Below, piece after piece: positions 1-64,000 of a stretch of 64,000 bases of DNA. The first letter of the stretch is position 1. The number at the start of each line of letters is the position of its first letter. The notes beneath the pieces are model-generated. The model was not told where the DNA came from, searched no databases, and saw nothing but the letters and a program-made list of their open reading frames with translations. The translations under genes were made by a program, and so were the position numbers. The stretch comes from Anthoceros angustus (lineage: Eukaryota; Plantae; Anthocerotophyta): the NCBI GenBank assembly GCA_010909165.1, contig MU008166.1, positions 1 to 64,000 of the forward strand, read 5' to 3'.

Positions 1-126
1 TGGGTAAAGGGAAGACCCCTAGCAAAATCCAAGACGCAACCAAAATGTCCTGCCTAGGTCCGTGAGGGCAATGCCCTATGATCTCGAGGCTGGGGAGGCT
101 GTGGAGGGTGGCCGGGAGAGTTAGCT

Positions 127-340
127 AGAAGAGTGGAAGAGGTAGATTAGAGAAGAGAGGAGAAGAGAGGAGAAAAGAGAGAAAAGAGAAAAGAGAGAGA
201 GAGAGAGAGCGAGAGAGGACGGAGAGAGGAGCTAGAGAGGATAGGGAGCAAGAGAGGAGAAGGAAGGAGCAAGAGAGAAAAGAGAAAAGACAAAAAGAGA
301 AGAGAGGAGGAGAAAAACCTAGAAAAGAGAGGGGAAGGTG
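127..340. repeat. Polypurine (GA/AG-rich) low-complexity tract
   Basis: About 210 bp almost exclusively A/G on the + strand, including a (GA)n run. The Leu/Ser/Phe-rich ORFs here are by-products of the repeat. Confidence 0.9.
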
Positions 341-1917
341 AAATTTCAAGGGTCAGGATAAGAGACGCACTGCAACCGCAACCGCACTGCGAGCTTCCAC
401 CGTCGCTTTCAACCGAGCCCCGATCCCACTTCACAAGACGGCTAGCAACCGACCCCATACTAAAGCTAGATTCAAAATCAAGGGTGCACCAAACCGTGGC
501 CAAAAAATGAACCCCTTTATCACCACTCACCCGGTCAATGACCACTTTCTTGCCGTTTTCACCTGAAGGTTAGTTCTCACCTCGCGATTAATTTTCCTAC
601 TAGGATTTTCTGAGTAGACATTTTTCATATTCATTCCATATATTTAAAACTCCATCAATTTCATATTTTCATTAAATATCATCAAATATTCTTTTTCCAT
701 AATTATTTTATCCTAAGCTCAAAATTTACTCAAGAAGTAAATCAGCTTTAATTTTTACTGGGGAATCATTATCCATATTTTCTTTTGCTAATTCTATAGC
801 TCTCAACACTATCTACAACTTTGCTTCACATTGTATAGTGTAAACACGAATTGAAGGTCCTCATTTTCAAATCCTTGTACTGAAACTATTTACGAAGTTT
901 GTCATTTTATATCTCCTTCATGAAAAATCCAATGACAATGAAACTTGGTCCATGTACTTCATACTACTTTTTAAGACTACTCAAAAAAAAGGGAGTCTAT
1001 TACTATTGTCATGTGCGAGATATTTCAAATTCTTCTAAAGGTGACAAAAAGTGACACGTTGCCCTTGTTTCGTCTGTTACCACTGTTAGTGAATACTCAA
1101 ACCATGCATGCACCCTCTTGCCTCGTTGAGGTGGATTGGGAGCGTGCTGGCCATGCAGGGATGTGTATACTATTGAACGCCTAACTCCTTGTTGCCGCTA
1201 GGAAGGCCTCATGGCGATCTCCGCGGACAAGAAAACTCGCAGGCCTCCGATCCTAATTTCTCAAGCCGATGAACATTGTGTACGCCAGACCGTCCTTCCT
1301 CGTTGATAAGCTATAGCAACGCTTGACGAGCTCTTCTCAGAGTGGATGATGGGATGGACCCATTCATGGCTCCTTCTAAGATGTCGGGTCCAGATTCACG
1401 CCAAGAACGCCTCCTTAGTTAGCTCTGGTTGGTATAGTTTTTCTCTACTGCTTAATTCCACCGTCTTTGACTAAAGGGGTATGCATACCGAACTCACAAT
1501 ATAATATGATTTATTTTTCTCGAAAACATGCTAAGATCACTTAGAGAGGCTTGCTATTAAATTTATTGTTCTCTAGAGTTCTATTCCTGTAGAATTAGTT
1601 ATGACATTGAAATAGTCACTAGTGAGTATCATTCTAGGTAGAATGAGCTTATTCTAAATGGCGACAAAAACAAAGCTCATTCTTTCCAAGAATCACTAGC
1701 AAAAATAAGAATGATGGAAGATATTAATTTCGAATGTATATATACATATGTATATGCACACGCTTTGTAACCTAAATGTTACATATACTCATATCATTTT
1801 AAATAAAATTTTCATATACACGCATATCGCTACCTAAGCAAGCTTCCACCTTTAACTCAAAGCGCTTACAATTGTTTTTCAATGATAACCTCCGTATATC
1901 AATTCCACACAATCTAG

Positions 1918-2496
1918 CTACGGAGATGGAGAGGGTGCACATATTGTTAATCATGAGTCTTGGCAGCACTTCCCATTGCACTCTACATGATCCGGGACAA
2001 ACTACAAATGGAGCGACATGATCCGGAGGTGGAGATGGAGCAGTGAACCACACAATGTTCCCCGGTCTGCTTGGAAATATTCCCGAGTACATAACATAGA
2101 TGGGGCATCTCCTTTCGGCTCACTTGGCATGAATTCAAATGCAAACTCATGATCCGCTGGGGTGGAGCAAGCACATGGTGTCAACCACGGATCTCGCATG
2201 AGTTCCCAATCCAAGTGATCTTGCGACAATCCACGATGGAGCTTCCACTTTCACAAATCTCCCAAGCTATGCGCACCTTTGACGCCGCAACATCCGAATC
2301 CGTGATGGAGCCTACATCACATTTTACAATCAAGGCGTGATAGCCGGCCTATAGATTTGAAGTAAAAATAAAAAACAATTAACTCACTATTCTAATCCGT
2401 GCAATCTATCTCTAGATGTCATACCATCAGATGCCCACTCGCCACAATTGCCGCAATCCATAGGAAACATAACAAGATACACAAGGATGTCTTCAT
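1918..2496 (-). CDS. Putative secreted Cys/Pro-rich protein, array copy 1 (2 exons; frameshifted as assembled)
   Basis: ATG at 2496 opens MKTSLCILLCFLWIAAIVASGH (signal-peptide-like). Intron 2424-2349 runs from GTATGA through a T-rich tract to CTATAG. Exon 2 ends CCATCTCCGTAG (PSP*). A TATATATA lies ~90 bp upstream. Confidence 0.55.
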
Positions 2497-4069
2497 TGGA
2501 ATGAAAGAAAGAGCCAAACAACAAGATAAAAATATATATATGGAACCTTCCAAGGAAGCTTAGGGAGACCTCATCACCTCACATATATATAGGCACGAAC
2601 TGATCTCGATCACAAGAAATCAAAACAATTTATATTGTCGATTATAAAATAAAATAGATTTCTAATCTAAATTTAAATCCAAGTAAATAAAATATTCAAT
2701 ATATGTACATAGATAGCTTAAGAGAGGTGTAGCGGACATGGGGTCTCTATGCTAAGGTCATATGATGAAAATTGAGAAGAAGCTTTAGGTGTTGCAATTA
2801 CAAGCGTTGGCGATAACATAAGTGCGTGTCAAGTACCGTGACCGTGTTTGGTGTTCGAGTCTTATGACTTATGACCGTATGTATGAAAAGTCAGTAGTTG
2901 AGGGCACGACTGCAGCATGTAACTGACCGGAAGGTCGAAATGCCCGCCGATGGCAAAGGCAGCCGTGGCACTTTGTGCTTGCATGCCGTGGTGAGATTGA
3001 AGTCCTCATCTACTACCTGGAGGAGGATTTTACCTGTGGCACCAAGAGTCAACCTGTGAGCTTCAAGGCGCTTTCTTCGTGGCGTCTTCTTCTCCCTCAT
3101 GGATGTTTGCATGCTCGTTGAAGAAATGGATCATGCATCTTGTTGTTGGGATTGATCCGCTGCTTTGCGCCTTTTTGTGAGACCCGCAGGTGGAACAAAA
3201 TTTCTTTCAATTCAATTCAAATTCTGTTGGCGAGAGGTGGCGGAAGCCAGCTCTTGCCCTCGTTGAGGTGGATTGGGAGCGTTGGCCATGCCAAGGGATG
3301 TGTATACTATTGGGCACCGCCCACCCTTCTCGTAACGCCTCCTTGTTGCCGCTAGGAAGGCCTGCGATCTCCGCGACAAGAAAACCTCGCAGGCCTCCGA
3401 TCCTAATTTCTCAAGCCGATGAACATTGTGTACGCAGACCGCCTTCCTCGTAAGCTATAGCAACGTTTGACGAGCTCTTCTCGCAGAGTGCGGATGATGG
3501 GATGGACCCATTCATGGCTCCTTCTAAGATGTCGGGTCCGATTCACGCCAAGAACGCGCCTCCTTAGTTAGCTCGGTTGGTATAGTTTTTCTACTGCTTA
3601 ATTCCACCGTCTTTGACTAAAGGGCGATGCATACTCGAACTCACAATATAATATGATTTATTTTTCTCGCAAAACATGCTAAGATCACTTAGAGAGGCTT
3701 GCTATTAAATTTATTGTTCTCTAGCACAGAGTTCTATTCCTCAGAATTAGTTATGACATTGAAATAGTCACTAGTGAGTATCATTCTAGGTAGAATGAGC
3801 TTATTCTAAATGGCGACAAAAACAAAGCTCATTCTTTCCAAGAATCACTAGCAAAAATAAGAATGATGGAAGATATTAATTTCTAATGTATATATACATA
3901 TGTATATGCACACGCTTTGTAACCTAAATGTTACATATACTCATATCATTTTAAATAAAATTTGCATATACACGCACACGCTACCTACAAGCAAGCTTCC
4001 ACCTTTAACTCAAAGCGCTTACAATTGTTTTTCAATGATAACCTCAGATATCAATTCCACACAATCTAG

Positions 4070-4648
4070 CTACGGAGATGGAGGGTGCAGACATATTGTT
4101 AATCATGGAGTCTTGGCAGCACTTCCCATTGCACTCTACATGATCCGCGGACATACTACAAATGGAGCGACATGATCCGGAGGTGGAGATGGAGTGTGAA
4201 CCACACAATGTTCCTCTCTCCTTGAAATATTCCCGAGTACATAACATAGATGGGGCATCTCCTTTCGCTCACTTGGCATGAATTCAAATGCAAACTCATG
4301 ATCCCGTGGAGCAAGTGCAAGACATGGTGTCAACCACGGATCTCGGGCATGAGTTCCCAATCCAAGTGATCTTGCACAATCCATGATGGAGCTTCCACTT
4401 TCACAAATCTCCCAAGCTATGCGCACCTTTGACGCGCAACATCCGAATCCGTGATGGAGCCTACATCACATTTTACAATCAAGGTACGTGATAGCCGGCC
4501 CATAGATTTGAAGTAAAAATAAAAAAAACAATTAACTCACTATTCTAATCCGTGCAATCTATCTCTAGATGTCATACCATCGATGCCCACTCGCCACAAT
4601 TGCCGCAATCCATAGGAAACATAACAAGATACACAAGGATGTCTTCAT
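4070..4648 (-). CDS. Putative secreted Cys/Pro-rich protein, array copy 2 (frameshifted as assembled)
   Basis: Same exon/intron layout as copy 1. ORF fragments include AWEICESGSSIMDC, DHEFAFEFMPSE and DHVECNGKCCQDSMINNMSAPS. Confidence 0.5.
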
Positions 4649-6304
4649 TGGAATGAAAGAAAGAGCCAAACAACAAGATAAAAATATATATATGGAACCT
4701 TCCAAGGAAGCTTAGGGAGACCTCATCGCCTCACATATATATAGGCTCGAGCAACCGATCTCGATCACAAGAAATCAAAACAATTTATATTGTCGATTAT
4801 AAAATAAAATAGATTTCTAATCTAAATTTAAATCCAAGTAAATAAAATATTCAATATATGTACATAGATAGCTTAAGAGAGGTGTAGCGGACATGGGGTC
4901 TCTATGCTAAGGTCATATGATGAAAATTGAGAAGAAGCTTTAGGTGTTGCAATTACAAGCGTGATGATAACATAAGGTACGTATCACTGGACCGTTTGGT
5001 GTTCGAGTCTTATGACTTATGACCGAAGGAAAAGTCAGTTGAGGGCACGGACCGGGTAAGCATGCACGACCGAAGGTCGAAATGCCCGCCGATGGCAAAG
5101 GCCGGCCGAGCCGTGGCAATCGCTTGTGCTTGCATGCCGTGTGAGATTGAAGTCCCCTGCCATCTACTCTGGAGGAGGAGGATTTTACCTGCGGCACCAA
5201 GAGCAACTCGTGAGCTTCCAAGGCGCTTTCTTCGGCCTTCTTCCTCCCTCATGGATGTTTGCATGCTCAAGAAATGGATCATGCATCTCTGGGATTGATC
5301 CGCCGCTTTGCGCCTCCTTTTGTGAGACCCGCAGAGGTGGAACAAAATTTCTTTCAATTCAATTCAAATTGTGGCAAGAGGTGGCGGAGAAGCTTGCGGC
5401 TCTTGCCCTCGCTGAGGTGGATTGGGAGCGTCCATGCCAAGGGATGTATACTATTGGGCACCGCCCACCCTCTCGCGCCTCCTTGTTGCCGCTAGGAAGG
5501 CCTATGCGATCTCCGCGACAAGAAAACCTCGCAGGCCTCCGATCCTAATTTCTCGCCGATGAACATTGTACGCCACCGCCTTCCTCGCTGATAAGCTATA
5601 GCAACGCTTGACGAGCTCTTCTCGCAAAGAGCGGATGATGGGATGGACCCATTCATGGCTCCTTCTAAGATGTTTGGTCCGATTCACGCCAAGAACGCGC
5701 TCTCCTTAGTTAGCTCGGTTGGTATAGTTTTTCCTACTGCTTAATTCCACCGCCTTTGACTAAAGGCGTATACTCGAACTCAATATAATATGATTTATTT
5801 TTCTCGCAAAACATGCTAAGATCACTTAGAGAGGCTTGCTATTAAATTTATTGTTCTCTAGTCGCAGAGTTCTATTCTCAGAGAATTAGTTATGACATTG
5901 AAATAGTCACTAGTGAGTATCATTCTAGGTAGAATGAGCTTATTCTAAATGGCGACAAAACAAAGCTCATTCTTTCCAAGAATCACTAGCAAAAATAAGA
6001 ATGATGGAAGATATTAATTTGTAATGTATATATACATATGTATATGCAATACGCTTGTAACCTAAATGTTACATATACTCATATCATTTTAAATAAAATT
6101 TTCATATACACGCACACGCTACCTACAAGCAAGCTTCCACCTTTAACTCAAAGCGCTTACAATTGTTTTTTCAATGATAACCTCAGATATCAATTCCACA
6201 CAATCTAGCTACGGAGATGGAGAGGCAAAGACATATTGTTAATCGGAGTCTTGGCAGACTTCCCATTGCACTCTACATGATCCGCGGACATACTTCGAAT
6301 GTAT

Positions 6305-6697
6305 TGTCACGATAAAGTGACTCCGATCGGCACCAAGCCTAAGACCCCACACCGACGTAAGGAGGCCGACACGCCTGACGCAGCCGCCTGCAGTGAGAGG
6401 GCCTGACACTCTGTGGTACCCACACTGGGTCTCACGAGCCAGAGGATAGCTGCTAGCGCTGTAATCAGGTCGAATCGCCATCCTGCATTCCCACCCGTTA
6501 GGTGCTAACCCCTTCACGTCCCGTAGATAGGAAAACCTGCTACTAACCAATCGATGTAAATAACTGCCGATCGCCTAACAAGCTGGATGTTCTTGGTCCG
6601 TAAGGACCGAGGTGTATAAAACCCACAACAGAATGAAGCCGATTCGAGCACATCACGGAGCCTCGCTCCCGCGGTCCTCGCAGCTTGGGCCGTAGCA
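6305..6697 (+). mobile_element. LTR of a Ty3/gypsy retrotransposon (copy 1)
   Basis: Begins TGTCAC, ends GCA and contains GTATAAAA. Immediately followed by TGGTATC(-)GAGCC (tRNA-iMet PBS-like) and gag-like sequence. Confidence 0.8.
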
Positions 6698-6700
6698 TCT

Positions 6701-6713
6701 TGGTATCGAGCCC
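6701..6713 (+). promoter_or_regulatory. Primer-binding site, tRNA-iMet type (also at ~11076 and ~12588)
   Basis: TGGTATCGAGCC versus canonical TGGTATCAGAGC, located 3 nt after the LTR-terminal CA. Confidence 0.75.
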
Positions 6714-7459
6714 CGCGATCTTCAACAATGATGGCTCACGGAGGGACCCAGACCATCACCATATGACACCGATCGCTCAAGCGTGGCGGCGAGGAGGAGC
6801 CAATCGCTTCTGGTTGCGTGGCGGCCTCGGTTCTTCCCGCCCGGTGACGGGACGCCCACAGCGGTCGGACGCTCCTCTCCCGTGCCGCAGCCGAGACAAT
6901 CAGTGGCGGCTCGCGGCCCGCCCGTCCGGGCCACGAGGATCCATGTGATCCCACCATCCCGGAGGTGGAGATGGAGGTGAACCACACAATGTTCCTGCGG
7001 TCTCCGGTTGGAAATATTCCCGAGTACATAACATAGATGGGGCATCTCCTTTCGGCTCACTTGGCATGAATTCAAATGCAAACTCATGATCCAAGTTGGG
7101 GTGGAGCAAGTGCAGACATGGTGTCAACCACGGATCTCCTGCATGAGTTCCCAATCCAAGTGATCTTGCGACAATCCATGATGGAGCTTCCACTTTCACA
7201 AATCTCCCAAGCTTGGCGATGCACCTTTGACGCAACATCCGATCCGTGATGGAGCCTACATCACATTTTACAATCAAGGTACGTGATAGCCTATAGATTT
7301 GAAGTAAAAATAAAAAACAATTAACTCACTATTCTAATCCAATCTATCTCTAGATGTCATACCATCGATGCCCACTCGCCACAATTGCCGCAATCCATAG
7401 GAAACATAACAAGATACACAAGGATGTCTTCATTGGAATGAAAGAAAGAGCCAAACAAC

Positions 7460-8995
7460 AAGGACATCCGGCGGTAAGGAGGTGCGGCTCTATGATGCAG
7501 GCGGGAGGCCCGGAAGGGTCGGGCCTACCAGAGCAACTCGAGTCCCAAGAGGACACTGTCCCTCGGACCCAGCGCCTCGATAAAAATTACAGTAAGATCG
7601 TAACCACGACCTTCAATGGAAACGAAAAGATGCACAAGCGGTTCATGATCCGGACAAGCCGGACAAGTACCTCGGCCTCGGAGAAGGACGACCAGCGGAA
7701 GATACAATTCTGCGTGATGTATTGGAAGAATGCAGCGTCGTTGGTGGAAGCGGAGGAAAAGCAAGTAGAATTGGGCATGGAAGCCCCATCTACTCGGCCC
7801 TCCTTCCGCCAAATCTTCCTCGAACACTTCACCGTCAACCACGAGGCTGTATCACCGATTGGAAGATTCACCTGACAAATGCATGCAAGAATCTGCGATA
7901 AAATTTGCGGCTAACCTTGGACATGCCCGCTGGGCGAGCAATCGGCGCTTCATCGATGGTGAAATTCGACCTTGAGCCGGCGTCAACCGGCAGCACCGGT
8001 GAGCAATGAAAGCAGCGATTAATTACGGCAATAACAAGTACAAGCATGCCAACACCCAACTGCGAAGCCCAAATGGGGACAAGCGCAAACGCGATGGAAA
8101 AGAAACCGACCTTCAAGCTCTTGGCGAGGAGGAGGCGGAAGAAATGTCGGGACAAACACATGTGCTTCACATGTGCCTCCACCGACCACGGGTCAGTCAT
8201 GCCCACCGTCGGGACTTCATCAAGCGGCTCAAAGGCGGGCGGACCACCCGCCCCTCGGTGGGATCGGAGTAAGCCAAGAGCAACCGAGGTCAAGATCGAG
8301 GAGATCGAGGAACCCCAATCAGCTTGTAGCGCGGGTCGGCCAAACCTCCGACCGACTTCCACATCTGAGTCAAGATGCGATGAAGCATCGGAGGAGGCGA
8401 ACCGGATGGACTCGGGGAGCCAGCCACCATTTCATCTCGCAGCGGCCAACCGCAGTATCCTCATCGTGACACGGACGAGTGTCGACGGTGGTCACCGCGC
8501 TGAACGGCAAGGAGACCGACAAGGAGCGGAGCGCCACCGCCACCGTGGTTTTTCCCGGAGGCACCAAGAGGAACTGGAGTTCACGGTCGTGCCCCTTTGC
8601 CACGATCTCATCGTCGGCAAGCGGTGCCCACCACTCCAAGCACCGCAAATTGACCGGCACACAACACGGTTAGGCACAAGTCGGTGGCACCCAATATGTC
8701 ATGCGGAGACGGATACATCCCGACAAATTGTTGTTTGCGTGATCGGCCCTCAATAAAGCCCAGGCGTTATACATCGCCGGCTCAAGAGAGTCTTACCTCG
8801 GAGGTACAGGCAGTCCGGGCCACTCGGGCCGCCGACACGGAGGTCGCACTTCCGCAGCCATGAAGGATCGCTCACGAGTCGCCGACCGGTTCGAGCCGCC
8901 CGAACTTCCCCACGGCATGGACCACGCCATCGAGCTCGCCCGCACAAACCGTTAGTATACCGCCTTATCGCACGGTGCTGCGTAGCGAAGAAATC
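7460..8995 (+). mobile_element. Ty3/gypsy gag-protease-RT(N-term) fragment
   Basis: Zinc-knuckle-like MCFTCASTDH. Sequence is shared with 13.3-14.6 kb and 17.5-19 kb. Ends in the RT-upstream PPYR..SEEIK segment. Confidence 0.75.
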
Positions 8996-10695
8996 AAAAC
9001 AATTTATATTGTCGATTATAAAATAAAATAGATTTCTAATCTAAATTTAAATCCAAGTAAATAAAATATTCAATATATGTACATAGATAGCTTAAGAGAG
9101 GTGTAGCATGGGGTCTCTATGCTAGGTCATATGATGAAAATTGAGAAGAAGCTTTAGGTGTTGCAATTACAAGCGCGATAACACATAAGGTACGACCAAG
9201 TACTGTGACCGTGTTTGGTGTTGAGTCTGACTTATGACCGATGTGTATGAAAAAAAGTCGTGAGTTGAGGGCACCGGACCGGGTAAGCATGCACCGACGA
9301 AGGTCGAAATGCCCGCCGATGGCAAAGGCCTCGAGCAATCGCTTGTGCTTGCATGCCGGTGAGATTGAAGTCCCTGCTATCTACTCGACCGGAGGAGGAT
9401 TTTACCTGCAAGGCACCAAGAGCCGAACTCGTGAGCTTCCAAGGCGCTTTCTTGTGCCTTCTTCCTCCCTCATGGATGTTTGCATGCTCTTGAAGAAATG
9501 GATCATGCATCTGCTGGGATTGATCCGCTTTGCGCTCTCCTTTGTGGAGACCCAGGGTGGAACAAAATTCTTCAATTCAATTCAATTCTGTGGCAAGAGG
9601 TGGAGAAGCTTGTGCTCTTGCCCTCGCTGAGGTGGATTGGGAGCGTCGCCATGCCAAGGGATGTATACTATTGCACCGCCCAATTCTCTCAACGCCTCCT
9701 GTTGCCGCTTAGGAAGGCCTCGCGCGATCTCCGCGACAAGAAACCTCGGGCCTCCGATCCTAATTTCTGCCGATGAACATTGTGTACGGACCGCCCTTCC
9801 TCGCTGATAAGCTATAGCAACGCTTGACGAGCTCTTCTCGCAGAGTGCGGATGATGGATGGACCCATTCATGGCTCCTTCTAAGATGTCGGGGTCCTGAT
9901 TCACGCCAAGAACGCTCTCCTTAGTTAGCGTTGGTATAGTTTTTCTACTGCTTAATTCCACCCGCCTTGACTAAAGGCGACCGAACTCCATAAAATATAA
10001 TATGATTTATTTTTTTCGCAAAACATGCTAAGATCACTTAGAGAGGCTTGCTCGTGTCGCCCTTGATTCGTGATCGTGGCCAAACCCGACGTGGAGGTTG
10101 TGCGTCGATTAGCGGCGAACAAGGCAACCATCGAACGTACCGATGCCCGTAATCGATGAGATTACGGACCAACTCCATGGGACACGTTACTTCACCAAGA
10201 TCGACCGAGGTCGGTTTTACCGATCGTAATCCGGAAGGCGATGAACATTGTGTACGCCGTGACCGCCCTTCCTCGTTGATAAGCTATAGCAACGCTTGAT
10301 TTAAGCTCTTCTCGCAGAGCGCGGATGATGGGATGGACCCATTCATGGCTCCTTCTAAGATGTCGGGGTCCGATTCACGCCAAGAACGCTCTCCTTAGTT
10401 AGCCTGCTTGGTATAGTTTTTCTCGCCGCTTAATTCCACCGCCTTGACTAAAGGCGATGCATACCGAACTCACAATATAATATGATTTATTTTTTCTCGC
10501 AAAGTCACTTAGAGGCTTGCTATTAAATTTATTGTTCTCTGCAGTTCTATTCTGTAGAATTAGTTATGACATTGAAATAGTCACTAGTCATTCTAGGTAG
10601 AATGAGCTTATTCTAAATGGCAAAAAAACAAAGCTCATTCTTTCCAAGAATCACTAGCAAAAATAAGAATGATGGAAGATATTAATTTGTGAATG

Positions 10696-11630
10696 TGTCA
10701 CATCACTTGATCGCACCAAGAAGTTCCAAGACCCCACGACGTAAAGGGCCAGCCAAACACAGATTTTTCGCTTGCAGCCAGAGGGCCTGACACTCAGTGG
10801 TACTCCACACTCCATCGGACATACATGCCAAAGCGTAATGGTGTCGAATCGCTCTGTTCCCACCCGTTAGGGGTGCTAACCCCTTCACGTCCCGTAGATA
10901 GGAAAACCCCGCTACTAACCAATCGATGCAAATAGACTGCACTGCCCAACAAGTGGATGTTCTTGGTCCGTAAGGACCGAGGTGTATAAAACCCACCAGA
11001 AATGAAAGCATCAGCCGATTCGAGGAGCACATCACGAGCCTGCCTCCCGCGGTCCTCGCATGGGTCAGAGCATCTTGGTATCGAGCCCCGCGATCTTCAA
11101 CAATGATGGCTCACGGAGGGACCCAGACCATCACCATATGACACCGATCGCTCAAGACGAGGAGGAGCCAATCGCCATCGGCGTAGGGCGGCCCTGATTC
11201 TTCCCCGTCACCAAGACGACCGGACGCCACCCCACTCCGGACGCCTTCCCTCCAGACGGCCGAGACAATCCCAAAAGGCGTGACGCCTCGCTGCCGCCCC
11301 GTCCGGGCCACGAGGATCCATGTGATCCCACCATCCCGAGGCCGCCGCCACGGGTGGAGGTCTTTCGACGACATCCTAATCTACACAAGCGATCGGAGGA
11401 ACACTATCGATTATTCCGGCGAGTCATGGAACTCCTTGGAAGCATAATCTCTGGCAAAAGAAGCAAGTGCGTCTTTATGCGGGAAAAATCACGACAGGGC
11501 ACATCATACGTGCGGCGGTATCTCGATCGACACCCGCAAAACCAAGGCGATTATGGAGTGGCCCTTCCAGGGCGTGATCGGTGCGAGGCTTCCTCGGCAT
11601 GGCGGTTTCTACCGAGTTCGTCCATTTGAT
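10696..11630 (+). mobile_element. Ty3/gypsy LTR (10696-11072), PBS, gag start and an RT fragment
   Basis: LTR homologous to 6305-6697. Jumps at ~11340 into the RT VEVFFDDILIY-like segment. Confidence 0.75.
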
Positions 11631-12207
11631 CATGCCATGCCAAGGGATGTATACTATTGCACCGCCCAATTCTCTCAACGCCTCCTGTTGCCGCTTAGGA
11701 AGGCCTCGCGCGATCTCCGCGACAAGAAACCTCGGGCCTCCGATCCTAATTTCTGCCGATGAACATTGTGTACGGACCGCCCTTCCTCGCTGATAAGCTA
11801 TAGCAACGCTTGACGAGCTCTTCTCGCAGAGTGCGGATGATGGATGGACCCATTCATGGCTCCTTCTAAGATGTCGGGGTCCTGATTCACGCCAAGAACG
11901 CTCTCCTTAGTTAGCCTGCTTGGTATAGTTTTTCTCGCCGCTTAATTCCACCGCCTTGACTAAAGGCGATGCATACCGAACTCACAATATAATATGATTT
12001 ATTTTTTCTCGCAAAGTCACTTAGAGGCTTGCTATTAAATTTATTGTTCTCTGCAGTTCTATTCTGTAGAATTAGTTATGACATTGAAATAGTCACTAGT
12101 CATTCTAGGTAGAATGAGCTTATTCTAAATGGCAAAAAAACAAAGCTCATTCTTTCCAAGAATCACTAGCAAAAATAAGAATGATGGAAGATATTAATTT
12201 GTGAATG

Positions 12208-15200
12208 TGTCACATCACTTGATCGCACCAAGAAGTTCCAAGACCCCACGACGTAAAGGGCCAGCCAAACACAGATTTTTCGCTTGCAGCCAGAGGGCCT
12301 GACACTCAGTGGTACTCCACACTCCATCGGACATACATGCCAAAGCGTAATGGTGTCGAATCGCTCTGTTCCCACCCGTTAGGGGTGCTAACCCCTTCAC
12401 GTCCCGTAGATAGGAAAACCCCGCTACTAACCAATCGATGCAAATAGACTGCACTGCCCAACAAGTGGATGTTCTTGGTCCGTAAGGACCGAGGTGTATA
12501 AAACCCACCAGAAATGAAAGCATCAGCCGATTCGAGGAGCACATCACGAGCCTGCCTCCCGCGGTCCTCGCATGGGTCAGAGCATCTTGGTATCGAGCCC
12601 CGCGATCTTCAACAATGATGGCTCACGGAGGGACCCAGACCATCACCATATGACACCGATCGCTCAAGACGAGGAGGAGCCAATCGCCATCGGCGTAGGG
12701 CGGCCCTGATTCTTCCCCGTCACCAAGACGACCGGACGCCACCCCACTCCGGACGCCTTCCCTCCAGACGGCCGAGACAATCCCAAAAGGCGTGACGCCT
12801 CGCTGCCGCCCCGTCCGGGCCACGAGGATCCATGTGATCCCACCATCCCGAGGTGGAGTCCGAGTACCACACGTAATCCTCGGCTGGGCCGACTAAAGCT
12901 CCCGAGCCCGCCGAGCTCCTCCCGCAAAGACTGCCGACACAACGCCAAGGACGCCGAGGCCTCGATCCCCGGACACGCAGAGGCCGCCACGCCCCCGGCC
13001 CCTCGGATGTAGAAGACACAGAATTGAGGCCGCCCGCAAGGAGCGACGCCGCCGCCGCCAGAAACCGAAAAGTAGCCATGGAGTCGGCCTCACCCGCCGC
13101 CGAATCTCGGCGGTCCGGGTCAGCCGGAGCGCCAGGATGGCTTGCGCACGGGCACCGTCTCGCAGAGGAAGCGCGACGGTGGATCCCGCCTCCATGCCAT
13201 CACCGCGCCACGAGCCCGATCGGAGCCGCGCCAAGAGGTACTCCGGATCCGCCCAAGCCCAACCGGCCAAGAATGAAAGAACGGCATCGGTGGTCATGTG
13301 GCAAGACGAAATGAGGAGGAGCAAACCTTGCGCCTGACAGAACCTCCTCCCCGTGAAAACAACAACAAGGACATCCGAAGGTAAGGAGGTCGCAGCCTCG
13401 AGAACGGGAGGCCTGTGGGGCCTACCAGAGCAACTCGAGTCCCAAGAGGACCGTCCTCGACCACCGATAAAGAATTACCAGTAAGATCGTAACCACGACC
13501 TTCAATGGAAACGAAAAGATGCACAAGCGGTTCATGATCGCGGACAAGTACCTCCTCACGGGAAGGACGACCCACCAAGATACACGCGTGATGTCACTGG
13601 AAGGGTACGCTGCATCTGGAGGCAAAAAAGCAAGTAGAATTGGGCATGGAAGCCCCATCTACTCGCCCTCCTTCCGAACACTTCCAACAATGAACATTAC
13701 CGGAAGATTCACCACACCAAGAAGAATATCGGATAAATCATACCAACCTTGGACATGCCTGACGAGGAATGTAAAATCGAGCTTCATCGATGGATCAAAT
13801 TCGACTTCGAGCCGACACAACTGCATACCGCACACCGGTCAAGCAATGAAAGCAACATTAATTACGGCAATAACAAGTACAAGCATGCCAACACCCAACA
13901 CAAGCCCAAATGGGGACAAGGCAAACGCGATGGAAAAGAAACCGACCTTCAAGCTGACCGAGGAGGAGCGAAGAAGTATCAGACAAACACATGTGCTTCA
14001 CATGTGCCTCCACCGACCACGGTCGGTCATGCCCACACCGCCGACTTCATCAATCGGCTCAAAGAGACGGCGACCACCCGCCTCGGACTGGAGGTAAGCC
14101 CAAGAGCAACTGGGGGGTCAAGATCGAGGAGATCGAGGAACCCCAAATCACCGCTGCGCGTGTCGGCCAAACCTCCGACTCACGCCGACTTCCCAACTCG
14201 CCCCACATACCGATCAAGATGCCAAGAAGCATCGAGGAGAGCGGCAATGACGCCGACTCGTGGAGCCAGCCCACCATTTCATCTCGCAGCGGCCAACCGC
14301 AGTATCCATCAGTGACACCGGACGAGTGTCGACGGTGGTCACCGCTACAACGGCAAGGAGACCGACAAGGAGTGAGCGCCACCGCCACCGTGGTTTTTCC
14401 CGAGGGCACCAAGAGGAACTGGAGTTCATGGGCCCGCCTTTGCCACGATCTCATCGCGGCAAACCGTGGCTTGCCCACCACCCAAGCACCGCAAATTGAC
14501 CGGGCACACAACACTATAGTGCCTGGGTGGCACCTAATATGTCATGCGTGATGTATACATCCCCGACAAATTGTTGTTTGCGTGATCGGCCCTCAAAGCA
14601 TCCGCGAAGGCCATCACGCTGGGGAAAGACGCCAAGAGGTACTCCGGATCCGCCCAAGCCCAACCGGCCAAGAATGAAAGAACGGCATCGGTGGTCATGT
14701 GGCAAGACGAAATGAGGAGGAGCAAACCTTGCGCCTGACAGAACCTCCTCCCCGTGAAAACAACAACAAGGACATCCGAAGGTAAGGAGGTCGCAGCCTC
14801 GAGAACGGGAGGCCTGTGGGGCCTACCAGAGCAACTCGAGTCCCAAGAGGACCGTCCTCGACCACCGATAAAGAATTACCAGTAAGATCGTAACCACGAC
14901 CTTCAATGGAAACGAAAAGATGCACAAGCGGTTCATGATCGCGGACAAGTACCTCCTCACGGGAAGGACGACCCACCAAGATACACGCGTGATGTCACTG
15001 GAAGGGTACGCTGCATCTGGAGGCAAAAAAGCAAGTAGAATTGGGCATGGAAGCCCCATCTACTCGCCCTCCTTCCGAACACTTCCAACAATGAACATTA
15101 CCGGAAGATTCACCACACCAAGAAGAATATCGGATAAATCATACCAACCTTGGACATGCCTGACGAGGAATGTAAAATCGAGCTTCATCGATGGATCAAA

Positions 15201-18200
15201 TTCGACTTCGAGCCGACACAACTGCATACCGCACACCGGTCAAGCAATGAAAGCAACATTAATTACGGCAATAACAAGTACAAGCATGCCAACACCCAAC
15301 ACAAGCCCAAATGGGGACAAGGCAAACGCGATGGAAAAGAAACCGACCTTCAAGCTGACCGAGGAGGAGCGAAGAAGTATCAGACAAACACATGTGCTTC
15401 ACATGTGCCTCCACCGACCACGGTCGGTCATGCCCACACCGCCGACTTCATCAATCGGCTCAAAGAGACGGCGACCACCCGCCTCGGACTGGAGGTAAGC
15501 CCAAGAGCAACTGGGGGGTCAAGATCGAGGAGATCGAGGAACCCCAAATCACCGCTGCGCGTGTCGGCCAAACCTCCGACTCACGCCGACTTCCCAACTC
15601 GCCCCACATACCGATCAAGATGCCAAGAAGCATCGAGGAGAGCGGCAATGACGCCGACTCGTGGAGCCAGCCCACCATTTCATCTCGCAGCGGCCAACCG
15701 CAGTATCCATCAGTGACACCGGACGAGTGTCGACGGTGGTCACCGCTACAACGGCAAGGAGACCGACAAGGAAATGTTAGCCATCATACACGCCACCAAG
15801 GTATGGCGCCACTACCTACTCGGCCAACATTTCACTTGCTTCATCGACCACCATTAAACTCTTTTTCACCCCTACTCAACGCACGACGGCTACCGGTCCG
15901 AACACTTAGCCGATTATGATATGGACATCAATCGTGGCGGGACCCTCCAGCGTCGTGGCGAGGCCTCGGCGGGAGGGCTGCACCTTGATGGTGACATACC
16001 GGAAACCTGCGCCAAGTTCGCAGTGCAAAGGACCCAAAATGGTGGTCGGTTTATCAGTGTTAGCGACACGCAAGCCGGCATACCCACTAGCCTCCCGCAG
16101 TCTACTCTATCAAGGACGCCAGGCCACGATCCGGACGCACAGAGGCCGCCACGACTCCCCGCCCCGGATGAGAAGACACAGAATTGAGGCCGCCCGCGGG
16201 CGAGCCACACGCCGCCGGCCAGAAAGCCGAGGCAGCCATGGAGCCCTCACCCGCCGAATCTCGGCGGTCCGGCACGAAGCCGGAGCGCCACCGATGGCTT
16301 GTTGTGCCATCGGCCTGTCTCCGCGCAAGAGGAAGCGGCGACGGTGGATCCCGCCTCCCATGCCATCACCCGACGAGCCCACCGGAGCCGGGCGCCAAGA
16401 GGTACTCCGGACCCGCCCCAAGAACCCAGACGTCAAGAATGAAAGAACGGCATCGGGCCGACGAGGAGGAGCAAACCTTGCGCACCGACGGTAAACCTCC
16501 TCGTGAAAACAACAACAAGGACATCCGGTAAGGTCAGCCTCGGCAGAGAATGGAGGCCTGTGGGTCGGGCCTACCAGAGCAACTCGAGTCCCAAGAGGAC
16601 TCGCCTCGACCAAGGCACCGATAAAGAATTACAGCAGTAAGATCGTAACCACGACCTTCAATGGAAACGAAAAGATGCACAAGCGGTTCATGACTGGACA
16701 AGTCGGACAAGTACCCGGAGAAGGAGGGACGACCAAGATACACCGCGTGATGTCGCTGAAGGGTACGCATCGCTGGTGGAGGCAGGAAAAGCAAGTAGAA
16801 TTGGGCATGGAAGCCCCATCTACTCGGCCCTCCTTCCGCCAAATCTTCCCGCCACCAACCACCGCGGAATCGATCCGCTCGAAGATTCACCAAGACTGCA
16901 AGAATATCGATAGCAATTTAACCTTGACATACGACGAGGAAGTAAAATCGAGCGCTTCATCGATGGATCAAATTCGACCTTCGAGCCGACGCCAACCGCA
17001 GGCACACTGGTCAAGCAATGAAAGCAGCGATTACGGCACGTACAATAAAGCATGCCAACACCCAACTGCAAGCCCAAATGGGGACAAGCGGCAAACGCGA
17101 TGGAAAAGAAACCGACCTTCAAGCTCTTGACCGAGGAGGAGCGGAAGAAGTATCAGACAAACACATGTGCTTCACATGTGCCTCCACCGACCACGGTCGG
17201 GTCATGCCCACACCGCCGACTTCATCACTCACCTACCTCGGACACGCTCCGGCAAGGGCATCGGTGATTGTCGACCGATTGTCAAGGTTTGCCACCTAGT
17301 CCCCACCACGTGATTGGCCGACCGGCCCGGATGTTTATCCGGAAGTGTTTGGTGCGCCCCGGAAAATATCGTGTCGGAGACACGAAGTTCACATCTCGAT
17401 TACGGAAGGCGTTCACGAGAATCCCTCGGGATCCGGCAACTCATGTCCACTGACTGCCACCCAGACGGTCGAGACGGAGAAGCACAACCAAGTCTCACGA
17501 AGACATGCTGCGCCACTTACGCCGGGAAAAACAAGGACATCCGGTAAGGTCAGCCTCGGCAGAGAATGGAGGCCTGTGGGTCGGGCCTACCAGAGCAACT
17601 CGAGTCCCAAGAGGACTCGCCTCGACCAAGGCACCGATAAAGAATTACAGCAGTAAGATCGTAACCACGACCTTCAATGGAAACGAAAAGATGCACAAGC
17701 GGTTCATGACTGGACAAGTCGGACAAGTACCCGGAGAAGGAGGGACGACCAAGATACACCGCGTGATGTCGCTGAAGGGTACGCATCGCTGGTGGAGGCA
17801 GGAAAAGCAAGTAGAATTGGGCATGGAAGCCCCATCTACTCGGCCCTCCTTCCGCCAAATCTTCCCGCCACCAACCACCGCGGAATCGATCCGCTCGAAG
17901 ATTCACCAAGACTGCAAGAATATCGATAGCAATTTAACCTTGACATACGACGAGGAAGTAAAATCGAGCGCTTCATCGATGGATCAAATTCGACCTTCGA
18001 GCCGACGCCAACCGCAGGCACACTGGTCAAGCAATGAAAGCAGCGATTACGGCACGTACAATAAAGCATGCCAACACCCAACTCAAGCCCAAATGGGGAC
18101 AAGCAAGAAACGCGATGGAAAAGAAACCGACCTTCAAGCTCTTGACCGAGGAGGAGCGGAAGAAGTATCAGACAAACACATGTGCTTCACATGTGCCTCC

Positions 18201-21200
18201 ACCGACCACGGTCGGGTCATGCCCACACCGCCGACTTCATCAATCGGCTCAAAGAGACGGGCGACCACCGCCTCGGGATGGAGGTAAGCCCAAGAGCAAC
18301 TGGGGTCAAGATCGAGGAGATCGAGGAACCCCAAATCACCGCTCGCGCGGGCAGTCGGCCAAACCTCACTCGCCTGACTTCCCAACCGTCCCACATACCG
18401 ATCAAGATGAAGCATCGAGGAGAGCGGGCAATCTGCCGGGACTCGTGAGCCCCACCATTTCATCTCGCAGCCCAACCGTAATCCCAGGGACACGGACGAG
18501 TGTCGGTGGTCACCGCTCAACGGCAAGGAGACCGACAAGGAGCGGAGCGCCACCGCCACCGTGGTTTTTCCCGGAGGGCACCAAGAGGAACGGAGTTCAG
18601 CCGTGCCGCCTTTGCCACGATCTCATCGCAAAACCGTGGCTTGCCCACCACCCAAGCACCGCAAATTGACCGGGCACACAACACTATAGTGCCTGGGTGG
18701 CACCTAATATGTCATGCGTGATGTATACATCCCGACAAATTGTTGTTTGCGTGATCGGCCCTCAATAAAGCTGCCGGCAACATATGTACATCGCCCAAGA
18801 GAGTCTTACCGGAGGGTACGGCAGCAGTCCCGCCACCGCCGACACGGAGGTCGCACTCCGTGCCATGAAGGATCTCATGCACCGCCGACCGGCTCGAGCC
18901 GCCCATAACTTCCCCACGGTCCGTGGACCACGCCATCGAGCTTCGCACAAACCGTTAGTATACCGCCTTATCGCATGCTGCAGTAGCGAAGAAATCAAGA
19001 GGCGTGGATGAACTCATGCAGGGCTTCGCTCGCCCTGTCGCCTTGGCACCCGTGATGTGGTGGCCAAACCCGACATGGAGGTTGTGCGCCGACACGGCCC
19101 GAATAAGGCCATCGTGAACGCAGGTCGATGCCCGTAATCGGCGAGATTCGACCAACCCATGGGGACACATTTCACCAAGATCGACCGAGGTTTTACCAGA
19201 TTTAATCCGGAAGGCGAACACAAGACCGCCTTCCGACAAGGCACGCCACTCGAGTGGGTCGTTATGGCGCTCGGCTCACTAACGCCCCGCCACCTCCGGC
19301 CCGGAGGACACCACTACTCGGCCTCGGCATCTCATCGGACCCATGGGACCGATGCAGAGGCCGCGTCTCATCGGGCCCTAACCCTCTTCATCCGCCCCAT
19401 TGCTCCAGCCACGGCCCTCAATAGCATGCCCGGCAAGTATGTACATCGCCCGCCAAGAGAGTCTTACTGGAGGGTACGGCAGAGTCCCGCCACTCAGCCG
19501 CCGAGGTCGCACTTCCGCAGCCATGAAGGATCGCTGCACTCGCCGACGGCTCGAGCCGCCCAACAACTTCCCCACGCCCCCGTGGACCACGCCATCGAGC
19601 TCGCCCGCACAAACCGTTAGTATACCGCCTTATCGCACGGCCGCAGCGAAGAAATCAAGAGGCGTGGATGAACTCTTACACAGGGCTTCGCTCGCCCTGT
19701 CGCCTTCGCACCCGTGATGTGGGCCAAACCCGACCAGGAGGTTGTGCGTCGATGCCCCAATAAGGCAACCATCGTGAACGTACGATGCCCGTAATCGATG
19801 AGACGGACCAACCCATGGGACACGTTACTTCACCAAGATCGACGAGGTCGTGGTTTTACCAGATCGAATCCGGAAGGCGATGAACACAAGACCGCCTTCC
19901 GCACAAGGCACCACTCGAGTGGGTCGTTATGGCGCTCGGCTCACTAACGCCCCGCCACCTTCCAAAGGTCTCATGCAGAGATCCCGAGGCCGCCACCACG
20001 GGTGGAGGTCTTTCGACGACATCCTAATCTACACAAGCCAGAGGAACACCACGCTTATTCCAGAGTCATGGAACTCCTTCAAGCATAATCTCCTGCAAAG
20101 AAGCAAGGCGCCTTTATGCGGGAAAATGCGAATACCTGGGCACATCATCTGCGCCGACGATCTCACGACACCCGCAAAACCAAGTATTATGGAGTGGCCC
20201 TTCCAATGACGTGACCAAGCGAGGCTTCCTCGCATGGCGGTGTTTCTACCGCAGTTCGTCCTGCACTTCACGAATTGCCATGCCACCGATGAGGCCCTCA
20301 AAGCATCCGTAAGGCCATCACGCTGGGGAAAGACGCCAAGAGGCCTTCTCTCTCTGAACGCCTCTCAAGACCGCCTCCCGTCTGCTGTATGACCCGCACT
20401 AGGCACACGGACATCAGCTATTGGGGCCGTGTTGTCCCAAAACGGTGGTCATCGCCACGAGTCTCAGAGATGTGCACAACGAACTTCATGCAGCGACAAG
20501 GAAATGTTAGCCATCATACACGCCACCAAGGTATGGCGCCACTACTCGGCCAACATTTCACTTGCTTCACCGACCACCATTCACATGCACTTTTTCAACC
20601 ACTACTCAACGCACGCTACCGGTCCGAACACTTAGCCGATTATGATATGGACATCAAACGTGACGGGACCCTCCAACGCCGTGGGGCGACGGCCGGCGGA
20701 GGGCCCGCACCTTGATGGTGACATACCGGAAACCTCGCGCCAAGTTCGCAGTGCAAAGGACCCAAAATGGTGGTCCTTTATCAACAGTGTTAGCGACACG
20801 CAAGCCGGATACCCACTAGCCTCCCAGTCTACTCTATCAAGGACGCAAAACCAGACGGAAGGGCCATTGGTCATACCAACCCAAATGACCCAACTCCGAC
20901 GCCATCATCCTACACGACCGCACGACACCGATCTCGTGGACACCAGATCGACAAAACTTATGCGAGGGTCAAGCAAAGATTACCATTGGGAGGACATGCA
21001 GATGTCATAGCATGGGTCCGCCTCGCACCTCCCGCCAACAGTCAAACCCGAGCATCGAAACTCCCGGTCAGCAACCCTTACAGATCTCTTGGCGATTTCA
21101 CCATCTCCATGGACTTCATCACTCACCTACCTGACACGCCCGCAAGGAGATCCGGGTGATTGTCACCGATTGTCCAAGGTTTGCCACCTAGTCCCCACCA

Positions 21201-24200
21201 TGCCTACGCTGCCAAGAACCGCCTGATGTTTATCCGGAAGTGTTTCTACCGCATGGCGCCTCAAAAGTGTGTCCGGCGAGACACGGTTCACATCTCGCCT
21301 GAAGACGCTCACGTAATCCTCGATCCGCAACTCATGTCCACACCGCCACCCCGAGACGGCCGATTGAGAAGCACAACCAAGTCTCTCAAGACATGGTGTC
21401 AACCACGGATCCGCATGAGTTCCCAATCCAAGTGATCTTGCAGACAATCCATGATGGAGCTTCCACTTTCACAAATCTCCCAAGCTTGCGATGCACCTTG
21501 ACGGCCTTCCATACACTTCGGATGTGTTGGGCTGTCCAACACCTGGATCGCCTTGCATCCCTATCCTCCGGCCTCAAGTTCCTCTTCCCCGGCTCCTAGC
21601 AACAACTTGCTTCTTAGGTGCGCCACCATCTTGTACCTTCAAAATAATCGCACAAACCGTTAGTATACCGCCTTATCGCACGGTGCTGCGTAGCGAAGAA
21701 ATCAAGAGGCGTGGATGAACTCTTACAGCAGCTTCTCGCCCTGTCGCCTTCGGCACCCGTGACAATGGCCAAACCCGACGTGGAGGTTGTGCCGATTACG
21801 CCAATAAGGCAACCATCGAACGCAGATGCCCGTAATCGGCGAGATCGACCAACCCATGGACCATTTCACCAAGATCGACCGAGGTCGTGGTTTTACCGCA
21901 TCGTAATCCGGAAGGCGATGACAAGACCGCCACAAGTGGGTCGCATGGCGCTCGGCTCACCAACGCCCCGCCACCTTCCAAAGGTCTCATGCAAGAGATC
22001 CCGAGGCCGCCGCCACGGGTGGAGGTCTTTCCGACGACATCTACACAAGGGCCCAGGGAACACTACCGCTATTCCGAGTCATGGAACTCCTTCGAAGCAT
22101 AATCTCGCAAAAGAAGCAAGCGCCTTTATGCGGTGAAAATGCGGGCACATCATCGGCCGACGTATCTCACGACACCAAAACCAAGGCGATTATGGAGTGG
22201 CCCTTCCAACGACGTGACCACCGGGCGAGGCCTCGGCATGGCGTGTTTCTACCGCAGTTCGCCTGAATTTTAACGAATTGCCATGCCACCGACAGAGGCC
22301 CTCAAAGCATCCTGAAGGCCATCACGCTGGGGAAAGACGCCAAGAGGCCTTCTCTCTCCGAACGGCCTCAAGACCGCCTCCGCCCTTGTGGCGGACCGCG
22401 CAGCCCCCACACACACGACGCCTCGATCAGTAGCCGTGTTGTCCCAAAACGGCAGGTCATCGCCACGAGTCCCAGAGCTGGTGGTACAACGAATCACGCT
22501 GCACGACAAGGAAATGTTAGCCATCATACACGCCACCAAGGTATGGCGCCACTACCTACTCGGCCAACATTTCACTTGCTTCATCGACCACCATTCGATA
22601 CTTTTTCAACCACCTACTCAACGCATCGCACCGGGTCCGAACACTTAGCCGATTATGATATGGACATCAAATACGCGTGACGGACCCTCCAACGCCGTGG
22701 CAGACGCTGGCCAGCAGGAGGGCCTGCACCTTGATGGTGACACATTGGAAACTGCGCCAAGTTCGCGCAGCCTCGCCAAAGGACCCAAAATGGTGGTCGC
22801 TTTATCAGTGTGTTAGCAGACACGCAAGCCGGCATACCCACTAGCCTCCCGCAGTCTACTCTATCAAGGACGCAAACTCAGATCGGAAGGGCCATTTGGT
22901 CATACCAACCCACCGACCCAACTCCGACGGCCATCCTACACGACCGACGGCCGATCTCGGGACACCTCGATCGACAAAACTTATGCGAGGGTCACAAAGA
23001 TTACCATTGGGAGGACATGCGCAGATGTCATAGCATGGGTCCGCTCCCGCACCTCCCGCCAACAGTCAAACCCGAGCATCGAAACTCCCGGCCGCAACCC
23101 TTACAGATCCCGCTTGGCGATTTCACCATCTCCATGGACTTCATCACTCACCTACCTCGGACACGCTCCAAGGATGATCCGGGTGATTGTCGACCGATTG
23201 TCCAAGGTTTGCCACCTAGTTGTCACCTCGGTTTACACACAATTGCGATTTCTTCACTCGCCACATAAAATCCACCAAGAGCAACTTCAGCCCTTTTCCA
23301 CTTACCGCAACATCCGAATCCGTGATGGAGCCTACATCACATTTTACAATCAAGGCGTGATAGCCTATAGATTTGAAGTAAAAATAAAAAAACAATTAAC
23401 TCACTATTCTAATCCGCAATCTATCTCTAGATGTCATACCAACCCAAATGACCCAACTCCGACGCCATCATCCTACACGACCGCACGACACCGATCTCGT
23501 GGACACCAGATCGACAAAACTTATGCGAGGGTCAAGCAAAGATTACCATTGGGAGGACATGCAGATGTCATAGCATGGGTCCGCCTCGCACCTCCCGCCA
23601 ACAGTCAAACCCGAGCATCGAAACTCCCGGTCAGCAACCCTTACAGATCTCTTGGCGATTTCACCATCTCCATGGACTTCATCACTCACCTACCTGACAC
23701 GCCCGCAAGGAGATCCGGGTGATTGTCACCGATTGTCCAAGGTTTGCCACCTAGTCCCCACCATGCCTACGCTGCCAAGAACCGCCTGATGTTTATCCGG
23801 AAGTGTTTCTACCGCATGGCGCCTCAAAAGTGTGTCCGGCGAGACACGGTTCACATCTCGCCTGAAGACGCTCACGTAATCCTCGATCCGCAACTCATGT
23901 CCACACCGCCACCCCGAGACGGCCGATTGAGAAGCACAACCAAGTCTCTCAAGACATGCCGCGCCACTTCGCCAGAAAACAAGGACGGTGGGAGGAGCTT
24001 TTACCTCTTATGGAGCCAGATAACCTCCAAGCATGCCGCAACCGAGTCGCCTTCAAGCTCTTGTATGGTGAATGCCCACCACCTGGCCTCGCCCTCCTCC
24101 CAACGCCAATGGCAAAGCGCCGAACTCACGGAGGATGTGTTTCACAAGTTCATGAGGCACGCAAGAAGTAGTGATGTACAAGCATGTCGACAAGGACGCC

Positions 24201-24370
24201 CATCTCTTACCAGTTGGACAGATGGTGTGGCTTCGATGAAGCCCCATAGGTATCCTCTCTGCGTGTCTCGCAAGCTCGCTGCATCGGCCAGGGTCCTTTC
24301 CCATCACCCGATCAACCCGGCCGATATCGCTTGGGCTTGCAGACCGGAAGATGTGCTTGACGCTCCATGT
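12208..24370 (+). mobile_element. Scrambled, partly duplicated Ty3/gypsy (chromovirus-like) element: LTR 12208-12584, gag, PR, RT, RNase H, integrase
   Basis: RT motifs FTKID..GF, EHKTAF, LTNAP, FDDILIY at 19.1-20.2 and 21.7-22.2 kb. RNase H DKEMLAIIHATKVWRHYLLGQHFTCFIDH at 20.4-20.6 and 22.4-22.6 kb. Integrase ISMDFITHLP..VIVDRLSK at 21.1 and 23.1-24.3 kb. The RT-RH-INT order is gypsy-type. Heavily frameshifted; no 3' LTR seen. Confidence 0.9.
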
Positions 24371-25702
24371 CTCTATGCTAAGGTCATATGATGAAAATTG
24401 AGAAGAAGCTTTAGGTGTTGCAATTACAAGCGTGACGATATAACATAAGGTACGATCAAGTACCGTGACCGTGTTTGGTGTTGAGTCTTATGACTTATGA
24501 CCGTATGAAAAAGTAGTTGAGGGCACGGACGGGTAAGCATGCACCGGATGGAAGGTCGAAATGCCCGCCGATGGCAAAGGCCCGAGCTGCGGCAATCGCT
24601 TTTGCTTGCATGCCGTGAGATTGAAGTCCCCTATCTACTCGGATGGAGGAGGATTTTACGGACCAAGAAATGTGAGCTTCAAGGCGCTTTCTTCGTGGCG
24701 TCTTCTTCCTCCCTCATGGATGTTTGCATGCTCGTTGAAGAAATGGATCATGCATCTTCTGTTGGGATTGATCCGCTGCGCCTCCTTTTGTGAGACCTGC
24801 AGAGGTGGAACAAAATTTCTTTCAATTCAATTCAAATTAGTTGTGGCAAGAGGTGGCGGTGAGAAGCTTGTGCTCTTGCCCTCGTTGAGGTGGATTGGGA
24901 GCGTCGCCATGCCAAGGGGATGTGTATACTATTGGGCCAATTCTCTCGACGCCTCCTTGTTGCCGCTAGGAAGGCCTGCGCGATCTCCGCGACAAGAAAA
25001 CCTCGCAGGCCTCCGATCCTAATTTCTCAAGCCGATGAACATTGTGTACGCCGCGTCCTTCCTCGTTGATAAGCTATAGCAACGCTTGACGAGCTCTTCT
25101 CGCAGAGTGCGGATGATGGGATGGACCCATTCATGGCTCCTTCTAAGATGTCGGGTCCGTGATTCACGCCAAGAACGCGCTCTCCTTAGTTAGCTCGTTG
25201 GTATAGTTTTTTTCATGCTTAATTCCACCGCCTTTGACTAAAGGGCGATGCATACTCGAACTCACAATATAATCTGATTTATTTTTTCTCGCAAAACATG
25301 CTAAGATCACTTAGAGAGGCTTGCTATTAAATTTATTGTTCTCTAGCTGCAGAGTTCTATTCCCTGTAGAATTAGTTATGACATTGAAATAGTCACTAGT
25401 GAGAATCATTCTAGGTAGAATGAGCTTATTCTAAATGGCGACAAAAAAAACAAAGCTCATTCTTTCCAAGAATCACTAGCAAAAATAAGAATGATGGAAG
25501 ATATTAATTTCAGTAATGTATATATACATATGTATATGCAATACGCTTGTAACCTAAATGTTACATATACTCATATCATTTTAAATAAAATTTGCATATA
25601 CACGCATACACGCTACCTACAAGCAAGCTTCCACCTTTAACTCAAAGCGCTTACAATTGTTTTTCAATGATAACCTCCGTATATCAATTCCACACAATCT
25701 AG

Positions 25703-26285
25703 CTACGGAGATGGAGAGGGTGCAAACATATTGTTAATCATGGAGTCTTGGCAGCACTTCCCATTGCACTCTACATGATCCGCCGGACATACTACAAATG
25801 GAGCGACATGATCCGGAGGTGGAGATGGAGCAGTGAACCACACAATGTTCCCCTGGTCTCCGGTTGGAAATATTCCCGAGTACATAACATAGATGGGGCA
25901 TCTCCTTTCGCTCACTTGGCATGAATTCAAATGCAAACTCATGATCCATTGGGGTGGAGCAAGTGCACATGGTGTCAACCACGGATCTCCGCATGAGTTC
26001 CCAATCCAAGTGATCTTGCACAATCCAGATGGAGCTTCCACTTTCACAAATCTCCCAAGCTTACGATGCACCTTGACGCCGCAACATCCGAATCCGTGAT
26101 GGAGCCTACATCACATTTTACAATCAAGTGATAGCCGCCTATAGATTTGAAGTAAAAATAAAAAACAATTAACTCACTATTCTAATCCGTGCAATCTATC
26201 TCTAGATGTCATACCATCGGATGCCCACCGCCACAATTGCCGCAATCCATAGGAAACATAACAAGATACACAAGGATGTCTTCAT
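25703..26285 (-). CDS. Putative secreted Cys/Pro-rich protein, array copy (frameshifted as assembled)
   Basis: ORF 25703..26071 gives the uninterrupted C-terminal part RCPIYVMYSGIFPTGDQGNIVWFTAPSPPPDHVAPFVVCPADHVECNGKCCQDSMINNMFAPSPSP*. Signal exon ATG at 26285. Confidence 0.55.
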
Positions 26286-27883
26286 TGGAATGAAAGAAAG
26301 AGCCAAACAACAAGATAAAAATATATATATGGAACCTTCCAAGGAAGCTTAGGGAGACCTCATCACCTCACATATATATAGGCTGGAGCAACTGATCTCT
26401 CGATCACAAGTAATCAAAACAATTTATATTGTCGATTATAAAATAAAAATAGATTTCTAATCTAAATTTAAATCCAAGTAAATAAAATATTCAATATATG
26501 TACATAGATAGCTTAAGAGAGGTGTAGCGGACATGGGGTCTCTATGCTAAGGTCATATGATGAAAATTGAGAAGAAGCTTCAGGTGTTGCAATTACAAGC
26601 GTTGACGATAACATAAGGTACGTATCAAGTACCAGGACCGTGTTTGGTGTTCGAGTCTTATGACTTATGACCGTATGTATGAAAAAGTCGCCGTAGTTGA
26701 GGGCACGGACCAGGGTAAGCATGCACCGGTTGGAAGGTCGAAATGCCCGCCGATGGCAAAGGCCCTCGAGCGTGCACCGCTTTGTGCTTGCATGCCGTGT
26801 GAGATTGAAGTCCCATCTACTGTCTACGGAGGGGATTTTACCTGGGGCGACCAAGAGCTGAACTCGTGAGCTTCCAAGGCTTTCGTGGCGCCTTCTTCCT
26901 CCCTCATGGATGTTTGCATGCTCGTTGAAGAAATGGATCATGCATCTTCTGGGATTGATCCGCTGCGCTCTCCTTTTGTGAGACCCGCAGAGGTGGAACA
27001 AAATTTCTTTCAATTCAATTCAATTCGTTGTGGCAAGAGGTGGCGGTGGAGAAGCTTCGTGCTCTTGCCCTCGTTGAGGTGGATTGGGAGCGTGCTGGCC
27101 ATGCCAAGGGATGTGTATACTATTGGGCACCGCCCCAATTCTCTCGAACGCCTCCTTGTTGCCGCTAGGAAGGCCTGCGCGATCTCCATGGACAAGAAAA
27201 CCTCGCAGGCCTCCGATCCTAATTTCTCAAGCCGATGAACATTGTGTACGCCCTTCCTCGTTGATAAGCTATAGCAACGCTTGACGAGCTCTTCTCGCAG
27301 AGTGCGGATGATGGGATGGACCCATTCATGGCTCCTTCTAAGATGTCGGGTCCAGATTCACGCCAAGAACGCTCTCCTTAGTTAGCTCGTTGGTATAGTT
27401 TTTCTCACTTAATTCCACCCCGCCTTTGACTAAAGGGCGATGCATACTCGAACTCACAATATAATATGATTTATTTTTCTCAAAACATGCTAAGATCACT
27501 TAGAGAGGCTTGCTATTAAATTTATTGTTCTCTAGCCGGTTCTATTCCTGTAGAATTAGTTATGACATTGAAATAGTCACTAGTGAGTATCATTCTAGGT
27601 AGAATGAGCTTATTCTAAATGGCGACAAAAAAAACAAAGCTCATTCTTTCCAAGAATCACTAGCAAAAATAAGAATGATGGAAGATATTAATTTCAAGAA
27701 TGTATATATACATATGTATATGCACGTTTGTAACCTAAATGTTACATATACTCATATCATTTTAAATAAAATTTTCATATACACGCATACACGCTACCTA
27801 CAAGCAAGCTTCCACCTTTAACTCAAAGCGCTTACAATTGTTTTTTCAATGATAACCTCCGATATCAATTCCACACAATCTAG

Positions 27884-28489
27884 CTACGGAGATGGAGAGG
27901 GTGCAAGACATATTGTTAATCATGGAGTCTTGGCAGCACTTCCCATTGCACTCTACATGATCCGCCGGACATACTACAAATGGAGCGACATGATCCGGAG
28001 GTGGAGATGGAGCAGGTGAACTACACAATGTTCCCCGCGGGTCTCCCGGTTGGAAATATTCCTGAGTACATAACATAGATGGGGCATCTCCTTTCGGCTC
28101 ACTTGGCATGAATTCAAATGCAAACTCATGATCCAGCGTTTGGGGTGGAGCAAGTGCAGACATGGTGTCAACCACGGATCTCCGGGCATGAGTTCCCAAT
28201 CCAAGTGATCTTGCGGACAATCCACGATGGAGCTTCCACTTTCACAAATCTCCCAAGCTTGCGATGCACCTTTGACGCCGCAACATCCGAATCCGTGATG
28301 GAGCCTACATCACATTTTACAATCAAGGTGCGTGATAGCCGCCTATAGATTTGAAGTAAAAATAAAAAACAATTAACTCACTATTCTAATCCGTGCAATC
28401 TATCTCTAGATGTCATACCATCGATGCCCACTCGCCACAATTGCCGCAATCCATAGGAAACATAACAAGATACACAAGGATGTCTTCAT
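27884..28489 (-). CDS. Putative secreted Cys/Pro-rich protein, array copy (frameshifted as assembled)
   Basis: Same layout. Fragments include DCPQDHLDWELMPGDPWLTPC and LDHEFAFEFMPSEPK. Confidence 0.55.
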
Positions 28490-30099
28490 TGGAATGAAAG
28501 AAAGAGCCAAACAACAAGATAAAAATATATATGGAACCTTCCAAGGAAGCTTAGGGAGACCTCATCACTCACATATATATAGGCTCGAGCAACGATCTCT
28601 CGATCACAAGAAATCAAAACAATTTATATTGTCGATTATAAAATAAAAATAGATTTCTAATCTAAATTTAAATCCAAGTAAATAAAATATTCAATATATG
28701 TACATAGATAGCTTAAGAGAGGTGTAAGGACATGGGGTCTCTATGCTAAGGTCATATGATGAAAATTGAGAAGAAGCTTTAGGTGTTGCAATTACAAGCG
28801 TTGATTTATAACATAAGGTACGTATCAAGTACCGTGACCGTGTTTGGTGTTCGAGTCTTATGACTTATGACCGTATGTATGAAAAGTCGCCGTAGTTGAG
28901 GGCACGGACCAGTGGTAAGCATGCATCGGATCGGAAGGTCGAAATGCCCGCCGATGGCAAAGGCCACGAGCCGTGGCACTGCTTTGTGCTTGCATGCCGT
29001 GTGAGATTGAAGTCCTCGCTATCTACTGGAGGAGGAGGGATTTTACCTGCGGTACCAAGAGCTGAACTGTGAGCTTCCAAGGCGCTTTCGTGGCGTCTTC
29101 TTCCTCCCTCATGGATGTTTGCATGCTCGTTGAAGAAATGGATCATGCATCTGCTGGGATTGATCCGCTTTGCGCCTCCTTTTGTGAGACCCGCAGAGGT
29201 GGAACAAAATTTCTTTCAATTCAATTCAATTCTGTGTGGCAAGAGGTGGCGGTGGAGAAGCTTCGTGCTCTTGCCTCGTTGAGGTGGATTGGGAGCGCAG
29301 GGCCATGCCAAGGGGATGTGTATACTATTGGGCACCCCACCTTCTCTCGTAACGCCTCCTTGTTGCCGCTAGGAAGGCCTGCAGCGATCTCCGCGACAAG
29401 AAAACCTCGCAGGCCTCCGATCCTAATTTCGCCGATGAACATTGTGTACGCCAGACCGTCCTTCCTCGTTGATAAGCTATAGCAACGCTTGACGAGCTCT
29501 TCTCGCAGAGTGCGGATGATGGGATGGACCCATTCATGGCTCCTTCTAAGATGTCGGGGTCCAGATTCACGCCAAGAACGCGCCTCCTTAGTTAGCTCGT
29601 TGGTATAGTTTTTCTCATTGTTAATTCCACCCGCCTTTGACTAAAGGGCGATGCATACTCGAACTCACAATATAATATGATTTATTTTTCTAAAACATGC
29701 TAAGATCACTTAGAGAGGCTTGCTATTAAATTTATTGTTCTCTAGCCGCAGAGTTCTATTCCTCAGAGAATTAGTTATGACATTGAAATAGTCACTAGTG
29801 AGTATCATTCTAGGTAGAATGAGCTTATTCTAAATGGCGACAAAAAAAACAAAGCTCATTCTTTCCAAGAATCACTAGCAAAAATAAGAATGATGGAAGA
29901 TATTAATTTCAGAATGTATATATACATATGTATATGCACACGCTTTGTAACCTAAATGTTACATATACTCATATCATTTTAAATAAAATTTGCATATACA
30001 CGCATACACGCTACCTACAAGCAAGCTTCCACCTTTAACTCAAAGCGCTTACAATTGTTTTTCAATGATAACCTCCGATATCAATTCCACACAATCTAG

Positions 30100-30694
30100 C
30101 TACGGAGATGGAGAGGGTGCAAAGACATATTGTTAATCATGGAGTCTTGGCAAGACTTCCCATTGCACTCTACATGATCCGCGGACATACTACAAATGGA
30201 GCGACATGATCCGGAGGTGGAGATGGAGCAGTGAACCACACAATGTTCCCATGGTCTCCGGTTGGAAATATTCCCGAGTACATAACATAGATGGGGCATC
30301 TCCTTCGGCTCACTTGGCATGAATTCAAATGCAAACTCATGATCCAGTTGGGGTGGAGCAAGTGCAGACATGGTGTCAACCACGGATCTCCGGGCATGAG
30401 TTCCCAATCCAAGTGATCTTGCGGACAATCCAGATGGAGCTTCCACTTTCACAAATCTCCCAAGCTTGCGATGCACCTTGACGCCGCAACATCCGAATCC
30501 GTGATGGAGCCTACATCACATTTTACAATCAAGGTACGTGATAGCCCTATAGATTTGAAGTAAAAATAAAAAACAATTAACTCACTATTCTAATCCGTGC
30601 AATCTATCTCTAGATGTCATACCATCAGATGCCCACTCGCCACAATTGCCGCAATCCATAGGAAACATAACAAGATACACAAGGATGTCTTCAT
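30100..30694 (-). CDS. Putative secreted Cys/Pro-rich protein, array copy (frameshifted as assembled)
   Basis: Same layout as the other copies, with ATG at 30694 and TAG at 30100-30102. Confidence 0.55.
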
Positions 30695-31046
30695 TGGAAT
30701 GAAAGAAAGAGCCAAACAACAAGATAAAAATATATATATGGAACCTTCCAAGGAAGCTTAGGGAGACCTCATCAGCCTCACATATATATAGGCTCGAGCA
30801 ACTGATCTCGATCACAAGTAATCAAAACAATTTATATTGTCGATTATAAAATAAAAATAGATTTCTAATCTAAATTTAAATCCAAGTAAATAAAATATTC
30901 AATATATGTACATAGATAGCTTAAGAGAGGTGTAGCGGACATTGGGTCTCTATGCTAAGGTCATATGATGAAAATTGAGAAGAAGCTTTAGGTGTTGCAA
31001 TTATAAGCGTTGACGATAACATAAGGTACGTATCAAGTACCAGGAC

Positions 31047-34000
31047 TGTGGAAGACCACATGTACACTAACTCCCCTCTGAAGTGTCGGGATGAACGATT
31101 TTTTTTGTTTTGGGAGTGTTTGTATAGCAAAGTGCTTTGAGAATCGCCTGGGTAAGGTCTTTTATACGAGAACAGTCCTTGGCCCTTGGGATAATAATTT
31201 TCTTTTTGACCTTAGGTTTTCGACCCGGATAGGTAGGTCGAGATAGAGTCCTTGGGTTTTGGTGATTTTAGAAATAAGAAAGTGTCTATATATGTTAGGG
31301 TGCCTATCCCGCCAGCTGCTGCCGGAGGTAGCCGCCCACCACGGTGGTCAAGAACGGACGATGCTGTGGGAGTTTACAACCCTAGTGGCGAGCGGGCCGC
31401 CAGACCGGAGCGCAATCGAGACGACACACCCAAAGACCGCGAGGTCGCGAATTCGCCGACGCCGAGCCGCAGAAGCGGGCGCGATGCAACGCCGGCCGAG
31501 TGCTTGCAGGTGTAGGGACGCGCTGGCCGTAACGGCGTGGCGGGCGGAGGAAGGAAACCAGGCGTTGGCGAAGTAGCGAAGGAGGAGGAGGAGGAGGAGG
31601 AGGCGAAGAGCGTGCAAGGGTGGTGTTCCCTCTTCGACCAGCGTCTGCGGTGGGTCGAGTTCTTTTGGGAAACAAGGAGAAAGGAGATGGCGCCCCGCCA
31701 AATCCCTCATGCGGGCCCAACATGGACCCTTTGGAAGGTGAGAGGCAGCTGCAGTGAGTTCGAATTTATGGAGAAGAAATGGTGTTACGATACAAAGATT
31801 GGTGCAAGAGTGCGCCGCAATTGAGAACCAAGTTGCAAGAGGGAGACGCGAGGAAGAGGCCGCAAAACTGGATTTGGGGCTCTTTCGAGCAAAGAAGGGC
31901 GAGAAGCATCGAGGATGGAAGCTTGGTAATTGACCCCAGAGAAAGAAGACCGAGAGTCAGCCGCGCCATGAAGCCTGGAGAAGTGAGGGTGAACAATGGA
32001 TGGGTGACTCGCCAACTCGGTTCGGCACCGTGGGATTAGCCAAGTGGATTTTGTGTTTCGCAATAAGTTGGATCATATGGCGAGACCACTTCACGGTCTT
32101 TCTTCATGAGGTGGTTAAAGGTACACAAATCGATTGGGCGGATGATCTTTGAAAGAGCCTGTGAGGAGAGGGCGAATTTGCTCTCCCTTCCCTCGGCCTC
32201 CTTGATTTCACCTTTTCTAATTCATGTATTCAAGATTCCGGTGTCTAACGGAGTTGAAGTCGGTTCCGCCTTCATAGCCGGAAACCGTGGAACTCAAGGT
32301 AGAGGAGGAGGAGTGTAAGGAGGATTCCGGAAGGATTCCAGCTTGGGAATGCGCCTCCCTAGAAGATCTTGGATGAAGGTGGGGAGGTTTCCAAGGGCAA
32401 GAAGCGAGGGCGACGAATGGGGGTCAAGAAGGGAAGGACACCGCAAGAAGAGGAACCCACACACCTAGGGTCACCGAAATCAGGGAACGCGAGTGAAGGA
32501 GGAGAAAATAAAAGGGAAACGACAAGTTGTGCCTCCTCAGTGGGGAGGAGTCGCCGCTAGGAGAGATTGGAGCGGATGAGGAAGTAGTGGCAAACCAACC
32601 CCTAGAAGAAGAGGGGTTAGTTTCGATAGCCAAGTCCGCGACGGAGCTCGAACATTTTTGGCGACATTTCACCGACCACCCCGAAGTGGAGTGTGACACC
32701 GTCAAGGCGAATTGTTGTGGAGGGAATGGGCACGGGCAGCCCAATTGGAATCACAGCCCCGACTCGCCATGGCTCGACGCAGCGGATCTCCTCGACCAGC
32801 CATGGCTCTCACCGGCCGAGTGTGCAGGCCAACAGGAAAAGTTGCTCAAGGAGAAGTTGGAGAGCCCGAAGGCGAGAACAAGGTGGCGAGGAGCGCAGAC
32901 GGAATGCGAGGCGGCCCTATGCAAGGCATGGAGTGCAAGGGCCATGTCCACCCAACAGAGGCCTTAGTGAATCAGTCAAGGGGCGATGCCACAATCGAGG
33001 AGCTTCAAGATGAGGTCTCATGAGCCTGTGAACAAATGGAAACAATGGCGCCCGAGAAATTCAAGAAGCGGAGAGATACAAGCGAGAGAGATGAAGCTAG
33101 GCCGAGTCAAGAGAGAGGTGGCCAAACCAAGAAGGGCAGAGCCACAAAGAACCGCAGAGTCAAGCCACCACCGTGGAAACTACCACCACGGTGGCTAAAC
33201 CGCCACCGCGAAGGAGGAACCGAGGTGGGGAAGTCACTGTGAGCGCCGCAGTGATACGATCCTCGATCGGCCTGTGATTGTCCACGGAGGAGAGGGTAAG
33301 AACCTCGAGCGGGCGAGTGCAGGCCCCGGATGAGGATGCTCATGTCCCCGGCTTCGCCGCATGGTGAGCGGTGCTCACTCTAAATGTGTATGTGGTTGTT
33401 GGGACAGAGGGGCGTAAACTATTGGCTGCACATCTTGACCGCCACGCGCTACGCTGGTTCTTCCGAACGGAGCGGGGCCTACCCCCAAGTGGTGATCGAG
33501 GAAATGAGCGGAGGCTGTGGCGTGGAGGGAGGAGCACATGTGGTCCCATGAATGAGAGCGGAATAATGTGCATAGGGCCTATAGACGACGCCCATGGAAG
33601 ACGCCAAGAAACAGAAAAGTGATCGAGGTGGAGGTTTTGGGGAGAATCGCCGGATCGAGGCGTGGCAGAGCGAGAGCGAGGAACCCCCAGGTTAGGCAAA
33701 GAATCATGACGCGCCGCTAATTTTAGAGGAGCGACATCATAGGCCGAGGCTTTTGGGGTAGAGGATAGGATGTTTTGAGGACCCGAGTCGAAGTTACGAA
33801 TTGGTAGGAGCGCCGTGGTAGTGGGCCATATTTTCTAGACATCGTAGGAGTGAGTCGTGGAGATCCACACCGAATGTATAAGAGACCCTTGAGAGTCTCT
33901 CTAATGCATAATGTGTGAACTTCCGTGTTGAAGCGGCGCGAGGTTGGTTGGAGACGTCGATCAAGATCAAACTGCTCGATGCACCGCCTCCACACAAGAA

Positions 34001-34757
34001 GGCCGGAAGATCCCCGGATGGTCGAGAGCGGAGTGGCCAAGCTCCACGCCTGGGTGACGGAAGGCACCGAAAAAAGAGGTAGGAATTGCCGCGAAGGCCG
34101 AGGCGGAATCGCCGAAGGCGAATCGCCAAGCACCGACCGGGTTTTTCCCGATCCTCTTCCCAACCGCCACCAGCGTGTTTTATTCCATGAGTGGGGTCTG
34201 TGGCCCAAGAGGGGTCTGTGTGGCCCAAGAGGGGTCTGTGTGGCCCAAGGAGGGGTCTGTGTGGCCCGTGAGGAGAGGGAGAGAGGATTTATTAGGAAGG
34301 GAAAGGTCCCCGAAAGGGTGGATGAGTGCGCGCCGTGAGGGATTGTGAGTGCGTGAGGGGGAAAATCGGAAATGAGTAAGGAGAGTGGAAGTGTGCGGTG
34401 GAATCGAGGAAATTCCTGGAAGTAAAGTGAGGCGTGTATAAGTGTGTGTATGTCCATAGCCCCCAAGGTCTGCGCCAGAGAAGCCGGTGACAAATAGCCC
34501 CCGCGACAGGCGGCGCGCTGGGGACCCGCCACAGTGGTTGAACCCGCCACTGCGGTGGCCGAGTCTTCCACGGTGGTGGGTTTGGGTAGGGTAGCTGGAT
34601 AAGGTGGGGTAGTGATCGACGGGGTAAGTCTAGAATCCATAGTTTTAGAACATCTTGACACAAAACCATTCCTTTGGGATCGAATCCTAGGACTATAACG
34701 ACATAGAGGGTAAATGTGGCCTCTTTGCGTCACCGGATGCAAAAACCCCATTCCACA
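31047..34757. mobile_element. 3711-bp insertion with TG..CA ends; probable very large solo LTR or internally deleted LTR element
   Basis: AGGAC-[TGTGGAA....TTCCACA]-AGGAC: 5-bp TSD (31042-46 and 34758-62) and a 7-bp terminal inverted repeat. Removing it restores the unit sequence GTACCAGGACCGTGTTTGG. No RT, INT or transposase motif recognised. Confidence 0.85.
34193..34267. repeat. 20-bp tandem repeat (GGGGTCTGTGTGGCCCAAGA), ~4 copies
   Basis: Directly visible in the sequence. Confidence 0.9.
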
Positions 34758-35627
34758 AGGACCGTGTTTGGTGTTCGAGTCTTATGACTTATGACCGTAT
34801 GTATGAAAAAGTCGCCGTAGTTGAGGGCACGGACCAGGGTAAGCATGCAGACCGGACTGGAAGGTCGAAATGCTCGCCGATGGCAAAGGCCGGTCGAGCC
34901 GTGGCACTGTTTGTGCTTGCATGCTGTGTGAGATTGAAGTCCCCTGCTATCTACTCTGGACTGGAGGAGGGATTTTACCCGTGGGCAGACCAAGAGCTGA
35001 ACCTGTGAGCTTCCAAGGCGCTTTCTTCGTGGCGTCTTCTTCCTCCCTCATGGATGTTTGCATGCTCGTTGAAGAAATGGATCATGCATCTTCGCTGTTG
35101 GGATTGATCCGCTGCTTTGCGCTCTCCTTTTGTGAGACCTGCAGAGGTGGAACAAAATTTCTTTCAATTCAATTCAAAATCCCTGTTGTGGCGAGAGGTG
35201 GCGGTGGAGAAGCTTCGTGCTCTTGCCCTCGTTGAGGTGGATTGGGAGCGTGCTGGCCATGCCAAGGGGATGTGTATACTATTGGGCACTGCCCCAATTC
35301 TCTCAGAACGCCTCCTTGTTGCCGCTAGGAAGGCCCTGCGGCGATCTCCGCGGACAAGAAAACCTCGCAGGGCCTCCGATCCTAATTTCTCAAGCCGATG
35401 AACATTGTGTATGCCGCACGGACCTTCCTCGTTGATAAGCTATAGCAACGTTGAGGTGTTGCAATTACAAGCGTTGACGATAACATAAGGCACGTATCAA
35501 GTACCAGGACCGTGTTTGGTGTTCGAGTCTTATGACTTATGACCGTATGTATGAAAAAGTAACCGTAGTTGAGGGCACGGACCAGGGTAAGCATGCAGAC
35601 CGGAATGGAAGATCGAAATGTCCGCAG

Positions 35628-38600
35628 ATGGCAATGGTAGCGCGAGCCGCTGCTCTGTCCTCTGTGTCACGTCGAGCTCTTGCAGTTCCCAGCAGGGTGG
35701 TCATCTCGGCACATTGCTTGTCATCGGCTTGCCCTCCGTGCTCAGCCTCCACGTCCTCATCCGCCTCCAGGTCTGTCTCATCGCGGGGGCTACGACGCTC
35801 ATACAAGGTGCCCAGCAGGCGAGGTGCCAGCACCTGTTGTGGGGGAGGCATGTTTCAGGTTGTGAGCAGTGCGTCGCGGGGCGAGGCGGGAGGCCCGCCC
35901 GTGGTGACGGAGAAGGAGAAGGAGGTGGAGGTCTCGGCACCTGCAGCTGAGGCGGTAGGAGAGCCGTCTCCCGTCGGGCTCACCAGACCATTCACTCGTT
36001 CGTTCCCCGAGGTGAGCCGGATTGCTGGTGGGCGGTGCTCTGCATGGAGTAGTAGTAAGTAATTTTGGACTTACCGAGGCTCTGGGTCTGCAGGTGGTGG
36101 TTGGCATTAAGTCTCTTGATGCAACCGAGTGGAAGGGGGATGTGCTGGCTCTCGGGGTTTTTGAAGGGGAGCTTGAGACCGAGGAGGGGGGTGCATTCAA
36201 GAACAGTGCGTTGCAGAAGCTGGATGGATTTCTGGGCGGAGTCTTAACTGATCTCGCGAAGGAGGAAGATTTGTCCGGCAAGGCTGGTTCGTCTGCGTTT
36301 GTAAGGCTCTCAGGCTATGGGTTCAAGAAAGTCGGGCTAGTTGGGCTGGGGAAGCTGGAAGATGCCAAGACTTCCACGTGGAAAGGATTTGGAGAGGCTA
36401 TTGCTTCTGTGACCAAGACCAAGGCCTCAGTGGCTGCTGCTATCCCTTCTGCCAAGGAGTTCTCGGAGGATGTGCAGGTTGCTGCTGCAGGAGCTATTGT
36501 GTCAGGTAGGTTTGTGTAGCTCACCTGGCTTGGAGGAGGCAGCTTGTTGGTTGCAAAAACGTTGCTATAACGTGGGTGTGCTGGGTCTGAGCAGGATTGC
36601 TTCTGGAGCAGTTCAAGGATACCAGATTCAAGACGGAGTCCAAGGATCCTCCTGCCATTACGCTGGATATTCTTGGTGGTGGGGATGAGAAGGCTTTTGC
36701 GCATAAGTTGCTGCAGGTAACGAGCTCGGCCAATGGTGTGGTGCTGGCTAAGCAGCTGGTGAATGCGCCAGCAAATGTCTTAACTCCTGGTATGTGCTGC
36801 TTTCTATGTCCGACATGATCCTGCTAAGAGTGCATTTCAATACCTTTCCTACCCCGTTTGCTTGTGGCTGAATCCCCAATTGCGTTTGGACCTTCCAGCG
36901 GTACTTGCAGAGGAAGCCAAGAAGATTGGTGCGGCACATCCTGACGTGTTGACAGTTAAAATCTTGGATGAAGAAGAATGCACCAAGTTGAAAATGGGTG
37001 CATATCTGGGGGTCGCTGCTGGTTCTGAAAACCCTCCTGCTTTCATCCACATACAGTACAAGCCGGAAGGAGCTGTCCATACTAAGTTAGCGATTGTTGG
37101 GAAAGGTTTGACATTTGACAGGTGGGCACCTTTCGTTGCTAGATGGTCCGCTTGTCTTAATATTTTGTGTAATTCTGCACTCCAACTGATTGCTGATTGC
37201 CTTTATGTTTAGTGGTGGCTACAACCTGAAGACTGGGCCAGGCTCATTGATTGAGCTCATGAAGTTTGACATGGGCGGTGCAGCTGCTGCACTAGGGGCT
37301 GCCAAGGCCATCGCAAGCATCCATCCTCCTGGTGTTGAGGTGAGGATTTGACTAGCATCATGATGTGCTCTTTGCCATGCACATTCCTGTTGTGATAACC
37401 GCATTTACTTCTGTTGATGTGCACCTGCAGGTTAATTTTATTGTTGCTGCATGTGAGAACATGATAAGTGGTAAGGGGATGAGACCAGGTGACATACTGA
37501 CTGCATCAAATGGCAAGACTATTGAGGTAAATGATTCAGAACGTGAGAGTTTGTTTGTGTGTTTCCTGGTGAACACACTCTTATTGTGCTTTTACCTTGC
37601 TTTTCAGGTAAACAACACAGATGCTGAGGGTCGTCTGACGTTGGCTGATGCTCTTGTATATGCCACCGGTTTAGGAGTTGACAAGGTGTGCTATCATTCT
37701 GCAGTTGGAAATCTTATTCGTTGTTGTGGTCAGCCTTCTTCTCACTGTCAAAGTGATTTTTCCTGTTTTATATGGTAGTCCTTTGACGGTGGCTCAACTG
37801 TCCATGCAATCCTCAGGTGGTTGATCTTGCTACGCTGACAGGGGCCTGCATTGTAGCTCTTGGTAGCAGTGTTGGAGGTATCCAGAAAAAGTTACTTTGC
37901 TGCATCATGTTCTGTAATGTGTCAGTAACTGTGGACTTTTCTGATACTGTTCTCTGGATCATGCAGGGTTGTTCACAAAGCACGATGAACTTGCAGAGGA
38001 GCTAGTTACAGCATCTAAAGTAGCTGGAGAGAAGTTCTGGAGACTGCCAATGGAAGAGAGTTACTGGGAGGGCATGAAGTCTAACATTGCTGACATGGTT
38101 AATACAGGAGGACGGTATGGTGGATCAATAACTGCTGCCCTCTTCTTGAGCCAGGTGCCGCGGACTCTCCCTCTGGTGGTTTGATCTGTTCGATTGACTA
38201 GTAGGGAAGCTGCTGGAAAGTTGTGGGATGACGTATGGTTTGGTTCTGGATTGAAAATCTAGATTTCACGTCCGATGAAGTTTGTGTGGAATTATTGGCT
38301 TGGGATTCTGTCTTGCCGTAACTTTTCTGTGCTGTGATGATACCACGTGTTTCGGACTAGAGTTTCTGATCTGATTATCAGATCTGACGATACCCCTTGG
38401 CTGTCTGAGCCAGAAAAGTTAGGAAGCTGCTGGAAAGTTGTGGGGTGATGTATGGTTTGGTTCTGCATTGAAAATTCGGAGTTTGTGTCCGATGACGAAC
38501 TCTGCATGGAATTACTGGCTTGGGATTCTGTCGTGCTGAAACTTTTCTTTGCTGTGACAATACCAAGTGTTTCGGACTAGAGATTCTGATCTGATTATGA

Positions 38601-39087
38601 GATCTGAGGATACCCCTTGGCTGTCTGAGCCGGGAAAGTTGGGAAGCTTCTGGAAAGTGGTGGGACGGGGTATGGTTTGGTTCTGGATTGCAAGTCCAGA
38701 GTTCGTGTCTGATTATGAACTTTGCATGTGGAATTATTGGCTTGGGATTCTGTCTTGCTGAAACTTTCTTGTGCTGTGATGATACCAACTGTTTTGGACT
38801 AGAGTTTCTGATCTGATTATCAGCAGATCTGACGATACCCCTTGGCTGTCTGAGCAAAGCTGCCTTATAACTTGGCTGTCTGGACCTTGACTAGATGACT
38901 GTTAGGCTGGATTGTGCTCATCTCGGTGTATTTGCTCTCGATGCAGTTTGTGGACAAGGACATTCCTTGGGCCCATTTGGACATTGCGGGGCCAGTGTGG
39001 AACGACAAGAAAGGCGGGGGCACAGGTTTTGCTGTCGCCACCCTTGTGGAATGGATTGTCAAGCATTCATCGCCACCTAGAAGCTGA
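35628..39087 (+). CDS. LAP: M17 leucine aminopeptidase with N-terminal transit peptide (multi-exon)
   Basis: Spliced motifs VGKGLTFD|[48 protein letters not shown]. Exon 1 35628-36011, exon 2 36094-36505, last exon 38947-39087. GT-AG introns. Confidence 0.95.
38203..38856. repeat. ~219-bp tandem repeat x3 in the last LAP intron
   Basis: GGAAGC(T)G/TCTGGAAAGT..TATGGTTTGGTTCTG recurs at ~38204, 38422 and 38642. Confidence 0.9.
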
Positions 39088-39561
39088 GACTGGACAGCCA
39101 TGTGGCGGGAAACTTGCGTTCCGTAATGCTATGTGGGTGAGGATGCAGGTGGGTCCTGCCCGTTATCACCTGCAAGTCCCATTGTCATCAACATTCCGCT
39201 GAGAGAATTTTGTGCTGGTTGGCAGGTGATATGATGGGTTTCGTTCAAAGCGAATGAACTGTACATACAGTCTGATCGTAGGCCTGTTTTTTGTCTCCAA
39301 CACGGGTCGCACTTGCGGCTGCTCTTCCCACCGTTGTCCGTCAGTAGATTCTTGCAAAGCAAGCTCAGATTGTATACAACTCGTCACGAAATGTAATGTG
39401 GTTCCTTCTGGGACTCTCTGTTACTTGATCATGTTCCCATGTTTGTGTAAACTGTAACGTCACGGTGTGATACTCCACGTCACAACTGAGATACAACTGA
39501 GCTGACATTCCTACGCTATTGAAGGAAATCCACTCCTGTAACACTTGTTGGCGTTTGCGCT

Positions 39562-41739
39562 ATGGCTACGTCGTTGTGTTCCCAGGTTGCTTGCCATGCC
39601 ACCTCCTTGGGAAGCCTCAGCATATCCCTCAACGGCGGCAGACGCACCGCGCAAGCCACCACCAGGAAGATGCATAGAACTGGTGTCCGAGCAGAGATAG
39701 TCTCGGACACTGAGGTAGGAGAAGATGCACCAGGGTCGTCCTCCTCGTCAGAATCACCTCCCGCGCCGTCAACCTCTGCCCCGGCCTACAAGATTCCGCA
39801 GCCAAGGAGGTTCTATGTGAGGCCAGACAAGTTCCTAGACATGGCAGGCGGGGCTTTGAGCTTCCCTTTCCGACTAGGGACTGGGGTGTTTGCCAGCGGG
39901 TGAGCTCTTGTGTTGATTGAGCTGAGCTTGCACGGTTACTGAGACACCCATCTCTCCTTCTCCGGGGCTGAAATTTCCCAACAATTGAAGGAAACTTCGG
40001 CCCCCATTTTGGCAGGTACCAACCAAAGTTTGTTCCGAAGGCAGAGGTTCCACCTGACACCTACTCAATGGTGGAACTTGCAGGTAATGTCATGCTCTGC
40101 AAGTATATCGGGCTTGGAGTGAGCATACGCCTGAATGAGATTTCTGAGCTGTTGATAGGAGCTTACAGATGTGTGTCCTGTGATGGTTGCCACACAGGTT
40201 ACAAGCTCATCGAGTCATCAAATCTAGGTGATCGACCTGAGAAACCAATTGAGATCTACGAGTTTGAAGGGTCTGTTTCCCCACATTTTTGCTGTCTGCT
40301 GTAGAACACATCAACCCTGGTTATGAAGAGTAACATACCATAGTGTGGTCTGCGCAGATGCCCCTTCTGCCGGAAGGTGAGTCCATGGACGGGCACCAAT
40401 CAGAGGCGCACTTTCTCACGTTTTTGCTCCTCACTTGGCTATGAAGCCATGATGAAAGTTCAGCCAATATGTCTGCTGACCGTGATGTCATGCAGGTGAG
40501 GGAAATCGTATCTATTTTGGATCTTGATGTGCTTTACTATCCTTGTCCTAAGGATGGGCCTACATTTCGGCCCAAGGCGATCAAGCTGGGGGGCAAGAAG
40601 CAATTCCCCTACATGGTAGTAGATTTTGGCGTCTGTTTGCTTCTGTAACCAGTGCGAGATTCAAAGTCTTCACATGTCACGGTTTTTTCCTCTCGTCCTC
40701 TGTTAAGAGTGTCACCAAGTGTTACTATCTCTGCTTCTTTTAGGTGGATCCCAACAGCGGGATGTCTATGTACGAATCCGATGACATCATAAAGTATCTG
40801 GTAGCGAAATACGGTGAGTGCACCCCCGATCCTTCCAGTCTCTGTTCACAGCATGCCGGTTGTTGGCTTGCAAACTGATATGCAGTTCGTGTGAACAACG
40901 TTTTCCAGGTGATGGGAATGTCCCTCGAATGCTTTCTTTGGGCCTGTTCACAGTAAGCAGCTCTATATTCCAAACTTTAAGAGCTGCGGTCCTATGGAAC
41001 CTGTGTCAAAGCTAAACGTGGGCGTTTGTGGCAGACTCTGACAGCAGGCTTTGCCATGATCGGGAGAGCTGGAAAGGTATTCTTGTACCAGCAGCAATAT
41101 CCCGTGGTGGTGGCAGCTCTTTCACGTTCATCATGCTTCATACACTCTCTCGTGGTTCGCAGGGCTCCAAGTACACACCAGCCAAAACAGCAGCCGCACC
41201 TCTCGAGTTGTGGGCTTATGAGGTAAACACCTGATAACTCCCTCCTTCGAATGAGAGAGAGAGAGAGAGAGCATCTATCACAACGAACCGTGACTTTGGC
41301 CTGCAGGGCTCTCCGTTCTGCAAAATCGTGAGGGAGGCACTCGTGGAGCTTGAACTGCCCCACGTACAGCACAGGTACATCACTCACCCAAACACCAGAA
41401 AGATGTTGATGCAACCACTTTCCAAACCATCATCTCTCTTCCATTTCCCAACTATCATGTCCTGAGACAGATTTCACTGTCAAATTCACAGCACTCCCCG
41501 AGGAAGCTTCAGGCGCTCTCAACTTCTCCAAAAGACCGGCACTTTCCAGGTACGAGACACCTCTGTGCTTTCTAAGCCAGATAGCGGATAGAATAGCATT
41601 TCTACTAAAACTGGCTGTCTTTCCATTTCTGCCCCAGGTCCCATATCTCGAGGACCCCAACACCGGCGTGAAGATGTTTGAAAGCGCTGAGATCGTGGAT
41701 TACCTCCGCGCCGAATATGCCCTTCCAGCCGCATCTTAG
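39562..41739 (+). CDS. Plastid thioredoxin-fold protein with two GST N-terminal domains (GST2N; At5g03880-like), multi-exon
   Basis: IEIYEFEG|CPFCRK|VRE, QFPYM|VDPN..MYESDDIIKYL, LELWAYE|GSPFCKIVRE, VPYLEDPNTGVKMFESAEIVDYL. Transit-peptide-like N-terminus. Includes a 19-nt micro-exon at ~40358. Confidence 0.92.
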
Positions 41740-42112
41740 CAGCACGTCTGTTGTATTCCATGTAGTGTACACACGGCCATGATGTAATGCCAAACTCTCC
41801 TGTTCCACAAGCTCTGTCCTTATCCTCCCCAGCTGCTGGTCGTCCCCGAACCCAAGATTGAACTCACAGTCTTTTGTCCTCCTTGTCGAGCAATCAGCAG
41901 CTTGCCTCGTAATGCTGCCCGTAATCATGTTCGTAATCCTGCCTTCAGCTTGATAACGAACAGGCGGGAATCAGAATCCTGTCTGTCCATTTGACGACTG
42001 CAAGTGGGCCATTTCCGGCACTACCGGGGATCGCAGACAATGTAAGCCTGGCGGCCCGGCGGCCGCGCCCAACGGTATAGTTGTACTTGCTATCCAGAGC
42101 CTCAAATTCCGT

Positions 42113-42120
42113 GGATATGC
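42113..42120. promoter_or_regulatory. P1BS (PHR1-binding, GNATATNC) upstream of PHT1
   Basis: GGATATGC ~450 bp upstream of the PHT1 ATG. A second match, GAATATGC, lies at 41713-41720. Confidence 0.6.
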
Positions 42121-42567
42121 TCCTGCCGAGACGTCCCTGAACTGTGGATCCCGCTCACGTCGCGCAAAAATGGGAGGAATCGAGACTCGACGATCCGGGA
42201 TCCGCCTTGCCAAGCAGGCGGGTGGCTCGCCGCGCCACCTGCGGGCCACACAACTGCCCCTCCCGGGCCCGCAGAGCCGAGCTCGGCTCGCCTACAAGAG
42301 CAGCCGCGAGATGCACGCCCGGGAGTTTCATCTCCAACGAAGAACTTGCATTCTGCAATGACTGCTGCAATACGGGTTCAACCTACGCTTGTCGCTGTCG
42401 CTGCTGTTGCTGCCGCTGCCTGTGCCCATGCAGGAATGGCGTAGGGTAAAGCAAGCGTTATGATAGCGGATTGTGTCTGGTGGAGCTTGGAATTGGTAGC
42501 GAATTGTGTCCTGTGGAACGCTTGAAATCGGGAATTGGAAGGGGGAGGGAAGTATTCTGCGCTGAAG

Positions 42568-44340
42568 ATGGTGGGAACGCACAGGGTACTCCAGGCCCTG
42601 GACTCGGCCAGGACGCAATGGTACCACTTCACCACCATCCTCATAGCGGGCATGGGCTTCTTCACAGACGCGTATGACCTATTCTGCATCTCCACGGTGT
42701 CTCGCCTCCTGGGCCGGCTGTACTACTACGATCCGGAGGCGGGGACCCCGGGGGTTCTCCCAGCGAACGTCTCCGCGGCCGTGAACAGCGTTGCCCTCTG
42801 CGGGACTCTCGCCGGGCAGCTCTACTTCGGCTGGCTCGGTGACAAGATGGGGAGAAAGCGGGTGTACGGCATCACGCTCCTGCTCATGATCTTCTCCTCC
42901 CTCGGCTCGAGCCTGTCCTGGGGCCACTCGGCCAAGGCCGTGATGTGGTCTCTCTGCTTCTGGCGCTTCTGGCTGGGGTTCGGGATCGGCGGGGACTACC
43001 CGCTGTCGGCCACCATCATGTCGGAGTACGCAAACAAAGCCACCCGCGGGGCCTTCATCGCGGCCGTGTTTGCCATGCAGGGGGTTGGGATCGTCGCGGC
43101 CGCGTGCGTGGCGATCGTGGTGTCATCGGCATACCGGAGAGCATACCCTTCCCCGAGCTTCGACCAAAATCAAGTGCTTTCCACCCCGCCCGAGGCAGAC
43201 TACGTGTGGCGGATCGTGTTCGGGCTCGGGGCCATCCCGGCCGCGCTCACCTTCTACTACCGGATGAAGATGCCGGAGACGGCGCGGTACACGGCCCTGG
43301 TGGAGGGAAACCTAAGGCAGGCGGCGGCGGACATGGCGAAGGTTCTGGATGTGAACTTCCCGGAAGCGGAGATGCCGGACGATGATCAGCTGGACGCGAT
43401 GCGGATGGAGCAGTTTCACCGCCGGCTGCAGATCGCTGCTTCCGGCGGGAGGTACGGGATCAACAGCAGGGAATTCTTGCGGCGGCATGGGCTGGAGCTC
43501 TTAGGGTGTTGCTCTTCTTGGTTCCTGCTCGACGTTGCGTTCTACAGCCAGAACCTGTTCCAGAAGGAAGTGTTCTCGGCCGTGGGATGGCTCCCGCGGG
43601 CAGGCACCATGAGCGCGCTGGAGGAGGTGTTCCGGATCAGCAAGGCCCAGGCCGTGATTGCCCTAGTGTCCACCGTGCCGGGGTACTGGTGCACGGTGGC
43701 CACCGTCGAGAAGCTCGGGCGGAAGGTGATCCAGCTGCTCGGGTTCTTCATGATGACGCTCTTCATGTTCCTCATCACGCTCAACTACGACGAGCTCACC
43801 TGCGGGAGCACCGGGGTCGGCTCGGCGTCTGAGAGATCCACGTGCGGGGGGAGCAGCGCTGCCTTCCTCTTCCTCTACTCGCTCACCTTCTTCTTCGCCA
43901 ATTTCGGGCCGAATGCAACTACTTTCATCATCCCGGCCGAGCTATTCCCCGCGCGGCTGCGGTCCACTTGCCACGGCATCTCCGCCGCGTCGGGCAAGCT
44001 CGGGGCCATCGTTGGCTCCTTCGGATTCCTGTACGCCAGCCAGCAGAAGGACAAGCCTCAACCTGGCTTCCCGCGCGGGATCGGGATCAAGAATGCGCTG
44101 CTGCTGCTGGCCGTCACCAACACCGTCGGCCTCCTCTGTACCATCTTCTTCGTCCCCGAGACCAAGGGCAAGTCCTTGGAGGAGCTCTCCGGCGAGGCCG
44201 AGCTCATGGACGTCAGCAAGGCTACCGTCGTGCCCGTGCCCGTGCCCGCTGACCTTAATTTTCCCGTCCCAACCATCTCTGTCCAAAGACGGGCTCACGA
44301 CGGCCATTTCCAGACACACGACGGCCATCTCCAGATCTAG
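42568..44340 (+). CDS. PHT1: PHT1-family inorganic phosphate:H+ symporter (intronless)
   Basis: Signature [13 protein letters not shown] plus [24 protein letters not shown] and [17 protein letters not shown]. First in-frame ATG at 42568. Confidence 0.97.
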
Positions 44341-46546
44341 CCCTTACTTATGTGTATGGTTATGCTCACCGTTACCTTGCCTCTGTGTACCATATCAAAT
44401 CTGCATGGGTATGTATGCTGCTTATTTCTCACCCAAGAGACGGTACGAGAAATATGGAATACCGAAGTCGTCACGGGGCAGGTTGTGTGTCACAGGTTTG
44501 TCCAGTATTCTACATTCAGATGCCGAGGCATCTTCAAAGATTCTTTCATCATACACGGGCCACATCATCGCACGACGGGCCGCAGGCGGCAGAAATCTTT
44601 TCGTCTCGCAACTTTGCGCTCTGGTGTTCTGATGTCGTCATCTAGTTTTATTCTGCCATTTAGGGTTTTTGTGATAAACACATGTTTAGGGTTGCCTGGA
44701 CCACACATGGACATATATGTCGGACATGTCTCGTCCCCGCGCGAAGGCCCCCAATGTGCGCATGTAACACGTTCAAGAGTGTGTTTCCCTCTCACCTTCG
44801 CGCGATGCCCGGACGTTCGCATGGTACATGTTCAAGAGTGTGTTTTCCCCACCGTGCATCTGGTTTGCATGCCAAACAAGCTGGCCAACCAAGATAATGC
44901 ATGAGGATGCAAACCGTGCAAAGGTTCCTCCCTCTCTCAACTTCTCCAATGAAACCGAACTCGAGTGCGTGAAGAAAAGCCGTTCAGAGTTGGTAGGACA
45001 TTTCTCAAGGTGCTTCACAGTTCCCTGATCAAGGTCATCGAACATTACTTCTACACGAAGTTTTTGTACAAGAAGATTGTGCAAGGACACAGCATTCTAC
45101 AATTCAACCTCCAAGAACCTACACATGCATGTCAAGTCCTAACAAAGAGCATCCATACACTGGATGAGCATGATACCACCCCACGACATTTTCCAGCCCC
45201 CCCTACCTGCCCACACAACCAAGCCAATCCCTTAGTCAGCCGTGCTAGTACGCCATAGTGAAGACAAGACAGACTGATGCTGGAGATCTGCATGTCCATC
45301 ACCTCCTCCATGAAGCCCAATGCAAAGCTCCATAGCCTGCCAAATTGCCTCACACCATCTGTGACCTAATGTCACATGGACACACTTCTTGCCTGAAGCC
45401 GTGGTACTAACTGCCACTGTCCGAGGTAGAGAAAATAGATGGGCATTTGCTTAGTGGCCTGCAAGTACTCCATATACTCACAAGCATGACATTAGTCCAG
45501 GTTCGCCCACGATCAAGGACTCCCTACCTACACAAGCAGCAACACCAAGTGTAGTGAATTTGTGCTACGCCTTAGACACATCCATATACAAAGGAGTCAT
45601 TGTGAATGGTAGTGGTGAGTGGAATGCAATCATAGCCCACCTCTGCAGCCATCCACCTCTTTGTCCCTTGCTATGCAACCATCATCATGGATCTGGGCTG
45701 TGGTGCACCAGGTGTGAGGGACTTGCGGCCCAGCCAGGTGTGAGGGACTTGCGGCCCAGCTTTGAGGCTCTTCGGGGAGTGAGCAGGGTGTAGGATGTAG
45801 AGAAGTCTTTTGTGTGCTTCACCATGAGGTGGGAGCGGTGGCCATGTGGAATTCTTATTTGTGTCGAATTGAGGCATGAGCATAGTGATGGCTTTGTTTT
45901 GGGTCGAATGTATGGTCTCAATTCGTGAAGTAATCCTCTCATGAAGACTCCATTCGTGAAGCAATCTGGCTTTGCAGTCGTGGGAGGCTTAGATGGCACT
46001 CCAGGCTATATGCCTCAAAGACCTGGTGACGGTTTGTTGACGGCATTCTGACGGCCACATGGGTGCTTGCAAGGATGTGCAAAGGGTGCTTGCGAGGATG
46101 TGCGAGAGCCAATGTTTGACAACCCTAAGAAAGAAAACCATGTGTATCGCACCCTAAAAGGAATTTAGACACACCTTCTGATGACATCGGTACATGGGGG
46201 CAGCACCCCCGGATGATGTCGGCAATTGTGTCACATAAGAAGTTTTCCTGCCATATGCAGTGGGAAAACTTCTTATGTCACCCTCAATAAAAACCCTTGG
46301 TGGCTCGTGACGACCTCGGTATTTCATAAAGAAAACCCAATGAGGGAAAAGAATATTTCTTTATTTTTTGAATATACATACATATTCTGTCTCACAAGAA
46401 GACAAAAGTAGCATGCCGTGTATGCCAACTTAGGGTTTAAGCATTTGAGCAAGCCAATCTATTTAGGGCTTAGAAAAGCTAGTTTGCTTATTAAGGCTCA
46501 AGAAAAGTTAAAGGCTGAAAAGAAGTTCAAGACTCAAGAACGCAAT

Positions 46547-46636
46547 TGCTTAGAGATGAGGTAAAGCCTCTTTAAGTGCTTAGAGATGAGGTAAAGCCTC
46601 TTTAAGTGCTTAGAGATGAGGTAAAGCCTCTTTAAG
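46547..46636. repeat. Perfect 30-bp tandem repeat x3 (TGCTTAGAGATGAGGTAAAGCCTCTTTAAG)
   Basis: Directly visible. There are no spacers, so this is not CRISPR-like. Confidence 0.95.
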
Positions 46637-47439
46637 ACGACGAGGCTAGCCTTAAAGAGTTATTTCCTAGCACTTCCTTCACACTCATGTTGGGAAGTGC
46701 ATGGCTTTGGCTGTGAAAGGCTGTGTAAGGCTCCGTGGCTTTGAGAAGGAGATCGAGAGGGGACAGCTAAGTACCAAAGCTAGGTGCATACATGGCCAGG
46801 ACTCTCTAATCTCTTTTGTACTCCTCCCACCTTGAAACTTATTTGGGGGAGGAATGATGCTTTCCTCATAGGAAGATTCCTCCTCTTGCTCCTCGCTCGT
46901 GGAAGAAGAGGAAGATTCCTGCTCTTGCTCCTAGTTCATCTCTTCTTCCACAAGCTTTTCCAAGGCCTTCTCAAGTGCTTCCTTCATACTTTTTTGTAAA
47001 GTTTTTTCAACTTCCCTTTTGTGAGGAAGATTTTCCTCAAGGTGGAGCATTGAGCCTTTGCCGTTCTAATTGATGGTAGTTCAAGATGTGCCTCTTGCAT
47101 CACTGTATCTAAGGCAAGAGCCTTCTCTCTTTTCCGTTTTGTCATCTGTGCACTACCTTGATTAGGTGGATCAGCCATCTCTAGCTAAGCAACAACCTAA
47201 GACGTTGCAACCTTAAGCTCCGATATCATGCAGCATGAACCTTTAATTTGCCAGCTGTGGCATGATCCCCTCTAGCACAATCTTATGCCCGAGATACTCT
47301 CTCTTGAAAAGCAACCCCTCTCTCAAAGGCATGCATGCATGCGGTTAAAAGGCAACAACACACGTACACCATGCACACTAGGCCTTCAAGTAGCCCCACA
47401 CTTCCAGGGACGACTTGCATATTAGCACTTCCTTTGTTG

Positions 47440-48140
47440 CTCTGTACTTTGGATAAAATGTGGAGAAGGTTGACTTGTGGTTGTTGTCCTAGGAATCTTT
47501 TCTTTAGGCATTCGGGATTGCACAAGAAAATTAGTTGAATCATGTTACTATCTTCTTGGATGGGTATGCTCTTACTTGGTGGAGAATTTACTGTCAGAGG
47601 GTGGAAGAAGGTGTTCGGAGGAATACTATCACCAACTGCAAGAAGTTCAAGATCGCGATGAAGTTGTAGTTCCAGCCTACATATACGGTTCGATTGGGAA
47701 GCGAGATGCTGCAAACAAGAATAGTGAGTTAGTACGTAAATGACTTTAGTCAAGTAGACCTGCAATGTCATAGTATGGTAGAGATTGACAAGGATTGAAG
47801 TTGTGGGTTGCTGATAGAATTGAGCTAACAAGACCTCAAACGCTGAAAGATGCTTTTATCGTTGCAGAGGCGATACCAAAACTTTATCGTGTTGAGGAGT
47901 CTTAGGCATTGTTCTCCACTAGGAGAAGCTATCCAAGGTTTCTTGGAGGCAAGTTTCGAGTTAGGGGAAGAGCCACCAACATTGGCCAAGGATGAGGAAC
48001 TAACGAGAATGTTGGCAAAGGAAGAGGAAGGGCCAAAGGAACCAATATAGGCCATGGAGAGTGAAGGACATCAGCACCTATGTTTGGTGTGTGCTTCAAT
48101 TGTGGAGAGCGGAAACATTTCACGAGGGATTGTCCGCAGG
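47440..48140 (+). mobile_element. Decayed Ty3/gypsy gag with CCHC zinc knuckle
   Basis: Manual translation through stops gives VTIFLDGYALTWW..FKIAMKL*FQP..YVNDF..GLKLWVADRIELTRPQTLKDAFIVAE, and VCFNCGERKHFTRDCP at ~48088-48135. Confidence 0.85.
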
Positions 48141-48797
48141 CTTAGGACCAATAATTAAGAGTGGCAACTGCCAATCCTCGGCCATAGAGACTGAGGATTA
48201 TTGAAATTTCCTCTAGATCTTAATAGTAATAATATGACGAAGGGAATCTCGCGCTTTAGACCTCACACGAGAGAAGCCGGCACGCCCAGATAGTGGAACA
48301 ATTTAAATTTCAAGTTCACACACCACCCAGAGCATGGCACAAACCACCTGGAGCATGGCACCGGATCTGGTTACTAATTCGTCCACATGCTGCTTAATTG
48401 TGGAGTTCTTATCTCATGTGGTATATGTGCATCCTCGCTTAAGTGTATCATCCTAAGTGATGCCAGTGGCTACATGGTGTGAAAGTAGCATGTGGTGAGT
48501 CTACTTGTGTCAAGAATGTCAGAAGGTGGAGCCCTTATAAATGCATATACATGGAATATTGAATAGCTCAGAAGTGAAGACCTAGCAGCCTCCCATAATT
48601 TTAACATTTTTAGCAAGGTGAAGGAGCTTGGTTTGTCAAGGAGTTGTACAATTATGCACCATGGGGGATCCAACAAGCTAAGGGATCTCCGTAATTATTG
48701 GGTGAGTTGTATGGAGTGTTGTTGCATATAGGAGTGTGTGAGTCTCGCACCATTGAGATATTGAAGGCTGGTTTGTACCACTCTTAGTCGAGAACAT

Positions 48798-49037
48798 GAG
48801 ATATTTCAGTATAGCTAATTTGGAAGGTTAAGCTCAAGTAGGAAATTAAGAGGAAGAGCTTTTTTTAATTGTGCTATAAGGACTAGAGAATGGACTTGAG
48901 TGAAGAATCCTGGCTCTTGAGATATTTCAATGCAGCTAATTTGGAGGGTTGAGCTGAAGTTAGAAATTAGGAAGAAGACTGAGCTTTCTTTAATTGTGCT
49001 ACAAGGACTAGAGAAGGGACTTGAGTGAAGAATCCTG
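48798..49037. repeat. ~120-bp imperfect direct repeat x2
   Basis: GAGATATTTCA..AGCTAATTTGGA..GGACTTGAGTGAAGAATCCTG occurs twice. Confidence 0.85.
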
Positions 49038-49624
49038 AAAGACGGAAATTCCAAAGGAGATACAAATTGCCCTGAGTTACTTGAATTGCTTTGATTTAAG
49101 AATTTGATGAATGAGGAATTGACACTCTTACCTCTGCGCAATGTTCAAAGCTACGGGTTTGGCCTCTACCAAAGGGTTCATTGGTTTATAATAATAGGAA
49201 TTAGTTGCACTCTAATGAAAAACTAAAGTTCCACGATCTAAAGATCTGAACCTCAATTTGCGATGAGAAAAGGGACTCGAACTTCCTTTTGTCGCTCCGA
49301 AGAGACTGAACCGTTCAAAGAACTTAAGTCTCAAACACACCCACCCGCTTCGAAAACTCGGATTGAGTATTACAAACCACACGGGTCCTCAGACTCGTAA
49401 CTACAGTTTGGGGATCTAAGTAAAGCAGGTACATGACCGGGAAATGATACACCTACGTATGTAAGAGGGGTAAGGAACACGTCGGGAAGTGTACTTGTCT
49501 GTTTGTTGCAGCCAGGGGTGGCTTCACTGCCACAAAATCCAGAGCAGAATGCCCATATGTACAAACAAACAAAGCCTGCCTCGGCACCGACTAAATAATA
49601 ACTTCACGACCAGCGCACCGCCTT

Positions 49625-51457
49625 TCAGCCTGTTGTCGTATTCGACGAGACTCCAGCAGAGACCTGTGGCGACGCCCCGCCGTTCTCCAGTGCATCCCCC
49701 GCGATTGCCATCCTGCTGCTGCTACCACTCTCAGCGTGCCCGGCGGAGCTCCCACCGTTCATCAGCTCTTCCAGAGTGCGCCTTTTACTACTAGTCTGCC
49801 CGGCCGGCAGAGGAATAGGTGCAGCGCGCTTCACACCTCGACCTACCACACCCAGGTCGGTCACACAGGTGCTGCTGCCAGACATTGCAGACTCATCGAA
49901 TCCGTTGGAGCTTGATGCTGGGCTGCTTCCGGTAGCCTTGGACGGCTCTCCAATCCGTTCAGACATGCTGGTGGCCACGGCGGAGAGGACAAGCTTCACA
50001 CTAGCTGCTGCGGATGGGTTTGCCGCCTGCAATGCCTCCATGAGTGATGGAGCATTAGTCATCTCTTGCAGCTCAAGAACCTGCACACATGAAGCAAAAT
50101 ATCAGAGACCAGCTTGAGGAACTGCCGACGAAGGAGACAGGCTCTGAACATAGATGTGTACGTAAGGAAGCACACCTTTTCCCTCAGGTCAACTAGTAGC
50201 TCTTCAATTTCAGTGATCTCTGCTGCAATCTTCTCTTCCGCGCTGGCAGGCTCCTCTGTTGGCTTCTTGCTTATCTGATTCTTCAGCTTCTGAAGACGAG
50301 CTTCACAAACAGAAACTGCTCTGTTGCAGTATTCCATGGCATCTTTTGCCTTGTTGTTCAGTTGCAATGCAAGACATAGCTTGAAACATCTGTAAGCCAC
50401 ATTTACAATTGACCCCATGAGGAATGGCAGTCACATAGAGGAAGACAAAAACAAAACGTCATGAACTTAAAAGGGGAGTCAAGCGTTCCGAGGATACAGT
50501 TCAGCCAGACGACGATCATCGGGCTCGACGAGCTTCTCAAGGATTCCCAAGGCGCTTGTGTAATCATCGTAGCAGGACTTAAAATCCTCTGAAAAAATCG
50601 CCCGGTATCTGTCAGCCACGTCCAGAAACAGAGTTGCGGTGCATAATATACATCTGCAAGATTTCGGACACTCACCCTTCTCCAGGCTGACATCTGCCAG
50701 TGCAGCGATCACATCCACTTCCTCAAGGCTACGTTGGGCCTGAGTTTGGTAGATATGTCGAGCAAGGTCTAAATTCTCCCATGCTAATTGCAGATCTGAC
50801 ATTCCCTCGTCCATCCCGTCCCCATTTGCACCACCCAAACCACATGTTGCATTATCACCCTCATCATCATCCTCAGCCTCTGATTCGTCGTCTGTGTTGT
50901 CGTCATCTCCATCTTCACCAACAATAGGGCAAAGTCATTACGATTTCAGAAACGCGGAGGCCTCACATTCTCACAACAAAAGACAGCAGCCTTCACCAAG
51001 AACTGACCAGCAGTCTTCACTATTGCTTCCGTGGACAGAGCTTCAGCCTTATCTCTGGCTCCATCAGTCTGCCCTAACGCATCAGACTCTGACTGAACTT
51101 TGTAGAGGAGAGCACAACCGTACTTGTAAAGAGTTGGAGCGCATTCAATAGCCAGCTCCCCGTAATGCTGGACCCTGTAAAGAGCCCACAAAACGTCAGT
51201 CATGCAAGTTCCGAAATCACAAGATTAAAAATTATCACACCCTTCACCACCTGCTCCTACCTTATCTCCAGAGCTTTTCCGATGCAGTCACAAGCCTCGT
51301 CATACTGCTGAGAGCGCAAGGCCGTGCACCCTAATTTGTAGAGGCGATTCGCGTGACCTAACAGAACTTCCTCATCGGCCCCTACCACGCCTTCATCAGT
51401 CTCTACCGACTCCACGATGTCCGCAACTCCATTTTCCGAGGGTGAAACGGACGGCAT
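49625..51457 (-). CDS. NASP: NASP/Sim3-type SHNi-TPR histone H3 chaperone (multi-exon)
   Basis: ALEIR|VQHYGELAIECAPTLYKYGCALLYK, an acidic loop, SDLQLAWENLDLAR, LADVSLE, LVEPDDRRLAEL and C-terminal DLGVVGRGVKR. The start codon is the best guess. Confidence 0.92.
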
Positions 51458-52101
51458 CCCTTCGCGTTCGACGAACACCTTGACAACACGCGCAAACACT
51501 CACTTTACAAGAAGCCAATGCAGCACCCTACACACAAAACCTATCGCTGGACACAGCTGTCGTCTGCAATTCAGAAGACGCTCAATAACAGCCAAATTGG
51601 GAGACACCAGAAGCGCAGCCAGAGCAAACAACACAACGGACACTTTCCACACCTCCATCCCACACCCAAGTACCCTCAGAACTTCAACTTCCGCAGAAAC
51701 ACAGCCGTAAGGACAAAATGCAAGGGATTACATTCTGCCCTAGCCAGTGCGCCTCACAGACGCACGGTGCAAGAGCAAAACAACACAGACAGGTCACACA
51801 GACAGCAAGAACCAGGCAACGAGACCTACCTGCCACGCATGTAAATTCTAGCCGCGGTCTGTCGCCATCGCCTCCAGCATACAAGCTTGCGTACGAATAT
51901 GAAGAACTTGAAGCGCGGGAAACCGTAGTTGCCAGACCTGGTTAGAATACTTGCTTAACCCGGCTACCAAGACTAACGCTGGTTGGCCCCTTCCTCTTCC
52001 AGCGAGGGGTTCCTATGGTTGCACTTCTAACCGGCAAACTGACCTTCACAAACTGGACGTAGCCTAACTCAGCTGAGTGGCGTTTGAGTCGCGTCTCGCA
52101 G

Positions 52102-53214
52102 ATGAGTGCGAGGAGGAAGGCAGGGGCGATGATGCTCGCGGCGGGGAGAGCGGCCGGCTATGGCGGCGCGGGAAGGAAGAGGATGAGACGTCTCGGCCTG
52201 GATTGGGCTTTGATGAGGCAGCTTAGTACGGAGAGCGTGGTGATGGATGCTGCCAGGGACTCGCATCTGCGAGGGATTCCGAGGGCGATCGTGCTCACCA
52301 CCGTAGGAGCCGCCTCCAAGTTGTACACATCCTTTCTGAATTCCACGACTGTGCACAATTTGGAGACGCTGACAGAGTTGATCAAGTCGCGGCCCAAAGG
52401 AACGCCTCTGCTCACGGTCAGCAACCACATGTCCACGCTGGATGACCCGCTCATGTGGGGTTTGCCTGGCATTTCGGCCTTGGATCACAAGCTCATCCGC
52501 TGGATTTTGACTGCAGAGGACATTTGCTTCACGAATCCCGTCTTCTCCTACTTCTTCCGGCTAGGGAAGTGCATTCCGGTGACACGCGGGGGAGGAATCT
52601 ACCAGCCGGCCATGGGGGAGGCTCTGGAGCGGATCAACGAGGGCGAATGGCTGCACACGTTCCCGCAAGGGAAGGTGATTCAGGACCTCGGCCCGCTGCA
52701 ACGGTTGAAGTGGGGGATCGGGAGCCTCATTGCGCGTGCCGCTGTGCCGCCTATCGTGTTGCCTCTTGCTCACAGCGGGTTTGAGAAGGCGATGCCGGAG
52801 TCGTATTTGTTTGGGCGACGGCCGCTGGTTCCCCTCATTTTTAAGAGGCTCTGTATTGTTGTCGGGGAGCCCATGCATTTTGATATTCCTCGGCTCAAGC
52901 AAATGGCGCAGCAGGCAGCAACTGTATCCAGGTTTCATCCTCCCGGTTTTGTTTCTGCGGATCGTGAGGTTCGTGAAGCGAGGGCCAACATTTCCGGTGC
53001 TGAATTGCAGATTGAGAGCCTTGGTTTGTCCGCTGGAGTTTCCAGGATATTTCATGCCAACCTGCGAACTCAGCGTCAGTGTCCAGTATCTTCTGACGGA
53101 CCTACTCTTGATGAGACTGCCACTAAGTGGATGTACTCCCATGTCACAGAGCAAATCCGGGTTGCATTGCAACAGCTTGTCGATAAGGCCAGGGACATTA
53201 ACAACAACCGCTGA
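52102..53214 (+). CDS. Tafazzin-family lysophospholipid acyltransferase / NAPE synthase-like (At1g78690-type), intronless
   Basis: HX4D motif SNHMSTLDDP, plus AEDICF, GKCIPVTRGGGIYQ, WLHTFPQGKV and LKWG. Confidence 0.93.
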   Translation: MSARRKAGAMMLAAGRAAGYGGAGRKRMRRLGLDWALMRQLSTESVVMDAARDSHLRGIPRAIVLTTVGAASKLYTSFLNSTTVHNLETLTELIKSRPKGTPLLTVSNHMSTLDDPLMWGLPGISALDHKLIRWILTAEDICFTNPVFSYFFRLGKCIPVTRGGGIYQPAMGEALERINEGEWLHTFPQGKVIQDLGPLQRLKWGIGSLIARAAVPPIVLPLAHSGFEKAMPESYLFGRRPLVPLIFKRLCIVVGEPMHFDIPRLKQMAQQAATVSRFHPPGFVSADREVREARANISGAELQIESLGLSAGVSRIFHANLRTQRQCPVSSDGPTLDETATKWMYSHVTEQIRVALQQLVDKARDINNNR

Positions 53215-53933
53215 GATCTCTACAGGCAAGAATGCTCAAATTTTTTGAGTTGGCTCAGTCCTTCCTACACCTATATTTGGTGAGGCTGGGTACCATTTGG
53301 CTAGGAACTTCATCTTCACATTGGAGATGTCTGTGTAAACCCCCTTCTTACTCAGGGTCGCGATAACTGTGACACCCAGGAGTGCAGATTATGCAGCTCA
53401 CTTTGACTGGCCAGGTGACGGGTTGTGGGTGCCATCGCTGTGCACGTCAGGCCCTCAAATTGTAGAAAACTTCATGCTGGTGAAGACAAGGAATGGGAAC
53501 TGGTGAGATGGTTGTACGTTTAATTTATTACTGGAGAAGCCGGGATTGGCGAAGTAAAGGGCCATGAAGGTATTGCACCGAACTTCCAAGGTAGGGGCAT
53601 CGACTTCATGGAGCTCATTCGCCCTATCTCAGAATGCGAGAAGGAAACCAGTTCGCCATCCGGCCTCTCCGTCTCAAAAAAATGTTTTCTGGAACGGGGA
53701 GAGCCCCAGCAATAGCTCTAACCTGTAACATCACCCAGACGAGTAGGAAAGAATGCAGCCTTCGATGGCGAGAACCCCACCAATAGCACTGTCCTGTGAC
53801 ATTACCTAGCAACAGCACACTACTATGATACAGTTGAGGCTTGTAACTCCAGCGTCATGAGCAGAGGCCAACTTTCAAAGCTAGGAAACACAACCCCCCG
53901 TAGCCCGCTTGTTTTGGATTTCTTCCTGCAGCT

Positions 53934-55455
53934 TCAGAAGGGAAAGCTGGTATCCGACGACTTTTTAACCATCAGAACCCTCCGCCTTCGTCCCAACCAG
54001 GCACTCATCCATGAGGGGTCAGATGCAACCACCTCATACCCGGCCCGAGAGTAGAGTGCCCTCGCCCGTGGGTCATCCTCATATGCGTGAAGAACCAAAT
54101 TTTCGAAGTTCCATTGTCTTGCCCTCAAGTCACAGGCTTCTAAAAGAAGAGTGGCAACACCCTGACGTCTGCGTATCAGGACATTTGTCAGACGTTGTCA
54201 CAGCCTGAGGGGAATAGCACACACGATCGAGGATGCCGGAGACAACTAGATAGGTGTAGAGACACTGATACGATACCTGTGTTCTTCGTTGACGGCCATC
54301 CCACTAACATACAGGTACTCTTTAGCGCCATTGAGATGACTCAGTACTTTAGTATCTCCATAGGCTGTAACATCCACTGCACCCACGATCTCCGGTAGCT
54401 CTCCTGATGAAGGGTCCGTTACCGTTTCCGCGATAAGGCATGAATACCTGTCCATGTCGCAGGAAATATGTTGAGAGTCTCCAGTGGCACACCTATACAA
54501 TCTCCTAAATCGAACAAACTACGGGCCAGTTCATTGACATTATTGGGTATAACAAACCTGTTAGGAGCTGACGTTCTGATCCTGTACAAAAGAGCGCTCA
54601 AGACTTCGGCCTGCACTCATAAACCAAATTAGTAATAGAACACTTAGTCTAACACCTGACAGTCCTGTGAAACTTTGACAAAGGTTACTACAACGACTGG
54701 TCCATGCTGCAAAACAAGGACAGCAACTCAAGGTTCATAAAGACTGTCAGAATCACCTTAAAGAAGTCAAAGAACAGGTCATCAAATGCTGGCGCGGGAG
54801 TGTGGAATGCCCTAGCTTGGACGTCCGCTACAACTCTCAGCTCCTCCATACTACCAATATCCACTTCCCGTGCTAACCATCCAAAGCCACTCACCAGGAT
54901 CTCTCCCTCACCAGAAACAGACACCTCCTCCTCTTGCTGATCAAACGCCCTGGATCCGTTCGATGGCACACCTCCGGCACCGGCAGCGGCTGCATACAAT
55001 TTGAACTCATTGGCCACACTCCCAGCAATCCCCCTCTCAGTCTCTGATGAGTCTGCAGCTAACTTGCATGTGTGGAAGCCGCACCGGCCTGCATTCCAAG
55101 GCAGACCTACACTGCGCATTCCCCATACCCCACCTCTGTTGTCCAGCATAGACGCACACACATGAAGACTGGACTGCTTTCTTCTACCACAAGCCCTCAG
55201 GCTGTTCAGATTCCTCGGCAGTCCATCCATGCTCTGATCCAAATGGCAACCCAGAAGTCTTGCACTGCTGCAGCCATACCCTCCCTGCTTACTTGCCGAA
55301 GAGCAGACGAGGCTGCCAGTAGCTCCGACACCCTCTTTATCCTTGAGGGACACAAACCCTCCAACCGCATTCTCACGGCCGATTGGAGAGGAGCACACGC
55401 CAACCGAACTCACCTGGCCCTTGACGTGGGCATAAACCAAGGAGTGCGTAGCCAT
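53934..55455 (-). CDS. NAA70: Plastid GNAT N-acetyltransferase (NAA70/At2g39000-like), 4 coding exons
   Basis: FFK|AEVLSALLYR, YSCLIAE, VGAVDVT, EYLYVSGMAV..R|RQGVATLLLEACD, LHAYEDD..ARALYSRAGY, WLGRRRRVLM. Long transit peptide. Confidence 0.88.
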
Positions 55456-56649
55456 AGGCGCTTACACTGACCCCACTGCTGACAACCCTGCCAAGATCAA
55501 AATGCTGGCTCTCCAGATTCGTCAGAACTCTGCATCACTCAGCTTAGTGCTGTCTCCTCCATGACTACCGTTCAACAGCGAGTCCAACTCCACGAAGCTT
55601 GATACCCCGGAGGCCAATGCAGAGGGGGAAATAGATCACAGCGCCCTGCCTACCTTCCGGCAAAGCTCCACTGACGCCCGTGCACTTGGCAAGCCACGAC
55701 TGCGGAAGTTTCTTGTCCTACATTTGCAGAAGCTTCTAGTCCTACAGTTTCCCTCCTCCTTCCGGGCTCCGGAGACAACATGATCCTACAGCTTGCCGCA
55801 AAACAGTGCCTGCCTCCCTTCACGCGCTGGCTTGTCATTCGCTCCCAGCGTATACACCCGAGCAAGAGCCCGCAGCGTCGTCCCGCGCGCAGATCGAATT
55901 CTAGGAATGGATAATGCCCACCTGGGCTTTATGGACAGACATTATTTTGACATCGCCGGGACGTTCAATTTTGCGCTATCGGTTCAGAAAGTCTCCACGT
56001 TCCCGTCTGCCGGTTCAGGAGGTTTCTATCGTAAACTTTACGGAGCATTCAACGGCACACCAACCATCCTCGACAACCCTAGTACTGTACCTAGTGTTAC
56101 TTTATTTTCTTCTTCTTTTGGTGAATAGGTAAATCAGATATTTACAGTTCGTTTAACCCCAGAATGTCCATCGAACTCAATTTGAATTTTTGGGCCAAAA
56201 ATATTTTTTGACAGCCAAAAATCTGAAGGCCCTCGTTAGAATGTTCATGGCGTCCTCCTCTATGGAACCGTGTATGGAGCCCTGCCCTACATTGCCCAAA
56301 GAATTGACTATGGGCCATGATTTGCCTTTAGACACAAGTTGTGTTCCCATTCTCTCTCCTCCAAGAAGGACCTTCTCTCTACGAGCGGGTGTATACTGCA
56401 ATACATGTTCGCATTCCACATTTCTGCCATCGTGCCGAGTACCAAGTTTTGTGGAACCTATGGGAGGTGCGTCAGGAAGGCTAGTTACGTAAGCAATTTT
56501 GTAGCGCGTGTTTTTGTTTATTATCAAAAATCCTTTCAATGGAATACTCATGTCATGTTTTACCTCAAAAACATCTTCATGGTTGGCAGACCTCATGGTA
56601 TTCTAGAATTGCGAACTTTGAAAAACATCATTGTCATTCTCGTCATGTC

Positions 56650-57620
56650 TACAAGTAAGGAACATATCTTCTTCAAGTAGCCCATGTAGGAAAGCTATCT
56701 TGACGTCAATTTGATAAATTATGAGATTGAAGTGGGCTGCAAGCACTAGGAGAATTCTTGCAGCTGTGGATTTCACTCCTGGGGCAAAAGTCCCGTTGAA
56801 GTCTAAACGTGGCGCTTGACTGTATCCCGTGGCCACAAGTCTGCCTTTGTATCGACCTACGCTGCCATCAATCTTTAGTTTCTTTTTAAAAATCTACTTG
56901 CAATCTACAGGCTTGCGACTAGCAGAAAGGTCAACAAGATTCCAAGTGTTGATTTCTATCAAGGATGAGTACTATGAATCGATGACTTGTTTCCACTACT
57001 CAGCTTCTGGACGTGTCACTGCTTCTAGATAGGTGGTTAGCTCATCAAGAGAAGCTGCTACACTAAGTATATAAGCAGGAGGTAAAGGATATGAGGTTAC
57101 AACACTTGCTACATAGTCTGGTTGCCATTCACTAGTACTACAGTGGCGACGTCGACGTACTCTTGATGGACGACAGAGAGGAGGGGCTTCTAAGGGTTCA
57201 TCTGCAACGAGCTCAACGTCAATACCGTCAGTAGGGACAGCGTCTACACGGATAACAGCATCTACAGGGTCAACTTCATTTTTAGCAATTGTTGTATCAA
57301 CTGCTACAAGTTGTTGGAGATCAGGTTGTTATTTTGGAAGGTATTGGAAAGCGGGTGCTGGTGGTTGTTGGTGCTACAAATCTGCTCCCTCTAAAGCTTG
57401 AAGCTCATCCTTGTAGTGAAAAATAGTGACAGAAGCTGGATCAATGGAGTCTTCATCATTAGGCACATCGTGATAGGAGGGAGCCTCCTCTGCAGGGGCT
57501 TGAGGAAGAGGATGTCGAGTATGCCATCGTAAAAGAGCTTGTTCATGAAATACCACACTACGAGAGATGGTCAGTGTTCGACTTACAGGATCAAAAAGTT
57601 CATAGCCCTTTACATCTTCT
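56650..57620 (-). mobile_element. Ty1/Copia pol remnant (integrase C-terminal/SH3-like region, linker, N-terminal RT)
   Basis: KGYELFDP..LTISRSVVFHE, NTWNLVDL, RYKGRLVATGYSQ, TFAP, IYQIDVKIAFLHGLLEED. Truncated at both ends. Confidence 0.9.
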
Positions 57621-57621
57621 G

Positions 57622-57720
57622 AATTCTACAACAACGGAGCGCGAAGCCTTGGGTATGATATACTCGGTGAGGAAGTTTAGGCATTATCTGCTATCTAATG
57701 AGTTCGTATTTCATGTGGAT
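57622..57720 (+). mobile_element. Short Ty3/gypsy RNase H fragment
   Basis: Translates TTTEREALGMIYSVRKFRHYLLSNEFVFHVD. Confidence 0.8.
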
Positions 57721-57816
57721 TGAAAATTCCTTCCTCCTCTCCCCCGACTAGACACCTGCAAGCACACTCATGTCTCTTTCACCAGCAACTTGTTAAAGCA
57801 AAGAATTTCCGGCTAG

Positions 57817-58584
57817 CGCCACAAGCACGATTATGCGCAACATTTCTCCCCTCTTGTCAGCATTATGAAAGATGGAAGAGGGTTGACAACTTGCTTTGCA
57901 GAGAAGGCAGTGGAACATAAGTTGTGTTATAACACAGCAGATGATAGGGTGGTATGCCCATATCAAAAGCCAATAAGATTGTTGAAGAATCTCATTGAGC
58001 TGTACACTATGGAAGGCGAGTGGGTCTTGGACAGGTGTGCAGGCTCTGGGTCAGGAATGGTAGCAGCTCTCAAGTCTGGGCGCAATGTCATTTCAATAGA
58101 CGTAGATCCCAGAGCAGTTCAGTTCATGGATCTACGACTGAATAATTTGGATGCCTAGCCAAACGAGGAGGAGGAGGTGGGAGAGATCGAAGGCTATGCA
58201 AGACCCAAGACGTTTAGCAAAGAGCCGACGGTGAACTCACTGGCAGGTGGCCGGGGCAGTTTTGTGGCTCTGAAGTGGCATGCGATCGGCAAGTGAGCCA
58301 CATCTGGAGATATGATAGAGACACTAATGTTTGGTGTTGTGGGAGATGTGTGTGCAGGTGCATTGGCAGATGGTGAGAAAACTGCAGGAGATGTCTTGGG
58401 CGAGACGCGTGCAGATGATGACCTGGGTGCAGCACTCGCATTTGGGCACGATGATGGGCAAGAGCAGGCTCTCATTGAGTCGTTGACCGAGAAGTATGAT
58501 CCACTAGTGGACTCCCCTGCTAGCGCATGGGTGGACAGCCAGAAAAGATTTCTAGCATTTGAATCGTTTAGTGGGAATATGTGA
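57817..58584 (+). pseudogene. C-terminal half of a beta-class N4-cytosine/N6-adenine DNA methyltransferase (N6_N4_Mtase-like) with acidic tail
   Basis: PYQKPIRLLKNLIELYTMEGEWVLDRCAGSGSGMVAALKSGRNVISIDVD matches the pattern of motifs X-I-II (P.QKP..L..LI..T..G..VLDPF.GSG...AA...GR..I..E/D). The same frame continues through two stops into ORF 58312..58584. Confidence 0.75.
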
Positions 58585-60789
58585 GGAGGATGCGATTTCG
58601 AAGCACAGTCTTTGGACTCCTGAACAATAGATTTGTGTTTTCAATTGTATTGAGGCATACATGCCTTTTGACTGTCTAGCCTAGACACCGGACAGCCGGT
58701 GCTGAGGCGGGTGTCCGGTGCTGTCCCGTTGCCTTAAAGTGTCCCGTGGTCCTTCGCTGCGAGCCTTCCAGCATTCATGTTTGAGTATTGTCACCCTTCA
58801 CAAAGGGATGATGAAACATTTGTTCATTGACAATCTGAAACAGCAGTTAGATAAATCAAAACGGGTGATTGCCAACCCGAGCAGTAGGATTTCACTCAAC
58901 GGGGGATGCTGAAACTGGTGTTGATTGCCAATCTGAAACTGCTGATTGGTAGATTGAAACGACTGATTGCCAAACCCAACAACGGAATTTTTCTCATACG
59001 CTGCAAACAGGTGAATGATCACTTTCCGGCGCAGTCCCTTTACTCATTTCTTTTTTACCAGTATACGCGATGGCACATTGGCGTGCACGACACGTGATGG
59101 TGAACCAGAACCTTGAAGCAGCTCCAATTCCAAATCTCTACGTTGTGAAACATGGCCTAACATTGTAGCGGAATGGCTTTGCATCCAAACCCCATCTGAA
59201 CAAGTCTAGTCGTGCACGGAAGCAGAACCACTTTGGATGAGCGCGGAGACGATTGAGTGAACGCATTCATGGTATTAAACGTTACATGGCGATACGACTG
59301 CCATGTCCAACTGCAGAGGGAAGGCACGTTTCTCCTATTGTGCGCGAAAGGCATCATACCGCGTACAGTGCGCTGGCACCGTGTGTCCGAATAAAAATCG
59401 GAACCCTTTCAACACAAGGTGAACGATGCGCGGTCGTACCGGATGACCGGGGTCGAGCCGTTTCACATGCTGAATTGTTCCCCACCACTTTCTTGTTTAT
59501 TATGTGAACGCTTATACCTACAATTTTGATATCTTGGTTGGTGTGAAAATGTGCAGTCAGATCGCACATCGGGTATTCATCTTCAAATCTTGCATTTTGT
59601 TTAAGGGTAGTTGATATAGTGTGGAGGGAAAAGGCTAAAATTAGTAAACAAAACTTGAAATGCGGCTTCATTTCAGAACTCTTCATTCCTCATACATCAT
59701 TTTTTTGAAAAAAATTAAAAATAGCCTAATACATGGTGTTCCAAAAACAAACCCCTGTTTCCACACCCTCAAAATTAGAGACAAGGAGCTGTCTCTACTT
59801 CTTAGGAGACCTTGTTTCATGAGAAGTGAGATTGGGCTGGCTAGTTCGGGGAGAAGGTCTGGGCTGCACCAAGCTCTACACTCTGCATTTCTACATCTCG
59901 TGAATCAAATCGCTTGCTCCACGTCTGTCAAGGTCCTCCGCTCTGATATCATAAAAAGATTTGAAAGGCAGGAGGCCATAGATGCGCAAGCCAGGAACTT
60001 GAGTAATGCGTGGAGAGCCAGCACAGTTAGGAAGAAGTGATGAATTGATGAATATAGAAATCGGTCTTATGCACAGCCTGATGGTTCTGGTATCCAACCA
60101 TAATGCTAGCATAGAAACTACTCTAACTGCTAGAGTGAAAAGGGTAGATGCCTTTAAAATCTCATTACTTACAAGTATTTTGTAGCAACTCTTTGCAAGG
60201 CGTTGTTGAAAGCGACCTTGGGGAGTTTGCGAGGTATTGTTATTTCTTAATACAAGTACCTGGGTGCCATCCCCTTGATTGTCAGAAAAAAGTTTGTATT
60301 GTAAATTGTCACAGTTTTTGAGCGCGTCGGCCTACCTCGTATGAGATCTAAAGCGCGAGATTACCTTGTGAATAATGATAATGATAAAGTACTCGAGAGA
60401 CACTGTGGTTTGGAAAGTCATGTTGACACGCATCGTGGTTGGGGAAGCCATGCTCAATCTAGATATATGGAGAGAGACTGGAATAGTGAAGTGCAATGTT
60501 AGGTAATGAGACATTTGTGTGTATTACCATATGATAGACAATAGCCCCTCACATTAGGCCCTTAAGTTGGAGCAAGTTCTAATCGTACTAAGTTGATAAA
60601 ATAGATGTGTATATATTTAATAAAAATTAAAATTTAATAAAAAGTTTTAAGAGAATATTAAAATTTGAAAAAATCATATAGATTTAAAATTTATTATTTT
60701 TTAAAATAATTATTTTGGCACTATCCGGTTGAATAGTCCCTTGGGTACCATATTGTTGTCCTCTCCGTTGGTCTTCACCCTATCCGCTA

Positions 60790-60981
60790 GTCGATTAGAA
60801 TATCAAGGTAATTTTTAGTTAGTTTAATTCAAGATAAGTGTGGTCCTATTGTAAGTCGTTTAGAGTATCGAGGTCATCTCTAGTCAATCCAATTCAAAAC
60901 AAGTGTGGTCCTATCTGCTGATCGTTTGGAAAATCAAGGTCATCTCTAGTCAATTCAATTCAATTCAAGATAAGTGTGGTC
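60790..60981. repeat. ~65-bp imperfect tandem repeat x3
   Basis: ATC(A/G)AGGT(A/C)AT..AATTCAA..AAGTGTGGTC occurs three times. Confidence 0.8.
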
Positions 60982-61085
60982 TCACGCATACATCCCCCCA
61001 AGCGAGGTCAAGCGTGCCCTTCAGGGACAACACCATCAGCAATATACCATTTCCTGCAAAAGTATTTCATGCTTGCGCCTCTAGT

Positions 61086-61215
61086 CCTAGTAGAATATGA
61101 CATCGAATTTTCAAAAGACCGACGGTTATGCATATATATATGTATATGTCTAATCCTATTAGAATATGACCTCGAATTTTCAAAAGAGTAACGGGTATGT
61201 ATGTCCATATGTATA
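61086..61215. repeat. ~68-bp imperfect direct repeat x2
   Basis: TCCTA.TAGAATATGAC.TCGAATTTTCAAAAGA occurs twice. Confidence 0.8.
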
Positions 61216-61864
61216 TACATATACATCCTTCTCGATGGCTCTAATAATCCTAGGTACAAATTTGATGCAGCGTCCGCACTACGCGTAGTCAAGTTTCATA
61301 CCTGCCAAGGACAGATTCATGTAGGGATGAGGACGAATTCACATGGCGGCAAAAGCTGCAAATTTAAAGGAAGTCAAGTTGATGCCAGTAGATCAAGCTA
61401 GCCGCTAGGATTATGGTTTTATGTAGGTAGTAAAATTTCAATACAGCGAGAGCAAAATAATACATCATTTAATAATAATAATTGCTGCTTGAGTAAAATG
61501 GATATTTGGGACGAAGAGAAAAGTAATTTAGAGGTGTCCCGAGGAAGGCATGACCTACATAGGTGAACCTACAAAGCATAGCGTTCACAATCACAGCTGC
61601 AGATTAACATGCGGGATCAACAATTGCAACTAGGCGAGTCAAGACCTCGTAAGTAAATAGATACATGTGGCTTATAGCAGCCACATACATAACGCCCATA
61701 TGAAAAGACTTATGTACGAAATTATGTACTTGAACATTTTTCCCATTAAAGGAGCTCATGTAGATTTTCAAACTAGTAAGGCAAATAGGAAAAATATCGT
61801 ATATGTACTTCCTAGTGATAAAGTATCAAAAACGATTCGAATTCGTTACGAAATTTGCTGAAGC

Positions 61865-63518
61865 CTAAATCTCATCAGGCTCCTCCTCATCAAATGGATC
61901 TCGTTCAGGGAAGTCTCCAACCTGGCCATGGGCACAACCTGCATGAATAAGGGAACAACAAGCTAACGCTGCTGTAAATTAATGTACCAGCCCCAGCAGA
62001 AAGCAGCACCTTCACTTTGTCGGGACGCAGCATGGCACCAAATCCTTGAGGACAAGTGAAGTATCTTCTGCCTTTGACCCTGAAACCATGAAATTCATCC
62101 ACGGTCTGTTACTGCTACCAAACCAGGACAGGACAATATCTTTGACACGAAAGAACCTTAAGATAGGCAACATTAACAGACAGAAAACCACAGCAAACGT
62201 ACATTCCATCATGTTTGCCCACAGGTTCGTCGTAATGGACTCCAATCCAGTAACCAGGACCCAGACCCTCAGCCTTGCCCACGAACATTACAACACCGCG
62301 CTTGGCTCCAGGATCTACCTCACACCTGTCCCCCACCTGCAGACTTATTGTTATCTCTCCAACTAGTTTATTCCCTATGAGAAGGTGAGGTGGTAAACAG
62401 GGCAGAAAGGGACGAGGATAAAAGCACAGAGAGCTAACATATATGCTGGCCGCGAGATCTGCCATGTGCTCATCCGTCAGAGTCTGAAAATGAAGCCAAC
62501 TGTTTAGCACATGAAAGAAGCGACAGCAGAAACATTACCTTAGACTCAAGGAGAATATTGGCTGCTTTCTCAAATACCTGTAAGTCTGGAAACTTTTCTC
62601 CCCTGCGCATTGCCATTTCCTGTAGACAAAACACAGTCATGAGAAGTAGACCCAGACCAATTTGTACTGAGAGCACCGAAAAATCATGACAGTTGCACGC
62701 TGGAGGATGCACCTTCTCCAGGGTCCAGGTAGGATCTGCAGCGAGTTTCTTGGCCTTGAACTTTCTGAACGAGTCTGCATAGTGCAAGTGCACAATCAGA
62801 ACTTTTACGCTCACAAGCAAGGGACGGTGGGGAAGTGTTTGCTCTGGAGAAAGTACCCTCTCGCTTATCGTAATCTTCTTCAGAGATTTTGTACTTCTCA
62901 ACAAGGGACACATCTTCCAACCAGCCATGAGAGGAGATGGACATGGGATCAATGTCCACCACATGAATTCGATACCTGAACCGAAAACCATCGAATCACC
63001 CTTATGAGCTGTTCTCACTGCCGCGGGGAAGCACTGCAGTGCCATGTCTCCACCACCCAGCTGTCCATTCTAGCTTCTGCTGAAAAAGTAGGCGAATTGT
63101 GACCTACCCATCTCTAGGCGAGTAGAACCCCAACTGCTTATCGCCTTCAGAGAGCTCACAAACCTTGGTGTCACAGCTATCATAGAGCTCCAATCTCTGT
63201 GCCTCCACGGGTGTTCCCGTATGGTTCCTCAGCTTCTCCTTGATGGCTTCCACAGTAATCTGCACACACACTCCAGGTTCAGACAGACATGACAGGAGCA
63301 AAGTTGGAGGCAAAACAGCACATGTGTAACCTTCCAAGCGCAGCAGCTGCTGGCCACATACAATACCAGCTTCCACTCACATGAAGATCAAACCGAAGTT
63401 CATTGAAATGGTGCTTCAAGTTGGAGTGCGTGACGTGCAATGTCACGGTGTCGTCCCCTTGTCTTTGCCCAGTGGCTTCCACCACAAAGCTCTTCAGAGC
63501 TCCTAGAGATATCGACAT
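61865..63518 (-). CDS. TFCB: Tubulin-folding cofactor B (ubiquitin-like + CAP-Gly domains), multi-exon
   Basis: [37 protein letters not shown]-Gly [39 protein letters not shown], and C-terminal [13 protein letters not shown]. Confidence 0.95.
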
Positions 63519-63665
63519 AGCGGCCTTCTCGAAGGGCACAGTGGTTTACGGCAGGGCAAGGAATTCGCAATGCGGCTCGCCAAGGTCCAAATGTGAAAAC
63601 AGCCAGGAAGGGCGGGAAGCGCTGATGTGCAGACACAAGCCGTTGTTAGTTTAACGGCTCCGTGC

Positions 63666-64000
63666 ATGTTTGTGCCCCTTCCCCGGCGCGCTTCTGTAAC
63701 ATGGTTCTTTGCATCCCAAGCACCGGCCGAAACCATGGACAGCCTTCGTAACTTACATACTGATTTGAGGTCATGCGGGCCAGTGTTCGGATCATCCATT
63801 TTGTTGGGGCTAGAGCAAAGCAAGCCACCTGGAGGTCTGCAAGCGGTTCCTGCTGTCACAGGGTGAGAGTGCACTGCTTCTCTGATGCAAGCACCAGCTG
63901 CCGAGCTTCCAACGGGAGACATGTCAGGTGGGTTCACATGTAGAGTGGGAAATCCTGGGCGTTGTGCCCCTCAATCATGTTTTCAGATGCATTGGTGTTG
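63666..64000 (+). CDS. Possible 5' end of an unidentified gene divergent from TFCB (runs off the window)
   Basis: ATG-initiated coding-like frame MFVPLPRRASVTWFF..AVTG followed by GTGAG and GTGGG donor-like sites. No family recognised. Confidence 0.3.

Follow-up and report, generated by a model that had tools for sequence, protein, structure and literature searches.

Architecture of the array

The window analyzed here is the whole stretch of 64,000 nucleotides at positions 1 to 64,000 of contig MU008166.1 of Anthoceros angustus. On its minus strand it harbors a head-to-tail array of a 2.2-kb unit, represented by at least six units and by fragments. Units are 2152-2205 nt long and, as assembled, 90-95% identical to each other, with differences that are mostly indels. 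When the unit at 26286-28489 was compared with the window by blastn, identities of 90-94% were obtained and gap positions outnumbered mismatches. The blocks of the array, the copies of the putative gene within them and the predicted parts of each copy are as follows.

1115-7462, minus strand: left array block, a partial unit and copies 1-3 (blastn with the unit at 26286-28489 as query)
1834-2591, minus strand: copy 1; TATA boxes at 2591 and 2540, ATG at 2496, exon 1 2496-2425, intron 2424-2349, exon 2 from 2348
3985-4743, minus strand: copy 2; ATG at 4648, exon 1 4648-4578, intron 4577-4500, exon 2 from 4499
6123-7433, minus strand: copy 3; ATG at 7433, exon 2 interrupted at 6302-6958 by a repeat of 657 bp
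7463-24368, no strand assigned: nest of GC-rich repeats with embedded unit pieces, which splits the array (repeat comparison)
21389-21503, minus strand: fragment of a broken copy, 5' half of exon 2 (blastn)
23305-23441, minus strand: second fragment of that broken copy, covering the 3' end of exon 1, the intron and the first part of exon 2 (blastn)
24369-31050, minus strand: right array block, copies 4-6 and 357 nt of a further unit (blastn and start spacing)
25617-26380, minus strand: copy 4; ATG at 26285, exon 1 26285-26215, intron 26214-26139, exon 2 from 26138
27798-28581, minus strand: copy 5; ATG at 28489, exon 1 28489-28419, intron 28418-28343, exon 2 from 28342
30015-30790, minus strand: copy 6; ATG at 30694, exon 1 30694-30623, intron 30622-30547, exon 2 from 30546
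34755-35634, minus strand: outlying unit pieces without a gene part (blastn); a CAG/CTG-depleted domain ends just past them

Start-to-start spacing in the right block is 2204 and 2205 nt. The intervening nest contains a GC-rich repeat family of about 1.5 kb (7454-8997, 13361-14596, 14762-15772, 16562-17227 and 17578-18998) and, at 8988-12200, further unit pieces that are free of the gene; a Pfam search with the long ORFs of the nest identified no family. The initial annotation of this DNA had counted five complete copies and one interrupted copy, with fragments at about 21.4 and 23.3 kb, and this count was confirmed. The interrupted one is copy 3, in which exon 2 is split and the promoter is cut off at 7462, 29 nt upstream of the ATG, and replaced by a GC-rich repeat; it is a dead gene copy. 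With its head-to-tail kilobase units, their high identity and a gene-like unit in each, the array has the make-up of a gene macrosatellite.

A gene-like start in every unit

The minus strand contains six perfect matches to the first 29 nt of the leader, where 0 would be expected. In five copies the TATA box TATATATA precedes the ATG by 92-96 nt, in agreement with the motif that had been noted about 90 bp before the start codon, and a second one is found 44 nt upstream in four copies. Exon 1 is 71 nt long in four copies and 72 nt (24 codons) in two. It is followed in every copy by a GTATGA...TAG intron, and without splicing the leader frame hits a stop 5 codons into it. The 76-nt length given for this intron by the initial annotation holds in four copies, while 72 and 78 nt were found in the other two as assembled; the 2424/2349 junction is exact in copy 1.

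The predicted leader consists of 22 residues with a basic residue at position 2, an uncharged hydrophobic core of 16 residues and small residues before the likely cleavage site, and by a simple filter it qualifies as the N-terminal signal peptide expected of secreted cysteine-rich proteins. Applied to every frame in the whole window that begins with ATG and has 22 codons or more, the filter passed only seven of 1186, six of which are the array leader. About 0.03-0.04 such leaders would be expected per unit. Since a signal-peptide-like leader is this rare in the window, it is likely that an orphan gene exists here or existed until recently. TATA boxes, a signal-peptide-like exon and a short canonical intron together support the earlier proposal that each unit bears a gene-like start.

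Exon 2, probable assembly errors and searches for relatives

As assembled, exon 2 contains several stops in all frames in each copy. The initial annotation had joined frames across copies into a secreted protein of about 170 aa, a path that requires about eight frame changes and along which the majority consensus of the copies is not open. Three stretches of exon 2 could be checked against short-read contigs from one DNA run (X1), with gaps at about nt 117-192 and 365-420 lying outside them, and each is one continuous sequence with no shift. The contigs contradict four of the frame changes (those following AASK, MPSE and GDQG and the one preceding the final APSPSP stop) as well as the stop itself, and the 170-aa protein was therefore abandoned. 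The checked frame containing CNGKCCQDS continues to a stop about 85 nt further on; in copy 1 the two stops end at 1918 and 1834, respectively. At the start of exon 2, the checked sequence is open for 38 codons in the frame set by the 71-nt exon 1, with splice phase taken from exon lengths only, and stops after 10 codons if exon 1 is 72 nt long. The checked middle offers two alternative open frames of 57 codons.

Among individual copies, the 3' part of copy 4 (25547-25754) is covered by a short-read contig that reveals one missing G after 25725 and puts the APSPSP tail outside the frame. Copy 5 is covered at 28226-28361, with a single substitution at 28330 that is synonymous when read in the frame of exon 1. 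Copy 6 is covered at 30182-30353 and 30628-30794, with indels at 30251, 30303 and 30775. The AGP/extensin-like motifs that had been suggested for the protein are reduced to a lone APSPPP in one of the checked middle frames, and repeated SP3-5 or AP/SP/TP-rich modules forming much of the protein, as in extensins or AGPs, were not found. A coding role for exon 2 is itself inferred, and the product would measure at least 80 aa, the length read from copy 5 as assembled, and at most about 205 aa.

Several ways of opening exon 2 were evaluated. A dynamic programme over the variants observed in exon 2 found 1.6% of 4.1e10 combinations open in sense and none in antisense. When the same programme was run along the whole unit, open mosaics of 487-733 nt were obtained outside exon 2 on both strands. 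As paths of the same length also occur in other parts of the unit, an open hopped path is no evidence here, and frame-hopping openness was dropped as a sign of coding. Repair by majority rule or by choosing the most methylatable motif left stops in exon 2. Choosing the longest variant opened a single frame over all 466 nt, using a 7-nt variant present in copy 3 only and an 18-nt variant present in copy 5 only, both of which are contradicted by the short-read contigs. This open frame is weak, as about 1.6% of combinations are open and three rules were tried.

The differences between copies are bound to particular sequence contexts. In an alignment of five units, indels affected 224 columns and substitutions 154, and of 79 variable spots 57 include CG and 10 more include CHG only. 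Variable columns took in 42 of 42 CAG, 47 of 56 CTG and 59% of CG sites, compared with 10-17% for AT, TA and TT. A comparison of the run X1 contigs with the assembly over 5.4 kb gives 29 indels and nine substitutions, and the letters inserted in the contigs are rich in C and G (e.g., CGCACGGA and CGC). The initial annotation had attributed the indels to consensus error and not to shared inactivation, which is supported by their association with CG and CAG/CTG and by the short-read differences. In addition, CAG/CTG is depleted over the first ~35 kb of the window and nowhere else, with observed/expected ratios of 0.29-0.63 over 1-34 kb and of 1.0-1.8 over most of 36-64 kb. Error context and depletion fit long-read errors at methylated cytosines and hence a silenced block. 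Judged from the context of the errors, the array would be cytosine-methylated, and it probably lies in a methylated, repeat-invaded block that is probably silent.

Searches for relatives were negative. Pfam gave no match at E < 0.03 for any ORF of the unit, an Atlas neighbour search returned none, and protein word searches and one exhaustive search detected no relative; these protein searches were run on unjoined, unrepaired and non-consensus sequence, and exon 1 with its 24 codons is too short alone. Three matches of the exhaustive search were long, internally repetitive proteins with scores summed over many weak repeats and were judged to be due to chance. One of them, P0001, has 12 repeats of the HYR (hyalin repeat) domain of about 80 residues; the match reached just 17/38 identities in one repeat and lay partly on a mis-framed stretch, and Pfam gave no HYR match. 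Exact patterns of invariant 29- and 30-mers were not found in metagenome contigs in two scans, no described CRP family was matched, and a literature search yielded nothing specific. The earlier statement that the family is not recognised stands, and the unit matches neither a TE ORF nor a known family. Such a lack of relatives would be expected of a non-gene as much as of an orphan. Among the contigs of a second run of the same sample (X2), guessed to be RNA and uncalibrated on an expressed gene, none fell on 25500-30900.

Interpretation and comparison with known systems

On balance we favor, by a modest degree, a lineage-specific two-exon gene for a secreted protein, or a young pseudogene of it, in each unit of a methylated, repeat-invaded head-to-tail array. 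The array of 2.2-kb units would sit in repeat-invaded, cytosine-methylated DNA, and each gene would consist of TATA boxes, the signal-peptide-like leader of 22 residues, a short GT..AG intron just after it and an exon 2 of about 450-550 nt. Most of the frame breaks would stem from consensus errors of the long reads at CG and CAG/CTG sites that are methylated, and because of these the assembled copies are unreadable as protein. The array would be silent in the sampled tissue. Against the gene stand the breaks in every assembled copy, the 72-nt exon 1 of two copies with its early stop in the checked exon 2, the frame-hopping paths of 500-730 nt that both strands of the unit offer in other places, next to which openness weighs little, and the absence of relatives and of contigs of the guessed RNA run on the array.

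The same observations can be read as a non-coding macrosatellite, in which the leader-like frame, like the GT..AG and the TATA runs, would have arisen by chance or be left from a far-decayed gene in an AT-rich part of the unit, with nothing translated. Broken copies and a broken majority consensus, mosaic-open paths of equal length elsewhere in the unit, the missing relatives and RNA contigs and the position of the array within a repeat nest with a methylation-type footprint all agree with it. We nevertheless regard it as rather unlikely, as a signal-peptide-like leader occurs outside the array in just one of about 1180 window frames, the leader has a short canonical intron directly behind it and TATA boxes 44 and 95 nt upstream, and the short-read-checked start of exon 2 extends the frame of the 71-nt exon 1 by 38 codons.

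The view of the initial annotation, taken in full, would be that at least five copies work and that the gene, expressed and dosage-amplified, encodes a Cys/Pro-rich secreted protein of about 170 aa and is masked solely by consensus errors. That the breaks are mostly technical, that promoter, leader and intron are kept in five copies and that the longest-variant choice opens one frame over the 466-nt exon 2 speak for it. Its path is nevertheless contradicted by the short-read contigs at four frame changes and at the stop, as are two of the longest-variant choices; no contig of the guessed RNA run was found, and the methylation-type footprint, seen in the error pattern and the CAG/CTG depletion, spans promoter and gene body. 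A working amplified gene is consequently unsupported, and we consider this proposal improbable. That the unit is part or cargo of a transposable element and its frame a TE gene remnant is least credible and very improbable, because, although the array lies among repeats and unit pieces are scattered at 8988-12200 and 34755-35634, the units are strictly head-to-tail, insertions breaking one array explain the scattered pieces, and neither a Pfam match for any unit ORF nor a protein relative was found.

Returning to the two-exon gene or young pseudogene, it is a speculative extension, with little probability of being correct, that some copies are intact in the real genome and active only in an unsampled stage or condition (such as sex organs, sporophyte or cyanobacterial symbiosis). 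They would then encode a dosage-amplified, family-less secreted cysteine-rich protein, and the array would belong to a genome-wide class of methylated gene macrosatellites acting as conditionally released gene banks. The main value of the locus is cautionary: the probably methylated repeats of this assembly are unreadable as protein, and frames stitched over copies are no evidence of coding in it. The array would be an intron-bearing secreted orphan case without a recognisable parent family, and the gene, having kept its intron, would not be a retrocopy.

Human D4Z4 with DUX4 is a gene-bearing macrosatellite that is normally silenced by DNA methylation. The hornwort array resembles it in its kilobase-scale tandem unit, each with a complete small transcription unit, which is predicted here; there is no homology between the two, and methylation and silence of the hornwort array are deduced from sequence. 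Plants also possess small secreted cysteine-rich proteins encoded in tandem clusters, such as the defensin-like, LTP-like, Gnk2-like and other families. Those clusters consist of diverged paralogues, whereas the hornwort units are near-identical 2.2-kb repeats without a family motif match. Both share tandem amplification and lineage restriction, a signal peptide on a short exon 1, an adjoining intron and a cysteine-containing mature part, which is putative here, and lineage-specific arrays of genes or pseudogenes are common in plant genomes.

Layout of the array and its surroundings

On the minus strand of the window, the opening 29 nt of the proposed reading frame are found in six perfect copies, where none would be expected by chance. 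To map the array, the unit at 26286-28489 was compared with the window by blastn, and the resulting blocks together with the six exact starts confirm the tandem amplification described in the initial annotation.

Parts of the array
2496, 4648, 7433, 26285, 28489 and 30694, minus strand: ATG of copies 1 to 6, exact 29-nt match
1115-7462: left block of the array, blastn with the unit
24369-31050: right block of the array, blastn with the unit
8988-12200, 21389-21503, 23305-23441 and 34755-35634: outlying pieces of the unit, blastn with the unit

From the two blocks and the outlying pieces it follows that a single array of 2.15-2.2 kb units was split by later insertions. These insertions form a nest of GC-rich repeats, the long open reading frames of which matched no Pfam family. 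Copy 3 is dead from two separate causes, as the region upstream is lost (replaced from 29 nt before the ATG) and exon 2 is interrupted at 6302-6958 by a repeat of 657 bp that belongs to a local family. Inside the nest, duplicates of 0.5-1.1 kb were observed (13229-14371 equals 14630-15772, 20870-21395 equals 23433-23958, and 10239-11341 resembles 11757-12853) with an identity of 100% (or 98.9%), while the remaining nest copies are only about 80-85% alike. The near-identical duplicates are either very recent duplications or an assembly stutter inflating the region.

A 2847 nt contig of the DNA short-read run at depth 12.7 matches the window at 26582-26725 and departs from the unit at 26725 into dissimilar sequence; this break is the unit joined to other DNA without a place in the window. 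If a depth of 12.7 is close to single-copy, the depth of 30-60 in the unit contigs would point to just a few copies, near the assembled number.

The window is plant DNA with plant snoRNA genes. A sharp compositional boundary separates positions 1-35600 from 36000-64000. Directly outside the repeat block, the transporter and acyltransferase frames represent ordinary genes, and a 220-nt tandem repeat in three copies (38200-38861, plus strand) resembles a small cluster of snoRNA genes.

Neighbouring features
38325-38415 and 38767-38861, plus strand: plant C/D-box snoRNA family snoZ157/R69, matched in full at both places within the 220-nt repeat
42535-44337, plus strand: sugar/MFS transporter match, one open frame of 601 codons (E 5e-49)
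52084-53211, plus strand: acyltransferase family match, 376-codon frame (E 9e-17)

The gene-like start of the unit

In all copies except copy 3, TATATATA precedes the ATG by 92-96 nt; four of these five non-dead copies have a second TATATATA 44 nt before the ATG, so that two TATA runs precede the leader. In the same five copies the first exon measures 71-72 nt (among all six, 71 nt in four and 72 nt in two) and the second exon is kept. The intron, GTATGA...TAG, is 76 nt long in each of them apart from copy 2 (78 nt as assembled). This canonical short intron begins within two codons after the leader, and without splicing the leader frame reaches a stop five codons into it.

Frames were filtered for signal-peptide-like starts, which had to show a basic residue among residues 1 to 5 and a stretch of 12 uncharged residues with a mean hydropathy of 2.3 or more. 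Of the 1186 frames in the window that begin with ATG and span 22 codons or more, only 7 passed, six of them being the array leader; about 0.03-0.04 such frames would be expected per unit. The sole other frame to pass, at 51658 on the minus strand, begins MEVWKVSVVLFALAALLV; another gene for a secreted protein may start there. The gene-like start proposed initially is thus upheld by a rare leader, the intron and the TATA runs. Because of these features and of 38 open codons past the acceptor in short-read-checked sequence, we favor a real or recently real gene as the likelier reading, with reasonable though not strong confidence.

Reading frames of the second exon

The protein put forward initially, stitched across copies and frames, did not withstand scrutiny. 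Several stops occur in each frame of exon 2 in every copy, and a majority consensus taken column by column does not stay open on the proposed path. When any observed variant was allowed at each variable spot, 1.6% of combinations were open over exon 2 and none in antisense. Over the whole unit, the same mixing left mosaics open for 487-517 nt in two further sense-strand regions and for up to 733 nt in antisense, and an open stitched path therefore carries no evidence. A repair of exon 2 by three rules set beforehand was also rejected: only taking the longest variant opened an exon-wide frame, and short reads contradict two of its choices.

Three short-read contigs, which follow the dominant path and can hide rare variants, covered three stretches of exon 2 with two gaps remaining. 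In copy 5 (28226-28361) one substitution was needed, and the frame from a 71-nt exon 1 runs unshifted from RLSRTLIVKC to AASKVHRKLGRF; upstream, the AWEICE frame contains a stop. In copy 6 (30182-30353), after removal of one base and addition of another, two frames are open over all 57 codons, one with DHEFAFEF and one with NIVWFTAPSPPP, while the proposed RCPIYVMY stretch falls between stops in the third frame. In copy 4 (25547-25754) the contig adds one G, and the CNGKCCQDS frame passes the proposed stop at APSPSP and continues for 36 codons to a stop ending at 25617, which removes both that stop and the extensin-like tail. A 72-nt exon 1 joined to the checked start of exon 2 meets a stop after 10 codons. 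Taken together, exon 1 lengths and checked stretches therefore give candidate products with lengths from 80 aa (in the assembled copy 5) up to about 205 aa.

Copy differences, relatives and expression

Across five aligned units, 1633 columns were invariant, 224 held indels and 154 substitutions. The variable columns group into 79 spots, 57 with CG and 10 more with only a CHG site. Variable columns took up CAG in 42 of 42 occurrences, CTG in 47 of 56 and CG in 59%, compared with 10-17% for AT, TA and TT and 19% of all columns. Deamination of methylated cytosine yields transitions and no length change; systematic errors of long-read basecalling at methylated motifs are well known. Between 25500 and 30900, contigs of the DNA run (one run, possibly of the source sample) showed at least 29 small indels relative to the assembly, along with 9 substitutions, and the letters that they add are C/G-rich. 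This disagreement and the binding of variable columns to CG, CAG and CTG bear out the initial view that many breaks are technical. CAG/CTG observed/expected ratios were 0.29-0.63 at 1-34 kb and rose to 1.0-1.8 over most of the genic half, which begins at 36 kb, a shift that coincides with the end of the array and the repeat nest; for CG the ratio was near 0.9-1.1 in the repeat half and low (0.4-0.75) in the genic half. We read the error pattern and the CAG/CTG depletion as a likely footprint of CG and CHG methylation, which would have entered the assembly as errors.

Relatives were searched with the exons separately, as assembled. As initially supposed, no known family emerged: Pfam gave no match below E 0.03, the protein atlas no usable neighbour, and word searches with stop-free references of copies 4, 6 and 3 (both halves, both middle frames) no match. 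Among 1.84 billion representatives, an exhaustive search returned only three matches, all long repetitive proteins; they were rejected as relatives, the scores being summed over repeats and the best single repeat reaching 17/38 identities, partly in a mis-framed stretch. Two invariant words did not occur in metagenome scans.

The array yielded no contig in a single run guessed to be RNA from the same sample, which is weak evidence since the run was uncalibrated on an expressed gene; the gene was probably silent in the tissue sampled. For a working dosage-amplified gene, as first suggested, nothing was found in support. The best account is a probably methylated, repeat-invaded tandem array with a two-exon orphan gene, or a young pseudogene of it, for a secreted protein in its unit; context-bound long-read errors would have made the assembled copies unreadable.
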